From Candidatus Eiseniibacteriota bacterium (GTDB lineage: Bacteria > Eisenbacteria > RBG-16-71-46 > CAIMUX01 > VGJL01): DNA of 64,000 nt. The position numbers and the translations under genes are program-made. The notes under the pieces were generated by a model. That model was not told where the DNA came from, did not search any database, and saw only the letters and a program-made list of their open reading frames with translations. Within the stretch, counting starts at the first letter, position 1; each line of letters begins with the position of its first letter. This document shows positions 1 through 64,000 of this stretch, piece after piece. The stretch lies in assembly GCA_963792585.1 (NCBI GenBank), contig CAWBWI010000001.1, positions 64,001 to 128,000 on the forward strand, in the 5' to 3' direction.

Positions 1-2740
1 GATGTCGGTCGTCGGGCCGAACGGGTTGGGAGTGTTCTGCTGCAGGCGCGTCACGAGACGCACGGAGAAGTCGCCTGCGTCCGCGGTCGGGAAGACCGCG
101 GCGAGCAGGAAGTCATCGACTCCGCCCTCGATCAACGAACCCGGGGTGATGTCCTCCGCGATGAAGCGGAACTGCACGACGCCCGGAGTCGGGACGAACT
201 GCAGGAGGTCGAACGACATCGGCGCCCAGGCGTTGGTGGAGGTCGTGGTGTGTTCCATCGGGATCCAGGTCTGCCCGGCGTCGTTCGTCACGTCGACGTA
301 CCAGTAGTCGAGACCCGGGCTATTGCCCCGGTCGTTCGTGTAGAACTTCCAGTAGTCGACCTGCACCTGGGTGGCGCCGGTCAGGTCGAACCGAGGCGAA
401 AGGAGCGTCGTCTTGCCGCCGTCGACATCGGCCTCTCCGCCCTGCCCGCCGACCGAGCCGTTGCCGGTGATCCAGCAGATATGGCCCGGATCGGCCGTGT
501 GGTCATCTTCCAGCTGGACGGGATTTCCACCGAAGGTGCTTCCGATCGGATCCGCCTCGATCCAGAGACCGGCGGAAGCGTTGTCGCCCGTGTACCCGGC
601 CTTCCAAGCCGTGACCGTCTCCATCGCATCGGCGAAGGAGTTGTTGACCTGGAAGTAGTGCAGGCTTGCCGGGTAATCTCTCGGGCTCGTTCCCGTGTTG
701 TTGTCCGTGTCCTGAGCCGAGAGATAGTACTCGACGATGCTCCCGTACTCCTGTGCCGGGATCGTCACGCCGTACTCATCCTGGTTTCCGGTCGGAGCCA
801 TCGCCAGATTCTGGTAGATGCCGCCGTTGACCCGGTAGTGGAGGAAAGCCGAACTCGGCACGATTTGCGCCTGCCCCGCGGGCAGCGAGATCATCGTCGC
901 CGTCAGCGGGTAACCGACGGTGCGATCGCCCGAGTAGGGGAGAGCCGTGTGCGTGACGAAGACGCCGACGAGGATCTCCGGGCAGGTGAACCCGTGGTTC
1001 GTCGCCGCCTCGCAGAGCGCGCGTGGTGCGGCGTGCCGTCGTCCAGGTTGCCGTTGTCGTCGTCGGCGATGAAGGTCGCGAGGACCTGATCGGGCTGCGT
1101 CTGCGGATGCAGAAGGACGCGCCCGTTGTGCCATAGTGTCGCGGCCTTGATCGTCCCGGGATCGGTTCCGTACTGCGCCTGGAGTCCGACCATCACGTCC
1201 CAGTTGAAGCCGGCGATGACCTGGCCGGCGTAGTGGATCTCCTGGCCGACCACGTCGCCCGGGTAGTGCAGCGTGTTCAGCGAGTTGCGGATTCCACTCG
1301 TGCAGTTGCCCGGGTAGAAGCCGCGGCCGATGATCGGATCCTGGGTCATCAGGTTGCCGATGATGTCGCCGTTGCCCTCGCCCAGGCCCTGGTCGCCCTG
1401 GCCGCCGAGGATGGCGTTCTGGACGCCGTGGCCGAACTCGTGCTGGACGACCTGCTGCATCTCGCCGGTGTTGGCGCAGCCGCCGCCCGGGATGTAGAAG
1501 TTGATCGTCCCGTCCCAGTAGGCGTTGCAGGTCGAGTTGCGGTTCACGTTGGCGTTGATCCGGGCGTTGGTGTAGCTGAACCCGGGCGCGAACGTCTCGA
1601 AGAAGTCGTGGATCTCGTTGACGGCGTCGAAGGTGTCACGCTCGTCCTTGCGGGCGTTCACATCGGTGAAGGCGACGTCAGGGGGACGTTCTCCAGCGCC
1701 GTGCCGGTGAAGGTCCCTTCGGCCCCTGCGATGTTGTTCAGGTCGACGTAGGGACCGTAGAGGTCCGCCGTCACCGAGCGCGCTCCACCGGTGCCGGCGA
1801 TCGTCCAGTTCCCGTTGATGTCGCTGTTGACGTTGCCGACGCCCGAGACCTGGACGCGCAGGTACTGCGCGGGCCGGGTGACGGTGCCGTCGCAGTAGCT
1901 ATTGAGCTGCACCGGCGCCGAGGAGGTTCCGCTGTAGGCGAAGTGCATGTCGTTGTACCGCCAGATCATCTGGCCGGTGTGGGCGTCGACATGGGTCACC
2001 CAAATGCCGACGGGATCTTCGGTCTGCACACGCACGCGCCAAACCAGGTGGTACTCGACCTCGGCCTGCGAGAGGGAGACCGGCAGGACGAGCAGCTGGG
2101 CGGCGTCCTGAATCGTGTCGGTCGCCTCGTTGAAGTTGACGCCGTTCTTGGCGATCTGGATCGCCTGGGCATCGCTGTATAGGGGGACCGGGCTCAAGTT
2201 GATGTTCGGCTGGTAGTCCGAGCCCATCAGCATCAAACGGCCGTCCTCGCTGAACACGAGGCGGACCTTTGCGCCGTAGACGTCGATACCGTGCCACGTC
2301 TGCTGGAAGTGGGCGGCCCACTTGCCGGCGGCGTTCGGCGTATCAGTGAGCCGCAGCTGGGAGGCATCGGCCCGAAGGACGTCCTCGTTCGCGGCGATCA
2401 CCTGGCGCGCGACTCGCTCGACATCTTCCGATGTGTAGAACGATTCGGCGACCTTTACGCTGGTGCCGTAGATCCAGCGCGCGCCCGCGGTCTGCGGGTT
2501 CCACGACTGGACGCGCCAGTTGCCGCTGTAGCGGCCGTTCAGGATATTGGCGACTTCGAGACTCCCCTCGGCCGTGGCGGGGGACTGATAGCCTTCGAGA
2601 TCGAACTCCGGGAGTCGAATCTCGTAGTTGCGGTTCTGGTCGGCTTGCTGGAACGCGGCCGCCGGTCCCGCGAGCCCAAGGAGGAGAGCCACCAGCGCCA
2701 ATGCGGCAATGGTCCCTCCGATACGCAAGATGTGATTCAC
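1..2740 (-). CDS. Secreted zinc metalloprotease, M4/M36 (thermolysin/fungalysin)-like, with FTP/PepSY propeptide; two apparent frameshifts (~1677, ~1021); runs off the window start
   Basis: GTG start at 2740 after AAAGGAG; signal peptide; propeptide motifs (FQQTWHGIDV, WVTHVDAHTG); CNAYWDG, HEFGH zinc motif and GLGEGNGD. Adding one G at each break joins the frames (PLTVAFTDVNARK; PHHAALCEAATNHGF). Confidence 0.8.
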
Positions 2741-2903
2741 TTCCGAATCTCCTTTCGCTGCAGTCGAAAACTGCGGGTCCCAGTCCTGGGACACGAGTCA
2801 CCGACCCCGTGGCTGCCCAACGGGTTCACCGAGAATCAATTATACCAGATTCGTTCCCGTTTAGGTGAAGGCAATCCGGGGACAAGGAGTAGGCCCTAGA
2901 GGC

Positions 2904-4310
2904 TCAATTCTCCCCGATGAGATGCAGAAGTCGGACGAATAGCGTGTCCTGCCGGACGGACGCGAGGTCGGGGTCGGTTTCCATCCCCTTCGCGTCCTTG
3001 AAGCCCGATTCGACCGCGCGTTCGAGGGCGAGGACGGCGTCCCGAGGTCGGTCCGTTCGCGCATAGGCGCAGCCGAGGTCGTACCAGACCGTCGGGCGTT
3101 CGGGTTTGATGTCGGCCGCGGTTCGCAGAAGCACGGCGGCTCCCTCGTAGTCGCCACGGCGCATGAGCTCCCGGGGCATGGCCGATCCCGCGCGCGCGTA
3201 GATCGCATCGAAGATGCGGATGCCGGCGAGCCGCTCCTCCGGGTTCGCCGAATTGCGCATCAACCGGAGGGCCGGAAGTCCGATCTGATTCACCAGCTGC
3301 GCATAACTCGGTCGCTCGAAGAACGTCCGGGCCCGCGGGACGAGCTCCAGCGTTTCCAATGCCTCGGCCAAACGATCGGACGCGGAGCGATCGACCCCTT
3401 CACGCTCCCGGCGCAATGTCGCGAACGCCTTCGATCGGCCCAGCCGATCCCGGGCTTCCGCCGCGGCGGTGACGTCCCGCAAGCCGTCGAACATCGCCGC
3501 CGTCGCTGATGCGCGCTCGTGCGCCTCGATCAGCCGGCCGGCTTGCTCTGCATCCTCGAATCCGGCCGTCTCGCGGGCGTAGATCTCCTCGATGAGCGCC
3601 GAATCCGCACCGATCGTGTGGGACCGTATCGCCGCAATCTGCATCCAGTCCAGCGCCTCCGCGCAGGCGCCGGCCGGCGGCCACTCGTGGCCTCCATCGA
3701 AGGTCACGAGGCGGTGGGGGACCTTCCTTCTGTCCAACTCTCCGTCGAGCCACCGCATCTCGTAGTAGTTGAAGTCCGTCTGGCCAACCAAACCGTAATA
3801 GGCCAGCCGTGGATGCCATTCCTCGAGGAAGTCGCGCCGCGGAAGGCCGGCGCCCACCTCGATGATCCCCGCCAGGTCGACGTCCTTCGCCAGTTGATCG
3901 AGGATCCAGCAGATCCTCCCCCCGCCGGAGAAGCCGGTCGCGTAGACGCGATCGAAGTCGACGGGATAGCGGGAGATCACGTCGTTCCAGAACGATGCCA
4001 TGACGTCGATCGATCGACCGACGGAGTCGGCGCTGTCATACGACCCCGAGCTGGCAATGATGAAGCCGTGTTTCTCGGCTGCCGCCTGGAAGAGCTCGAT
4101 GGGGATCATCGGACGCTTCGCGGGATCGAAGCAGAGGAGGGTGGGCCACTGCCGGTCGGGCGTGTAGCCGGGCGGCAGATAGACGGCATAGGTCGGGGCC
4201 GGGGCGGCCGTGCTGTCCGCGAGCAGCGTCGATGGCGAACCCGGCGTCGGATCCGATGCCGGATCCGCGGCGAGGATCATTCCCAGAACGAGGAAGATGT
4301 TCGGTCCCAT
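2904..4310 (-). CDS. Secreted alpha/beta-hydrolase (esterase-like) with C-terminal TPR repeats
   Basis: Signal peptide; YAVYLPPGY; nucleophile motif ATGFSGGG; FDGGHEW; TPR tail WYDLGCAYAR...LERAVESGF...DPDLASVR. Confidence 0.75.
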   Translation of the reverse strand: MGPNIFLVLGMILAADPASDPTPGSPSTLLADSTAAPAPTYAVYLPPGYTPDRQWPTLLCFDPAKRPMIPIELFQAAAEKHGFIIASSGSYDSADSVGRSIDVMASFWNDVISRYPVDFDRVYATGFSGGGRICWILDQLAKDVDLAGIIEVGAGLPRRDFLEEWHPRLAYYGLVGQTDFNYYEMRWLDGELDRRKVPHRLVTFDGGHEWPPAGACAEALDWMQIAAIRSHTIGADSALIEEIYARETAGFEDAEQAGRLIEAHERASATAAMFDGLRDVTAAAEARDRLGRSKAFATLRREREGVDRSASDRLAEALETLELVPRARTFFERPSYAQLVNQIGLPALRLMRNSANPEERLAGIRIFDAIYARAGSAMPRELMRRGDYEGAAVLLRTAADIKPERPTVWYDLGCAYARTDRPRDAVLALERAVESGFKDAKGMETDPDLASVRQDTLFVRLLHLIGEN

Positions 4311-4474
4311 CGATTCGCCTCAACAGGGCTCGGCGATCCCGGCGCGCCACCCTCCATGATTGGACGGCAGACGCGCGCCGGAATCAATCGGGGAGTTCGG
4401 GCGTAGCCGCGCATCCGGACGATTCGACCCGCCGAGGCAACCTTCCTTCTTCAGATCGTCGTGGCGTCGATCCT

Positions 4475-5302
4475 CTAGCGGTACGATGCGCGGACGCTCC
4501 CCCAGGACGATCTCCGAACGGGGACCGTACCACAGTCGAACCCGCAATCGATCCCGCAGCAGTCCTCCCCACCCGCCCAGTTGGTGCCCCCTCGATTCGC
4601 GCACTCGCCCTGCGACAGTGCCAGGCAGGCTCCGTCGGCCAGACAACATGCTCCCGTGGGTTGCCCACACGTGATCCCCGGACAGTCGTTCCATCCAGCG
4701 GCGAACCAGCGAACCGTGCCGAAGCAACCGCACAGGTCCTCCACGGGAGGATTGCCGTCGTCCAAGAATTTCGCCTCGTTGGTGCCCGGATGCACCGTCG
4801 TGCTGAACCAGGCTCCCGGCCGATCGCAGGAGTTGTCGACCTCAAAGACATAGCATGCAAACGGATTCGCATAGGTTGGAGCGGCGTAGACGAATGCGGT
4901 CCCGGAGCACGGCGCCGGCCAGTCGGGAGTTGAGACCTCCTGAGGAAAGAAACCGCAAGCCCCGTGGGCTAAGACGGGATTCAGGAGGCTGGCATCGTAT
5001 TGAATGCCGAACTGCAGCGCACTAACCCCTGGACTGGATCCCGCGGGAAACGACGCCAGGACCCAGATGACCGTCCCGCTCGTCTTGTTCGTCTGCGTGA
5101 CGGCGCCCGTGCACGTGCCCGGATTGCCAAGTGGAGTCGTGCATGCCGTGTCGGTCGAATAGCTGTAGGTGTCGTCCGTGTGGACGATCAGGGCCCCGTT
5201 CGCGTTTCTGCCGGCGAGGGCCGTCGATGCCGCCATCGAGGCGGCCGCAATGCCGAAGATCAAGGCGATCCTGATGTATTGGTGCTCGAGCTTGGTATTC
5301 AT
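4475..5302 (-). CDS. Secreted Cys-rich protein with one GACC repeat and the WG C-terminal motif
   Basis: ATG at 5302; signal peptide ending ALA-GRN; paralogous to 39825..41351; ends TVPVRRSSWGSVRASYR. Confidence 0.75.
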   Translation of the reverse strand: MNTKLEHQYIRIALIFGIAAASMAASTALAGRNANGALIVHTDDTYSYSTDTACTTPLGNPGTCTGAVTQTNKTSGTVIWVLASFPAGSSPGVSALQFGIQYDASLLNPVLAHGACGFFPQEVSTPDWPAPCSGTAFVYAAPTYANPFACYVFEVDNSCDRPGAWFSTTVHPGTNEAKFLDDGNPPVEDLCGCFGTVRWFAAGWNDCPGITCGQPTGACCLADGACLALSQGECANRGGTNWAGGEDCCGIDCGFDCGTVPVRRSSWGSVRASYR

Positions 5303-5731
5303 GCTGATCCTTCCCGCGTGGCGCGCATAGCGCATTCTCTGCCGGCCGTTGACCCGTCCCATCCTGAAGACGCAGGAACCGTCCCGTTCTAACAGGCTCT
5401 GTTTTCTTGAGAGTGACCTGGTAGGGGCGCAGAATTATCATGGATGGCAACTGTGTGATTCTGGCCGAAGATGGGTGTGCGCGGCAGGGAGGATCCTACA
5501 TGGGGGACGAGGTCCCCTGTGATCCCAACCCATGCTTCGGCTTCCCGATCGAGAAGACAACCTGGGGACGGCTCAAGGCGACGTATCGCTAGCCGGCCGA
5601 ACCGCTCTCGAAGACTCCAGAGGGCCCGTATCCATCCGTGTGCGGGCCCTCATGGGGCGCCGCAGCCTCTCGAGAGTCTAGATGCCCTTCAGTGATTCGG
5701 CATCAGGCGCATCCTGCAGAAACTACTGCTT

Positions 5732-6379
5732 CTACCTGCTCTTGATGGGTGTGGCAGCGGCAGTCTTCGAGGCCTCTTCGGCGGCGGCCTTGTCGGCGTC
5801 AACTTGAGCCGCGGCAGCGGTCGCTATCGCTGCCTGCTTGCCCTCGGCGACGGTCTTCAGCCGGGCGAGCCCCTTCTCGATGTCGGTGCCGAGCATGTTG
5901 TCCATGTTCATGAACATGCCGAATGCTTTGCCCACGAAGTTGTGGTTCCCATCCATCGACCACGTCACGAACGAGCCGGTCGGCGTACCCGCGAGGGTGA
6001 GCGAATAGGTTGCCGTGGACTTCATCGGCTCCACAAACTCGAACTTCATGCCCACCTTCTGGCCAGGGACGCTCTCTTCGATCGTCATCTTGCCCTTGCC
6101 GACTTCCTTGTTGCCGTTCCACGCATACGACTGACCGACGCCCGCCGCCGGGCCCTCGAAGGTCTTCTGCATGTTGGGATCGAGCTTCTCCCACGGCGAC
6201 CCGAAGAGGACCAAGACACCCGCAAACTGATGGAGGTCGTTGAGAACACCGAACACGAGATCGGCTGGAGCAGCGACCTCGAGCTTGCGCTCGACGTGAT
6301 AGGTGGACGGCCGTGTGGCCACCACCGCTACGAAGAGGACCAAGACACCCGCAACACCGATGAGAATCTTCTTGAGCAT
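5732..6379 (-). CDS. SRPBCC (polyketide cyclase-like) family protein
   Basis: N-terminal TM helix; YHVERKLEVAAP...PWEKLDPNM...GVGQSYAWNGNKEVGKG...DIEKGLARLK; SD AGGAGG. Confidence 0.85.
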   Translation of the reverse strand: MLKKILIGVAGVLVLFVAVVATRPSTYHVERKLEVAAPADLVFGVLNDLHQFAGVLVLFGSPWEKLDPNMQKTFEGPAAGVGQSYAWNGNKEVGKGKMTIEESVPGQKVGMKFEFVEPMKSTATYSLTLAGTPTGSFVTWSMDGNHNFVGKAFGMFMNMDNMLGTDIEKGLARLKTVAEGKQAAIATAAAAQVDADKAAAEEASKTAAATPIKSR

Positions 6380-6467
6380 GGAAGCCCTCCTAAATGACTC
6401 TCAGTGACTCGGAATCAGCCGGCAACGGATGGGCATCGAACACGTGAGACCTCACCTGCCGCTCTCA

Positions 6468-6766
6468 TTTGGATTCCCGTCGAGACCCGCAAGGTCACGT
6501 TGCGGCCCGGATCATAGGCGAACTCCTTGTAGCGGCCTGACCCCTGGCCGGCCAGGAAAAATCGGCCATCTTCGCCGGAAAGATCTGAGCGCCCGGTTTC
6601 GGCGACCAGAATTCTTACATCGGCGACCGGGCTCCCGGACGCCTCGACAACCCGGCCGGTAAGGGTCGTCGATGCCGCGGCGGCCGACGCCCGCGTGGCC
6701 GTACTGGCGGGCGCGCTTAAGGAAGAGCACGAACCCGCTGAGCAGGGGCAGGCGCAGCTTCGACAT
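6468..6766 (-). pseudogene. Internally deleted, frameshifted TonB-dependent receptor remnant
   Basis: AGGAGG and ATG at 6766; signal peptide with a frameshift near 6720; carboxypeptidase-regulatory-like start (LTGRVVEASGSPVADVRILV...SGEDGRF) fused to a TBDR-like C-terminus (RYKEFAYDPGRNVTLRVSTGI). Confidence 0.6.
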
Positions 6767-7168
6767 GGTTTCCTCCTGTGGCCGGCCAGGGGCACTCGCC
6801 GGTCCGCTGGATCCGAGGGCGGCCCGGAACCGGGAAAGGGTAAGGAGTGTCCTCGGATCCCCCAACCCCTTTTCTGGGGCGCCGGGGAGCCCGGTACCGC
6901 CTGTCCCGGACCCCGGCCGCAGTTTGGCCGCCGTGGGGGGCAGGATCTTCTCATGTTGCCCATCGAAACGGCCGATGCTAATTTCAAGTCACTTCGTCGC
7001 CCGGGGCCCGGTGGCGAAGCCGTAGACAGTGGCCCAAAATCGATATTGTCCTGTCCCGGGAACCGGAATCGGAAACTGACCCAAGTCGCCAATGAACCGC
7101 GCCTTCGGACCAATCTCCCTTCTTCCTTCCCAGTGTCTAAGACAATGTCCTATCCAAGGAGGAACCCG

Positions 7169-7534
7169 ATGGGTTCGAAGCTCTATGTAGGTGGGCTGCC
7201 GTACTCCGTGACCGAGCAGGAGCTCTCCGAGCTGTTCTCTGCGTACGGCACGGTGGAGTCCGCCCGGGTCATCACCGACAAGTTCACTGGTCAGTCGCGC
7301 GGATTTGGCTTCATCGAGATGAGCACGGCGGAAGAGGCGTCTAACGCCATTTCCTCGCTGAACAACACTCAGATGAAGGGCCGCACCCTGATCGTCAATG
7401 AAGCCAAGCCGCAGGAGAACCGTGGCGGCGGCGGCGGTGGCTACGGCGGCGGTGGCGGCGGTGGCTACGGCGGTGGTGGCGGTGGTGGTTACGGCGGTGG
7501 TGGCGGCGGCGGAAACCGCGGTCGCCGGTTCTAA
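7169..7534 (+). CDS. RRM RNA-binding protein with Gly-rich tail
   Basis: RNP2 LYVGGL; RNP1 RGFGFIEM; VNEAKPQE; (GGGGGGY)n tail; SD AAGGAGG. Confidence 0.95.
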   Translation: MGSKLYVGGLPYSVTEQELSELFSAYGTVESARVITDKFTGQSRGFGFIEMSTAEEASNAISSLNNTQMKGRTLIVNEAKPQENRGGGGGGYGGGGGGGYGGGGGGGYGGGGGGGNRGRRF

Positions 7535-7564
7535 GAACCGACCCGCGTCCACGCGCTACATAGG

Positions 7565-7593
7565 TGAGGGAGCCCCGGCTCGGGGCTCCCTCA
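7565..7593. terminator. Hairpin terminator between convergent genes
   Basis: TGAGGGAGCCCCG-GCT-CGGGGCTCCCTCA perfect inverted repeat followed by TTTC. Confidence 0.8.
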
Positions 7594-7610
7594 TTTCAAT
7601 TTGGATCTTC

Positions 7611-9977
7611 CTACACGGAGCCGTCCGATTGCTCCGTGCGGGCGATGATCTCATCCTGCAGCACGCGTCCGAGATCGCAGAAGTAGTCGCTGTAACCGGC
7701 CACGCGCACGATCAGGTCGCGATGTTCCTGCGGCCGTTCCTGGGCGTTGCGAAGCGTCTCCGCATTCACGACGTTGAACTGGATGTGGTGGCCCCCCAAG
7801 CGAAAGTAGGTCCGGATCAAGGAGGCGAGCTTCTCGATCCCCTCTTCGCCCTCGAGCACCTGGGGAACGAACTTCATGTTGAGGAGCGTTCCCCCCGTGC
7901 GGAGGTGGTCCATCTTGGCCGCGGATTGGATCACGGCCGTCGGACCCCGGCGATCCATCCCCTGGACCGGGGAGATTCCTTCCGAGAGGGGAGTGCAGGA
8001 GCGACGGCCATCCGGCGTGGCGCCGGTCACGGAGCCGAAATAGACGTGGCACGTCGTCGGCAGCATGTCGATGTGGTAGCGCCCTCCGCGGAGGTTGGGC
8101 CGGCCCTCGATCGCGCGGTAGTAGGCGTCGAAGCAGGCGCGCATGATCTCGTCCGCCCGCTCGTCATCATTACCCCACTTCGGGGACTTGTTGATCAGGG
8201 TCAGCCGAAGGCGTTCGTTGTCCTGAAAGTCTTCCCGAAGGGCGCCGAGGATCTCCTCCATCTTGTAGTCCCCCGTCTCGTAGACGTGGCGGCGAATCGC
8301 CGCGAGGCTGTCGGTGATCGTCCCGATCCCGACCCCCTGGATGTAGGAGGTGTTGTACCGAGCGCCTCCCTCGTTGTAGTCGAGTCCATTGGCGATGCAA
8401 TCGTCTGTGATCATGGACAGGAAGGGCGCGGGCATTCGCTCGGCGTAGATCCGTTCGATCACGTCGTTTCCCCGTACCTTGACTCCCACGAAGTGTCGCA
8501 CCTGCGTTTCCCATGCATGAAACAGCTGCTCGAACGTCTTGAAGCGGGTAGGGTGACCAGTCTCGGGACCGAGCACGTGTCCGGTTCGAGGGTCGACCCC
8601 GTTGTTCAAGGCGAGTTCCAGGAGTTTCGGGAGGTTGAAGTACCCGGTCAGGATGTAGGCTTCCTTGCCGAAGGCGCCGGTCTCCACGCAGCCGCTGGTT
8701 CCCCCCTCGCGCGCGTCCTCGATGAGCTTGCCCTGACGTAGCATTTCCTCGACGACCCGGTCCGAGTTGAAGACGGAAGGATATCCGTAACCCTTGCGGA
8801 TGACGCGGCAGGCCTCGATCAGGAACCCCTCCGGGGTCTTCTGCGAGATCTGGACGTTCTGGCTCGGCTGCAGGAGGTGCAGCTCGTCGATCACCTCGAG
8901 CAGGAGGTAGCTGACTTCGCTCACGCCGTCCGAGCCGTCGCGCAGTTGCCCGGCAAGATTGACGTTTGCGAAGTCCGTGTAGGTTCCGCTCTCGGCGGCC
9001 GTCACGCCGACCTTCGGTGGCGCGGGGTGGTTGTTGAACTTGATGAAGAAGCAACCAAGCAGCTCCTTCGCCCGCTCGCGCGTGAGACTGCCGTCGAGGA
9101 CGCCCTGCCGGTAGAACGGGGCGATGTGCTGATCGAGGTGTCCGGGCGAGAAGGAGTCCCAACCGTTCAGCTCGGTGATCACCGCCAGATGGCAGAACCA
9201 GTAGGCCTGGAGCGCCTCCCGGAAATCGCGCGGGGCGCGGGCCGGAACGTGATCGCATACGGCGGCGATCTCCTCCAGTTCGGCCCGAAGCTGCAGATCG
9301 ATCGTGTGCGCGGCCATCTCTCTCGCGCGCGTCGCATGGCGGGCGGCGAAGAGCATCGTCGCGTCGGCGGCGATCGCCATGGCGGTCAGCTCGTCCCGCT
9401 TGTGCGCGGCGAGCGGATCGGCGCTCGGATCTAGCATCGCAAGCGCCGCAGCGATCTCGGTCTTGAAGTCGAGCATGCCCTTGCGATAGATCTTCCCGTC
9501 CGCGACGGTGTGACCCGGGGCTCGCTGCTCCATGAACTCGGTGAAGATCCCCGCGTCGTAGGCGGCGCGCCACTCGTCCGGAAGGCGGGCGAAGATCGCA
9601 TCGCGGAGGCTACGCCCTCGCCAGAACGGGATGATCATCTTCTCGTAGATCTCGAACGCCTCCGGGGAGACCGCGTAGCTCGTCTTCTCCCTGTCATTGA
9701 GCACGCGCAGGTCATCCAGGCTGTGGCAGGTCAGTTCGGGAAATGTCGGCGTCGCTTTGGGGGCCGGACCGCGCTCGCCCACGATCTGCTCTCCATGGCC
9801 GATCCAGATGGTTTTGCGCTCGCACAGATGACGGAACGCGAGGGCGCGCATCACCGGTGTCGGGTGGAATCCCTCATTCGCGGCATGGAATTCCGTCATC
9901 AACTCCGCCCGCTCCGTCGACACGAAGGGGTGGGCTCGAAGCGATTCTTCACGAAGGCGATCCACGCGATGGTTCAT
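7611..9977 (-). CDS. hypD: Glycyl radical enzyme, trans-4-hydroxy-L-proline dehydratase (HypD) type
   Basis: RVAGYS glycyl loop; GGTSGCVE Cys loop; HypD-like substrate-binding motifs at the expected spacing: EFMEQRAPGH, GWD, ESGTYTDF, LTGY (Cys+16), LPTT. Confidence 0.85.
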   Translation of the reverse strand: MNHRVDRLREESLRAHPFVSTERAELMTEFHAANEGFHPTPVMRALAFRHLCERKTIWIGHGEQIVGERGPAPKATPTFPELTCHSLDDLRVLNDREKTSYAVSPEAFEIYEKMIIPFWRGRSLRDAIFARLPDEWRAAYDAGIFTEFMEQRAPGHTVADGKIYRKGMLDFKTEIAAALAMLDPSADPLAAHKRDELTAMAIAADATMLFAARHATRAREMAAHTIDLQLRAELEEIAAVCDHVPARAPRDFREALQAYWFCHLAVITELNGWDSFSPGHLDQHIAPFYRQGVLDGSLTRERAKELLGCFFIKFNNHPAPPKVGVTAAESGTYTDFANVNLAGQLRDGSDGVSEVSYLLLEVIDELHLLQPSQNVQISQKTPEGFLIEACRVIRKGYGYPSVFNSDRVVEEMLRQGKLIEDAREGGTSGCVETGAFGKEAYILTGYFNLPKLLELALNNGVDPRTGHVLGPETGHPTRFKTFEQLFHAWETQVRHFVGVKVRGNDVIERIYAERMPAPFLSMITDDCIANGLDYNEGGARYNTSYIQGVGIGTITDSLAAIRRHVYETGDYKMEEILGALREDFQDNERLRLTLINKSPKWGNDDERADEIMRACFDAYYRAIEGRPNLRGGRYHIDMLPTTCHVYFGSVTGATPDGRRSCTPLSEGISPVQGMDRRGPTAVIQSAAKMDHLRTGGTLLNMKFVPQVLEGEEGIEKLASLIRTYFRLGGHHIQFNVVNAETLRNAQERPQEHRDLIVRVAGYSDYFCDLGRVLQDEIIARTEQSDGSV

Positions 9978-10867
9978 CCTGTTCCTCCGCCACTCATCAC
10001 CTCGAGCCCGTGCGCAGCGAGCCGGCGCGCGATCGCCTGGAGCCGTTCTGGTGTCGGCGTTTGGAACGATTCCGCCTGCGCGGGGGTCCGCATCCGGTCG
10101 CGCTTGTCCGTCCCCATCGTGTGATAGGGGAGAAGATGGATCTGTCGCGTGTGGGGCAGCCCCGCCACGAGACGTCCGAGCGCCTCGATTGCCTCATCGC
10201 CGTCATTGATCCCCGGGAGGACCGGCGTGCGGATCCAGATCGCGGCGCCCTCCTCGTCGAGGGTCCGGAGGTTTTCGAGGATCGGCGCGAGCGGCACGCC
10301 GGTTCGCTTCCGGTGCTCCGACTCGTCGAGGATCTTGATGTCGAAGAGGAACAGGTCCGTGACCTCGGCGACCTTCCGGATGAGGGCCGGGTCGGCATAG
10401 CCGCACGTGTCGACCGCGGTGGGTATCCCGCGCTCCCGGCAGCCCGCAAGGCAGGCCAGCAGGAAGTCCGGTTGCGCCAGCGGCTCGCCGCCCGAGAAGG
10501 TGACCCCGCCGCCGGACTCCTCGAAGAAGGGGCGATCCCGCTCCACCTCCAAGACCAACGTGACGGCGTCCCACACCTTTCCGATCAGGCGGCGCGCATC
10601 GGCGGGGCATGACTCGGCGCACGCCCCGCAGCGCAGACAATGGACCGGGTCACCGGTGGGGCAGACGTCGTGGCAGGTCCCGCACCCGATGCAGCGGTCG
10701 GGGAAGAGATGGATCTCCGGTTCGGGCGCACGCCCCTCGGGGTTGTGACACCAGGCGCAGGTGAGGGGACAGCCCTTGAGGAAGACGGTCGTGCGGATCC
10801 CCGGTCCATCGTGAATCGCAAACCGTTGAAGGTCGAAGCAGGTGCCCGTCGGTGAGTTCGTGGCCAA
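9974..10867 (-). CDS. Glycyl-radical enzyme activating protein (radical SAM, ferredoxin-like insert)
   Basis: HDGPGIRTTVFLKGCPLTCAWCHNPE; CIGCGTCHDVCP and CLRCGACAESCP; GGGVTFSGGEP; 4-bp overlap with hypD. Confidence 0.95.
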   Translation of the reverse strand: MATNSPTGTCFDLQRFAIHDGPGIRTTVFLKGCPLTCAWCHNPEGRAPEPEIHLFPDRCIGCGTCHDVCPTGDPVHCLRCGACAESCPADARRLIGKVWDAVTLVLEVERDRPFFEESGGGVTFSGGEPLAQPDFLLACLAGCRERGIPTAVDTCGYADPALIRKVAEVTDLFLFDIKILDESEHRKRTGVPLAPILENLRTLDEEGAAIWIRTPVLPGINDGDEAIEALGRLVAGLPHTRQIHLLPYHTMGTDKRDRMRTPAQAESFQTPTPERLQAIARRLAAHGLEVMSGGGTG

Positions 10868-11029
10868 GACCCTCCGCCAACCCGGTTCGGACCCGACATG
10901 AGCGATCGCGACTTATAATATACCGGACGCGCGGGGAAAGGTACCGGCACCCTGTAGGGCGCGGGGTCCGCTCCACCCGACAGCGCCTCGTACTCATGCC
11001 CTAGCTCGCCGACGGACCGCGTTCCGGCA

Positions 11030-11047
11030 TTGTGCAACGATCCACAA
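11030..11047. promoter_or_regulatory. Palindromic operator, Rex-like (TTGTG-N8-CACAA); a CRP/FNR-family site is also possible
   Basis: TTGTGCAACGATCCACAA in the divergent intergenic region. Confidence 0.5.
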
Positions 11048-11194
11048 GATCCGGGACTGGAGTCGCTCCAGCCCCGGTTCTTCAACTTTCTCTGGCAGTT
11101 CCCATGTGCGTATGCATATAATTGCCGTTACCGGTTGTGGAGTGAACTTGCAATTGTGCGAAGCGAACTTGCGTCAAGTTAGAGGGGCAGCTGT

Positions 11195-12364
11195 ATGAAC
11201 CGGTTCGAATTCAATTCGCGCGGGGAGCGCGCCAAGAGGATGCTCGGCATCGCGCTTGGCCGACCGCTCGTGGGTCCGCAGGTCGTCAGTCTCGAGGTCA
11301 CGCATCACTGCAATCTCCGGTGTTCCTTCTGCGAATCCCATGGGAATCTCCAGGCGCTGCCGATCACATCGCGTCGCGCTTATGTCGGCGACCGCCGGAC
11401 CATGGATCTCGTCACCATCCAACGCCTGGCATACGATCTCGCACGCTTGGGCACGAATCTCGTGGAACTCTCCGGCAAGGGAGATCCGATCGCGCACGCG
11501 GAGCTCACGCAGATCGTTCGAATTCTGAAGGACGCCGGACTCGGGTGCGCTCTCGTCACCAACGGAACGCTCGCGAAGCCCGACCTCGCCCCGATGTTGA
11601 TCGATCGTCGCTTGGATCGGTTGAGCGTCTCCTTGAACTCGGGATCGAGGGATGTATACAAGGTAGCGAACGGGCGCGATCTCTGGGACAAGGCAATCGC
11701 CTTCCTGACCGATGTCCTCGACCGGCGTCGCGCCGCGGGCGGCGGCCGTCCATGGATCCGGATCACGCACGTGATCAGCAAAGAGAACGTCAAGGACATC
11801 GACAACATGGTCCGCCTCGCCTGTGACCTGCGCGTCGACGAAGTCGCCTGGTACGTGATGGGGGAACTGGCGGAGACGCATCACCTGCAGCTCGACGCCG
11901 AGGAGGTCGCGCAAGTTCGGGCCGGCATCCCTGCGTGGAGCGACCAGTTCCTGGCCGCCGGTGTTCATCACGACATGGATGTCTTTGGGCGCGAACTGTC
12001 CGTCCGCACCGGCGGCGTCACCGTTCAGCAGAATCCGTTGCAGCGCAGCGTGCCATGCTATGAAGGTTGGATGTTCTGTGTCATCCAGCCCGACGGCGTC
12101 GTCGTCCCTTGCTGCTATTGCGAGGAGGAGAAGCTCGGCAACGTCTTCGACGAGAGCTTCGAGAAGATCTGGACCGACACACTCTACCGGGACTACCGTC
12201 GGCGCTCGCTGGCGATGCCCAAGACGGGGCGATATATCTGCGGGGAATGCTTCACCAGCTGCAACCGGGCGGAGGAGAATCTGCGGATCTACAACCGGAT
12301 CCACCCATTGCAGAAGAAATCGCCCCACGTCCCAGCGGTCGCGACCGAGACACAGAACGCGTAG
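11195..12364 (+). CDS. Radical SAM protein with SPASM/twitch domain
   Basis: CNLRCSFC; LVTNGTL; C-terminal CYEGW...DGVVVPCC...LGNV...FEKIW...CGECFTSC. Confidence 0.9.
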   Translation: MNRFEFNSRGERAKRMLGIALGRPLVGPQVVSLEVTHHCNLRCSFCESHGNLQALPITSRRAYVGDRRTMDLVTIQRLAYDLARLGTNLVELSGKGDPIAHAELTQIVRILKDAGLGCALVTNGTLAKPDLAPMLIDRRLDRLSVSLNSGSRDVYKVANGRDLWDKAIAFLTDVLDRRRAAGGGRPWIRITHVISKENVKDIDNMVRLACDLRVDEVAWYVMGELAETHHLQLDAEEVAQVRAGIPAWSDQFLAAGVHHDMDVFGRELSVRTGGVTVQQNPLQRSVPCYEGWMFCVIQPDGVVVPCCYCEEEKLGNVFDESFEKIWTDTLYRDYRRRSLAMPKTGRYICGECFTSCNRAEENLRIYNRIHPLQKKSPHVPAVATETQNA

Positions 12365-12596
12365 CCGTATCGCGGACCGTTCGCGAGATTCGTGACGCGC
12401 GCGTCGCGCGGATGCACGATCGGAGCCCGTGGGTGCCGATCGATGAAGCGCGGCACCCGGCGGAGCACGGCGATGGCGCGTCCCCTTGGCCGGCATCCAC
12501 GCCCGCAGGCGGATCGCTTGATTCCACACACCCCTGCACGGTAAAATCCACAGCGGCCAAGCCATGCAATCCCAAGCAACTACGCAGGAGGTCGTC

Positions 12597-15050
12597 ATGC
12601 TTCGCGCCGTTCGTCGCTTCCAACTGCCGCTCATCGCCGGAGCCCTGCTCCTCAGCGCGTCGATCGCCCAAGCCGCCTCTCCGACGGATTCGAACACGCA
12701 CATGCGGATCGACGCGCAAGGCGCGCGGGCATTCGGCACGGCGCCCCATGCGAACGTGCCGGTGGGCGAGATGCCGCTGCGCCCCGATCCGCCGCAATCC
12801 AACTGGACGGCGCTGGGCCCCTTCGGGGGAGACGTGCAGGCGGTCGGCGTCTCGCCGACGAACGCGAACCTGATGCTCGGCGGGCTGGCCCCTTCCTATT
12901 TCGGCAATGGGAAGCTCTTCCGCTCGACGAACGCAGGGGCGACCTGGGTCGAGCAGACGGGGATGGGGGGCAAGAGCTTCTACGATCTCGCCTTCACGCC
13001 GACCGGCACGGCGTATCTCGGGACGACGGAATCGATCTGGCGGAGCACGGACAATGGAGTCTCCTGGGTTCACCTGAACCTCGGGATCGGCACCAACGAT
13101 GTCGTTCTCGCAGTCACCGTCGACCCCACGAACGCGAACACCATCTGGGCGGGCGTTTCCGATGCGATGGGCAACCAGACGCAGACCGTGCTCAAGTCGA
13201 CCAATGGCGGGACGAGTTGGGTGAACAAGACGCCCGCGATGTCGGCGATGGCCTGCCAGGGGATCTCCGTCGACCCGGCCAATGCAAACAAGGTCTACGC
13301 CTGCTTTGGCGGCGACTTCGGGGGTGGGGCTGTTTGGGTCTCCACCAACGGCGGCACGAACTGGACGAACCGCTCCGCGGGGCTTCCCGCCAATCCGATG
13401 ACCGACGTCGTGAAGGTCGGCAGCCGCATCTATGTGTGCGGCGGGCTGCTGTTCGGTTCTCAGGAAGTCGGTCTCTACACGTCCACGAACGACGGCGCCA
13501 CCTGGACCGCGCTCCATAGTCCCGCCTGGCCGAGCCGGGTGATTCGCGACATGGAGATCGATCCCGCGAACGCCGCGACGATCCTGGTCGGCAGCGACGG
13601 TCGAGGGGTCTTCAAGTCGACCGACTCGGGAGCGACCTGGAGCTATGGGATCGGCGGGTCCGGCGGCTTCTCCGTGCGGGCGGTCCGCTACGCGCCCGGG
13701 AGCTCGACGCGGATCGTCCTGGGACTGAGTTCCCTGGGCGTCTACCAGAGCACGGATGCCGGTGCGCAGTTCCTCGCGACGTCGGTCGGCATCGGCGCGC
13801 TCAACATATACTCCGTCGCCTCCAATCCGGCCCAGCCGAGCGAGATCGCAATCTGCTTCCAGGGAGACAACGACGGCGGCGTCTACACGTCGCTCGACAA
13901 CGGGCAAGCCTGGACGCTGGAAGGGTGCCCCAGCACACGCTGGAACACGGTGCGGTTCACGGACGACGGGGTGCTGCACGCGATCTCCGACGGCCCGACC
14001 AGCCTGGCGCCGGAAGGGGTCTACCGGCGCGCGCCCGACAGCGGAGTCTGGACGTGCCTCGGCCCCGATCAGGGAACGCTGTTCGAGTCGGAACTCAACG
14101 CGCTCACCTTCAGCCACCTCAATCCGAATCTGATCCTCGCAGGCGGCGCCGACTTCGGTGTGGCCGGCTATGAGGGGACTTGCTGGCTCTCGATGGATGC
14201 CGGCGCCACATGGAAAAAGGCTTACGAAGGCCCCGAGCCGAACGAGATGGTCTACGACATCTGGCTCGTCGAGGATGGCACGGACATGACGGCCGTGGCC
14301 TGCTTCTCGGACTTCGAAGCGGGAACCGGCGGCGCACTGAGATCGACCAACGGAGGCGTGAACTGGGCCAATGCGAGCGTCGGGCTCCCGTCCTCCGCGC
14401 GGGGCATCGATCTGGACGCATTTCCGGCGGACGCGAACACGATCTACTACGCCGACTCGTACTACGCGAACGGGTTCGGCGGTCTCTTCCGCACGACCGA
14501 CGCCGGCCTGACCTGGGCCTCGACGGGATACGGCGGAACGGGCACGGTCGGGGCGGTCGTCTGCGATGCGGAGCATCCAGGATGGGTCTACATCACCCGT
14601 CCGGATCCGGAGAAGGTCCTCATGTCGATCGACAGCGGCGCGACGTTTGCTCCGTTCAACAACGGCCTGGCCTTCGCCGGGTCGACACGCAGTCTGGCGT
14701 ACGCGCACGGACCGGCCCGCCTGCTCCTGGCGACGAGCTCCACTTCGTGCGTGACCGTGCTCCTGGATCCGGCCGCGGTCGGCGATGGATCGCTTCGGGG
14801 GCGTGGGCGGATCGCGGCCTACCCGAACCCTCTCCAGGCGGGCCGGGGTGTGCGCTTCGCTTTTGCGACGGCCGGCGCATCGAAGCTGACGATCCACGAC
14901 GCGGCCGGCCGGCGGGTGCGCACGCTCTCGGTCACGGGATCGACGGTGGAGTGGGACGGACGCGACGACCGCGGCGTGGCGGTGGCGGCCGGAACCTACT
15001 TCGCGCGCACGGGCGCCGGAGAGGCGGTCAAGATCGAACGGTTACGCTAG
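12597..15050 (+). CDS. Secreted BNR/Asp-box beta-propeller protein with FlgD-Ig-like C-terminal domain
   Basis: GGAGG and ATG at 12597; signal peptide; many SxDxGxTW repeats; AYPNP...IHDAAGRRVRTL...WDGRDDRG...GTYF. Confidence 0.85.
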   Translation: MLRAVRRFQLPLIAGALLLSASIAQAASPTDSNTHMRIDAQGARAFGTAPHANVPVGEMPLRPDPPQSNWTALGPFGGDVQAVGVSPTNANLMLGGLAPSYFGNGKLFRSTNAGATWVEQTGMGGKSFYDLAFTPTGTAYLGTTESIWRSTDNGVSWVHLNLGIGTNDVVLAVTVDPTNANTIWAGVSDAMGNQTQTVLKSTNGGTSWVNKTPAMSAMACQGISVDPANANKVYACFGGDFGGGAVWVSTNGGTNWTNRSAGLPANPMTDVVKVGSRIYVCGGLLFGSQEVGLYTSTNDGATWTALHSPAWPSRVIRDMEIDPANAATILVGSDGRGVFKSTDSGATWSYGIGGSGGFSVRAVRYAPGSSTRIVLGLSSLGVYQSTDAGAQFLATSVGIGALNIYSVASNPAQPSEIAICFQGDNDGGVYTSLDNGQAWTLEGCPSTRWNTVRFTDDGVLHAISDGPTSLAPEGVYRRAPDSGVWTCLGPDQGTLFESELNALTFSHLNPNLILAGGADFGVAGYEGTCWLSMDAGATWKKAYEGPEPNEMVYDIWLVEDGTDMTAVACFSDFEAGTGGALRSTNGGVNWANASVGLPSSARGIDLDAFPADANTIYYADSYYANGFGGLFRTTDAGLTWASTGYGGTGTVGAVVCDAEHPGWVYITRPDPEKVLMSIDSGATFAPFNNGLAFAGSTRSLAYAHGPARLLLATSSTSCVTVLLDPAAVGDGSLRGRGRIAAYPNPLQAGRGVRFAFATAGASKLTIHDAAGRRVRTLSVTGSTVEWDGRDDRGVAVAAGTYFARTGAGEAVKIERLR

Positions 15051-15120
15051 CGATGGGACGGGCTTGTGAAACGCGGGGGCGGCGGACATTTGCCGCCCCA
15101 ACGTCTTTGGGCGGGTCCCG

Positions 15121-15299
15121 CTACTCGATCTTCCCGCGCAGGAGACGGAAGGACCACACCGTCATTGCTGCGGTGGCGATTGCGATCAGATGAACGATGG
15201 GTCATCCGTCGGGTGCATGCCCTCGGCCACGAGGCGAAAGACATGCACGAGCGTCAACGCCGCGAAGAGCGCTCCCGTCGTCGCGACATAGGTCTTCAT
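15121..15299 (-). pseudogene. Small two-TM membrane protein (~59 aa) with a single-base frameshift near 15187
   Basis: SD AAGGAG; MKTYVATTGALFAALTLVHVFRLV...DPSFI; adding one C gives LIAIATAAMTVWSFRLLRGKIE* ending at TAG 15121. Confidence 0.6.
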
Positions 15300-15363
15300 G
15301 CGCGCTTCTCCTTTACCAGCGGCCTCGGCTTCCGTGCTGCGATCCAGGAGCGGCTGGTCGATG

Positions 15364-16200
15364 TCATCCCTGATAGGTCGCGAAGACGCGGTCCAGTTCC
15401 GCGAAGGGAGTGGCTCCTTCCAACCCTTCGAAGCTGCCTCTTTCGGCGATCGCCGTGGCGGCGCGGATGAAGCCACCCCATGCCGCCCGGGCCAGAGCCG
15501 AGCCGACGCTGATCCGGCGCACGCCCAGCTCCGCCAGATCCGCGACGGTGAGGCCGACATCGGCTCTCACGAGGGCATTGACCGGTTTCGGCGCCACGGC
15601 CCGCACGATCGCGCCAAGCTCCTCGCGCGTCCGTGGCCCCGGCGCGTAGAGGACGTCGGCGCCGGCCTCGGCGTATGCGCTCAGTCGTGCAAGCGCGTCC
15701 TTGAGGGGTTCCGGGTGGCCGACCAGGTAGCTTTCGGCCCGCGCGGTCAGGAGCACCTGCGCGCCCCTGGCATCGATCGCCCGTCGTGCGGCCTGGATGC
15801 GTTGCACAGCGAACGGCAGGTCGTAGAGAGGTTGCGTCTCGTCTCCGGTCGCGTCCTCGATCGATAGCCCCGCGACGCCGGTCTCGACGCACAGCCCGAC
15901 ATTCGCCGCTACCTCCTCCGGCTCGTGCGCGTATCCCGACTGGAAGTCCGCGTTGACCGGCAGATCGGTCGCGCCGACGATCTCGGCGACGTGTGCGAGC
16001 ACGTCATCGCGCGAGGATCCCCACACGGTATCCGCCTGACCGCGGGAGAACTGGAAGCCCGCGCTCGTCGTGGCCAGGGCGTGAAATCCCAGATGGTGAA
16101 GAAAGCGGGCCGTGCCCACATCCCACGGATTCGGGATGACGAAACAGCCGGATTCATGCAGTTTGGCGAACGATGCGCGACGGTGATCGAAATTGGTCAT
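15364..16200 (-). CDS. Isocitrate lyase/PEP mutase family protein
   Basis: PNPWDVGTA; LATTSAG; LPVNADFQSGY; GLSIED; LTARAE; AGADVLYAPG; RRISVGS. Confidence 0.9.
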   Translation of the reverse strand: MTNFDHRRASFAKLHESGCFVIPNPWDVGTARFLHHLGFHALATTSAGFQFSRGQADTVWGSSRDDVLAHVAEIVGATDLPVNADFQSGYAHEPEEVAANVGLCVETGVAGLSIEDATGDETQPLYDLPFAVQRIQAARRAIDARGAQVLLTARAESYLVGHPEPLKDALARLSAYAEAGADVLYAPGPRTREELGAIVRAVAPKPVNALVRADVGLTVADLAELGVRRISVGSALARAAWGGFIRAATAIAERGSFEGLEGATPFAELDRVFATYQG

Positions 16201-16239
16201 AGAGTCCTTCTTTGTCGCGGCCCGGCCCAGTCCGTTCGG

Positions 16240-16695
16240 TTACGTGCCCGCGAGGACGGCCATGAGCCGGTCCAGATTCTGTTCGTTCGCGGGCTCGACG
16301 ATGTGCCTCAGGCGGGCGGCAGTCGCGCCGTCCTCGAACTCCTGTGCCCAGGTGATCGCGGTCCCATCTTCATGTGGAGCCAGCGTGACCGTGAGCACGA
16401 AGCGCGGCTGCGACACGTGCTGGATGACGAGTTTGAATGGATCGTGTAGCTCGAGAAAGACACTCTCGTTCGGATGGTTGGAGCCGTCAGGCGCATGCAT
16501 CACGAAGTTCCAACTGCCTCCGGGCCTGAATTCGAAAACTTCGATGGTGTTGGTGAATCCGTCTGGGCCCCACCAACGCGACAGAAGTTCCGGCCGAGCG
16601 AATGCCTCAAAGACCGGCCGTGGTTGATGGGGGAGCACTCGAAAGCTGCGAAGGGTTGCGCCATCAGGATCCCCTGACGTCTGCGAAGTAGCCAT
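16240..16695 (-). CDS. SRPBCC/AHSA1 domain protein
   Basis: VFEAF..PELLSRWWGPDGFTNT...FRPGGSWNFVMHAPDG...ANEQNLDRL. Confidence 0.85.
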   Translation of the reverse strand: MATSQTSGDPDGATLRSFRVLPHQPRPVFEAFARPELLSRWWGPDGFTNTIEVFEFRPGGSWNFVMHAPDGSNHPNESVFLELHDPFKLVIQHVSQPRFVLTVTLAPHEDGTAITWAQEFEDGATAARLRHIVEPANEQNLDRLMAVLAGT

Positions 16696-16739
16696 TTCTA
16701 TCTCCGTCCGCTCCCTCGGCAGGGCTGATGGTTGTGACT

Positions 16740-16810
16740 GTCTGCGCTCCGCTTCACGCGCCGATCGCGAGCACCGCGAGCGGGCGGTCGGGTAGAGGCG
16801 GTTGTCAGAT
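16740..16810 (-). mobile_element. Degenerate integron attC-like site
   Basis: Minus strand ATCTGAC-AACCGCCTCTACCCGAC...GCGCGTGAAGCGGAGC-GCAGAC resembles an attC with both R boxes mutated; it lies between two co-oriented small genes. Confidence 0.4.
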
Positions 16811-16840
16811 CATATCGTGTCATTGACGAAATCGGCCGCG

Positions 16841-17252
16841 TTAGAAGAACCCGCGGAGGAATGCCGCCGCTTCGTCTGAGATGCCGACGATCTTGTTCGT
16901 TGCCTGACGATAGAATTTGAAGTTGAGTTCGGTCTCGGGTCGACCGTCGTTCCAGTCGGAAAAGAGTCTTGAGATCGCTCCGCCCCAGGCGCCGCTTCGC
17001 AAGCCCGGTGCGTCTGATGGTGATGCTCACCCGCGGCGTCTGCCGGGCGATCCCGCGTCTTCTTGCGATCGCTTTGGCCGAGGTGACGACGCCGCTTGCG
17101 ATGAGACCCGGCCCGCCTTCGTTCTCGCTCGCGAAGATGAAGATCGTATCGCCTTCGGCGATGTGCTTGCCACCATACATGGTCTTCTGCGCGGTGAACG
17201 CGAACGTCTTCGCCCTCGGATCGCTAACCTCGACTTTGATGGCGAACATCAT
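16841..17252 (-). pseudogene. Conserved hypothetical protein (EVE/PUA-like), one extra base near 16967
   Basis: SD GAGGAG; QKTMYGGKHIAEGDTIFIFASENEGG; removing one base continues as LFSDWNDGRPETELNFKFYRQATNKIVGISDEAAAFLRGFF*. Confidence 0.65.
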
Positions 17253-17298
17253 GCTCCTCGTCTTGCTCCATCGATTCCATGGCCGTCCGTGAGGAAAG

Positions 17299-17358
17299 GC
17301 CCAACGCTCAGCATCAGTGGCGGCGCGAAACGCCGGCCGCTGCATGCTGCGGTTCGAC
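17299..17358 (-). mobile_element. Integron attC site (60 bp)
   Basis: Minus strand: R'' GTCGAAC, 5-nt spacer, L'' CATGCAGC (extrahelical G), central stem CGGCG/CGCCG, L' ACTGATG, 6-nt spacer, R' GTTGGGC (GTTRRRY). Confidence 0.75.
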
Positions 17359-17516
17359 GGCGCCTTCGACGTTAGGCGTCCTTCATACTCTCGCGACGGA
17401 CGGTGGCGGAAACGGGATGCTGAACCATGTGCCAGGCTTGTTCCTGAAAGCCGCGTCGGCCTGACGGTTCGGCCGGTCAGCCGCGGGATCTCCCGGTCGT
17501 TCGGCTGGAGACCGTG

Positions 17517-18630
17517 TCAGTGGATCCGGTCGAACGACGCTCCGTTGAACTTGAACACGCCGTTCCCTGCCAACCACAGGTCGCCATGGCGATCCGTGTA
17601 GATGCCCATGATGTCCTTGCTCGTCAGCCCGTCTTCGGCCGAGAAGTTCCTCAATGACTTGCCGTCGTATCGCCAGGCACCATGCTCGACGGTGCCGAAC
17701 CAGATGTTCCCGGCACGGTCTTCTCCGATCGAGAACACCCGATGCAGCGAGGGGGAACCATCCGTCACGTCCCCAGGCTGAGGCGTCGCTCTCCCGCCGT
17801 GCGGCCCCAACTTGCCAAGCCCCTTCTCCTGCGTGAATTGGGTGGCGGTGTGTCCATCATGCAGGATGACTCCGATCCCATTGTTTCCGATCCAGAGGTT
17901 CCCCTTGCTGTCCTCGAGGACGCAACGGACGTGAAGCCGACCGGTGCTCTCGTTGAGGCCCAGGCTCTTGTCGTCGATGATGGTGAAGGACTTGCCGTCG
18001 TATCCGATCACCGCGGTGTACGTTGCGAACCAGAGCCTCCCGCTCTTTCCCCTTGGCAATGCCCGTGGTCGCGTAAGCACTGACCCCGGCACGATCCGCG
18101 GGGAGAGGGTATGCCAGGTAGGTGAAGGTCTTTCCGTCGTACCGATACACACCCGGCTGCGCTTCGATCTCGGTCGCCCCGACTCCCCCATCCTCCTTGA
18201 ACCACAGGTCTCCCGTCCCCAGCTGCCACTCGTCCTTCGATGTGTAGTTCCTGCTGGTGGGGGTGATGATCTTCTCCCCGTCGAAGCCGCTGATCCCGAA
18301 GCCTCCCTCGAACCAAACAACTCCGTTTCGATCCTCATGGATCGACCTGATCTGGTTGTCGCTCAGGCCGTCTTCCATGGTGAAATAGGTGAGACTCTCG
18401 CCGTCGAAGCGGCAGACACCCTCGTTCCAACTTCCGAACCAGTAGTTGCCCTTGCTGTCCTCGAGGATGGAGCGCACGGTCTCGAACCGGAGCAGTGCAG
18501 GCGCATCGATGGCGCTGTCGTTCAGCTCCGATTTCGTCACGTCCGGCTTCGTCGTGCAGGAGGTTGCGCCGACAAGGGCAAGCATGACGAGTGCTGCCAG
18601 AGCACCACGCACCTGACCGCGCGAGATCAT
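17517..18630 (-). CDS. Lipoprotein with two-component-regulator-propeller repeats; frameshift in an A-run near 18047
   Basis: Lipobox ATSC; repeated EDSKGNxWxG and DGLSDNQIRSI motifs; removing one A joins GIAKGK to SGRLWF. Confidence 0.75.
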
Positions 18631-18788
18631 CAACTGCCCAACGTCAACAAGAGACCGGTTCGCACTGACTCAGACATGTCGAGAGATATCCTTGTCCGCC
18701 CAACGCGCGTTATCCCGAACGATCTATCTGAGGACTCCTGGCGCCGTCGTTGGCCGTGTGAAGGACGCGGATCGCTCGGCCGTCGACC

Positions 18789-19367
18789 TCAAGAGAATCT
18801 CCTCTCGCGAGACGAGGACCTCACGATTCCCGCCATGGCGAGGCCCGCGAGGAACCAGCCGATCACCTGGTCGGCTCCTTCGGCGAGGATGAAGCTCCCA
18901 GGATACCCGTACCAATTCCAGTACGAGGTGCTGATCGCGAACCACGAGAAGAGGCCCAGCAGCATCACCGTGAGCGTGCGGCGCATGCGGCCCGGCCCGA
19001 TCTGGACGAGCACGAGCGCGGCGATCAGGGCGGCGATCGCGGTGGTCAGAAACTCGGTGATCAACTGCTTGGGTGACATCGCCGCCGTGCCGTTGGGGTG
19101 GTAGATGAGCAGGCCGTAGGGCCCTGAGCGGAGCTTCGCCTCCCATGCCTGCTGCTCTTCCTTGGACGGCTTGGACTTCATGTCCATGCCTGGGAAGAAA
19201 TAGAGACCGGACTGGTGGATCGTCTCCTTCATCGGCGCCAGGACCGCATCTTCCTGGGGGAGCTGCCCGATCCCGGCCTCGCCGAGCGGCAGGACGGTGT
19301 GGGCGAGCGCGCTCCACGCGAAGGCGATGAGGCCGCCCAGCAGCGCGGCCAGCAGGACTCTCTTCAT
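18789..19367 (-). CDS. Hypothetical integral membrane protein
   Basis: SD GAGGAGG; about four hydrophobic helices; GLYFFPG; SYWNWYGYP. Confidence 0.8.
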   Translation of the reverse strand: MKRVLLAALLGGLIAFAWSALAHTVLPLGEAGIGQLPQEDAVLAPMKETIHQSGLYFFPGMDMKSKPSKEEQQAWEAKLRSGPYGLLIYHPNGTAAMSPKQLITEFLTTAIAALIAALVLVQIGPGRMRRTLTVMLLGLFSWFAISTSYWNWYGYPGSFILAEGADQVIGWFLAGLAMAGIVRSSSRERRFS

Positions 19368-19548
19368 GATCCCTCCTCGGGCGGGTGCGCCGGGGGACGG
19401 CAGCCCGCGGTTGGGTGACCGAAAATCCTAGCCGCGGCCGGCGGGGGCAAGCAATCGACTTCGGTGGGTCGGCGCAGATTCGAGACCTCGCCCGCGCCGT
19501 CAACTTCGGTCTGTCCGGCGCTCTGGGGGGCGGGCTATCCTGCCCACG

Positions 19549-20739
19549 ATGAACGATCAGACTTTCTCGTCGCGGACACGGTGGGACCGCGGCCTGAATC
19601 CCCTCGCGGAGCGGCTCTCGGCGCGCCGTGCCTCAGGAGAGCCGGTTCTCGACCTGACCGAGTCGAATCCCACCCGCGCCGGCTTTGCGTATCCCGAACA
19701 GGATATCCTGGGTGCCATTTCAGGCGACGGGGCGCTCCGCTATGCCCCGGACCCCCGCGGCCTGCGGAGCGCCCGCGAGGCCGTGGCGGGTTGGTATGGG
19801 CGCCGGGGAAGAACGGTCGATCCCGACCATGTCGTCCTCTGCGCAAGCACAAGCGAGGCTTACGGGTGGCTGCTCAAGGTCTTGTGCGAGAACGGGGACG
19901 AGATCCTATGTCCCGCGCCGAGCTACCCGCTCTTCGACTTCCTCGCGAAGGCCGAGGATGTGCGGCTTTGCAGCTACCCGCTCGAATACGACGGCCGGTG
20001 GTCGCTGCATATCGAGGACCTCGCCACGCGGTGCACGCCGCATACGCGGGGCGTCATCATCGTCCAGCCGAACAACCCGACCGGATCGTACCTATCGCCT
20101 GTGGAGATCGAGCGGCTTAGCGCCTTCTGCGTGGATCGAGGATTGGTGGTGATCTCCGATGAGGTCTTCGCGGACTACGCCTTCGAGAACGTCCCCGGCG
20201 CGATGCCCAGCGCGCTCGACCTCGCCGGGCCCCTGACCTTCACGCTCGGGGGGCTGTCGAAGGCGGTCGGTCTGCCCCAGATGAAGCTCTCCTGGATCAT
20301 CGTGGGTGGGCCGCCTGGACTGCGCGAGGAGGCGCTCGCGAGACTCGAGATCTTGGGGGACACCTATCTGTCGGTCAACACTCCCGTCCAGGTCGGCCTC
20401 GAGAGGATCCTCGCGGTGGGGGAGTCGGTCGGCCGGCAGATCAAGGAACGCGTCGCGGGCAACCGCGCGCTTCTGCGCCTGGCGCGCGGCGCGGATGCGC
20501 CATGGGACATCCTCACCGCCGACGGCGGGTGGTACGCCGTCCTGAGCGTCCCGCGCGTGATGAGCGACGAGCGGTGGGCGCTCGCGCTGCTCGAGCGCGA
20601 CGGCGTCTACGTCCACCCGGGGCACTACTTCGACTTTGCGGCGGATGGGTATCTCGTGGTGAGCCTGCTCTGCGAGCGGGGTGCGTTCGTCGAAGGGGTG
20701 AGGAGGATCGTGGCGCGGATCGAGGCTGAACTCCGATGA
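19549..20739 (+). CDS. PLP-dependent aminotransferase class I/II
   Basis: DLTESNPT; PSYPLF; PNNPTG; ISDEVF; GLSKAVGLPQMKLSW. Confidence 0.9.
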   Translation: MNDQTFSSRTRWDRGLNPLAERLSARRASGEPVLDLTESNPTRAGFAYPEQDILGAISGDGALRYAPDPRGLRSAREAVAGWYGRRGRTVDPDHVVLCASTSEAYGWLLKVLCENGDEILCPAPSYPLFDFLAKAEDVRLCSYPLEYDGRWSLHIEDLATRCTPHTRGVIIVQPNNPTGSYLSPVEIERLSAFCVDRGLVVISDEVFADYAFENVPGAMPSALDLAGPLTFTLGGLSKAVGLPQMKLSWIIVGGPPGLREEALARLEILGDTYLSVNTPVQVGLERILAVGESVGRQIKERVAGNRALLRLARGADAPWDILTADGGWYAVLSVPRVMSDERWALALLERDGVYVHPGHYFDFAADGYLVVSLLCERGAFVEGVRRIVARIEAELR

Positions 20740-21809
20740 TCGTGCGCGGGGCGTCCGGGTCTTGTCTCGCAACGCGGGGACGGCGGACATCGCGCACATG
20801 GCTGCGCCTGTCGATTTCCGCGGGCATCGCGATCCTGGCGATGCTCGCGCGTGCGGGCATCGCGGGCGCTGCGGTGGAAGATGACCTGCAGATCGCCGTC
20901 CCGGCTGCGGATCGCGTGGACGCCGGTCTCTTCGCCCCGCACATCTACCTGAAGGCGTTGCATACTCTGAACCAGGACGATTCGACAGGGTCGCGGATCT
21001 CCACCCCTGGACACCCCGACGACCCTCTGGGCGACGCGCTCCATCTCTTTCGGGAGGTGGAGCGGCTCGCGCGAGGGGAGGCTGTCGCGATCGTCCGCAA
21101 TGCGCGCCTCCGGTACGCCGCGGTGGAGTCGATCGCGCTGCGGGCCCATGCTGAACGGGACGGAGGAGACGCCTACCGCGCGGCGGCCGCCCTGTCGGCC
21201 CGCGCGGAGAGCTTGACGGCGGATCCGGCTGCCGCGCGCGCGCAGTGGGACGAGGCGATCGACAGCCTCGTCGCCGCGATGGGCGCTGCGGAAAGGATGC
21301 AGGTCGCGGCGCTCGGCGGGACCCCCGCCCTTCCCTACACCGTCTACGATTCGTGTCCGTACGAAGGATGCTGCTACCGAATCTGGTTCGCGGAGCGCAG
21401 CCTCGTCGCGCGCGTCGATCCCGACAGCGCATCCACGGTCGCGTTTGAGATCCGCACCGGCGAAGGCGTCCTCGGGATCACGGGGATCCTGGTCACATCG
21501 CGCTTCGGGCACTGCACGCTCGATCCAAATCCCGATGAGGTGCGGCAAGGGATGAAACCCGAACCGATCGTGGTGGTCGGATACGAGGGCGAGGGATTCG
21601 TTCGCGCGGTTTACCGCGGTCGCCTCGTGATCGTGGAGTGCGACTGGGACAAGGAGATCGTCGAGCCCTCCTACGTCTGGTGGGCGCTGGTGCAGAACCG
21701 GGACGGGAAGACCGGCTGGATCGTGGGAGGCCCCCGCGACGGGCACTATCTCTACAATCAGGATGCGATCGAGTTCAACTCCTACAACAGAGAGATGTGG
21801 TGCCGGTGA
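20736..21809 (+). CDS. Hypothetical secreted protein, possible C-terminal SH3-like domain
   Basis: ATGA overlap with the upstream gene; signal-like helix; CPYEGCCY; WWALVQNRDGKTGWI. Confidence 0.6.
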   Translation: MIVRGASGSCLATRGRRTSRTWLRLSISAGIAILAMLARAGIAGAAVEDDLQIAVPAADRVDAGLFAPHIYLKALHTLNQDDSTGSRISTPGHPDDPLGDALHLFREVERLARGEAVAIVRNARLRYAAVESIALRAHAERDGGDAYRAAAALSARAESLTADPAAARAQWDEAIDSLVAAMGAAERMQVAALGGTPALPYTVYDSCPYEGCCYRIWFAERSLVARVDPDSASTVAFEIRTGEGVLGITGILVTSRFGHCTLDPNPDEVRQGMKPEPIVVVGYEGEGFVRAVYRGRLVIVECDWDKEIVEPSYVWWALVQNRDGKTGWIVGGPRDGHYLYNQDAIEFNSYNREMWCR

Positions 21810-21946
21810 TGAAAGAGGACGCGGATCGCAGGGCGCCCGATCGCGAAGCTGCGAGCCTACGCGTGCGGGGTTTTGCGCGGGAGTGTGTTCAGCAGTTAGA
21901 ATGCGTGCGCACCCTTTCGAGGAGCGCTGCAAAGAACGATGACGAT

Positions 21947-22030
21947 GCCGGGATGGCGGAACTGGTAGACGCAGCGGATTTAAAATCCGCCGGGCGCAAG
22001 CCCATCGGGGTTCGATCCCCCGTCCCGGCA
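21947..22030 (+). tRNA. tRNA-Leu (anticodon TAA), CCA not encoded
   Basis: Acceptor stem GCCGGGA/TCCCGGC+A; D-loop TGGTAGAC; anticodon arm GCGGA-TTTAAAA-TCCGC; long variable arm GGGC-GCAA-GCCC; GGTTCGATCCC. Confidence 0.95.
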
Positions 22031-22172
22031 GATTGCAGCGAAAGAAGTTAGCGAACCGGCAAGACCCCCGCCGCGTTCCCCGCGGGGAGCAATGCAAACA
22101 ATTTGCAAACCAATCCCTGTGAGCATCTCCCGTATCGAGGTGGGTCGCGGTCGGGGCCGGGTCGACATGACG

Positions 22173-22203
22173 AACGGCGGCTCCCCTGAAGGGAGCCGCC
22201 GTT
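22173..22203. terminator. GC-rich hairpin (copy 1 of a repeated element)
   Basis: AACGGCGGCTCCC-CTGAA-GGGAGCCGCCGTT. Confidence 0.75.
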
Positions 22204-22258
22204 GGTTATCTAGGAGGGAGGAGGTTTTACGGAATCGCGTGTGTCCATTCCTGCATGA

Positions 22259-22798
22259 TCATGTCTTCTTGATTTTCTTCCTCGATGCCGCCAATCCAAT
22301 CAGCCCGGCGCCAACAAGGAGCAGGGTTGCCGGTTCCGGGATGGGTGTCACGTATTCGCGACCGAAGCTGCTGCTACCGAACTCGGAGATGCCGTTACCA
22401 GGATCCCCGGGATTGGTGTTGTTTGGGGCTTCATAGCCCGTCAACCTCGCTGTCCCGGTCGGCCCGTAAGCCCTCCCGTAGGAGATCCGCGCGATGGGAT
22501 CAAGGGCAACTGTCGCGACATCAAAGGTGTTTGTTGCGAGCGTGGCGTCCGTGCTCCTGGTCGCCGAATTCCCGCCCTGCCAATCCGTGCCGCTCTCTGG
22601 AATTCCATTGAGGACACCCGCAGAGCCGCTGCGATCAGCCGTCGGCTTGTTGGACACGTGTCCGAAACTCTGCGCCCATCCCAGCACCGGCGAGGCCGCC
22701 ACCGGGGGAGCGAAGATGATGGCACTCAAGGCCGTCACTGCCAACAGAGTCTGGAACTTGCCCATTCCACTCGATAGATCTCTCATCGATCTCTCCAT
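22259..22798 (-). CDS. PEP-CTERM sorting domain protein (start uncertain)
   Basis: Signal peptide; C-terminal PIPEPATLLLVGAGLIGLAASRKKIKK. Confidence 0.85.
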   Translation of the reverse strand: MERSMRDLSSGMGKFQTLLAVTALSAIIFAPPVAASPVLGWAQSFGHVSNKPTADRSGSAGVLNGIPESGTDWQGGNSATRSTDATLATNTFDVATVALDPIARISYGRAYGPTGTARLTGYEAPNNTNPGDPGNGISEFGSSSFGREYVTPIPEPATLLLVGAGLIGLAASRKKIKKT

Positions 22799-23237
22799 TC
22801 TCCAGGCTGGTGGGAAGAGTCACACTTCCATCGCCCCAACCCTGCGACCACAATCGGATGCGGACTGGCTGTCCGGCTTGGTGATGGTGCTGCTAATGGC
22901 GATCGTTCTGATATGGGACTTTCGCCGTATCGCGCGAATTCGCCCTCGTGTCCGGGCGGTATGTGTTCCACGCCCCTAGCTCCACCATTCTGATCGGGTC
23001 GTTCCAACCAGCGATCGCCCGGGTCACGCGCGCTCTGATCCAACGGCGCCTGGCCTAAGGCGTTAGCGAATCCTCACGGAATCGACCGCACATGGTCCTG
23101 AACTTGCTGCGTACTTCGTGAATCGAGCAACGCCGGAGCAGGCTTGGCAAAGTACGACCGCAAATGAGCCGCGGGCAACCGGCGCGGCGTTGGTCTTGCG
23201 AGAGGGTCCGAGTGCTGAAAGAGGGTAGGAACGATAT

Positions 23238-23354
23238 ATGGGCGACATGGGTGGTGGTTGGCTCGGCGGATGGATGGTCGTGTGGGGGATCGTTGGGGTC
23301 GCGGCACTGATCATGCTGGCTGTGTATCTGCTGCAAAGGCGACGCAGTTGGTAG
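23238..23354 (+). CDS. 38-aa single-TM small protein (not in the ORF track)
   Basis: Purine-rich SD GAGGGTAGGA; MGDMGGGWLGGWMVVWGIVGVAALIMLAVYLLQRRRSW*. Confidence 0.65.
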   Translation: MGDMGGGWLGGWMVVWGIVGVAALIMLAVYLLQRRRSW

Positions 23355-23436
23355 GCCGTGACTTTGCCGGCTCCTGCGGCCACCCGGTCTCGCCTTCACC
23401 GGCGCACCCTTGGCGTCATTCTGAGGAGGGTCGACC

Positions 23437-23886
23437 GTGACCAACCTGGCTCGTCGTGGCAGGGCGCAGATGTTGTCGGTGATCGTGCTCTTCGCGCTCA
23501 TCGGAGTCAGCGTGCAGGTTCTGCACATAGCTCATGGAAGTCAACTCACCTATGGACTCTCCTTCAACGTGGGGCTGCTCCTGCTGGCAGTACTTCTCTA
23601 TGCCGGCCACGGGGGATTTCGGATCGTCTACGGCCTGCTGCTACTCGTCTCGGCATTTGCGCTCGTCTTCGTGGGACTGACCAGGGCCATCGATGGTGTC
23701 GAGACCGCATGGTTCCTTCCCGTCATGTCCGCCGTCCTCATGTACTGCTGCTGGGTGACTCTCGTCTCCAAATCGGCAAGGCAGTTCCTTGCGGAAGGTC
23801 GGAGTGACTCGCGGCCGTGGTGGAGAATTGGCTTACTGAAGCCCTGTCGCGGCCGCTCCGCAGATGCGACGGTAGCGCAGCAGTAG
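23437..23886 (+). CDS. Four-TM hypothetical protein, paralog of 28790..29185
   Basis: SD GAGGAGG with GTG start; RGRAQMLSVI; GLTRAIDG; SKSARQFL. Confidence 0.75.
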   Translation: MTNLARRGRAQMLSVIVLFALIGVSVQVLHIAHGSQLTYGLSFNVGLLLLAVLLYAGHGGFRIVYGLLLLVSAFALVFVGLTRAIDGVETAWFLPVMSAVLMYCCWVTLVSKSARQFLAEGRSDSRPWWRIGLLKPCRGRSADATVAQQ

Positions 23887-24060
23887 GATCGAGAGAGGCC
23901 TCCGGGTCGGTTGGCTCTGCCGGGGCTTCCGGTCATTTGGGAGACTCGAACGGCGCCTGTAAATGTGACACTGGTTTGTAGCTCTTACGTGGTGTCCTAG
24001 GGCAAGAGGTCACCCTCGAAGAGAATTCGCCTCGTGATCCCGCTGAAGCACGTCGCCTGA

Positions 24061-24077
24061 TCGGCACGCTCGTTGCT
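24061..24077 (+). promoter_or_regulatory. Sigma54 (-24/-12) promoter
   Basis: TCGGCACGCTCGTTGCT with exact GG-N10-GC spacing, about 40 bp upstream of ATG 24116. Confidence 0.7.
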
Positions 24078-24115
24078 CATCACCATTCCGGGCCGATTCT
24101 GAAAGGAGAGTGATC

Positions 24116-24352
24116 ATGACTTCACGATGCGAGGTATGCGGGAATGTGTATGACAAAGCATTCGAGGTCGTCATGAACGGCGAATCGCACGTTTTCGACA
24201 GCTTTGAGTGCGCGATTCACGCGCTGGCTCCCGAGTGTGCCCACTGCCATGGCAGGATCATCGGCCACGGCGCCGAGGCCTTTGGCGAGATGTACTGCTG
24301 CGCCCACTGCGCGATGCAGGAGGGGGTCGAAGCGGTGCGAGACCGAGCGTAG
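24116..24352 (+). CDS. Small Cys/His-rich metallothionein-like protein
   Basis: SD AAAGGAG; CEVCGN...FDSFECAIH...CAHCHGRIIGHG...YCCAHCA. Confidence 0.85.
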   Translation: MTSRCEVCGNVYDKAFEVVMNGESHVFDSFECAIHALAPECAHCHGRIIGHGAEAFGEMYCCAHCAMQEGVEAVRDRA

Positions 24353-24479
24353 GTTACATAGTTGACGAGCCCATCCCACATCCGTGGATCGTCCCCGCCG
24401 GTTCGCAGATGGACGACGCTTTCCCATCGATCATCCGGGGAGGGATGAATTCGTTTGGGTCGGCGATAGGAGGTTCTTC

Positions 24480-24641
24480 GTGATCCGAAAGCTGAAGTCC
24501 GGCGGATACCGGCTCTATGCGCGGAAGAAGAACGCGAAGACAGGCAAGCGCCGGAATCTGGGGACTTTCAGGACCCGGGTGGCGGCCGAGAGGCACGAGC
24601 GGGCGATCCAGTTCTTCAAGCACAAGGCTGGTTCGGTCTGA
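24480..24641 (+). CDS. Small basic conserved hypothetical protein
   Basis: SD AGGAGG with GTG start; IRKLKSGGYRLYARKK...RRNLGTF...HERAIQFFKH. Confidence 0.75.
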   Translation: MIRKLKSGGYRLYARKKNAKTGKRRNLGTFRTRVAAERHERAIQFFKHKAGSV

Positions 24642-24723
24642 GCGTTGCCGGAGCGGGCGCGGGTTTCGGGTCTCTCGAGTCGGCTCAGACGCTGCATCGA
24701 TGCAGCCATGAAGGAGCAGGACG

Positions 24724-25227
24724 ATGCCCACCACAAAGCAGCGACAGGCGGTCAAGGGGAGTGTCAAGCAGGCACCCGCGAAGCGGGATTCCATCGGGCG
24801 AGGCGGGCGCGCCCGCACGCATCCGCACGGCGGTCGGGCCAAGCCGGGATCGACAGGCGAGGGGGAGTACTTCCACATCGGGGTGCGCCCCAAGAGCGAC
24901 TTCGTGGCCTTCCGCACGCAGGATGTCGGTGAGCCGGGCGGTATCCAGAGAGTGGCCGGGAAACGCGAGAGCGGCTCATGGGACACGCAGAAGTGGCTGA
25001 TCAGCAAGGAACTGGCCCACATCGAGGGTGATCGGCTCGTTCCCGACACCGAGCCGGCGCGAGAGGTCTTGAAGTCCCTCGGCTCTGCACCCGTGCGCAT
25101 CGAAGAGGATCGCTTCAGCGCGAAGCCGCCCCGCAACATCCCGGAGCGCGAGAAGCCTACTCCTGCGCAGCAGGCGGCGCGCAGGCGAAACATCAAGAAG
25201 GCACAGGCTGCCAGACAGAAGACGTGA
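24724..25227 (+). CDS. Conserved hypothetical basic protein
   Basis: SD AAGGAG/AGGA; EYFHIGVRPK...FRTQDVG...QRVAGKR...WLISK; NIKKAQAAR tail. Confidence 0.8.
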   Translation: MPTTKQRQAVKGSVKQAPAKRDSIGRGGRARTHPHGGRAKPGSTGEGEYFHIGVRPKSDFVAFRTQDVGEPGGIQRVAGKRESGSWDTQKWLISKELAHIEGDRLVPDTEPAREVLKSLGSAPVRIEEDRFSAKPPRNIPEREKPTPAQQAARRRNIKKAQAARQKT

Positions 25228-25342
25228 GGCCGAGCGCATCACGTATCGGCAACGCCCGGCGTCCGACGACGGCGATCCCGAGGGTCGCTGTCGTCGATGC
25301 GCTTCGGGTTGCGACGGGGCCGATACCATCGCTCGACAAGAC

Positions 25343-25375
25343 AAACGGCGGCTCCTTTGAGGGGAGCCGCCGTTT
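25343..25375. terminator. GC-rich hairpin (copy 2 of a repeated element)
   Basis: AAACGGCGGCTCC...GGAGCCGCCGTTT. Confidence 0.75.
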
Positions 25376-25791
25376 CCGGCATGGAAGGAGGAGGTCCTAC
25401 GTCGGATTCCAAATCCTCAGGGCACCAGCAGCATCCTCACCCCTTGTGACCCGCCCGAGGCCCCGCGCATTCTCAAGAAGGTCTTCCATCCCACCGCAAA
25501 GAACTACAAACTCGATCTCTTCTCGCCCGACGACGGAGTATACGAGTCCTCCGCGGTCACGACGAGCCTGGATCTGGATGCAAGAGGCTCTGGTTCTTCG
25601 TGGCCGGTCGGCGAGCTCAGGAGGAGACGCTGGCCGAGTTGAAGGGCGGCTTCGCGATCGATACGATCCTGACGAAGCGCTACGCGGCAAGCAGCGCCTG
25701 GCAGTGGATCAGCGTCCTGGCGCACAATAATCTGAAAGACAGCCCTCGCGACTCGATCGAATCCGCCGTCGCGGGTTGAAGGACCGATACC

Positions 25792-27900
25792 ATGAATGAT
25801 GTCAATCGCATACATCGCGGGCACAGAGGCGATCCACATGCCGGCCATGCGACGCCCAAGCGTCCCGTAGACACGCCCAAGCGTCCCGTAGAGACGGCTG
25901 GCGGCCACGTGGGACACGATCGTCATGCCGGCCACTCCGTGGCCATGTTCCGAGACAAGTTCTGGCTGAGCCTCGCACTGACCGTGCCGGTCGTCATCTG
26001 GTCCGTGGAGGTGCAACACTGGCTCGGATATTCCGCGCCGACCTTCCCGGGATCCACGCTCATCGCCCCGATCCTGGGGAGCGCGGTGTTCTTCTATGGA
26101 GGCCTCGTCTTCCTCCGTGGGGCGCGCGGTGAGCTCAACGTCAGACGACCGGGCATGATGACACTCATCAGTCTGGCGATCACGGTCGCCTTCATCGCCT
26201 CTCTGGCGGCGTCCCTCCGGTTCTTCGACGTCGACGTCTGGTGGGAGCTCGCGACGCTGATCACGATTATGCTCCTTGGCCACTGGCTGGAGATGCGGGC
26301 GATCGCTCAGGCACGCGGAGCTCTTGGGGCGCTGGCGGCGCTGCTTCCCGACACCGCCGAGCGAGTGACCAGTGACACGATCGAGATCGTGCCGCTGGCG
26401 GCGCTGCGCATGGGTGACATTGTCCTCGCCCGCCCAGGCGCGCGAATCCCCGCGGACGGCGCGGTGGTCGACGGCGCCGCCGAGGTCGACGAATCGATGA
26501 TCACCGGCGAGTCGCGATCGGTCCCGAAGAAGGCAGGCTCGAGTGTCGTCGCTGGCACCGTAGCGGGTGGCGGCAGCCTCCGGATCAGGGTCACGGCGGT
26601 CGGAGAGAAGACGGCACTTTCGGGGATCATGCGACTCGTCGCAGCGGCTCAGGCTTCCGCTTCCCGGACACAGGCGCTCGCCGATCGCGCGGCGGCGCTT
26701 CTCTTCTATGTGGCGCTCGCCTCCGGCGCGGCCACACTCGCGTACTGGTGGATTTCCGGCGACCTCGGACACGCGCTGACCCGAATGACGACGGTCCTGG
26801 TCATCGCCTGCCCGCACGCCCTCGGCCTGGCGATCCCGCTCGTGATCGCGATCTCGACATCGGTCGGCGCGCGAAACGGGCTGCTCATCAAGGATCGCCT
26901 GGCGCTCGAGCGCGCTCGAAACCTGGACATCGTGATCTTCGACAAGACGGGGACGCTGACCCGGGGTGCGCCCACGCTCTCGGGCGTATCGGCTGCTCAT
27001 GGCGCGAGTGAAGACGAGCTTCTCACCCTCGCCGCTGCCGTCGAGGCGGATTCCGAGCATCCTTTGGCCCGGGCGATCGTGGAAGCGGCGGAGCGTCGCC
27101 GGCTGCCCACCCGCCGGGCGACCGGCTTCGAGGCACTCTCCGGTCGGGGCGCGCGAGCGACAGTGGACGGCCGCAGCATAGCCGTCGGCGGTCCACGACT
27201 CCTCGCGGAGGTCGGCGCCCCCGTCCCGCCGGAGGTTGAGGTCACCGCAACGACCTGGGCTGCCGCCGGGAATTCGGTGCTCTACGTCGTCGCTGACGGC
27301 CAAGTCCTCGGCGCGCTTGGGGTCGAGGACGCGATCCGCCCGGAGTCCGTCGCCGCCGTCGTGTCCCTTCACCGGCTCGGCGTGCGCGTTGCGATGCTCA
27401 CGGGCGACTCCCAGGCCGTGGCAGCCGCGGTTGCGGGCCGGCTCGGCATCGACGAAGTCGCGGCCCAGATTCTTCCGGCGGACAAGGCCGCGACCGTCGC
27501 ACGGTTCCAGTCCGGTGGCAAGCGGGTCGCAATGGTCGGCGACGGCGTCAACGATGCGCCGGCGCTGGCCGCTGCGGACGTGGGGATTGCCATCGGCGCC
27601 GGGACCGATGTGGCGGTGGAGTCGGCCGGGATCGTCCTTGTACGCGACGATCCGCGTGACGTCCTGGGGGCGATCCAGCTTTCGCGGGCCACCCATCGCA
27701 AGATGGTCCAGAACCTCGTCTGGGCGACCGGTTACAACCTCGTCGCGATCCCGATCGCCGCCGGTGTGCTCGTCCCATGGGGGATCGACCTGCCGATGAG
27801 CGTCGGGGCGATCGCGATGAGCGCCTCCACCATCGTCGTGGCCTTGAACGCGCAACTCCTTCGCCGGCTGAAGCTGCGGTCCGAGGAAGAGCCGGCGTGA
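25792..27900 (+). CDS. copB: Copper-translocating P1B-3-type ATPase (CopB-like)
   Basis: His-rich N-terminus; TGES; CPH; DKTGT; SEHP; GDGVNDAP; YN and MSAST TM motifs. Confidence 0.9.
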   Translation: MNDVNRIHRGHRGDPHAGHATPKRPVDTPKRPVETAGGHVGHDRHAGHSVAMFRDKFWLSLALTVPVVIWSVEVQHWLGYSAPTFPGSTLIAPILGSAVFFYGGLVFLRGARGELNVRRPGMMTLISLAITVAFIASLAASLRFFDVDVWWELATLITIMLLGHWLEMRAIAQARGALGALAALLPDTAERVTSDTIEIVPLAALRMGDIVLARPGARIPADGAVVDGAAEVDESMITGESRSVPKKAGSSVVAGTVAGGGSLRIRVTAVGEKTALSGIMRLVAAAQASASRTQALADRAAALLFYVALASGAATLAYWWISGDLGHALTRMTTVLVIACPHALGLAIPLVIAISTSVGARNGLLIKDRLALERARNLDIVIFDKTGTLTRGAPTLSGVSAAHGASEDELLTLAAAVEADSEHPLARAIVEAAERRRLPTRRATGFEALSGRGARATVDGRSIAVGGPRLLAEVGAPVPPEVEVTATTWAAAGNSVLYVVADGQVLGALGVEDAIRPESVAAVVSLHRLGVRVAMLTGDSQAVAAAVAGRLGIDEVAAQILPADKAATVARFQSGGKRVAMVGDGVNDAPALAAADVGIAIGAGTDVAVESAGIVLVRDDPRDVLGAIQLSRATHRKMVQNLVWATGYNLVAIPIAAGVLVPWGIDLPMSVGAIAMSASTIVVALNAQLLRRLKLRSEEEPA

Positions 27901-28115
27901 CTGCCGCGACCCGGAGGGCTCTGTTCAGACCCGATGCCAGAATCCCTCTAGAAGATCAGAAGGAGCTCTGCCGCTGCCGCCCGGCGATGTCATGGACCTC
28001 ATGTTTCGCTGGGTACATCCCGGACCATGAGACCCAGTGCTGTCCTTGTGCTCTCCACTCCAGCTCAGTACCATGTATGCCGATCGGTCGACGGAGCTGC
28101 GAGGTTGCCTGACCT

Positions 28116-28751
28116 ATGACGATGGGCAGGCGGGGAGGCCGCTCCATGAACCTCTGTCCGAACGTGATAATCCGCGTGCTCGTGATGGCGGCGGTCCTTC
28201 TCGCCCTGGGGAGCGTCCCGGCACGATCGCTTGACGCGCTTGCGCTCATCGATTCCGTCGGCAGCGCGACTGTGCCGCTTCCGGGGCTGACGACCGAGCA
28301 GCTCGTCAAGATCCGTCACGCCGCGTCGATGGAGCTGATCTACGGCGACTCCACGAGCCTCATCCGGCGGAGGTTCTCCAAAGGCGCAACCGCCTGGGAC
28401 GTACAGGAGCATGCGCTCGTCATCCAGAATACGCGCCCACTGCCGGCAGAGGCCGCCCTCCGGCAGATCCGCATCAAGAACCCGCCGAACGTCGGGGCCG
28501 CCGTTGTGATCGGTATCCCGACCGGGATTCTCCTGACTGTGGTTGCGGCAACCGTTTTTCACAACGACAGTCGCCCCCACAACGAGGGATATATCGACTT
28601 TCCGACCGGGCGCGAACTAGCGCTCATCGGCGCCGGCACATTCGTGGTCGGCCCTATCGTGGCGTATCGCCTGATGGGGCGGTGGCAGACGATCGACCTG
28701 GTGCACGACACGCAATCCGGATGGAGACGGGTCTTCCACCGGAAGCAATGA
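28116..28751 (+). CDS. Hypothetical exported/membrane protein (start uncertain)
   Basis: Signal-like N-terminus and two C-terminal hydrophobic segments. Confidence 0.6.
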   Translation: MTMGRRGGRSMNLCPNVIIRVLVMAAVLLALGSVPARSLDALALIDSVGSATVPLPGLTTEQLVKIRHAASMELIYGDSTSLIRRRFSKGATAWDVQEHALVIQNTRPLPAEAALRQIRIKNPPNVGAAVVIGIPTGILLTVVAATVFHNDSRPHNEGYIDFPTGRELALIGAGTFVVGPIVAYRLMGRWQTIDLVHDTQSGWRRVFHRKQ

Positions 28752-28789
28752 GCACCTGAATCCTTGGTTCTCCGTGAGGAGGGTGGATC

Positions 28790-29185
28790 ATGACGGAAAC
28801 AAGCGAACGCGGCAGGCAGCAGATGCTGTCGGTGATCCTGCTCCTGCTGTTGCTCGGCGTCGTGTCGCAGTTGACGCGTCAACGCGGCGACAATGGCATT
28901 CTCTTCGGGCAGTCCTTCGGGGTCATTCTGGTGCTGCTGGCGATCCTCGTCTACAACGGGCATCGGCGGTTTCGGGTCGTCACCGGCCTGCTCTTTCTCG
29001 CCGGGGCTCTGGCATTCATCTTCACGGGACTGACTCGGGCCATCGACGGCCTGCGGACCGCATGGTATCTCATCATCATGTCCGGCGCCTTGGCGTACGG
29101 CTCCTGGGTGATTCTCCGGTCCAGGTCGGCGAGGGAATTCCTCGAGGAGAAGCAGCGGGGGATGGATGAGGCCGCGGGGAGGTGA
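28790..29185 (+). CDS. Four-TM hypothetical protein, paralog of 23437..23886
   Basis: SD GAGGAGG; RGRQQMLSVI; GLTRAIDG; SRSAREFL. Confidence 0.8.
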   Translation: MTETSERGRQQMLSVILLLLLLGVVSQLTRQRGDNGILFGQSFGVILVLLAILVYNGHRRFRVVTGLLFLAGALAFIFTGLTRAIDGLRTAWYLIIMSGALAYGSWVILRSRSAREFLEEKQRGMDEAAGR

Positions 29186-29195
29186 CCCGGATCGC

Positions 29196-29400
29196 TCAGA
29201 ACCGCGCCTGGATCCCGAATAGCACCTGCCGCCCGGCGGTGAGCGTCTGCGGATTGTTCACCTGCGCCGTCGCCGTGCCGTTGCCCATGTCCACGATGTA
29301 ATCGCCGGTCTCATTGTGCTCATGGAAGTAGGCGAGGAAGTTCGCGCTGCTCACCTTCATCGGATAGACGTCGATGTCGACGCCGGGATCTTCCGGTTCG
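29196..29400 (-). pseudogene. Duplicated 3' end of the TonB-dependent receptor at 32097..34805
   Basis: VYPMKVSSANFLAYFHE...YIVDMGNGTATAQVNNPQTLTAGRQVLFGIQARF closely matches the receptor C-terminus; the DNA aligns with 32097..~32282. Confidence 0.9.
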
Positions 29401-29457
29401 GAGGTTGGTGAAGGCACCCCGCCTCCACATCGGAAGCGCCGACGCCCGATGGACGAA

Positions 29458-30339
29458 TCAGACCTCTCCCGATGGGCCCAGGCCGACCAGCGCTCCCTCC
29501 TCCATCAATGATGTGATGACTTCCGCCGCATCGTCCGGCGCCGCCCCCAGGCGAATCGCCTCTTCACACAGATCCTCGAACCGGCGGGGGGTGGACGCAA
29601 AACTGAGCAGAGCGAACAGTTCCCGAGTCACTTCCGCAATGCCGACGGGAAACCTCACCCGCGGGCCGTCGTCGCGGACCAGTTCCAGGAGCAGCGGCTC
29701 GTCTTGCTCGGGATCCACCTGGGTGCACGGAACGGCCCGCCCCGGGGCCAGCACTGCCGCGGCAAGTTCCGCCCCGGACGCAGGGAGATCCGCATAGATC
29801 TCGTCATGCAGATCGGCCGTTCCCTCCGCCGCTTCGTGCAGTGCCTTGTCGGGCGATCGCTGGAGCAACGATCCCGGACCTCCGGTGGCCGGCGCTACGG
29901 CTGGAGCGCCACGACGAAGTCGCGCGATCGCCTGTTCCAGCCGGACCAGATGGGTCAATCGGCGGTCCGAAAGAGCTCCCTTCAGCGAGAGCGCGATCAG
30001 GTAGTCACCGAACGCGATCGCCATCGAGCCGCGCCCGCGCACGCACAGGTGGAACTCGAGCGAGGAGAAGAAGCCGATCGGCTGTCCCGGCGGGCCTCCG
30101 GCCGCCATGTAGAGCGCTAGACTCGTGGGGTACTCCTGAGCGAGGACGGTCAGGGCCCTCGACGGCCGCCCGGAATCGGCGCGCCAGGCACGTGGGTCCG
30201 AGGAGGCGAGCCAGGACCGTTCCTCCTCGGTGAGGTCTTCGCCGACAAGCGCATCCGCGGGGGTGGCCACGACGCGCGCCGCGTAGCTGGCATCGAACAG
30301 CATCCGCACCATGATCCGCTGAAGGGCGCGGGCGCTCAT
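29458..30339 (-). CDS. Putative MNIO partner protein (DUF2063-like)
   Basis: Directly downstream of the DUF692 gene; LAQEYPTSL; LTHLVRLEQAIARL; winged-helix-like tail ITSLMEEGALV. Confidence 0.65.
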   Translation of the reverse strand: MSARALQRIMVRMLFDASYAARVVATPADALVGEDLTEEERSWLASSDPRAWRADSGRPSRALTVLAQEYPTSLALYMAAGGPPGQPIGFFSSLEFHLCVRGRGSMAIAFGDYLIALSLKGALSDRRLTHLVRLEQAIARLRRGAPAVAPATGGPGSLLQRSPDKALHEAAEGTADLHDEIYADLPASGAELAAAVLAPGRAVPCTQVDPEQDEPLLLELVRDDGPRVRFPVGIAEVTRELFALLSFASTPRRFEDLCEEAIRLGAAPDDAAEVITSLMEEGALVGLGPSGEV

Positions 30340-30346
30340 CCCGCGC

Positions 30347-31255
30347 TCATTCTTCCCCGGCTCTCGGGGACCGACTGCCTACGCGAAGCAGGGCGCTCTC
30401 CTGCAGTGTCCTTCGGATTCTCTCGAAGCCGGTAAGCGTATCGGCGAGGGGATTGCGCTCGCACTCGAAGACGACCGCGCGCAGATTCGGGCAGCGAGGA
30501 ACGAGATGCTCGAAGATCCTCCATGTCTCTTCGAGGACGTGCGGTCGATGGTCATCCTCGATATAGCGCCAGCCGTCCACCTCGATGCGGGTCCCACCGG
30601 CAACGTGAATCTCGACGATTCTCTCCAGCGGGAAGCCGCTCAGTCCCGCGAGGGGCTCGAGGCCGTGAAGCGACTGATAGATCGCCAAGTGGGCGCAGTC
30701 CAGAAGCATCCCGGTGTCGGCGCGATCGATCACCCGCGCATAGAAGTCAAGTAAGGGGAGGTTCCCCAGATAAACCTGGCCGGGGGGATTCTCGGGAAGC
30801 ACCTCGTAACCGAGGGCCTCTCGAAGTGTCACGATCCCCTCGGCGATCGCCGATGCGGAGGAGTCGGACAGGATCGGGGGGAGAAGCAACATCTGCCCCG
30901 GTTCCCGCCCTCCGAAATGCCACATCCCCGCGTCTCCGCAGATCCAAGCCGGGCGGATCGCGGTGGCGTTTGTTGCCGCCTCGCGCAGCCATGCTGCATC
31001 GAAGTCTTCCGGCTCATCGAGATTCACGTCCAGGAAATGGTAGGTCGTTGGCAAGCCGTCCCCGATCCAGGAGCGCGCCTGGCGATCGAGTCCGGATAGG
31101 GTCTCGACCCCGATCTCGAGGAACGTCGCGTACTCGGGGTGCTTGCGGCGTAGATCCAGGATGTCGAGACCCCGCGGAGAGTCCCCGGCACCATACTCCG
31201 TGGATACCCCAAGCCCCAGGGTCGGTAAGGCATGAACTCGCTCCAGGAAGGACAT
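30347..31255 (-). CDS. DUF692 family multinuclear non-heme iron oxidative enzyme (MNIO)
   Basis: LGLGV; YHFLD; LLLPP; PENPP; LLDCAHL; EIHVAGG; EDDH; VFECE. ATG at 31255 after GGAG. Confidence 0.8.
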   Translation of the reverse strand: MSFLERVHALPTLGLGVSTEYGAGDSPRGLDILDLRRKHPEYATFLEIGVETLSGLDRQARSWIGDGLPTTYHFLDVNLDEPEDFDAAWLREAATNATAIRPAWICGDAGMWHFGGREPGQMLLLPPILSDSSASAIAEGIVTLREALGYEVLPENPPGQVYLGNLPLLDFYARVIDRADTGMLLDCAHLAIYQSLHGLEPLAGLSGFPLERIVEIHVAGGTRIEVDGWRYIEDDHRPHVLEETWRIFEHLVPRCPNLRAVVFECERNPLADTLTGFERIRRTLQESALLRVGSRSPRAGEE

Positions 31256-31476
31256 GTCTCCACTGTACAGGTTGGAAGACCGCCGAAGGGAGAGTCCTGG
31301 GCGTTGAGGGCCGAGTCCCCCTATCCACTCGAATCCCGCGGGAAGGCACTCCTGTAGTCGAACAGCCGGGGGTGGCAACCAGGACCACAACAACCAACGA
31401 CACCATAGTGCGTTGGAGGATCAAGCTCCCGCCCAGTACAGGTGCGGGGGTATCCTCTTCTGGAGGAGAGACAACA

Positions 31477-32028
31477 ATGGCTCGAGGCTCCCAAGGCAAA
31501 GTGATCTTGCGTCCTTCACTTCGACGCGCCGATCCTCGACGGGATTCGTCGTGGGACCAGCGTTGGAGCCGAGTCACGAACTTCTCGCGAATCTCGCGAT
31601 CGCATCGTGTCCAACGATGCGTCCTCTTCGTCCTCGCATGCCTGGCCCTTTCGTGCGGCAAGGGCGGGCAGCAGTCGCCCACGGGAGTCTTTCCCGGCCA
31701 AGTCACGTGGATCCGAATCGAGTTTCACGACAACGGGCACAACTCCCCATTGTCCGCTCGCGTGGAGGACCAGGGGCAGATTGCGGCGATTGTCTCCATC
31801 ATCGAGACCATGAAATTCCGCCCGCCGATTCCGGGCGGACCCATGACGCCGGCTCCCAACAATGTCATCTTCGGCACGTCCCGTGGCCTTGTCCGGGCGT
31901 CGTGGGGCGATGGTTACCTGGAGATCGAAGAGGGACCGGTGAAGGGGAGAGCTCGCATGCCTGATCCTCTCCATCTCCTGCTCCAGGTGCACCGGGCAGA
32001 TGCCACTCCGGACTCGCCTCCGCGGTAG
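31477..32028 (+). CDS. Hypothetical lipoprotein (true start may be further downstream)
   Basis: SD GGAGGAG; lipobox VLACLALSC followed by GKGGQQSPT. Confidence 0.55.
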   Translation: MARGSQGKVILRPSLRRADPRRDSSWDQRWSRVTNFSRISRSHRVQRCVLFVLACLALSCGKGGQQSPTGVFPGQVTWIRIEFHDNGHNSPLSARVEDQGQIAAIVSIIETMKFRPPIPGGPMTPAPNNVIFGTSRGLVRASWGDGYLEIEEGPVKGRARMPDPLHLLLQVHRADATPDSPPR

Positions 32029-32096
32029 CTCGGCACTGATGCCCCCAGGGGCACCGTCTGATGGGAATGCCGGTGGGGAGTCCCCAAGAGGTCCTG

Positions 32097-34805
32097 CTAG
32101 AACCGCGCCTCGACCCCCAGCAACACCTGCCGCCCGGCGGTGAGCGTCTGCGGATTGTTCACCTGCGCCGTCGCCGAGCCGTTGCCCATGTCCACGATGT
32201 AACCGCCGGTGTTGTTCCTCTCGTGGTAGTAGGCGAGGAAGTTCGCGCTGCTCACCCTCATCGGATAGACGCCGAAGTCGAACGTCGGAATCCGGCGGTT
32301 GAGCAGGTTGCGCACCTCCGCCAAGATCTGGATGCCGACCGCGGCGGGCCTCGGTCCCCATCGAAGCGCCAGGTCGATCGCGAACGGTTGCGGGAGGGTC
32401 CCCTTGAGGCGCTGCGCTTCCGTGCAGTCACGCGGCTTGATGCAGATCGAATAGGGACGGCCCGTGTCCCACGCCACCGTCGCCGTCGCGAGAAGTCCGG
32501 CGGCGGCATGCCAGGAGAGCCAGCTCCGCGCGAAGAGGCGACGGCTCCAGGGGACCTCCACGCCGTTGTTCGTCGTGTTGGACCAGACCAGGCTCGACTG
32601 CCCCACGAGCTTCGAGGAGAGCTGGTGATCCACCACGACCTCGAGGCCCATCGTGTCGATGAACTGCGGCGGCAGCGTGCGCACGCCGAACGCCGCCTCT
32701 AACTCGCTCAGGCTTCTCGTGGAGAAGACGATCTCGCCGTATTCGCGCTGGTACATCCCGATCGACGCGACCATCTCGCGGCCGACGTGGTGCTGGATGC
32801 CGACCTCGTAGAAGCGAAGGCGCTGGGCCGCCAGATCGATGCCGAGATCCGGGTCCGGCGCCGCGTTGAAGTAGGGCTGCAGAACGGGGAACTGGTAGGC
32901 CAGTCCCGCCTGCATGTGGAAGGCGTCGCGCTCGGTCATCGGCTGGTGGAATGCGATTACCGGTGACCAGGTCGATCCGAAGGACGAGCCCGCCCCCAGC
33001 CGGACTTTGCGGAAGTCGTACCGAAGGCCGAGCTTCATCGATGAGAGTCGATCGTTGGACCAGGTCTCCTCGAGATAGCCATAGCCGTCCAGCGCCTCGA
33101 GCTCTCGATCCCTGGAGCCGACGATAGTCGCCGTCGGCGTGACGGTCAGCCAGCGGTGCCGCCCGCTGGTGACTCCCATCCCGAGTTTGATCCTGTGGGA
33201 TTCCGCGACGCGGGCGGATCCCGATCCGCCGATCTGCCCTTCATTGCTCGTGCCCCACGAATACTCCGGGATGAAGCCATGGGTCGCATAGAACCACTCC
33301 TCCTGGTGGGTGGTCCTCGTGATCCAGCGACGCGTCCAGGTGCGGATGAGATCGGCGGTCGACAGGTCGATCCCATCGAAGGAGGTGTCGAGCCGGTGGC
33401 GGCCATAGAGGGCATGCAAGCGCACGGAGGATTGGGATGTGGGGCGCGCCGTCAGAACCAGAAGTCCCAGAGTGGAGCGCGCATCGGATACCGGCACCGC
33501 ATGGGGACCGTCGTAGAAGACCGCACTGTCGGCGTCGGCCGGATCGGCCAGGAACGTCGTATAGCGGTCGTAGGCCGGATTGAATCCGACCCAGCCCGAT
33601 TCCGCGTAGTGATGGTGGTAGTCTTTGCGCCGATCGCGCGCGTGGACCATGGCGGCGGTCACCTTCGTCGCGCCTTCCGGCCGGCGGTAGGTGAGCTTCA
33701 CCGATGCGGCCTCGTTGCCCTCCATCCGCGGGCCGATCGAGATCGTGCCGAGGACCGACTGCTCCGGCCGGGCATGGTCGTAGTGGAACTGCGCGTCGGT
33801 CGCGGTTCCCTGCCAGGACCCGGAGTAGAAGAGATCGCGAAGCGGCGTGGGACCCGAGACGCCGATCTCCGCGATGTCGGTGCGGCGGGACGATTCGCCG
33901 GACATGTCGAGGCGATCGGTGCGATAGCTCGCGCGGGCACCCGTGTGGATGTCGCCTTCCGCCAAACGAAACGACATCACGCTCCCCAGGGCGGTCGCGT
34001 ATTCCGCGCCGAAGGCCTCCGAGACCAGCTCCGCCGAACTGATTGCCTGCGGCGGAGGCAGCACCCATCGTCCCAGGATCGGCTCGCGGACCGGCACGCC
34101 GTCGATCAGGGGGACGACCTGCTCGAGACCCACGCCCCGGAAGAAGGGGCGGTCCCCGCTCACGGTCACACCGGGAAGAAGCTTCACGACGTCGGCGAGT
34201 CGATCCAGCGAGAACTCCCGCAAGATCGCGGGGTGGATCGCATAGCTCGCCCGCTCACCCGAGGTGAGCGGCGTCACCGGCGGCGCCTCCGCGAGCACCT
34301 CCCCCATGAGGTAGGTGCGATGCGCCATGCGGATCGTCACGTTTCCGCTGGATGGTTGCGTGGACGCCTGAATCGAGGGCTTCGAGCGGGGGAGGTAGGA
34401 CACGTGGCGGACCTCGAGGACGTAGGTGCCGGGCGGGATCGAGGCGAACCGAAACCGACCTTCGGAATCCGTGACCCGGGTGTTCTCCGTGGACTGGCCG
34501 CTCTCCGCGCCGGGCGCGTTCTGCGTGCCGACGATGCGGACCGTTGCGTTCGCGATCGGCTCCATTGTCAGAGAGTCGAGGACCGTCCCTTCGATCGTGG
34601 CGAGTGGGGTGCGGTCAGCGTCCGGCTGCGGGGGTGGGGAATCGATGGCGGCGAGTGCTGCGGGCGCGACGGGAGTTGCGGCCGCCGCGTGCGCAACCGG
34701 CGGCAGGGCGAGGATGGCGAGGCTTGCCAGGATCGTGAGGGCCGCCGGAATCGCGGCACGCAGGAAGGACCCCTTGCGTCGCATGGGGCGCATCGACACA
34801 GCCAC
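32097..34805 (-). CDS. TonB-dependent receptor with N-terminal carboxypeptidase-regulatory-like domain
   Basis: IEGTVLDSLTMEPIANATV...TDSEGRF; plug LLPGVT/LIDGVPV/AEYA; GLRYD; EVRNLLN; terminal F. Confidence 0.9.
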   Translation of the reverse strand: MAVSMRPMRRKGSFLRAAIPAALTILASLAILALPPVAHAAAATPVAPAALAAIDSPPPQPDADRTPLATIEGTVLDSLTMEPIANATVRIVGTQNAPGAESGQSTENTRVTDSEGRFRFASIPPGTYVLEVRHVSYLPRSKPSIQASTQPSSGNVTIRMAHRTYLMGEVLAEAPPVTPLTSGERASYAIHPAILREFSLDRLADVVKLLPGVTVSGDRPFFRGVGLEQVVPLIDGVPVREPILGRWVLPPPQAISSAELVSEAFGAEYATALGSVMSFRLAEGDIHTGARASYRTDRLDMSGESSRRTDIAEIGVSGPTPLRDLFYSGSWQGTATDAQFHYDHARPEQSVLGTISIGPRMEGNEAASVKLTYRRPEGATKVTAAMVHARDRRKDYHHHYAESGWVGFNPAYDRYTTFLADPADADSAVFYDGPHAVPVSDARSTLGLLVLTARPTSQSSVRLHALYGRHRLDTSFDGIDLSTADLIRTWTRRWITRTTHQEEWFYATHGFIPEYSWGTSNEGQIGGSGSARVAESHRIKLGMGVTSGRHRWLTVTPTATIVGSRDRELEALDGYGYLEETWSNDRLSSMKLGLRYDFRKVRLGAGSSFGSTWSPVIAFHQPMTERDAFHMQAGLAYQFPVLQPYFNAAPDPDLGIDLAAQRLRFYEVGIQHHVGREMVASIGMYQREYGEIVFSTRSLSELEAAFGVRTLPPQFIDTMGLEVVVDHQLSSKLVGQSSLVWSNTTNNGVEVPWSRRLFARSWLSWHAAAGLLATATVAWDTGRPYSICIKPRDCTEAQRLKGTLPQPFAIDLALRWGPRPAAVGIQILAEVRNLLNRRIPTFDFGVYPMRVSSANFLAYYHERNNTGGYIVDMGNGSATAQVNNPQTLTAGRQVLLGVEARF

Positions 34806-35027
34806 CTCCCGAATTCAACCCATCGAAGGCAACCCCGCGCGAGCGAGTGTGGCACTGCGGGGGGAGGGGGACAAGGTGAAACTGGATCCTCCTCTCGCGG
34901 CCAAGAGGGCATCGCGGGACACGTGGGGAGCGTGTGCGCGTGTTCGGAAGCGAGAAGGGGGCACCCGCCGCCGACTGGCTGCGCGGGTGCCCCACAAGAA
35001 GCGGTGCGTATCGAACGCGCTGAACGT

Positions 35028-38000
35028 CTACCGGATCACGAGCATCCTCCGCTTCGAGGTCGTCTGGCCGCCCTCCCCGGAGGTGGTCATGCGACAGAAG
35101 TAGATTCCGCTCGGCAGTTCGCCGGTGTCGAACTCGACCTGATGCCGGCCTGGGAGGTAGCTCGTCTTGTCGATGAGCATGGCGACCTCCCGTCCGGAGA
35201 CGTCGTAGACCTGCAGAGTGACCTGCGTGGCCTTCGGCAACTCGAACTGCATGGTGGTGTGCGACTGGAAGGGATTCGGGACGACACGGAGCACCGCCTC
35301 CCCTTCCGCAATGAGGTCGAGCGGCCCTGTCGCGTCAGCAACGCCGACGCCGCCCGTCGTCACCTGGAACCCCTCGCCGCCGTCGGGGACGGTGGAGGTG
35401 CTGGTGAACTGGGTGAGGTAGACATTGAACGTACGGTGCTCCGGGAACTGATTCGGGTCGTTCATCTCCCATCGCGTTGCGAGCGTCCCGGTCTGCAAGG
35501 ACCCCATCGGAATGCCTGCGATCACTGCGTTCGGGCCGGTCACGAGCATGGTTGAGTCGGGCAGGAGCTCGAAGCCGCTCCCTTGGTGGCCCGCGCCATA
35601 CCAGCGATTGAAGAGACCCTGCTCCATGGTGATCCAGAGCCTTCCATAGTTGAAGTAGGAGTCGGCCAGCTCCTCTTGGGGAACGGTCACGACCAGCTTC
35701 AACTGCGCGGCGTTCGCCTGGACGTTCTGGATGTTCAGGACCTGCTGGATGTTGGCTGACTTGTTGAGGACGTTGTCCACGAGCGTCAGGTTCTTGAGAG
35801 CGATGTTGTTGCTGTTCGCGACGTTGCCCCCGACGGACACATTCTGCTGCTCTCCATTCACCGGATCCTGAGCGGACTCGAACCGGGCGAGCAGACAGAA
35901 GTGGGGATCGCCGTTGAAAATGTTGTTGTTGAAATCGGGCATGTCGGTCCAATGACGCTCCACGGACCAGACCGCTCCGGGCAGAAGATTCGTGATCTGG
36001 ATCGGTTGGGTTCCCGTCCCCCCGACGATGTTGCCGGAGGTTCCATTCGTGAAGCTCGATGGCCAGATGAGACCGGTCGACGACTGTGCCCAGTAGAGCT
36101 GAACGGTCCCGGTCAGCGGGACGCTGCCGTCGTTGCGGATCTTCGTATAGACCCAAGGCCGGTTCGCCGGGATCACGGCGTACTCCGGGTTCTCGTGCAC
36201 GTGTTCCTTGAGGAAACGATCCGGAGAGGTGTTGAACTGCGTGTCCCGCGTGTTCTGCACCCATATGTCGGGGCTGAGATACAAGATGGGGCACGACGCG
36301 TCAGGTTCCACGCCGGTATCGGCCAGGCAGTCCCGGATGTAACCATCCGTCCCATTCACCCGCACCCCGCCGTCGACCATGTACGACTCCCAGAGCGCCC
36401 GGCCGTGGGTGGCCGCCCGGATCTTGTTGGTCGTGTAGTTCGGCTCGATGTCCACGACGATCGCATCCGGCATCTGGTTCTTGAAGGGCTGCCATTGGGA
36501 CATCGATGCGTCGCGATAGTAGACGCCGACATCGGTTCCGATGTAGAGACCATCATTGCTGCCCATCTCGTAGGAGATGCAGTTGACGGGCATGTTCGGG
36601 AGGTTGTCCGTGTAGTCCGCCCATCCCGCGGTGGGCGAGTAGCTCATCACCTTGTAGATGGTCTGGCCCGCGTTTGCCCACAAACCTCTGAAGGAGGCCC
36701 AGATTCTGTTGGGGTCTTTCGGATCGCTTGCGATTCCACTGATTTCCTGCCAATCCGCCCCCACGGGTTGGGTGGACAGAGGCTGCCAGTTGAGCCCGCC
36801 GTCGTTGCTCCTGAAGACCTTCTGATACCTGTTGGGATCGTTCTGTGGTGGATAGACGGCGCAGCATTCGGAGAAGTGCACAACGTCCGGATCGCTGAAG
36901 TTGATGTCGATCGCCTGAATCGATTGGTCGAGGGCCGCGTCATTCGAACCCCCGCTTCCGGCCGTCCAGTTCGATCCTTTGTTTGAGCTTCGCCAGATCT
37001 TGTGCAGGCCCGTCCAGATAGTGCTGGAGTTGACCGGGTGCATGGCGAGAGGAGGCGGGGCGTTCGCGAATGCCGCAGTGCCGGCGGGGCTGATGTATTG
37101 CCAGTTGTACCCATCGTCCTGGGTCCTGGAAGGCAAGCACGTAATGGAGCCGTACATCGTGGTGGGGTTCGTAGGATCGATCATCCCGCGACCCCCGTCG
37201 CCGTAGGAAGTGTCGACCCACGTCCCGGAGTCGTAGATCATCGTCGAGAGATCCTGCAGTCCCCCGACGAGCTTGTCGTGAGCGGGCCCCTCTGCGCCGC
37301 CGAATCCATAGAACTCAGAGATGTTCAGCCCGTAGCCGTTCAGGTCGAGCCACGTCGCTCCGGCGTTCGTGGACTTGGAGATGCCTCCATCATGGACGGC
37401 GAAGACAATGTCGCTTGCCCCTCCAAAGACCTGAAGCGCGCGGACATCCGCGTGGACGTACGTCGGGTCCACCGGGGCGTAACCATGGGTGATCGCGCTC
37501 CAGCTGACGCCGCCATCGACGGACTTGTACATGATGTAGTTGCCGGCGTACATGACGCTGGAGCTGGCAGGCGAAACGGCAAATCCACCCCAGCTGGCGG
37601 GCGCGGAGTTGCTGACCTGGGTCCACCCCGTCAGACCGGGGGAGGATGCGCGGAGAATGTAGTTCGTCCCCGATTTCGCCGAGACGGCCGCCCAGATCGT
37701 GTTCGGATCGTTCGAGCGGAAGCCGAGCAGGATGCCGGCGACGTCCGTGGCCGCGATCGGCGGCGAGGTCGGAAGTACGAGGTTCGGCGTCAAGTTCGTC
37801 CAGTTCGTGTCGTTGGTGGGTGTTGTTGCGGTCCAGGTGTACCAGAGCTGATTTCCGGAGACGTACACGTGGTCCTTACCGCCGGCCCCCGGCTTCGAGT
37901 AGACGCCGTGAAAGTCCGCGCCGGGAACGGTGAATACGGGGGTCGGGTTGGGGCTGGACGTCTTGGTGAAGGTCGTCCCACCATCCGTGGTCTGGTAGAT

Positions 38001-39356
38001 CTTCGAGGCGGAGACGGCGTACATGAGGTTCACGTTGTTCGGGTCGGGGAGCAGGAGCTTGCGAACGAACTCGGGCCACCCGGTCCCAGGCGTGTAGGAG
38101 AGACCTGTCTGGTTCCAGGTCAATCCGTCGTCGGGGGAGACGATCAGCCCGTACGCGTACTCCACGTAGCGGATGTTGATCGTTGCAAGGAACAGCCTGC
38201 CATCGGGGGTCTTCAGAATATCGCCAATACCGAAGTTGGACGGGTAGTTGCCATCGCGTGGGGCCCAGTGCGCGCCGCCGTCCGTGGTCTTCCAGAGGCC
38301 GCCGGAGCCGCTCCCGACGTAGAGGGTCTGCAGCCCGGGATCTCCCCAGAACGAGAAGAGGGCCCCCTTGCCCGTGATGTACCCCCCTCGGATCCCGGGA
38401 TTGGTGAACGGACCCAGTTCCTGCCAGCTTGCCTGGACCTGTGAGACGGGCGGCCTCTGTTCCGGCGAGTGGATGTAATCGTAGAGGGCGCTGTTCGCCG
38501 CATGAAGGGAACCCGAGGCGTCCATTCGCGGCCGCCAGAAGGCGGCATAGTTGGCGTACCCCATCCAGAGGTCTTCGCTGCCGACCAAGCTGTCATTCTG
38601 CGCGAAGAATTCGTCGGCGAGGGCCATCGTTGTTTGGGCGTTCGCGTGGTTGTCGCGCATCATCTCGCGCCAGTCCGCTGTCGGAGTCGGGGCCGCTTCG
38701 AAGACCATGCTGGCGTCGTAGTTCGATCCCAGCACGATGTGGGCCGGGGTCCACTCGGGATAACCGAGGTACGCGCTCTTGAAGACGCTCTCACACCCCT
38801 GCACGGACGCGGCCGCCAGCCAACCCCACTGGGGCGGAAAGGGGTGATCGTTCGCCTGGACGGAGAACCAGATGCGTGTGTTGGCCGGCACGTCCCAGCG
38901 AACGTCCGCGTGGTACTCGTACAGGGGCGTGGTGCCCTGTTGATAGACGAAGGTCTCATTCGCCGGGAACGGAATGCTGTATTGCGCGATGGCGGATGTC
39001 GGCAGACAGCTGGCGTCGTTGTAGAAGCGGACGGTGAAGCTGGAGATATGGGGGAATCCCGGCTGGGTGTTGAAGTATCCTCCCCACCACTGCACCCGGG
39101 TGAGCGTGACCATGGAGCCGGTCTGTCCCGACAAGACAAAGTCGTTCGCTACCTGCGACTCGAACCCTCCCGAGCTGATCACCTCGGAACTCGCGACGAT
39201 TCCGTTCAGATTGGGTGGCTGGGACCACACCGCGTCCCTCGTGCCGGCCAGCGGGTTGGATGACCCCTCGCCGCCGGCGCCCTTCATGTAGTCCGCTGCG
39301 AACGCAGGGGGCGCCACGCAAGCAATCAGGACAAGCAGGGAAATCGCGTAACTCAT
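35028..39356 (-). CDS. 1442-aa secreted multidomain protein: BNR/VPS10-like propeller and T9SS-A/FlgD-like C-terminal domain
   Basis: Signal peptide; many SxDGGxxW repeats; VHADVR; AATHGRALW; PNPF...QVYDVSGREV...LPSGIYF. Confidence 0.85.
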   Translation of the reverse strand: MSYAISLLVLIACVAPPAFAADYMKGAGGEGSSNPLAGTRDAVWSQPPNLNGIVASSEVISSGGFESQVANDFVLSGQTGSMVTLTRVQWWGGYFNTQPGFPHISSFTVRFYNDASCLPTSAIAQYSIPFPANETFVYQQGTTPLYEYHADVRWDVPANTRIWFSVQANDHPFPPQWGWLAAASVQGCESVFKSAYLGYPEWTPAHIVLGSNYDASMVFEAAPTPTADWREMMRDNHANAQTTMALADEFFAQNDSLVGSEDLWMGYANYAAFWRPRMDASGSLHAANSALYDYIHSPEQRPPVSQVQASWQELGPFTNPGIRGGYITGKGALFSFWGDPGLQTLYVGSGSGGLWKTTDGGAHWAPRDGNYPSNFGIGDILKTPDGRLFLATINIRYVEYAYGLIVSPDDGLTWNQTGLSYTPGTGWPEFVRKLLLPDPNNVNLMYAVSASKIYQTTDGGTTFTKTSSPNPTPVFTVPGADFHGVYSKPGAGGKDHVYVSGNQLWYTWTATTPTNDTNWTNLTPNLVLPTSPPIAATDVAGILLGFRSNDPNTIWAAVSAKSGTNYILRASSPGLTGWTQVSNSAPASWGGFAVSPASSSVMYAGNYIMYKSVDGGVSWSAITHGYAPVDPTYVHADVRALQVFGGASDIVFAVHDGGISKSTNAGATWLDLNGYGLNISEFYGFGGAEGPAHDKLVGGLQDLSTMIYDSGTWVDTSYGDGGRGMIDPTNPTTMYGSITCLPSRTQDDGYNWQYISPAGTAAFANAPPPLAMHPVNSSTIWTGLHKIWRSSNKGSNWTAGSGGSNDAALDQSIQAIDINFSDPDVVHFSECCAVYPPQNDPNRYQKVFRSNDGGLNWQPLSTQPVGADWQEISGIASDPKDPNRIWASFRGLWANAGQTIYKVMSYSPTAGWADYTDNLPNMPVNCISYEMGSNDGLYIGTDVGVYYRDASMSQWQPFKNQMPDAIVVDIEPNYTTNKIRAATHGRALWESYMVDGGVRVNGTDGYIRDCLADTGVEPDASCPILYLSPDIWVQNTRDTQFNTSPDRFLKEHVHENPEYAVIPANRPWVYTKIRNDGSVPLTGTVQLYWAQSSTGLIWPSSFTNGTSGNIVGGTGTQPIQITNLLPGAVWSVERHWTDMPDFNNNIFNGDPHFCLLARFESAQDPVNGEQQNVSVGGNVANSNNIALKNLTLVDNVLNKSANIQQVLNIQNVQANAAQLKLVVTVPQEELADSYFNYGRLWITMEQGLFNRWYGAGHQGSGFELLPDSTMLVTGPNAVIAGIPMGSLQTGTLATRWEMNDPNQFPEHRTFNVYLTQFTSTSTVPDGGEGFQVTTGGVGVADATGPLDLIAEGEAVLRVVPNPFQSHTTMQFELPKATQVTLQVYDVSGREVAMLIDKTSYLPGRHQVEFDTGELPSGIYFCRMTTSGEGGQTTSKRRMLVIR

Positions 39357-39824
39357 CTTTACTCATCTCCATGGTCCAAGCAGGGCGTTGCCGATTCGCC
39401 CCCTGATTCACTTCGTGATGGGTTCTCCTCGGAGGCGGTTGAACCTAGGAGTACTGATTTGTGGGGGAGGGCTAACAAGTGATTGCTGTCACGAGGTGTT
39501 GGTCGGGGCGGGCGAGGCGCCGGTTGTCTTCCCGCAGAAGATTCTCAGACGTGGAACTCAGTGGGATTGGCGCCTAGCTGAGGCATGAACCTACCGGGGA
39601 CCTACGCAGCAGGGCTCTTGAAAGCTCATGGAGGGGTAGTCACGGATTCCGACCAGGCGAAAGGCGAATTGGTGGCTGACTCGGCAGGAGTCATCCGATA
39701 AGGCGGCGGAGCGTCTCCTAGGCTCCGGCGACCGTATGCGGCGAGGGATCTGCGGGGTTGTCGCGGAGTACGGGTGACGCTCGAGCCTGCGGATGGCCGC
39801 AGCTTTCGTGCCTTGACTCCGCCT

Positions 39825-41351
39825 TCACCGGAAGGCCGCCTTGACCCGGCCCCATGTGGTGCGCTCCACGGGCGTCGACGCGCACGGGTATGGATCGCAG
39901 GGCACACCGTCTCCCTGGTACTCCCCATCAAGATCATCACACTCCTCTGGCGTCGTGATCTCGCAGGATCGAGTGCCGTAGATGCAACAGGCTCCCAAGT
40001 GGGGATGCGTGCAGTCTTCTGTCTGGCAATCCGTACCAGACCCCATCGGATGCCCGCCGTGCGCGAGGCATTCCTCCGGCGTCAGGTAGTCACAGCTCCC
40101 GTCAGGGAAGCAGCACGCCTGCGGTGGCTGCGGGCAAGGGTTCGGGTCACAATCCGTGCCGTATCCCTGGGGTTCGCCGTTGAGCTGATCACAGACCGCT
40201 GCGGTTTCGAAGCGGCAGTCTCCATTGTCCAAGCAGCAAGCCATCGACGGCTGTGGGCAGGGGCTCGGGTCGCAGAGGACGAACATTCCATGGAAGATGC
40301 CCCCCTGCTCGAGGCAATGAGACCATTGCTCATAGATGCACGACCCATCCGGGAAGCAGCAGGCGCCATCCACGCCCATACACGGATTCGGCTCGCACGG
40401 CATGTCCATTCCCTGCCAGAAACCTCCCTGCTGCCGGCACTCATCGGCTGTCACGGCGACGCAGCGACCGTCGCCAAGGCAGCATGCGCCCAGAGGTTGT
40501 GGACAGGTATCGTGGGGATAGCAAGGGACGAAGTCTCCCTGGTAATCCCCGCCATCTTCAGCGCACTCAATGCAGTTGAGAGCCCGGCAGCGCCCATCGT
40601 GGAAGCAGCAGGCGCCCACCACCTCCACGCAGGGATTCGGGTCGCACGGGACTCCGAGGGTGAAGATGCCTCCCAAGTCGGTGCATTCCGTCTCCGGCCA
40701 AGTGATCTGGCACCGTCCATCACAGAGGCAGCAAGCACCGAAGGGGTCCATATAGATCGGGCATTGATTCGTGCCTGTCCCGTCCCAGCGCACGACCCCG
40801 AAGTTCGTGCAAAGGTCCTCTTGCGCTGGGCCGGCGTCGTCGACGAACTTGGCTTCGTTCGTGCTCGGATACGTGCGCGTGCCGAAATAGGTTCCTGGTC
40901 CCTCGATGTAGAAGACAAAGTAGTAGAAGCGGAATACATGTTCATAGACCGGTGCGCCAAGGGCGATCACGTTGCCGAATCCCCACTCTGGCCAGCCCTC
41001 ATCTCGGAGTTCGATGGGGTACGGCCCGCACGGGCCGAAGGTTTGAAAGGATTCTTGACCCGCCGGGATGTTGTGGTCGATCCCGAACTGGATCGCCGTC
41101 ACGGCAGGCGACATCTCCGGACGGAACGCGGCAAGCAGCCAGATCAACTGCGGGAACTCGAGCCCCTGTGTCCCGTTCGGGTCGAGCTCTTCGCATACGG
41201 TCGGGACCCCGGGAAGCTCGCAGTAGAAGGCCGGGGTGTAGATGACCGTGTTGTCAGCATGGACGACCATCGCGCCGTTCCAGTTACGCCCCGCATAGGC
41301 GGGGCCGCTGAGCAGCGCCAGAGTCAGGAATGCTCCGGTAAGATGCCTCAC
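39825..41351 (-). CDS. Secreted protein with seven Cys-rich xACC repeats and the WG C-terminal motif
   Basis: GTG start after AAAGGAG; signal peptide; 7 x [GMQ]ACCxxxGxC...C...G...C.P.PC; ends TPVERTTWGRVKAAFR. Confidence 0.85.
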   Translation of the reverse strand: MRHLTGAFLTLALLSGPAYAGRNWNGAMVVHADNTVIYTPAFYCELPGVPTVCEELDPNGTQGLEFPQLIWLLAAFRPEMSPAVTAIQFGIDHNIPAGQESFQTFGPCGPYPIELRDEGWPEWGFGNVIALGAPVYEHVFRFYYFVFYIEGPGTYFGTRTYPSTNEAKFVDDAGPAQEDLCTNFGVVRWDGTGTNQCPIYMDPFGACCLCDGRCQITWPETECTDLGGIFTLGVPCDPNPCVEVVGACCFHDGRCRALNCIECAEDGGDYQGDFVPCYPHDTCPQPLGACCLGDGRCVAVTADECRQQGGFWQGMDMPCEPNPCMGVDGACCFPDGSCIYEQWSHCLEQGGIFHGMFVLCDPSPCPQPSMACCLDNGDCRFETAAVCDQLNGEPQGYGTDCDPNPCPQPPQACCFPDGSCDYLTPEECLAHGGHPMGSGTDCQTEDCTHPHLGACCIYGTRSCEITTPEECDDLDGEYQGDGVPCDPYPCASTPVERTTWGRVKAAFR

Positions 41352-42029
41352 GGCCGTCGGCTCCTTTCCGGTCGGCTGATGAATCTCTCAGCGGCGGCGA
41401 ACAATCCCTCGCGAGGTCGAGACCCAGGCGTACGCGGATCCACCGCTATTTGGACGGCACGATTCTATCACCGTTCCATGCCCGTGGTTGACGAAAAATC
41501 CATCTGGGCGACCTCGTGTCCGCACTCGCCACCGGACCACCAGCTCTCGCGGGAGCCATGCTGCGCCCGGGTGTTCCGGAAGGCGAGTGAGCGTGGGGGA
41601 GTTGCGGCGAGCCGGGTATCCTTCGTGACCTCCCGTCGGCGAAGCTGCCGGAATGGATCTATGCCACGAGCCGGCGCGGACTTCCCGGTCGAAACGATCG
41701 CTGGTCTCGACCGAGAGTTGGATTTCACGCACCGCGCCTGCGCCTCTTCAGTTCTCCATCGATGGGTGGATCGTGGGCGCCGGGGCATGGTGGACGATAT
41801 GGATCCGTGCCGGGGGACTGCTGAAAGGCTCGGCCGATACCGCTGGAAAGCCGAGATTGGATTCCTGTTGCCAGGCCCAGCCGCCTCCTCGCGGCGAACC
41901 AAGCCCCATCCCCTGTCGATCTTACTTCTGCCAAGCAGCGAGGAGCCACCCTCTCGCTTGACTCTCGGTGGTATTGACGAGGAAGGTCGATGCTTCGACG
42001 GCGGATCCTGCTGTCGTACGAGGACAATC

Positions 42030-42062
42030 ATCGGGGGCGTCCCGTGTGGTGGCGCCCCCGAT
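42030..42062 (-). terminator. Hairpin terminator
   Basis: ATCGGGGGCG...CGCCCCCGAT about 30 bp after the stop of 42089..42883. Confidence 0.6.
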
Positions 42063-42088
42063 TCGTGCGCGGGGGATGCGGCCGGGTC

Positions 42089-42883
42089 CTACCGGAATGT
42101 CATCTTGACCCGACCCCAGGTGGTGTTCTTTGTCGGCGTGGGCACATCGTGCTTCACGGACGGGACCGCGAGGTACTCGTCGGGAACCTGGAGGAAGCTC
42201 GAGGCCCAGTTGGTGAATTGGTCTTTCAGGAAGTAGGTCGGCGCCTGCCAGTTCGGGACCTCCAGCCGGTAGAGGACCAGGTGTGTGCTGTCCACCGGCG
42301 CATACTCCACCCCCTGATGGCGCTTCCAGCATGGATTGCAAAGGTACGTGGCGGACGAGACGAGCTGGCCCTGCTCGTGGAACTGATCCCGCAGCCGGAC
42401 GTCTACGCCAGGCGAGGGGCCGACGACCCTGTAACACAGAAAGTGATTAATGTCGGTCGGGGGAGGTGGAGATTCAGGGTTCTGCGTCTTGCGCGCGGGG
42501 AGCAGCAGGAAGTCGAGGTACTCGACCTCGAGGGGCTGGCCGCTCCCGAATTGATTGTCGACAAGCACGCTGCGCGTGAACGGTTCGTCGGGCAAGTCCC
42601 ACCAGGTCATGTGCGCGGTCGAATCGCGCGGCGGGAACTCCTGACCCATATGGTACTTCCAGGCCGGGTTAAGAAGGCGTTCGAGCCGCGTCGTTACGAG
42701 CGGCCTATACTCCGTGTAGAACTGGTCCCTTGCTTCGAACGTGATCGGTTGGTCGAGTGGACCCGTCAAGTGGTAAGTCCAGTAGTGCGTCGGATCGATC
42801 TGCGCAGGTGCCTGAGACGGCACCAGGAGTGAAACAAACAGTACCGCAGCCCACGCAAGCCACGGCGTAGCGTTCTGCTTCAT
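42089..42883 (-). CDS. Secreted protein with an internally repeated HxxxY...DQF module and the WG C-terminal motif
   Basis: GGAGGA and ATG at 42883; signal peptide; four HxxxY/W...[DN]QF units; ends TPTKNTTWGRVKMTFR. Confidence 0.8.
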   Translation of the reverse strand: MKQNATPWLAWAAVLFVSLLVPSQAPAQIDPTHYWTYHLTGPLDQPITFEARDQFYTEYRPLVTTRLERLLNPAWKYHMGQEFPPRDSTAHMTWWDLPDEPFTRSVLVDNQFGSGQPLEVEYLDFLLLPARKTQNPESPPPPTDINHFLCYRVVGPSPGVDVRLRDQFHEQGQLVSSATYLCNPCWKRHQGVEYAPVDSTHLVLYRLEVPNWQAPTYFLKDQFTNWASSFLQVPDEYLAVPSVKHDVPTPTKNTTWGRVKMTFR

Positions 42884-43373
42884 GGGTACTTTCCTCCAAT
42901 CGCGGACCTTCCTCACCATCTAAAATCCACCAGGATTCAGTTCGGCGGCGTGCGGTTTCCCGCCTCGATGTGGCCTCTCCGCGCGGGCACGATCATCTCG
43001 GCCGGCACGATCTGTCAGGGGAGCTGGTGGGACCTACGGACGGCCTCCCCCTTCCGTGATGGAAGATGATAGGACGCGGTCGAAGAGACGTCAAGGGAAT
43101 CGCGTTGATGAATCGCGTTGATGCGCAAGTTGCTCGGCTTCAGTGAGTCGAAAAGAGATGAACCGAGGCTGCCGATATGCGCGCATGCTGCTCGGTTTAA
43201 TCCGATGTTGAGGCTCAGTCCTCTTGACGTGTCGTGCACTAATCCGCGAATTATACGACGTGGTGGACTCGGCAACGGGACGTGAGCGGTGATCACCATC
43301 TACAGCCACCGCGCCAGTCCTCGACTCGGCAAGTCATGGTGAAGCGCCCGCCCTCGTCAACAGGATCCGCAAG

Positions 43374-43778
43374 GTGGGATCCGTCCCGGGTACGACGAGA
43401 ATGCGATTCAATGGCCGAGGCCGGATCTACACGGAGTGCCGGGGGCAGATTCTTCATACGTGGTTCTGCCCATGTGTCTTCGCCTTGGATCGGGATCATC
43501 GGCTCGAGCAACTGCGCCAATCTCTGTATCAAATGGGGACGCGATGCACCGTCAAGCGGGCGTTTCCCCTGGCCGTCTCGCAGACGGATTCCACGACGAT
43601 CACCGTGCTGCAGCCGGGCGATAGGGTCGTGATCCTCGCCACGGATGACGAGTCCTGGTGCCTCGTCGAGACCGAGGACGCCATCTGGGGTTGGTTCAAG
43701 ATCCTCGACTACGACTCGGTTCTTCCCCTACGCATCCGCGCAAGTGAGGTCTTTGAGGGTCTCTCGGGGGCCGACTAG
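43374..43778 (+). pseudogene. Probable 3' fragment of a gene with an SH3-like domain
   Basis: LQPGDRVVILATDDESWCLVETEDAIWGW looks SH3-like; no SD or signal peptide; upstream frames are interrupted. Confidence 0.45.
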
Positions 43779-43970
43779 ATGGCGTGGCTTCGCGCCGGTG
43801 GGTCCGTGGGTTTCGATAATTGCGGAACCGGCCGAGCATGGGCGATGTACATCTGGGCGCGGAAGTGCAGCAGCCATGACTTCCTGAGACTGTGTTGAAT
43901 GGTGGTACACTTGCCTCCGGGGTAACGACAGACCCACGCATACGATCGCAAGCCCCGGACGGGAGGCTCC

Positions 43971-46900
43971 ATGCCGCGGAGATTCCTGCTCGATCATTGT
44001 CGGCGAACGCCTCGCGCGGCCGGCGCTTCAGTCGCTCCCATCTCACTCGCCGCTTTTCTGATCCTCCTATCGCTCTGGGCGTACGCTTCCCCAGCCAGTC
44101 CAGCCCCCGGCTGGTCGCCCGACTTCGCGCCGCCGGGCCCCGGCGGCGCCGTCCAAACTAGCATCTCTTACCAGGGCGACCTGATTGTCGGGGGGAACTT
44201 CGCATCGATGGGCGCGCTGCCGGCCCGCAACATCGCCCGCTGGGACGGCTCGACATGGCACGCATTCGGAGCAGGCGCGAACAATCGCGTCACCGCCTCG
44301 ATCATCTACAACGGGGACCTAATCGTGGCCGGCAACTTCACGTCGATCGACGGGGTTGCGGCGAACCGGATCGCGCGGTGGGACGGGTCCACCTGGTCGC
44401 CGCTGGCGGGCGGAATCGAGGGCGGCGTCACCAGCCTCGCTGTCTACGAGGGCGAGTTGTATGCCGCCGGCGACTTCCGTCACGCGGACGGGATCCAGGT
44501 CGAGAGCATCGCCCGCTGGAACGGCACGGCGTGGGCTTCGACCGGCTTCGAGCACTCGCCGTACTACTGGCATGCCGCGTTCAGCCAGCTGATCGTCCAC
44601 GCCGGAGCGCTGTTGGGGGCCTGGAGCATCGTGCCGGGAGTGGGCGAAGTGATCGAATGGGCGAGCTATCTTGCCAGCTGGGACGGACAGACGTGGACCA
44701 ACGGGTGGCCCGGTATCCTTCCGAGACCTACCTCGCTCATGCCGACCTCACTGGTCGTCCACGGCGGAGACCTGTACGCATCGGGTCTGTGGTCCGACGG
44801 ACTCGACGAGGCCTTTCACGTCGCCCGCCTGGTGAACGGCGAGTGGGAGCGAATCGGCGCTGAGTTCCCTGATCAGGACATGCTGTTGACCAGCTACCAA
44901 GGTCGGTTGCTCGTGGCGCAGGGGTCCTCCGGCGGACGGGGCCGCTCGTTCGTCTCCGAGTGGACCGGATCGGAGTGGAGGCGGCTCGCCACGGGTCCGC
45001 TTGGTCCGGTCGGCACATTCGGTCAGCATGATGGCGAGCTGATCGCAGGCGGCACGTTCGGCTTTGCGGACGGTCCGCCTGTCCGCGGTCTCGCGGGATG
45101 GAACGCCGAGCGCTGGCGCTCCTTCGGCGAGTTCCCGGGAATGGGGTGCGACGGCAATGTTCAAGCGATCGGCGCTGCCCCGGATCCCGACCACGTGGTC
45201 ATCGCCGGAGCCTTCCAATTCGCCGGCCATGTGCCGGCGGAGCAGGGCGCGATTCTCGACGACGCCGGATGGCAGGCTCTGCCCGCCTCGCAGCCCTACA
45301 CCGGTCTCTCTCGCTCCACGACGCGGATCGCGTTTCTTGGTTCCGACATCTTCGCGAACGGCAGCACCGAGTGGTGCGGCAACCACACCTGCTACGACGT
45401 CGACCGATTCCGCGATGGCGATTGGGAGCATCTGGCGCAGTTCAATGACGTGACCTTCGCGCTTCACGCTGCGGGCGGTCGGCTGTATGTCGGCGGCTCG
45501 TACTACCGCGTCGGCAACATGCCGGCCTCCAAGATCGCGGCGTGGGACGGCCACACCTGGTCATCTCTTGCGACGAGCCTGCACGGCTCGGTCCTCGACA
45601 TCACCTCCTTCAACGGCCAGATCGTCGCGGGGGGCGCATTCGACGGCACGGAGGACGGATCGACGGCGGCGCCGCGCGTGGCGCTGTGGGACGGAGCGCG
45701 CTGGAGCGGCCTCGGCGATGGCCCGGGCTATGTCGTGAACGCGGTCGTGGAACATGCGGGCGGGTTGGTCGTTGCGGGCAGCACCTCGAGGGTGGGCGAG
45801 CCGACGGTCTACCACGTCTCCCGTTGGGATGGGCACGCCTGGTCTCCGTTGGGGGACGCGCCCGACAAGTCGATCGACCGATTGGCGGTCTACCGTGGCC
45901 GCCTCATCGCGAGCGGAAGGTTCACGCACTTTGGGGTCGCGGAGGCGTCCTACCTCGCGGAGTGGAACGGTCTGGTTTGGATTCCATTCGGTGGAGGGAT
46001 CTCCGGCCGTGTGAACGGTCTCGCCGCGCGCGGGGATGACTTCTACGTCGTTGGTCAGTTCGATATGGCGGGTCAAACGCCGTCGTGGCACATCGCGCGA
46101 TGGTCGGAGACGCTCGCCGCGCCAACGGAGTTCGTCGTGGCCCCCGCCGAGAGCACCGCGACCCTCACATGGACCCTGCCCGAGGACCCCGACGTCGTCG
46201 GCCTCGTCGTGCGTTACGCGGAGGGCGACTATCCGACCGGCATCACGGCCGGCGAGGCGCTCCCCGGCGGATCTGCCGACGGTTTCTTCCCGGGCGAGCC
46301 GGGCAGCCGGTTCCAGATCGTGCATCCACAGTCCGCCGACGGCGGGACGACCTGCTATGCCGCCTACGCGATCACGGCTGACGGCTACCTTTCGACGCCG
46401 CTCTATGCGAGCTTCCACCGTGCAGACCTGACTCCGCCGAGGTTGGACGTGATGACCACGCGGGCGCCGTCGATCGGCGATTCGATCGAGGTCGCGTTGA
46501 CCTCATCGGAGCGGCTCGACTCCTCGGGCACGGCGATTCGCATGGACGGGCGAAGCCTGCCCCTGCGAACCGACGACGCGTCGGGGATGCGCTGGCGCGT
46601 GCGCATGCCGGTTCCGGAGTCGGGTGCGTCGCTGCAGCTCGATGTCTGCGGCACCGATCCCGCGGGAAACGCAACGTGCCGGACGATTCACCTCTCCGGC
46701 AAGCGGATTTTCTTCCTGGAAGGGGGGAGCCTCGTCAGTCCCGATGGGAGGCTCACGCTGGATGTGCAACCGTCGGGAGGCGGCACCGATCGGGTGATCA
46801 GCATCGTCTGGGATCCGGCCGATCCGGCCGGTGAACATGTCTACCGCATCGGCCCGGACGGGGCATCGGTCTCACGGGCACTTCTGCAATATCGCTACAC

Positions 46901-47354
46901 CGATGAGGAACTCGACGGGGCGGATCCCCGTCAAATGGTGCTCAGGCTCTTCCCACCGGATGCAACTCCCTCGTACGTCGATCCGGATCAACGGGTGGTA
47001 CGCGCATGGATCAATCGGCTAGGCGTCTGCCGTGCCGGGTTGACCGCGCATCAAGCGAGTCAGTTCCTCGACCCGGAATTCCTGCGGCTCGAGCCGCCGC
47101 GCCCCAATCCGATGTTGATGGTGGGGCAGTTCGCGTTCGAGCTTCGGGATCGCGTCGATGCCGAGGTCGCGATCTTCGATGTGACGGGTCGGCGCGTTGC
47201 GCAGCCATTCCGCGGGGTGGCAGGTCCCGGGCGGCAGGTGGTCACGTGGAACGGAAGATCGGACGATGGCCCCGACGCGCCGAGCGGGATCTTCTTCGTT
47301 CGCGTCTCGACGCCGGGCGCGCAGGCGGTCGAGCGGATCATCCGGGTGCGGTGA
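43971..47354 (+). CDS. Secreted beta-propeller (WDG repeat) protein with Fn3-like and FlgD-Ig-like domains
   Basis: GGAGG and ATG; repeated GGxF...IARWDGxxW units; ATLTWTLP; PNP...IFDVTGRRV...WNGRSDDG...SGIFF. Confidence 0.85.
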   Translation: MPRRFLLDHCRRTPRAAGASVAPISLAAFLILLSLWAYASPASPAPGWSPDFAPPGPGGAVQTSISYQGDLIVGGNFASMGALPARNIARWDGSTWHAFGAGANNRVTASIIYNGDLIVAGNFTSIDGVAANRIARWDGSTWSPLAGGIEGGVTSLAVYEGELYAAGDFRHADGIQVESIARWNGTAWASTGFEHSPYYWHAAFSQLIVHAGALLGAWSIVPGVGEVIEWASYLASWDGQTWTNGWPGILPRPTSLMPTSLVVHGGDLYASGLWSDGLDEAFHVARLVNGEWERIGAEFPDQDMLLTSYQGRLLVAQGSSGGRGRSFVSEWTGSEWRRLATGPLGPVGTFGQHDGELIAGGTFGFADGPPVRGLAGWNAERWRSFGEFPGMGCDGNVQAIGAAPDPDHVVIAGAFQFAGHVPAEQGAILDDAGWQALPASQPYTGLSRSTTRIAFLGSDIFANGSTEWCGNHTCYDVDRFRDGDWEHLAQFNDVTFALHAAGGRLYVGGSYYRVGNMPASKIAAWDGHTWSSLATSLHGSVLDITSFNGQIVAGGAFDGTEDGSTAAPRVALWDGARWSGLGDGPGYVVNAVVEHAGGLVVAGSTSRVGEPTVYHVSRWDGHAWSPLGDAPDKSIDRLAVYRGRLIASGRFTHFGVAEASYLAEWNGLVWIPFGGGISGRVNGLAARGDDFYVVGQFDMAGQTPSWHIARWSETLAAPTEFVVAPAESTATLTWTLPEDPDVVGLVVRYAEGDYPTGITAGEALPGGSADGFFPGEPGSRFQIVHPQSADGGTTCYAAYAITADGYLSTPLYASFHRADLTPPRLDVMTTRAPSIGDSIEVALTSSERLDSSGTAIRMDGRSLPLRTDDASGMRWRVRMPVPESGASLQLDVCGTDPAGNATCRTIHLSGKRIFFLEGGSLVSPDGRLTLDVQPSGGGTDRVISIVWDPADPAGEHVYRIGPDGASVSRALLQYRYTDEELDGADPRQMVLRLFPPDATPSYVDPDQRVVRAWINRLGVCRAGLTAHQASQFLDPEFLRLEPPRPNPMLMVGQFAFELRDRVDAEVAIFDVTGRRVAQPFRGVAGPGRQVVTWNGRSDDGPDAPSGIFFVRVSTPGAQAVERIIRVR

Positions 47355-47373
47355 GCGGGTAGGGGCGAGTCGG

Positions 47374-48984
47374 ATGTTCCCTCGCGGAGGGCGGGTCACC
47401 GGTCTTGCCGCTGCGGTCGCCTGTCTGGTCCTGCTGGGATCTTGTGGCGACGACAAGACCACGCATCCGGACGATGGCGACGGGACCCCCGCCGATACCA
47501 CCGGGCGCATCTTCGGTCACGTCACGGGTGGATTCGGTCCGCTCGCGGCCAGGGTCGAAGCATTGAATCCCAACACGTCTCAAAGATTCACCACGGAGAC
47601 CGATTCTTCAGGTTCCTACCAGCTCGATCTCCTGCGCGCGAACTACGAGCTCTTCGTCATCTTGCCGGACGGCCGGCGGACCCAGTGGATGCCGGACGGA
47701 CCCAACGACGCGGGCATCGGTGCACAGATCCGGATGACTTGGGAGTATCAGGACATCCAGGTGGATCCGATGTTCGGGGCCATCCACTTCCGGATTCCCA
47801 TGACGGAACAATGCGATGGATCGCCGTTCCGGATCGAGTATCGCCATCACTACGAATGGGGCTTCAACATGCCCCTTCGCCTGAACGCATACCCGCAGGG
47901 GGGATTCCTCGACGTGGTCGCGGACGGGCTCCTCCCCGGCAAGTACCAGATCGACGTCACGACTCACGGTCAGCGGTTCTTCATTCCCTACGAGCCGGCA
48001 GGGTACGGACGCTACATCCTCGTCGAACCGCAGAGCCTTGCAGGATGGGTCCATGAGGATCTTCCTCTGCCGGCGCGGATCGTCGGTCGGCTCACAGGGC
48101 CTTGGGCGGAGGTCCTTCAGGCGCTCGACATTGGGAGGCAACCCTATGTCAGCGCCCACCAGGGGCGGTGGCCGAGCTTCCGTCAGGCGGGCGTGGCCCG
48201 TGTCGGGACCGACGGACGATTCTGCCTCGATACGATGTTTCCCGACTCCATCATGCTGCGCGTGAGCGGCGAGCGGTCCGGAAGCCACTGGGTTGGTAGC
48301 TCTGAGTTGGAACGTGGAACGGTCTTCTTGCCCAGACCTGGCGAAATCCTGGATGTCGGCGACCTGCCGGGGGCGGCCCTTCTCGTCCACTTCGCGCGCG
48401 AGGACAGCCAAGCTCTCGGCAGCGTCTCTCTCGGACTTTACGGGGAGGGCGAGCGCCACGTCACCGGCGCGAGCAACGCCGACTCGATCGTGCACCCACC
48501 GGCGGGGCGGGTCGGCCTATGCCACATCCAGCCGGGGAGATATTTCCTGCGCGCGGACAGAGACTGGATCCCCGGCGACGATGCCCCCGATTGGCCGCAG
48601 CAGTGGTATCCGGGCGTCGCCGACTTCGCACACGCCGAGCCGATCGACATCACCTCCCTGGACCACATGACCGAAGTCCACTGGATTCTGAAAGTGGGGG
48701 GAACTATCCGCGGACGACTCGATCCGTCCCCGGGAAGCCCAGAGAAGAGCGCCAGGATCTACGTCGAATCGGTCGCCGAGCAGCGTTATGTTGACTCGCA
48801 GACGGTGACGACGGCGGATCCCGACTTCCTCCGCTCAGGACTGACGGACGGCTCCTATCGCGTGGTCGCAAAAGTGAGTGAGCGTCGCTACTGGTATCCC
48901 GGCACCTACAATCGTGACGAAGCGACGGTCCTCGTCATCGAGGGGCAGAACGTCATCGAGATCGGTCCTTGGCCCTGGCCGTGA
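47374..48984 (+). CDS. Lipoprotein with carboxypeptidase-regulatory-like beta-sandwich domains
   Basis: Lipobox LLGSC-GDD; GRIFGHV...TDSSGSY; QWYPGV; YWYPGT. Confidence 0.75.
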   Translation: MFPRGGRVTGLAAAVACLVLLGSCGDDKTTHPDDGDGTPADTTGRIFGHVTGGFGPLAARVEALNPNTSQRFTTETDSSGSYQLDLLRANYELFVILPDGRRTQWMPDGPNDAGIGAQIRMTWEYQDIQVDPMFGAIHFRIPMTEQCDGSPFRIEYRHHYEWGFNMPLRLNAYPQGGFLDVVADGLLPGKYQIDVTTHGQRFFIPYEPAGYGRYILVEPQSLAGWVHEDLPLPARIVGRLTGPWAEVLQALDIGRQPYVSAHQGRWPSFRQAGVARVGTDGRFCLDTMFPDSIMLRVSGERSGSHWVGSSELERGTVFLPRPGEILDVGDLPGAALLVHFAREDSQALGSVSLGLYGEGERHVTGASNADSIVHPPAGRVGLCHIQPGRYFLRADRDWIPGDDAPDWPQQWYPGVADFAHAEPIDITSLDHMTEVHWILKVGGTIRGRLDPSPGSPEKSARIYVESVAEQRYVDSQTVTTADPDFLRSGLTDGSYRVVAKVSERRYWYPGTYNRDEATVLVIEGQNVIEIGPWPWP

Positions 48985-49155
48985 TCGTAGCCTTGATCGT
49001 GATCCCAGGCTGAGCGCAGGCATGCTGACGTTTCGCGTTCGTGCTGATTCACAGGTCACGATCTTGGAAGTAAGGGGCCGACGCCGGTCGCGTCCGTCGA
49101 ACAACCGGCGGCCGCACAAGCCCGCCGGTTGCCTCGACGTCAACCTATCCGCCGA

Positions 49156-49515
49156 TCATGCTGCTTCGGGATGGTACTGAGCGCTCCCGAATCCAAGGAT
49201 CGGCCAGAAGATGAAGGACAGCAGCAGGAGCCCGATCGCGAAGCCGATGTCGTATCCGAACTTCCTGGAGAGGCGCACGTAGATGATGACCGCGACGATC
49301 ACGTTGACCAGTGGGACGAACATCAGCAGCACCCACCAGAGCGGCTTGCCGACGATCTCGAGCAACACGATGACGTTGTAGATCGGGACGATGGCGGCCC
49401 ACCCCGGTTTGCCAGCCTTCACGTACACCTTCCAGCACGATGCGATCATTAGCACGAGGAATGCTAAGTAGAGGATAGACACGATCGGATTGGCGAACCA
49501 TCCCTTGTCGAACAC
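49156..49515 (-). CDS. DUF5684-like membrane protein
   Basis: WKVYVKAGKPGWAAIVPIYN...LSRKFG...ILGFGSAQY; GGGGGAG with GTG start. Confidence 0.85.
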   Translation of the reverse strand: MFDKGWFANPIVSILYLAFLVLMIASCWKVYVKAGKPGWAAIVPIYNVIVLLEIVGKPLWWVLLMFVPLVNVIVAVIIYVRLSRKFGYDIGFAIGLLLLSFIFWPILGFGSAQYHPEAA

Positions 49516-50231
49516 ATCTCCCCCCTTGCCGGCGCGAGAGGCGTCATCGGCCCTCGCGACCCTGCTTGACGGGTCCAAACTCCCCATGACCGTGCGGAGA
49601 TCTTCTCCGCATCCCGACGGAGGCGCTTGAATTCACGCGCTCCATGAAGCCGAACTCGAACTCCACACCGAGGTTGAGGCGTGCGGACTCCGGTCTGGTG
49701 CGGGGCATGATGCTGCGGGCTGTACTCTCTTCCAGCGATGGAAGTCCGTGCCACGTCTGCGCGTAACTCAATCGCAGGCAAGGTACGAGCGCATTTGGGG
49801 GGTGTCAAGGAAGAAGCGGGGGGGCTGCCCCGGCCGGTCCGTCGAGGTCGGTGGCGGGGCGCCCAACCTGGTGCGGGCGGCAATCCGGCGCCGACCTTGC
49901 GCCAACCCCGTGCCGACGACGGCGACGACTTTGACGGTGATCTCGTGTCGGCGGTTGGGACGCTTTCGAGGGCGATCTCGTGCCAGCAATGGCGGCCATT
50001 CATATGTGGCCTCTTGTCGACGACGGGGGCGACTCGCTGGCGACCACGGTGGGGCGACGGTGGCGACCCCGCCGATCTCGACCTAGCATGCGAACCCGGC
50101 GAATCCCTATGGCGCCAGGTCGTCGTTGGTGCTAAAATCAGCCCGCGGTACGGAGAATCATAGTCTGCAATTCCAAGCCTGCTCACGCCGACTGCCTCCG
50201 TGCATGCCACTTTTGCCAAGGGGGTCCCTTG

Positions 50232-50924
50232 ATGAGACTTTTGCGATCGCTTGTCATCATCCTGGCGGTCGGTTTCGCAATGGCTCCGGCCGTCGCCCTC
50301 GCCGACTGGACCGACAACTTCGATTCGTACGTGACCGGCACTGGCCTTCATGGTCAGGGTGGTTGGCACGGATGGGACGGCAGTTCTGGTGCCGACGCCA
50401 TTGTGACCGATTTCGTGGCGTTGAGTTCACCCAACTCCGTCAACGTCTCTGGTCCGTCTGACATCGTGCACGAGTACGGCGAGACGGCCGGGCTGTGGGT
50501 CTTCACTGCGTGGCAGTACATCCCCTCCGACTTTTCGGGGCAGAGCTACTTACTGCTGCTGAACACCTACAACGACTTCGGTCCGTACAACTGGTCCTGC
50601 CAGGTCTCTTTCAACAGCGTCGGCAATGTTGTCACCTCCGATCCCGAAGGCGCGACGTTGCCGATGATCACCGGGCAGTGGGTGGAGATCCGCGTCGAGA
50701 TCGATCTCGATGTGAACATGCAGACCTTCTACTACGGTGGCCAGCTGCTCTATCAGAAGAGCTGGACCGAGGGCATGTCCGGTGGGGGAGCCGACTACTT
50801 CGGAGCGGTCGACCTGTTCGCGAATGCCGCAAGCGCGATCTACTACGATGACCTCTCTCTGATGCCGCCGGCCACGCCGACACGCACCACGACCTGGGGT
50901 CAGGTGAAGGGGTTGTTCCGGTAG
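50232..50924 (+). CDS. Secreted ConA/lectin-like beta-sandwich protein with the WG C-terminal motif
   Basis: Signal peptide; DNFDSY...QGGW; GQWVEIRVEIDLD; YYDDLSL; ends TPTRTTTWGQVKGLFR. Confidence 0.8.
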   Translation: MRLLRSLVIILAVGFAMAPAVALADWTDNFDSYVTGTGLHGQGGWHGWDGSSGADAIVTDFVALSSPNSVNVSGPSDIVHEYGETAGLWVFTAWQYIPSDFSGQSYLLLLNTYNDFGPYNWSCQVSFNSVGNVVTSDPEGATLPMITGQWVEIRVEIDLDVNMQTFYYGGQLLYQKSWTEGMSGGGADYFGAVDLFANAASAIYYDDLSLMPPATPTRTTTWGQVKGLFR

Positions 50925-51295
50925 GGAATCCTCCCATTAGCCAGGTCTAGACGAAGAAACGCCTCGGTCGAGCGACCGGGGCGTTTCGACGTTCTTACGG
51001 AGTGGCCAGTACTCACGGCAGAGCGGGGATGCTCGAGTCGAGCTTCTCGATCGGTCCGCCTGCACACACCTCGATCCGGTGCCTGCTCGTGCTCGACTTG
51101 GCGGATGCTTTGGCGGGCCGTGGCGGTTTGGCGAGCGGGGGAGCTTCGGCTGGAGGGGAGCATGCGCTCGGCAGGTGGGACGCCGAGAGCAGGTGTGGTG
51201 CTCCATCATCGCAGTGACTCCGGTATTCGCCGGCACACGACTGCGCTTTCTTGATGCGCCCCGCGAATTTTCTGTCGGGTGATGGAACTTTTCCC

Positions 51296-51325
51296 TTGCG
51301 CGACCGTACATTTGTATGGTATTCA
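51296..51325 (+). promoter_or_regulatory. Putative promoter containing a LexA-box-like palindrome
   Basis: TTGCGC (-35) ... TGGTATTCA (-10 region); CGTAC-ATTT-GTATG at 51305..51318. Confidence 0.45.
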
Positions 51326-51334
51326 TCAGAACCC

Positions 51335-53983
51335 ATGTCAATCGACGGAAGCACATCGCCGGGCGGGAAGAAGTCGCGCGGCGCGGAGGAGTCACGGGGA
51401 TCGACGGATCCACGTGATCCACGTGATCCACGTGATCCACGTGACCCGCGTGGCATGGAGGACTCGCGCGAAGCGGGGGAAGTGCGTGGTCGGGAGGACA
51501 GGCTCGATGCGGGTGAAGCGCGTGGCGAGTTCGACCCCTCCGATGCCGCAGAGGCGCGCGGCGCGTTGGACTCGCGTGACTCGGTGGACTCGCGTGAGCC
51601 CGTGGATCCGCGTTGCGAGGCCGACCCTCTCGAAGCGGCAGAGGTGCGTGCCTGGGAGGACTGGCTCGACACGCTGGAATCGAACGACGCGAGGGAGCGG
51701 CTCGAAGCGGGACGAGCGCGTGACCCCAAGGGACCTCGTGCTGGGAAGGGATCCCGTGTGGGCAAGCGATCGAGCGGCGGGCCGAGATCGCGCGATGCGC
51801 AGAAGCCCCGGACCGACGAGCGATCGCGCAATGAGAAGCGGCCGCGCGGTGCCAAGAAGTCACGGCGCGCGGACAACAAGAACCCGGCGGCCTCCTCCAC
51901 CGGTCCCGAGCCTCGCCGGCATTTTGGCACGCCGATCACCGAGCTCGGTCTCCTCGCCGAGGAGACGCTCGCCCTGGCGATCGCCACGCGGGCGACCGAA
52001 GCGCAACTCCTGCGCGCCCAGGCCTCCCTCCTGGCCTGGCTCGCCGAAGGCAATCGGGTCGAACAATGCGGCTTCGCATCCCTGAGCAGCCTCGCCCTCG
52101 AGGTGGTGGGAATCCGCCCGCGCACGGTGCGCGAGCGCCTCGCGCTGCACCGCATCTTCCTGCGCCATCCGGCGATGGAGCGCGCGTTCTTGGCCGGGAA
52201 GATGACGGCCTGTCAGGCGCTCGCCGTCGCGCCCTTCCTGGCGGAGTGGGAGACCGCCATGGCCGAGGCGGCCGCATCAGCTGCGGCGGCCGGGGCGGCG
52301 GCTTCGGATACGGACACGACCGGGGCAACGAGCCCTGCCCCGGAGGGGACACGCCCCCACCCCCACCCCAACCCCAACCCCAACTTCGACTGGGCATCGG
52401 CGGCCTCCCACCTCTCCGTCCGCGAGCTGCGCTTCCAGGCGCGCCAGGTCCTGAAGGAGAAGTCCGAACGCGATCAGGCCCGCCACCGGGAGGAACATCC
52501 GGATGAGCCCGAGGGGCGCACGATCTCCTTCACGGCGCCCGCGGGTTTCCAGGTCGTCTTCGAGCAGATGATGGAGCTCGCGCGCAAGGTGCTCGGGCGC
52601 GATGCCCCGATCTACGAATGCTTCGAGGCCATGCTGCTGGAAACCGACTGGCTGGGGATCGGTCCGCAACAGGAGCCGCTGCGGTATCCCGAGCGGCGGT
52701 CGATTCCGATCATTCCCCGGGACAACGTCCCGCACCGGGAGGAAGCGATCGCCCATGCCCGGGAGACGCTCACCCAGGTGCGGGCCTACATCAAGGACGT
52801 GGCCGATCTGATCGAGCCTCATGAGCCGAAGTCCCCCCACGATGCGCTCTCTTCGCTCCGGCAGATCCACCTCCTGCGGGCCCCGCAGAAGGTCCTCTTC
52901 GCCCGCCTGCTGCGGGATCTGAGGCGCACCCAGGCGATGGACCTGCTCGGCTACCGCTCGATGGCCGAACTGGTGGAGGATCGCCTGCGCCTCTCCGAGC
53001 GCTCGGCGCGTAACCGGGTGGCCGAGTCGCTGCTTTTCGAGAGCGACGAGGAGATTGCCAGAGCATTCGCGGCGGGGGAGATCTCGATCATGCAGGCGCA
53101 CCTGATCCGGCGGCTGTCCTCCTCGTTCTCCCGCCGGCCGTTCGTCGCGCGGGCGCGGGAGGTGACCTGGCGGCAGTTCCAGCGCGAGTCCCGGTTGCTG
53201 GAGCTGCTGAGGAAATGCGATCTGGGGCGCGTGGCGGACAAACCGTTCCCGCAGGCGCGGGTGGAGGAGGCGTTGATCGCGGCCCTGGGAGGGGACCGGG
53301 AATCGATCGAGATCGCGCTCTTCCAGCACGGGATCCCGCCGCTGCCGCCGGATGGATCCGGCGATCCCGCGGAGAATCCCATCCTCATGGATCGGCTGGA
53401 GATGCTGGTGCATCTGCTGGCGTTGCGGCAGTGGGACGACGTGCCGGCGACGGGAGATGCGGACCGGCAAACGTCCGCCGCTGCGAGGCGGGAGGTGACG
53501 GTCCGTTTCTGGGCGCCGTTGACGGTTGCGGGAGATTTATCGAACGTAATGAACCGATATCGGAAACAGGAGCGGCCGTGGATCCCGATGTGGGCTGCGA
53601 TGACGGTGTTGTTCGCGCAGGTGACGGAGATCTGGGAGCAACAGGACCCGGAGCGGCGGCCGGTGCGCTCGAAGATCCTGAAGCGGGACCACTATCGCTG
53701 TGTGATCCCGGGTTGCACGAGTCGCAGTCATCTGGAGACGAGCCACAACCGTCCCCGCTCGCAGGGGGGGACGAACGATGCGGAGAATCTCTCGGTGGTC
53801 TGTCACACGCACCATCACCGGGGGATCCATGCGGGGTACGTGGCGATCGGCGGGCGCGCGCCTTACGCGCTGCGGTTCATGCTGGGACTGCGGCGGGAGG
53901 GTCCGCCTCTGTTGATCTACAAGGGCAACAGGCTGGTGAAGGGGCCGTTCGATGCGGCGCCGCGGGAGGGTGCTGAGGAATAG
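51335..53983 (+). CDS. DUF222-like (13E12 repeat-type) protein with C-terminal HNH endonuclease
   Basis: RDHYRCVIPGC...SHNRPRSQGGTNDAENLSVVCHTHHH..IHAG; two related G[FY]xS...E..[GR][IL]..R..R.R segments; start uncertain. Confidence 0.8.
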   Translation: MSIDGSTSPGGKKSRGAEESRGSTDPRDPRDPRDPRDPRGMEDSREAGEVRGREDRLDAGEARGEFDPSDAAEARGALDSRDSVDSREPVDPRCEADPLEAAEVRAWEDWLDTLESNDARERLEAGRARDPKGPRAGKGSRVGKRSSGGPRSRDAQKPRTDERSRNEKRPRGAKKSRRADNKNPAASSTGPEPRRHFGTPITELGLLAEETLALAIATRATEAQLLRAQASLLAWLAEGNRVEQCGFASLSSLALEVVGIRPRTVRERLALHRIFLRHPAMERAFLAGKMTACQALAVAPFLAEWETAMAEAAASAAAAGAAASDTDTTGATSPAPEGTRPHPHPNPNPNFDWASAASHLSVRELRFQARQVLKEKSERDQARHREEHPDEPEGRTISFTAPAGFQVVFEQMMELARKVLGRDAPIYECFEAMLLETDWLGIGPQQEPLRYPERRSIPIIPRDNVPHREEAIAHARETLTQVRAYIKDVADLIEPHEPKSPHDALSSLRQIHLLRAPQKVLFARLLRDLRRTQAMDLLGYRSMAELVEDRLRLSERSARNRVAESLLFESDEEIARAFAAGEISIMQAHLIRRLSSSFSRRPFVARAREVTWRQFQRESRLLELLRKCDLGRVADKPFPQARVEEALIAALGGDRESIEIALFQHGIPPLPPDGSGDPAENPILMDRLEMLVHLLALRQWDDVPATGDADRQTSAAARREVTVRFWAPLTVAGDLSNVMNRYRKQERPWIPMWAAMTVLFAQVTEIWEQQDPERRPVRSKILKRDHYRCVIPGCTSRSHLETSHNRPRSQGGTNDAENLSVVCHTHHHRGIHAGYVAIGGRAPYALRFMLGLRREGPPLLIYKGNRLVKGPFDAAPREGAEE
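51407..51451 (+). repeat. 9-bp tandem repeat (GATCCACGT)x4 plus GACCCGCGT
   Basis: Read directly; encodes (DPR)5. Confidence 0.95.
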
Positions 53984-54071
53984 CGGGCGGGCCGCAAGAA
54001 AGTGGGCGGCGAACGTCGACAGAAACGCGATGGCGGGGAGACGGTCGACGCTTCCCGCCTGGTCGCGCTCG

Positions 54072-54130
54072 CGACTGCGTGTCCGGCTGCGCGTTCGACT
54101 GCGCACCAGAATGCGCACCCGACGGCACAC
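54072..54130. repeat. Degenerate 12-bp tandem repeat downstream of the HNH gene
   Basis: CGACTGCGTGTC CGGCTGCGCGTT CGACTGCGCACC AGAATGCGCACC CGACGGCACAC. Confidence 0.7.
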
Positions 54131-54217
54131 ATGGCCCCACAAGCAGGCGGGTCACCGGTCCCGCCATCTCGCCCAGCGAGCAGCGCATGCGGGCTCGGTT
54201 CCCGCCTACTCAGAGAC

Positions 54218-56563
54218 TCAGCGAACGATCGCGATTGGCAAGATCCTCACGGCGCCGTCCCCGCGAATCCTCGCGAAGTATCGGCCGGCGGGGAGAAGTC
54301 GCCCCGCCTCGTCCCGGCCGTCCCACAGGATCGAGTGCGTGCCCGCCTCGAGGTCTCCTGCACGGAGACGGCGCACGATCCGGCCCGCCACGTCGACCAC
54401 GTCGACCGCGGAGCGTCCGGCGGTGGCGAGAGTGTAGGTGATTCTACCTGCCCCCTGGATCGGGTTCGGCCGAACCGAGATCGTCGTCGATGCAACCGGC
54501 GCCGGCTCCTCGGCCCCCGCCGGATCCCTCTCGATCAGGAGTTTCGCCACGAAGACATCCGAGAAGTCGCCGTTGTAGTCGGGGTCATACGCGCCGTCCG
54601 TCGACGGAAACGTCGCGTCACCGGCGATGCCTGCGACGATCGCCTGTCCCAGCCCCGAGACCACAAGGTCGAGTCCGTAGTCGTCCCCGGATCCGCCGAG
54701 GAAGCTGCTCCAATCGAGCGCGGATCCATCCTGAGCCAGCCGCGCGACCCAGACATCGCTCGCGCCGTTGTGCGAGGTGTCGTAGCCGTCCGCAGTGGTC
54801 GGGAAATCGGATGCGGGCGTGCTGCCCGCGACGATCGGCCGGTCCGCCTCGTCGACATCGATGCCGAATGCCGTTTCATAGAACGGCACGGTTCCACCGA
54901 GGAACGTCGCCCAGAGGATGGTTCCCGTGTCGCTCTTCAGCTTGGCGACATAGACGTCATCATCACCGTTGTACCCCACATCAAACGCGCCGTCCGTCAC
55001 CGGGAAGTCGGGGGAGCCCGTTTCGCCGCAGACGAAGAGGTTCCCGTTGCGATCGAGGGCGAGACCGTTTCCATAGTCGGCGCCGGAGCCCCCGAATAGG
55101 CGGGTCCAGATAAGGTCACTTCCGTCCGGCCTCACCTTGCACGCAAAACCATCGTAGAGGCCCCCGGCAAATCCATCGCCCGGAAAGTCGGCCGATGCGG
55201 AATAGCCGATGACGAAGGGCGCGCCGTCGGGACCCACCTCGAGCGCGCTCGCCCCATCGTAGGCGTTGCCGCCGATCAGGGTGCTCCACGCGAGAATATC
55301 GCCGGACCCGGTCAGAACGGAGACGAAGGCGTCCTCCTCACCGTTCGGCGAGGTGTCGTAGGCACCGGGAGTCGTGGGGAAGTCGGGGGAGAGCGTGCGT
55401 CCGGCGACCACCGGGTTCCCCTCGGAGTCCGTGTTGATCGCGTAGCCGATATCGTAGTCTAGTCCGCCCAGATAAGTTCCCCAGAGCAGTTGGGATCCAT
55501 CCTGGGACAGCTTGGAGACGAAGACGTCGACGCCTCCGTTGAAGCCGGAGTCGTATGCGCCCGGGGTCACGGGAAAATCAGATGACCACGTGTAACCGGT
55601 GACCATCGGATTCCCAAAGGGATCCAGGGCCACAGCGTAGCCATAGTCGAAGTTCATCGCGGTTCCGCCGAGGAACGTGCTCCAGAGAAGTTCCGATCCA
55701 TCCGCTGAGAGCTTCGACACGAATACATCGCCGAGTCCCTGGTATGTCCGATCGTATGCACCCGGCGTGGTCGGAAACGCCGTGGAGAAGGTGACCCCGG
55801 CCACGACGGGGTGGTCGTCGGCGTCCACGGTGACGGACCATGCGATCTCCTCGCTCGTGCCGCCCAGGAAAGTGCTCCAGAGCAAACGCGAGGCGTCATC
55901 GCGCCCGGCGACTCCGCCGCGACCGATCCGCCCACGAGCGTATGCGGGGTCTGCCCCTCCTGTGTCCCATAGCCCTGCCCCATCCGCGGCCCCGTCGGCT
56001 CCTTCAACGATGAAGCGCGCGCTCCGCAAATCGGCCCCATCCCTGGCCACAGGCGTGCAAATGACGCGCCCATCCTCGATCGCGTACGTGAGATCGATCC
56101 CCGGCCATAGGTCACGGTAGACGACGCTGGAAAACGCGGGGACGTCGCTGTGCCAGTCGGCAGGATCCTGTCCGTAGAAGAAATTGAGTCGCATCGGCAG
56201 GGGGCCGACGCCCTCTACCGGCGCCCCGACCCGGCCACCGTCGAATCGAATCCAGACCGTCCGGCCGCGCCGGTGGAGGGGAGGGGCGAGGTCGACGCCG
56301 ACACGTTTCTCGATGCGCGCGGGCCCCTGGGTCTGCCACTGATCGATCACGACCGCCGTCCGCGTAAAGAAAACGGCGGCATTTGGACCGGTCGCGTAGA
56401 AGAGAACTCTGGGGTCCATCTGGCCACGGTTGACGACGAATCCCGTCGCCGGCGGCAGGGCTTCCGGGGCGGGCGCGGCGTGCGCGGGACCCCAGACGCA
56501 CATCGATGCGAGGGCGAGACCTATAAACTCGATCGGCCGGGACAGAAAGCTGCGGATTGCCAT
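54218..56563 (-). CDS. Secreted SBBP-repeat beta-propeller protein with FlgD-Ig-like C-terminal domain
   Basis: AAGGAG/GAGG and ATG; FVVNRGQ; repeated WSTFLGG...GxTxSxDFPTTPGAYD...DVFVSKL; PNP...DVAGRIVR...WDGRDEAG. Confidence 0.9.
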   Translation of the reverse strand: MAIRSFLSRPIEFIGLALASMCVWGPAHAAPAPEALPPATGFVVNRGQMDPRVLFYATGPNAAVFFTRTAVVIDQWQTQGPARIEKRVGVDLAPPLHRRGRTVWIRFDGGRVGAPVEGVGPLPMRLNFFYGQDPADWHSDVPAFSSVVYRDLWPGIDLTYAIEDGRVICTPVARDGADLRSARFIVEGADGAADGAGLWDTGGADPAYARGRIGRGGVAGRDDASRLLWSTFLGGTSEEIAWSVTVDADDHPVVAGVTFSTAFPTTPGAYDRTYQGLGDVFVSKLSADGSELLWSTFLGGTAMNFDYGYAVALDPFGNPMVTGYTWSSDFPVTPGAYDSGFNGGVDVFVSKLSQDGSQLLWGTYLGGLDYDIGYAINTDSEGNPVVAGRTLSPDFPTTPGAYDTSPNGEEDAFVSVLTGSGDILAWSTLIGGNAYDGASALEVGPDGAPFVIGYSASADFPGDGFAGGLYDGFACKVRPDGSDLIWTRLFGGSGADYGNGLALDRNGNLFVCGETGSPDFPVTDGAFDVGYNGDDDVYVAKLKSDTGTILWATFLGGTVPFYETAFGIDVDEADRPIVAGSTPASDFPTTADGYDTSHNGASDVWVARLAQDGSALDWSSFLGGSGDDYGLDLVVSGLGQAIVAGIAGDATFPSTDGAYDPDYNGDFSDVFVAKLLIERDPAGAEEPAPVASTTISVRPNPIQGAGRITYTLATAGRSAVDVVDVAGRIVRRLRAGDLEAGTHSILWDGRDEAGRLLPAGRYFARIRGDGAVRILPIAIVR

Positions 56564-56768
56564 GGGGCACCTCTCCTTTTGATTCGGCCGCCTTCCCGCA
56601 GTCCAACGAATATGGTGCACCGGAGGATCACCATGATACACCTTCGGACGGCTGTCCCGGCGGGCGCCGTCGGCTGGTGCGCCTTTGGTTGGGCATCTTC
56701 GGCCGGTCTCCTCGGCCGGTCTCCTGCTCGGCATCGACGCGGCCCGAGCCGTTTCGCAAGCGTCTCCC

Positions 56769-58037
56769 TCACCGCCGATCCGCGGTCGGCGGATCCTCCC
56801 CCGTGATCAAGCGGATCCCTCGCTGATAGGTCACGTAAGCCCAGGCCCATTGGAACAGCACAAGCGCGCGGTTTCGATACTCGATCAGATAGGCGATGTG
56901 GATGAATACCCAGAGGAGCCAGGCGGCGAAACCGCTGAACCGGAGCCGCCCGAAGTCGGCAACCGCGGCCGCGCGCCCGATCGTCGCGAGGGCTCCCTTG
57001 TTCCAGTACCGGAACGCAGTTCGCGGCCGTCCGGTCAGATCGGCGCGGATGCACAGCGCCGCGTGACGCCCCATTTGCATCGCCGCGGGCGCAACGCCGG
57101 GAATCGGTCCCCCGTCCTGCTCAAGGTGCGCGAGATCGCCGATGACGAACACCTCGTGGTGATCCGGGACAGAGCAGTCGGGCGTGACCTTCAACCTCCC
57201 CGCGTGATCGAGCGGCAGGCCGAGACCGGCTCCCAGCGGCGACGCGACGACGCCCGCGGCCCAGAAGACGTTTCCGGCCTGAATTCGCTCTGCGCCGATC
57301 CGGACCGCGCCGTCCTCGATCTGCGTCACAACGGCGCCGGTTCTCACCTCGACCCCGAGGCGTTCCAATTGCCTGCGCGCCTTCTCACACAGGTCGGGTG
57401 GATAGGTCGGCAGCACGCGATCCGCCCCTTCGACCAGGAGCACCCGAGCGGTCCGCGTGTCGATCGCGCGGAAGTCCCGCGGCATCGACCGGCGCGCGAC
57501 CTCGCTCATGGCGCCGGCCAGCTCGACGCCGGTCGGCCCTCCGCCGACGATGACGAACGTCAGGAGCGCCCGCCGCCGCGCGGAGTCCGCCTCCCGCTCC
57601 GCCGCCTCGAAGGCCCGGAGAAACCTGCCTCGGATCGCCGTGGCGTCCTCCAGGGTCTTCAGACCCGGCGCACGGTCTCCCCATTCCGCATGTCCGAAGT
57701 AGCCATGCGTGACCCCCGTCGCGACCACGAGGTAGTCGTATGCGATTTCCGCGTCCCGCAGGACGACCGTCCGCCGGGCGAGATCGATACGGAGCGCCTC
57801 TGCCATCCAGACTTCGGCGTTCCGCTGTCTCCTGAGTACCGCGCGGATCGGGTAGGCTACATCGCCGGGCGACAGGGCGGCGGTCGCGACCTGATAGAGG
57901 AGCGGTTGGAAGACATGGTGGTTGCGCCGGTCGATCAACGTGACGCGCACGCGGGCGCGCCCCAGGGCCCGCGCGCAGTAGAGGCCCCCGAAGCCGCCCC
58001 CGAGGATCACGACATGAGGAGTTCCTTCGCCTGCCAT
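56769..58037 (-). CDS. ndh: Type II NADH:quinone oxidoreductase
   Basis: VVILGGGFGG; HVFQPLLYQVATA; VGGGPTGVELAG; WAAGV; IGDLA; AMQMG; KGALATIGR. Confidence 0.9.
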   Translation of the reverse strand: MAGEGTPHVVILGGGFGGLYCARALGRARVRVTLIDRRNHHVFQPLLYQVATAALSPGDVAYPIRAVLRRQRNAEVWMAEALRIDLARRTVVLRDAEIAYDYLVVATGVTHGYFGHAEWGDRAPGLKTLEDATAIRGRFLRAFEAAEREADSARRRALLTFVIVGGGPTGVELAGAMSEVARRSMPRDFRAIDTRTARVLLVEGADRVLPTYPPDLCEKARRQLERLGVEVRTGAVVTQIEDGAVRIGAERIQAGNVFWAAGVVASPLGAGLGLPLDHAGRLKVTPDCSVPDHHEVFVIGDLAHLEQDGGPIPGVAPAAMQMGRHAALCIRADLTGRPRTAFRYWNKGALATIGRAAAVADFGRLRFSGFAAWLLWVFIHIAYLIEYRNRALVLFQWAWAYVTYQRGIRLITGEDPPTADRR

Positions 58038-58255
58038 GCGGGTAGTATACCGATCCTGCCGACAACCCGACCCCCGTTGCGGGCGCGGTAGAGCGCTGCA
58101 CAATATGCTGAATCCCGGCAGGGCCGCGCAAGGACGCGCTGGGCCATGGGGCCACAGGAACACTCAGGCTCCTCCTCGTTCCCGGATCGGAACGGGTATA
58201 CTCGGGCCCACCCTGACGGTGGAAGTCGCCCCAACCCTGATCAAGGAGGCATGAC

Positions 58256-59185
58256 GTGCATAGACTGTTCGCTGCAGGACTCTTCGTTCTCTCATGTTCC
58301 GCTGCGTCGGCGGCGGAAGTGATCAACGTCGAGTTCAAATTCACCCCATTCGTCGGTAATCCGGTCTCCGAGGATCAAGTCAAGACCGTGGCCGGAACGG
58401 CACGCATCTTCGTGAACGGCATTCCGTATGCCGAGCAGGAAGTGGGGGAGAACGACGTGCCGGTGATGTTCGACGAGCGCGAGATCGCGGCCGCGGTCTG
58501 GCTTCCAACGCAGTCGTGCGGGTCGATCCTGCGGAAGGGCAAGAACACGGTCCGGATCGAATTCGAACCCGTGGACGCGAAACTGCTCTATCGGGCGCAG
58601 TTTCGCTGGGCAGCCGTGATGGATGAGAGCACGGAGGAGAGTTCGGACGGTTCGTACGCGGCAACGAACCAGTCGGGCGAGGGGGGCGAGGAGAAGGAGG
58701 GGAGCGGGACGCTCGCCTTCGAACGGGAGTTCCAGGCGGGTTTCGCGGTCGACCAACCCTGGCATCATGCTCCCCCTGTAACGGCGCTCGACGAGGCGGA
58801 CAGAAAGGCGCTTGCCGCGCTGGTCACAGGGCGGGTCGAGGCGTTCCGGCCCGACTTCGCAAAGGTCTACGCGCTTCTGGAGGGTCGGGAGGGAATCGAT
58901 GTCGCGGCACTCAAGGAGGCGAAGTGCCTGGACAAGGCGTACGAAATCGGCGCTCGAATCGCCTCACCACCGGCTTCCGAAATCGACTTCCTGGTGACGG
59001 GGAACCCCGAGGTCGTGATCCGGGCGAAGCAAGGGAATCTCTTCTTCCCCGCCGACATGTCGGCGTTCCAGCGAATCACGGACGAAGACGTTCAGATGTG
59101 TGTCGGCATGGCATTCTCAGCGATCTATCCGCCGCGCATTCTGGTTGTCCGCTCGGCATCGGGCGGGTGGCAGCTTATCGAGTAG
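58256..59185 (+). CDS. Hypothetical secreted protein
   Basis: AAGGAGG with GTG start; signal peptide; long ORF with normal amino-acid composition. Confidence 0.75.
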   Translation: MHRLFAAGLFVLSCSAASAAEVINVEFKFTPFVGNPVSEDQVKTVAGTARIFVNGIPYAEQEVGENDVPVMFDEREIAAAVWLPTQSCGSILRKGKNTVRIEFEPVDAKLLYRAQFRWAAVMDESTEESSDGSYAATNQSGEGGEEKEGSGTLAFEREFQAGFAVDQPWHHAPPVTALDEADRKALAALVTGRVEAFRPDFAKVYALLEGREGIDVAALKEAKCLDKAYEIGARIASPPASEIDFLVTGNPEVVIRAKQGNLFFPADMSAFQRITDEDVQMCVGMAFSAIYPPRILVVRSASGGWQLIE

Positions 59186-59199
59186 CGGGCGGGGGGCGA

Positions 59200-59649
59200 T
59201 CAGTATCCGGCCCCGCGTGCCAGGGCGGCCGCGATGACCACCATGACGATCACGAGGAGCAGCTGAGCATGGCTGATCCCGATGAAGAGCTTGGCTCGCC
59301 GGGTGTCCACCGCCTTCCCCTTGGCCAAGGCGGATCGCCAGCGAATCAGCCCGAGCATGGGCACGATCTCCAGGAGCAGGATCAACACGAGGAGCGACAT
59401 CTTCGCCCAGAACAGATGATTGTGTAGGTAGTAGGCAGAGCCCTTTTCCATTCGCGAGAATGCCCGCCCGAGTCCGGTCACGATCCACAACCCGCCGGCG
59501 ACGCCCCAGAGGACGTCGGCGTAGAACACCCGCCGGAGGCCTACGGCATCCAGCGGTCCACGCAGTGCGCGGGCTCGGGCCCATATGGCGCCCACTCCGA
59601 TCCCGAGCGCAAGCAGGTGAAGCGAGGCGAAGACCAAACGAATCAGCAT
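59200..59649 (-). CDS. DUF2214 family membrane protein
   Basis: LHLLALGIG; ADVLWG; EKGSAYY; FWAKM; LIRWR; ARGAG. Confidence 0.85.
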   Translation of the reverse strand: MLIRLVFASLHLLALGIGVGAIWARARALRGPLDAVGLRRVFYADVLWGVAGGLWIVTGLGRAFSRMEKGSAYYLHNHLFWAKMSLLVLILLLEIVPMLGLIRWRSALAKGKAVDTRRAKLFIGISHAQLLLVIVMVVIAAALARGAGY

Positions 59650-59680
59650 GACGGCTCCTTTCGTCGGTGACGCCGACCCA

Positions 59681-62065
59681 TCAGGGTCGAGATGCGGAGT
59701 CAAGTCTCGGCGCGGCCGGCTGCGACCCCGAAGGGTGAATCAGGCGATCGAACCGCGGATCGCCGCGGAGAGGATCCCACTCCGGCTCGATCCGAGCGCG
59801 TGCGAGGACGAATGCCGGGCTGCCGGCCGCGGCGCCTTCGAGCAAGATCAGGGCTTCTTCTGCATCGCCACGCAACGCGTGAATTGCCGCAGCATAGTAG
59901 CGCGTGAATGGCTCGTCCGCGCCCAGCGCCAAGCGTCGAGAGAATGCATCGAGGCCGGCGGCGAACGACTCCTTGGCGCCCTCTCGGTCGCCCATCGCGA
60001 GCAAAGCGGCACCCAGCCGCAGGTGAAGCTCGATTCGGATCCGCGAACGCAGCGCGTGATCGAGTCGATCCGTGAACGCGAACTCGCTCGCGTGCGCTTC
60101 GCTCGCCTCGCGGAACCGACCCTGGAGGGCCAGGAGATGCCCCCTGCGCATGTAGGCCCCGACGAGTTGAACCCCTTGCTGCCCGGAAAGGAAAGCCTCC
60201 TGCAGCTCGATCGCCCGCTCCGCGGCACTCTCGCCGCGCGCGAAGTCGCGCAGGAGCGCCAGACAGTGGGCGAGCTGCATCCAGTACCAGCCGGCTTCCG
60301 GGTTGCGCTCCAGCGCCCGGCCATAGTACTCAGCGGCGCCTACGAAGTCCGCCCTGCCGATGAAGAGAGCCCGTCCCATACCACCGAGAATGCGGGCGTC
60401 CTCCGGGGCAAGGGAGATCGCGCGTTGTAGGCACTCCAAGCCTTCGTCCAGGTGGCCTTGCGCAACCAGCGTCATGCCCAGCTCGCGCCACACGCGCGGC
60501 AGGCGGGGGCGCGACTTCAGGGCGCGCCGGAGGATCGAGACCGCGCGCTCGTGCAGTTCGGGAGCCGCCAGATAGTCTGCCTTCTGCGCCCACGCTGCCC
60601 CCAGTTCGATCTGGGCGCGCGCATAATCAGGATCGAGCGTCAGGGCCCGCTCGAAGAACAGGATCCCCCGGTCGAGTGACTCGTAGCTGTCGGCGCGCAT
60701 GTTGAGAAGCCCCTTCGAGAGCGCTTCATAGGCGGCGAGGATCTGCGTTTCTTCCCCCTCGTGCGCCGCCGCCACGGTCTTGCGCAACCCGGCGACCAGG
60801 TCGGCGACGATCCTGTCCTGCAGGGCGAATAGAGCCTCCAAGCGGCCATCATTTCGTGTGGCGCGCAGTACGCGTCCCGATTCGACTTCCACGACGCGGG
60901 TGGTGACCCTCACCTGCTCGCCCATGCGCTGGAATCCACCGGCCACGACCCACCGCGCCCCGGTCGCCCGTCCCAACTGCACCGCATGCTCGGACCCGAG
61001 CTCAGCTCCCTCGATCCCCAAACGCCGGAGATTCGCCCGAAGCCGTTCCCGTCCCCAGATCTCCAGCCCCTCGATCTCCTGCAGCGCCGTAGTGACCGTA
61101 TCCGTGAGCCCGATCCCCAGCCACTCGTCCTCGGGCTGCAGGGTGATGTTCGCAAAACCGGCGACGGCCACCGTGAGCGTCCCCTCCGCGGGGGCCGGCA
61201 TCGTCGTTGTCCCTGCGCGCAGGCGGCTGAGATCGTCGCGGACCTCGGCGAGGTCCTTCGGGCGTGCGGCCATCGACTTGGCCAGCATCCGCGCCACGAG
61301 ATGCTCGACCTCGGGTAGACGCGGGTCCGTGAAACGGACGGGGAGTGGGGGAGGATCTCGGTGCAGAACCGCGTCGGTGATCTGAATGAAGTTGTCCCCC
61401 TCGAACGGCCGTCTGCCCGCCAGCAGCTCGTAGAGCACGATGCCCAGGGAAAAGAGATCCGACCGGGCGTCCAGAGGCTGCCCCAAGGCCTGCTCCGGCG
61501 ACATGTAATGCGGAGTCCCCGCGATCGGATCTTCGAGCGGGACCGTCTCATCCCGGCTTGACGTATGGGCGTCGCCGGCGAGGCGCGGCTGGGGCTGTGC
61601 GAGTCCGAAATCCAGGATCTTGAGACGGCCCTGGGTCACCATCATGTTCGAGGGCTTCACGTCGCGGTGGATGATCCCGCGTGCGTGCGCCTCGGCGAGC
61701 GCGTCGGCGGCCTGGCTCATGAGGTCGAGGATTTCGTCGAGCGAGAGCGAACCAGCCGCCGCCAGCTCCTCCAGCGTCACGCCGGGCACGTACTCCATGG
61801 CGAGCAGATAGACGTGACCGTCGGGAGTGTCGGATTCCTCCACGTCGTAGATGACGGCGATGTTCGGGTGGTTCAAGGCCGAGGCCGCGCGCGCTTCGCG
61901 CAGGAGGCGCGCCCGCTCATTCTCCTCGCAACCCGGCTTCTGGCGGAGCAGCTTGAGGGCCACGGGCCGGTGGAGTCGCAGGTCCTCGGCCAAGAACACA
62001 TCTCCCATTCCGCCCCGGCCGAGCCGTTCGACGATGCGGTAGTGGGACAGGGTTGTGCCGATCAT
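59681..62065 (-). CDS. Hanks-type Ser/Thr protein kinase with TolB-N-like and TPR domains
   Basis: LGRGGMGDV; VALK; HRDVKPSN; DFGLA; GTPHYMSPEQ; TPR repeats; LRGDPRF tail. Confidence 0.95.
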   Translation of the reverse strand: MIGTTLSHYRIVERLGRGGMGDVFLAEDLRLHRPVALKLLRQKPGCEENERARLLREARAASALNHPNIAVIYDVEESDTPDGHVYLLAMEYVPGVTLEELAAAGSLSLDEILDLMSQAADALAEAHARGIIHRDVKPSNMMVTQGRLKILDFGLAQPQPRLAGDAHTSSRDETVPLEDPIAGTPHYMSPEQALGQPLDARSDLFSLGIVLYELLAGRRPFEGDNFIQITDAVLHRDPPPLPVRFTDPRLPEVEHLVARMLAKSMAARPKDLAEVRDDLSRLRAGTTTMPAPAEGTLTVAVAGFANITLQPEDEWLGIGLTDTVTTALQEIEGLEIWGRERLRANLRRLGIEGAELGSEHAVQLGRATGARWVVAGGFQRMGEQVRVTTRVVEVESGRVLRATRNDGRLEALFALQDRIVADLVAGLRKTVAAAHEGEETQILAAYEALSKGLLNMRADSYESLDRGILFFERALTLDPDYARAQIELGAAWAQKADYLAAPELHERAVSILRRALKSRPRLPRVWRELGMTLVAQGHLDEGLECLQRAISLAPEDARILGGMGRALFIGRADFVGAAEYYGRALERNPEAGWYWMQLAHCLALLRDFARGESAAERAIELQEAFLSGQQGVQLVGAYMRRGHLLALQGRFREASEAHASEFAFTDRLDHALRSRIRIELHLRLGAALLAMGDREGAKESFAAGLDAFSRRLALGADEPFTRYYAAAIHALRGDAEEALILLEGAAAGSPAFVLARARIEPEWDPLRGDPRFDRLIHPSGSQPAAPRLDSASRP

Positions 62066-62366
62066 CCGGTGTGTCCTCGCCCGGAGCGGAGCCGGCGCGC
62101 GCGGCGCATCCCGCGTGAGCCGCACGGGAAGCGCGGGACCGATCGAACCACACAGACGGGTTCTTTCCTTGCCATGACGGACGATCTTAGCGACAGCCCG
62201 CCGGCGTGGCGAGCCCAGGCTGCCGCGAGGGCAAGTTGTCGCGAGCCCCCGGCTCCCGCATGGCCCCCAACCGCTGCCGCGCCTCCCGCCGATGCTCCTG
62301 ACTGGTCCCGTCTTGGCAGCTTCCGGCTTGCCGAAGGCCCGTCCGAGCCTGACCCCGTCCGATGGA

Positions 62367-62852
62367 CTACCGCGGAATCCTCGCGGAGTCCTCCGGCGTC
62401 AATTCGAAACTGGCCCCATGAGCTGCAGGCTCGAACGTGGCTCCGGTCTTTGCCCTCTGCAGGAAGGCGGGGTAGACCCCGCCCTTCGTCAAGACAGGCG
62501 CCTGCCTTGGCCCGGCCCAGCCGGCCTCCGCTGGATTCACGATCGCGTATTCGATGACCAGGAACGCCCCTATCTCGAGCCCGCCCCCGCTTCGTTCCAC
62601 GGCGAGCACCTCCACCTCGGCTCTCACAGCGGTCCTTGCCGAATCGACGTCCCGCGTCGTCACGGCTTTGACCTCGATGATCAAGACTTCGGACGCCTTG
62701 ATCCGCAGCGCATCGTAGGATCCCGGCGGGAGCGCCGCTCGCGCCGCCCCTACAGCGAGTCCTGCCAGCAAGATTGTGAACGCTAGAACGAATCGAGCCG
62801 CCTTGGGCCGAGGCCCAGTCCTGGGAATCCTCGCCGTATCTATGGAATGCAT
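62367..62852 (-). CDS. Hypothetical secreted protein
   Basis: AGGAGG and ATG at 62852; signal peptide ARA-ALPP. Confidence 0.7.
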   Translation of the reverse strand: MHSIDTARIPRTGPRPKAARFVLAFTILLAGLAVGAARAALPPGSYDALRIKASEVLIIEVKAVTTRDVDSARTAVRAEVEVLAVERSGGGLEIGAFLVIEYAIVNPAEAGWAGPRQAPVLTKGGVYPAFLQRAKTGATFEPAAHGASFELTPEDSARIPR

Positions 62853-63146
62853 GCCGCACCTCCTCCTATGCTCGTTTGGTCCACGATATGCCAAGACCCC
62901 CGTCTGCCTCCGTTTGCGCTCCTTGCCCACCGTCGCCCAATAGGCAATCGCCCAGGGGGTTGCGCGATCGATTATCCGAACCCAGACTCTGAAGACCTAC
63001 CGCTGAGTTGACCGGGACTTCCCCTTCACATCGCTGATGCCAATCCGGTATATTCGCTCGTTTCCTCGGGTCGGATGCCGGGTTCACGCCTCGCCGACGG
63101 GGGAACAGCGAACCCTACTCAACATCAATACCGGGAGGACGGAATC

Positions 63147-64000
63147 ATGCGGCGATTCTCGCACGCTTTGAGTGCATCGATAGTTGGTGTGTCCCTCGCC
63201 TTCGCGGCGCTGTCGGGGTGTTCGGACGGCAACGGCGGAAAGTCAACCAACCCTGACGTGACCCCACCCCTGCTTTCCTCGATCCAACCCGACACGGTGG
63301 TGGCGGGAACAACGGCACGCCTTCGCGGCGAGCGGTTCGGCTCCACGCGCGGCGCAAGCCAGGTAATGTTCGGGACGCGGAACGCTCAAAGCCTGACGTG
63401 GACATCGACCAAGATCCTCGCGGTCGTTCCCGATGACGTCACGCCGGGGAACGCTAGCGTGGTCGTCGACGGTGAGGAGAGCAATCTCCTGCCCTTCAAG
63501 ACGGCGAACAAGCCCCCGGTGATCGAGCAGATGCTGCCCACGAGCGGTGAGGTCGGCGGGACGATCCAGATCAAGGGCCGCCTCTTCGGTGTCGCGAAGA
63601 AGGACGGCAAGGTCCGCTTCGACTCGATCGAGGCGACCACGACCGCGTGGAGCGACACCGCCCTGCAGGCGGTGATTCCGGCCGGCGCCCAGACGGGCCC
63701 GGTTCGGGTCGTCGCCCGCGGGCTGGAGAGCAACCCGGTCGCATTCACCCTCATCGCGCCGATCGCCCCCCTGATCGAATCGGTCGTGCCGGACAGCGGC
63801 GCTCCAGGGACGACGGTGCTCATCCACGGCCAACGATTCGGCACCTCCAAACTGCCGGGGCAGGTCAGGCTCGGCGGCGCGTTCGCCGTCATCTCCGACT
63901 GGAGCGACACGGCCATCGAGATCAGTGTCCCCCAAGCCGCGGCGCCCGGAAGCCAAACCGTCCAGGTCATCGCCGGCGAGGAAGTAAGCAACACGTACCC
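63147..64000 (+). CDS. IPT/TIG-domain lipoprotein (runs off the window end; not in the ORF track)
   Basis: GGAGG and ATG; lipobox LSGC; three repeats of PxIxxxxP...GxxFG...WSDTxI...VP. Confidence 0.85.
   Translation, partial: MRRFSHALSASIVGVSLAFAALSGCSDGNGGKSTNPDVTPPLLSSIQPDTVVAGTTARLRGERFGSTRGASQVMFGTRNAQSLTWTSTKILAVVPDDVTPGNASVVVDGEESNLLPFKTANKPPVIEQMLPTSGEVGGTIQIKGRLFGVAKKDGKVRFDSIEATTTAWSDTALQAVIPAGAQTGPVRVVARGLESNPVAFTLIAPIAPLIESVVPDSGAPGTTVLIHGQRFGTSKLPGQVRLGGAFAVISDWSDTAIEISVPQAAAPGSQTVQVIAGEEVSNTY

Follow-up and report, generated by a model that had tools for sequence, protein, structure and literature searches.

About 116 reading frames of the source genome, that of a Candidatus Eiseniibacteriota bacterium, end in a 17-residue C-terminal peptide, the TWG tail. 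Judged by sequence comparison, the tail may well dock Sec-exported proteins on the outer-membrane T9SS of GldLM-less bacteria and bring them to the surface, a reading in which our confidence falls just short of even. The window, i.e. the whole stretch of 64,000 nucleotides that was analysed, contains the following features:

4475..5302 (−): gene 1, secreted protein, 275 aa, Cys-rich repeat, TWG tail at its end (translation and homology)
4475..4528 (−): TWG tail of gene 1 (W−8 to terminal R) and stop
5440..5592 (+): 50-codon gene remnant with one Cys-rich repeat and a TWG tail, without signal peptide
5539..5592 (+): TWG tail of the remnant
39825..41351 (−): gene 2, secreted protein, 508 aa, run of Cys-rich repeats, TWG tail
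39825..39878 (−): TWG tail of gene 2 and stop
42089..42883 (−): gene 3, secreted protein, 264 aa, DUF7450, TWG tail (translation and domain search)
42089..42142 (−): TWG tail of gene 3 and stop
50232..50924 (+): gene 4, secreted protein, 230 aa, unnamed domain, TWG tail (translation and homologue search)
50871..50924 (+): TWG tail of gene 4 and stop
35028..39356 (−): context, next to gene 2 on its downstream side, 1442-aa protein whose type A T9SS CTD scores over the TIGR04183 cut-off
12564..15050, 43971..47354, 54218..56734: context, further CTD proteins
22259..22798 (−): context, PEP-CTERM protein

The four tagged genes of the original prediction are real, but a fifth copy, the remnant, had been missed. 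All four open reading frames translate exactly into the predicted 16-residue endings followed by a stop, and all have N-termini that resemble signal peptides, as proposed, judged by a crude heuristic and by the sequence. The proposed division into three unrelated families also holds: gene 2 encodes a homologue of the gene 1 product (39% over 214 aa, E 1e-37), and the products of genes 3 and 4 match neither of these two. Gene 1 belongs to the largest passenger family of the genome (n = 41). The tail is retained in 14 of the 14 homologues returned for gene 3. The PEP-CTERM protein in the window shows that the genome also has a further, third system of C-terminal sorting.

Throughout the genome, the tail is bound to the end of the protein. 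Tryptophan is found nine residues before the stop in 105 of 116 tagged frames, and a six-frame scan of the genome gave 111 cases of the core motif at this distance versus 1–10 at every other distance from 5 to 19. Among 3662 crude gene calls, into which the tagged frames were forced, the core motif matched 109 times at the terminus versus 4 times internally; 0.21 terminal matches were expected from the internal rate. The peak at nine residues and the terminal excess argue that the tail is not a product of chance. A shorter tail pattern lacking the stop yielded background-level counts only. Signal peptides were detected by the crude heuristic in 86 of 109 tagged proteins (79%) versus 503 of 2981 other genes (17%), and three tagged proteins resemble lipoproteins, which would have an anchor already. 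The two checks proposed earlier, for C-terminal enrichment and for co-occurrence with signal peptides, therefore both came out in favour of the tag, and with 52 passenger families among 111 tagged proteins it is not confined to one homologous family. No Pfam or NCBIfam model of the tail was found and no match to a characterised signal was obtained, in line with the claim that it does not fit LPXTG, PEP-CTERM, GlyGly-CTERM or the T9SS CTD; a description was not found in the literature searched (subscription papers, supplements and about 1.7 million PMC articles lay outside the search).

The invariance claimed for WG, V and the terminal R was confirmed for W and G, the only invariant residues in the 116 tails, whereas position W+3 varies (I53, V48, L14, M1) and the terminal R is present in 107 of 116. 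As claimed, the tail lacks a TM helix (none in the last 40 aa; highest 19-residue hydropathy 1.58). It is amphipathic with a net charge of about +2.4, and AlphaFold2 modelled it as a helix in two family members; a short linker followed by an amphipathic helix is the predicted structure. G+1 together with a small residue at +5, found in 84 of 116 tails, could be taken as a helix-packing motif through which the tail would bind in trans, to a CTD or to another tail, the small proteins riding on CTD cargo or building a surface layer. The size of the tagged proteins (median 240 aa versus about 695 for CTD frames) and the position of the helix next to the CTD in the fused forms described below would suit such a function. 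It is nevertheless very unlikely, since the tail packs without confidence on its own domain in both models (pLDDT 65–78) and position +5 is Glu in 13 of 51 members of the single-copy family introduced below.

The passengers connect the tail to the T9SS CTD. For nine of 111, a paralogue carries a CTD instead, the switch occurring at the tail junction, and in several of these pairs TPV or FPT of the tail is in register with SAI or SGI of the CTD. Where the TWG tail joins its passenger, homologous passengers carry PEP-CTERM or a T9SS type A CTD instead, the CTD-bearing ones in only 4 of the 52 own passenger families, one of the four via its CTD-like domain. That tag and CTD never occur together, as originally stated, is true of the window but not beyond it: of the 116 tagged proteins in the source genome, one has a CTD-like domain ahead of the tail, and in metagenomes 87 distinct proteins have the motif fused directly to the front of a CTD ([ASG]V-x-P-x-GK-xxx-TWGxVK-xxxL[YF]QNYPNP). 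The nearest relatives of one fused protein scanned in the Atlas were Poribacteria CTD clusters.

Other signals also replace the tail. Of the top 120 homologues of gene 4, 74 have a TWG ending, 37 a PEP/IPTL-CTERM-like TM tail and 9 some other end; a type A CTD is found at none of these ends, though the length window permitted it; gene 4 homologues also swap the tail for a dockerin-like domain and other anchors. The swap partner PEP-CTERM is an inner-membrane sorting signal. In the source genome, an adjacent paralogue pair has the TWG tail on one member and PEP-CTERM on the other, both types of ending begin with TP[VI], and two exosortases are encoded. On these grounds the tail could be the target of an exosortase, a rhombosortase or a tail-specific protease system unrelated to T9SS. 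This is highly improbable, because the tail has no TM helix and exosortase, the one of these enzymes that was profiled, went undetected in 42 of the 46 genomes with the single-copy gene and in 5 of 16 tag-rich ones; its absence from the 42 genomes indicates that exosortase is not the reader of the tail. The same swaps, together with the charge and amphipathicity of the helix, would also be expected of a T9SS-independent envelope tether, i.e. a basic amphipathic helix attached to membrane lipid, to LPS or to some outer-membrane or S-layer protein that has escaped recognition; the overlap with T9SS would then reflect shared ancestry. We consider such a tether unlikely: the invariant Gly, the fixed C-terminal distance and the terminal Arg suggest a shaped pocket and not lipid, and the fusion ahead of the CTD and the PorU-type motif described below speak for T9SS. 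The distribution of the tail bears on this alternative as well.

In the phylum of the source genome, the tail was found in 113 of 121 genomes, and the eight without a match are all SprA-positive. It also occurs on 14 viral contigs. New here is the finding that Bacteroidota, KSB1 and Zixibacteria genomes have exactly one small secreted tailed protein each. In Bacteroidota, this single-copy gene is present in 46 of 121 genomes, one per genome, and the figures for the other two phyla are 52 of 61 and 18 of 61. The Bacteroidota copies are distributed over 46 of 67 SprA-positive/GldM-negative, 0 of 29 GldM-positive and 0 of 25 SprA-negative genomes. All 46 genomes are positive for SprA and PorU (PorU over the cut-off in 45), none has a GldM over the cut-off, and SprA was found in 55 of 58 own-phylum and tag-bearing genomes. 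The phylogenetic profiling suggested in the original prediction thus revealed co-occurrence with SprA and PorU and absence from the GldM-positive Bacteroidota searched. The GldM-positive genomes probably form one clade, and the profile is therefore not independent evidence. The tether reading is helped by the near-universal T9SS of these phyla, which makes co-occurrence cheap, but not by the absence of the tail from all 25 SprA-negative Bacteroidota genomes. Twenty-one of the 67 SprA-positive/GldM-negative genomes have no clear copy: in one (G140) the tail is divergent and keeps only the W/F/K pattern, which again would suit a tether, in another (G240) the gene is cleanly lost between fur and pyrR, and in four more nothing was found beside pyrR. 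Genomes with T9SS but no tail show that the tail is dispensable for T9SS. Twelve pattern loci from 75 negative Bacteroidota genomes were judged to be chance frames, two of 27 pattern-positive genomes (G191, G212) do not contain family members, and a Bacteroidia-labelled pattern match without signal peptide (L064) was taken to be unrelated and left out.

Within the single-copy protein, conservation is highest in the tail, where TWG, K and F are invariant in 51 of 51 members. The junction [ST][AGS][VI], a PorU-type cleavage motif, was found in 39 of 51 members versus 16 of 972 control windows and agrees with the published PorU sites PT/GI (PMC11969387) and T/E/D/N|G/A/S (PMC10202324). In all 11 other proteins that were fetched, the Fn3-like domain of this protein runs straight into a type A CTD; the Zixibacteria protein has a different passenger domain (13 of 13 fetched). 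In a profile search of representatives, multi-Fn3 proteins crowded out the family, whose members numbered 28 of 150, the PDB sequence search and Foldseek gave generic Fn3 matches only, and the Atlas gave unnamed clusters. No conserved machinery gene lies beside the single-copy gene, whose neighbours are maf, pyrR/pyrB, rex or sigma-70 depending on the lineage.

A single copy in each carrier genome of three phyla, the high conservation of the tail and the exchanged Zixibacteria passenger, as if the tail alone mattered, raise the possibility that the tail binds T9SS from the periplasm without being translocated. The single-copy protein would then be a stoichiometric accessory (a plug, a PorU pseudo-substrate inhibitor in transit, or an occupant of SprA/SprE), and the many tagged proteins would be periplasmic and parked there. 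The missing PorV-binding fold and the bound hairpin that keeps PorU latent (PMC10202324) are compatible with this proposal, which is nonetheless unlikely: 116 occupants of one regulatory site are hard to imagine, the kinds of passenger bear surface-sorting signals elsewhere, and neither single-copy passenger has a homologue in the source genome.

The T9SS equipment of the source genome comprises eight PorV-family genes over the cut-off, SprA in pieces, a PorU-like protein whose catalytic His and Cys do not vary among the 19 aligned, and 281 terminal CTD hits. GldM had no match in this genome, which is 84% complete; the absence of the motor was judged by GldM alone. A quick tree of 61 proteins from 11 genomes (one row mis-framed) contained no PorV-family clade private to tail-bearing genomes. 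Among the matches listed for the source genome, no PorV-family gene over the cut-off lies beside a tagged gene and no conserved machinery gene beside the PorV genes.

Docking on T9SS can be given a mechanistic outline. The tail may go back to a CTD signal that was cut ahead of its PorV-binding body and kept its opening segment (cleavage motif, TWGxIK and first residues of strand 1). The helix would expose a face of W0, I/V+3, L+6 and Y/F+7, edged by K+4 and R+8, with G+1 and the small +5 residue on the opposite side. We infer that it binds a protein site, most likely the attachment module of PorU, because the fused forms place the helix between the scissile bond and the CTD. Where a small residue follows the scissile position, as in the single-copy family, the tail might be cleaved off, with attachment or release of the passenger; where Pro follows, as in 87 of 116 tails of the source genome, cutting would be blocked and the tail would persist as a tether. 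The junction is located at W−4, W−5 or W−10 depending on the lineage, and most junctions of the source genome and Zixibacteria do not follow the published PorU motif but have Pro, or L/S-D-V. The ancestral state may have been one small tailed protein per genome, from which Eisenbacteria-type lineages and their phages would have spread the tag to many cargos. More tentatively, and with some doubt, the tail can be regarded as a fourth, peptide-sized class of T9SS signal, a CTD-front helix that engages PorU/SprA without the PorV-bound fold and marks an ancient motor-less T9SS in at least six phyla, with a single small protein in cultured Bacteroidota, about 3% of Eisenbacteria genes and borrowing by phages.

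Of the known signals, the T9SS type A CTD (TIGR04183/PF18962; PF13860-type in the source genome), which is carried by PorV and cut by PorU, is among the closest. Both are portable C-terminal signals on unrelated cargos with a Sec signal peptide, and they share the junction position on paralogues, the PorU-type motif (single-copy family), co-occurrence with SprA/PorV/PorU and physical fusion in Poribacteria-type proteins. The CTD, however, is a beta-sandwich of 70–100 residues, whereas the tail has 17 residues, a predicted helix, none of the motifs B, D and E and, in the source genome, mostly Pro after the predicted scissile bond; nor was it found in the GldM-positive genomes searched. TIGR04183, PF18962 and PF13860 had no match on the four window proteins. 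CTDs bind PorV by beta-strand motifs (PMC11969387, PMC10994853), and without these beta-sheet motifs the tail cannot act as a type A CTD does. The original prediction was partly supported overall. A link between tail and CTD is supported by the swaps, fusions and co-occurrence; the notion of a minimal alternative to the CTD is plausible, with the reservations that the PorV-binding motifs are missing and that tail and CTD are not mutually exclusive outside the window. The short CTDs of Prevotella intermedia (40–51 aa) are shrunken T9SS signals akin to the tail that retain the PT/GI cleavage motif (PMC11969387), but a three-stranded sheet with motifs B, D and E is still present in these CTDs, which have been modelled on PorV, whereas the tail drops the sheet and keeps the front end. 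Type B/C CTDs with cognate PorP/SprF shuttles are a precedent for separate signal classes and carriers and for uncleaved signals as anchors (PMC12618676, PMC10202324). Unlike the tail they are folded (100–235 aa), and type B shuttles adjoin their cargo genes, as no PorV-family gene over the cut-off does among the matches listed here.

PEP-CTERM/exosortase (PF07589, TIGR02595; PF09721) and IPTL-CTERM resemble the tail in being short tags on many small exported proteins with the same passenger domains. PEP-CTERM requires a TM helix and a basic cluster, both of which the tail lacks, PF07589/TIGR02595 did not match the four window proteins, and most tail-bearing genomes tested differ from PEP-CTERM systems in that no exosortase was found. 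GlyGly-CTERM/rhombosortase and LPXTG/sortase signals, judged by the same feature, differ from the tail in having a TM helix after the motif. A dockerin is a duplicated Ca-binding loop-helix of about 60–70 aa; the much shorter tail has no acidic loop and no Pfam dockerin match.

T9SS signals have been described in reviews as folded domains and the canonical system as powered by the GldLM motor (PMC10202324, PMC10994853), and it is the GldM of this motor that was not found in the source genome or, over the cut-off, in the 46 single-copy genomes. If the T9SS reading is correct, a 17-residue helical tag in SprA- and PorU-positive genomes without detectable GldM adds a signal class, hints at how the motor-less T9SS of many uncultured phyla choose their cargo, gives a clue to the localisation of dozens of hypothetical proteins per genome and could be put to use as a display tag of very small size. 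A cultured Ignavibacteria species (L121) that has the single-copy gene makes the tail experimentally accessible. Regarding expression, gene 3 is not covered by RNA contigs, which is uninformative; three RNA libraries contain contigs of close relatives covering gene 2, a weak hint that this type of gene is transcribed.

The four open reading frames in the window, and the C-terminal ends ascribed to them in the original prediction, were confirmed on translation. The postulated three unrelated mature types were found as well: proteins 1 and 2 are homologous, and proteins 3 and 4 match neither these nor each other. An additional, fifth TWG tail is located on a gene remnant.

4475..5302 (−): protein 1, cohesin match below threshold (Pfam)
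5440..5592: gene remnant of 50 codons with the fifth tail
39825..41351 (−): protein 2
42089..42883 (−): protein 3, DUF7450 (Pfam)
50232..50924 (+): protein 4

Pfam yielded nothing else for the four proteins, and an NCBIfam search assigned them to no family. Two named homologues of protein 4 originate from Candidatus Eisenbacteria. Gene 2 is covered by RNA-library contigs from close relatives (three runs), a weak hint of its expression there. The window also encodes a PFL-like glycyl radical enzyme with its activating radical SAM enzyme (7611..10867, −) and a RiPP modification enzyme of the MbnB/TglH/ChrH family with a partner gene (29458..31393, −). The latter pair lies downstream of a TonB-dependent-receptor-like gene (32097..34805), the C-terminus of which is duplicated at 29196..29417.

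The genome (5.4 Mb, seven contigs, 84% complete) contains 116 frames with a TWG tail. Counted from the Trp, the tails carry T/V/S at W−7, P (87) or A (15) at W−6, T/V/I at W−5 and T/S at W−1. W and G are invariant (116/116) and followed by I/V/L and K/R; position +7 is aromatic in 114 tails, +8 is R in 107, and the stop codon directly follows +8 in 105. A matrix trained on 105 of the tails, which for this reason is no independent test of them, recovered the 116 frames and gave no match scoring ≥15 farther than 17 residues from a stop. The passengers, i.e., the protein parts preceding the tail, are not limited to one homologous family, since 111 of them fell into 52 families (largest 41; Cys-rich repeats masked). 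A crude rule assigned signal peptides to 86 of the 109 genes with a tail, to 124 of the 218 with a T9SS type A C-terminal domain (CTD), and to 503 of the 2981 remaining genes. Tagged proteins have a median size of 240 aa, compared to about 695 for CTD frames.

Single loci of this genome deviate from the common pattern. A secreted protein of 150 aa (C3:1272738-1273190, −) is the only tagged one that also contains a CTD-like domain, which stands alone before the tail. Three tandem lipoprotein-like genes (C2:291916-293914, +) bear tails, and a near paralogue (C2:1757-2476) stops just short of it. The Trp is lost in the decayed tails of two paralogues (C6:941274-941843, −; C1:311278-312246, +). 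Four small secreted Cys-rich proteins beside a radical SAM gene (C3:698800-702048) share an 'IGPITCP'-like end and weakly match an Fn3-like profile.

Within the phylum, the DNA pattern including the stop was detected in 113 of 121 genomes (up to 97 matches per genome); the reversed pattern gave three matches in total. A GTDB genome scan yielded at least 127 distinct matches. All listed ones are stop-terminated, 126 score as tails, and their labels include Eisenbacteria, Krumholzibacteriota, Latescibacterota, KSB1, Zixibacteria, Ignavibacteria and Kapaibacterium, among others. The TWG tail is a real C-terminal tag, present across several phyla and unlisted in the family libraries searched. The literature searched, also by spellings of the motif, yielded no description of it. 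It is best filed as a new variant among T9SS-associated signals.

The ends of the best 120 of 516 protein 4 homologues, classified by regular expression and eye, were TWG (74), PEP/IPTL-CTERM-like transmembrane (37), other transmembrane (2), dockerin-like (1) and other (6); none was a type A CTD. In the own genome, a PEP-CTERM paralogue adjoins one tagged gene, and for 9 of 111 passengers there is a paralogue with a CTD that can be aligned as far as the junction, in some cases via Cys repeats only. Because homologous passengers exchange it for PEP-CTERM and CTD, the tail fills the slot of a sorting signal. Three homologues (P0118, P0077, P0115) carry other C-termini, either a short 'YLPxIxK' tail or PTAV with a transmembrane helix and a basic cluster behind it; these are additional uncatalogued tags, without an NCBIfam match in the two proteins scanned.

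A link to the CTD was also seen in metagenomes, where 87 distinct proteins have [ASG]V-x-P-x-GK-xxx-TWGxVK directly joined to a type A CTD at its L[YF]QNYPNPFNP stretch (out-of-frame loci, 24 of 120, had been discarded). The nearest clusters to the one fusion tested were Poribacteria. The free tail closes with xL[YF]R, similar to the beginning of the first CTD strand in these fusions, which suggests that it may have arisen by truncation. The own genome encodes eight PorV-family proteins above cut-off, 17 C25 matches including a PorU-like protein of 1375 aa, 281 CTD matches at protein ends, two exosortases and 11 PEP-CTERM genes; GldM gave no match in this 84% complete assembly. SprA is present in several pieces (C4:15479-21645, −), its frames, like those of other long genes, probably being split by assembly indels. 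At loci L002-L009, the gene immediately upstream of several PorV-family paralogues encodes a large protein whose CTD is a variant one, an arrangement like the type B cargo-shuttle pairs (PMC12618676).

About 20 of the 127 listed GTDB matches are proteins of 130-150 aa with a signal peptide, an Fn3-like domain and the tail. AlphaFold2 predicted an Fn3 fold and, with modest confidence, a terminal helix; no NCBIfam family was common to more than two of 51 members. In Bacteroidota, 46 of 121 genomes have one full-length copy each. All 46 possess PorU and SprA (SprA 96/121 overall), and none has GldM above cut-off (29/121 overall). As related genomes are not independent, this co-occurrence represents perhaps two or three events. 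A clear copy is missing from 21 of 67 SprA-positive, GldM-negative genomes; a wider profile, applied to five of these, recovered one syntenic homologue with a divergent tail, and the pyrR neighbourhood, inspected in five, indicated a clean loss in one. In longer proteins, the CTD directly follows the Fn3-like domain (11/11 fetched). Exactly one tail occurs in 52 of 61 genomes of the phylum of a KSB1-labelled genome (7/7 fetched of Fn3 type) and in 18 of 61 of that of a Zixibacteria-labelled genome (13/13 fetched with another small domain); neither passenger type was found in the own genome. The Fn3-family junction reads [ST][AGS][VI] in 39/51 members versus 16/972 control windows and resembles published PorU sites (PMC11969387; PMC10202324).

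We tentatively regard the tail as a putative T9SS-linked docking and sorting signal for exported proteins, most likely read by the PorU attachment module. A small residue after the scissile position would allow cleavage, and a Pro would cause retention of the tail. Against docking, the tail is devoid of the PorV-binding motifs described in PMC11969387 and PMC10994853, and a quick tree (61 rows) revealed no PorV-family clade private to tail-bearing genomes. The tail is also dispensable for the T9SS, given the SprA-positive, GldM-negative genomes without a copy, and its preferred swap partner, PEP-CTERM, likewise speaks against docking. Among the alternatives, occupation of a periplasmic accessory site of the T9SS and an envelope tether independent of the T9SS are both rather unlikely, association in trans or of the tail with itself is quite improbable, and for reading by a different protease system, which the PEP-CTERM swaps would fit, we see very little chance. 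An exosortase in particular is unlikely, because none was found in 42 of 46 single-copy and 5 of 16 tag-rich genomes.

Tails occur in viral sequences, too. Each of the 14 IMG/VR matches proved to be a genuine tail, the majority on proteins with an N-terminus resembling a signal peptide, and several sit among phage-type genes (translations judged by reading). Viral contigs L390-L403 encode secreted proteins with tails of host type, possibly surface or exclusion proteins, several of them among nuclease, SSB and ParB-like genes.
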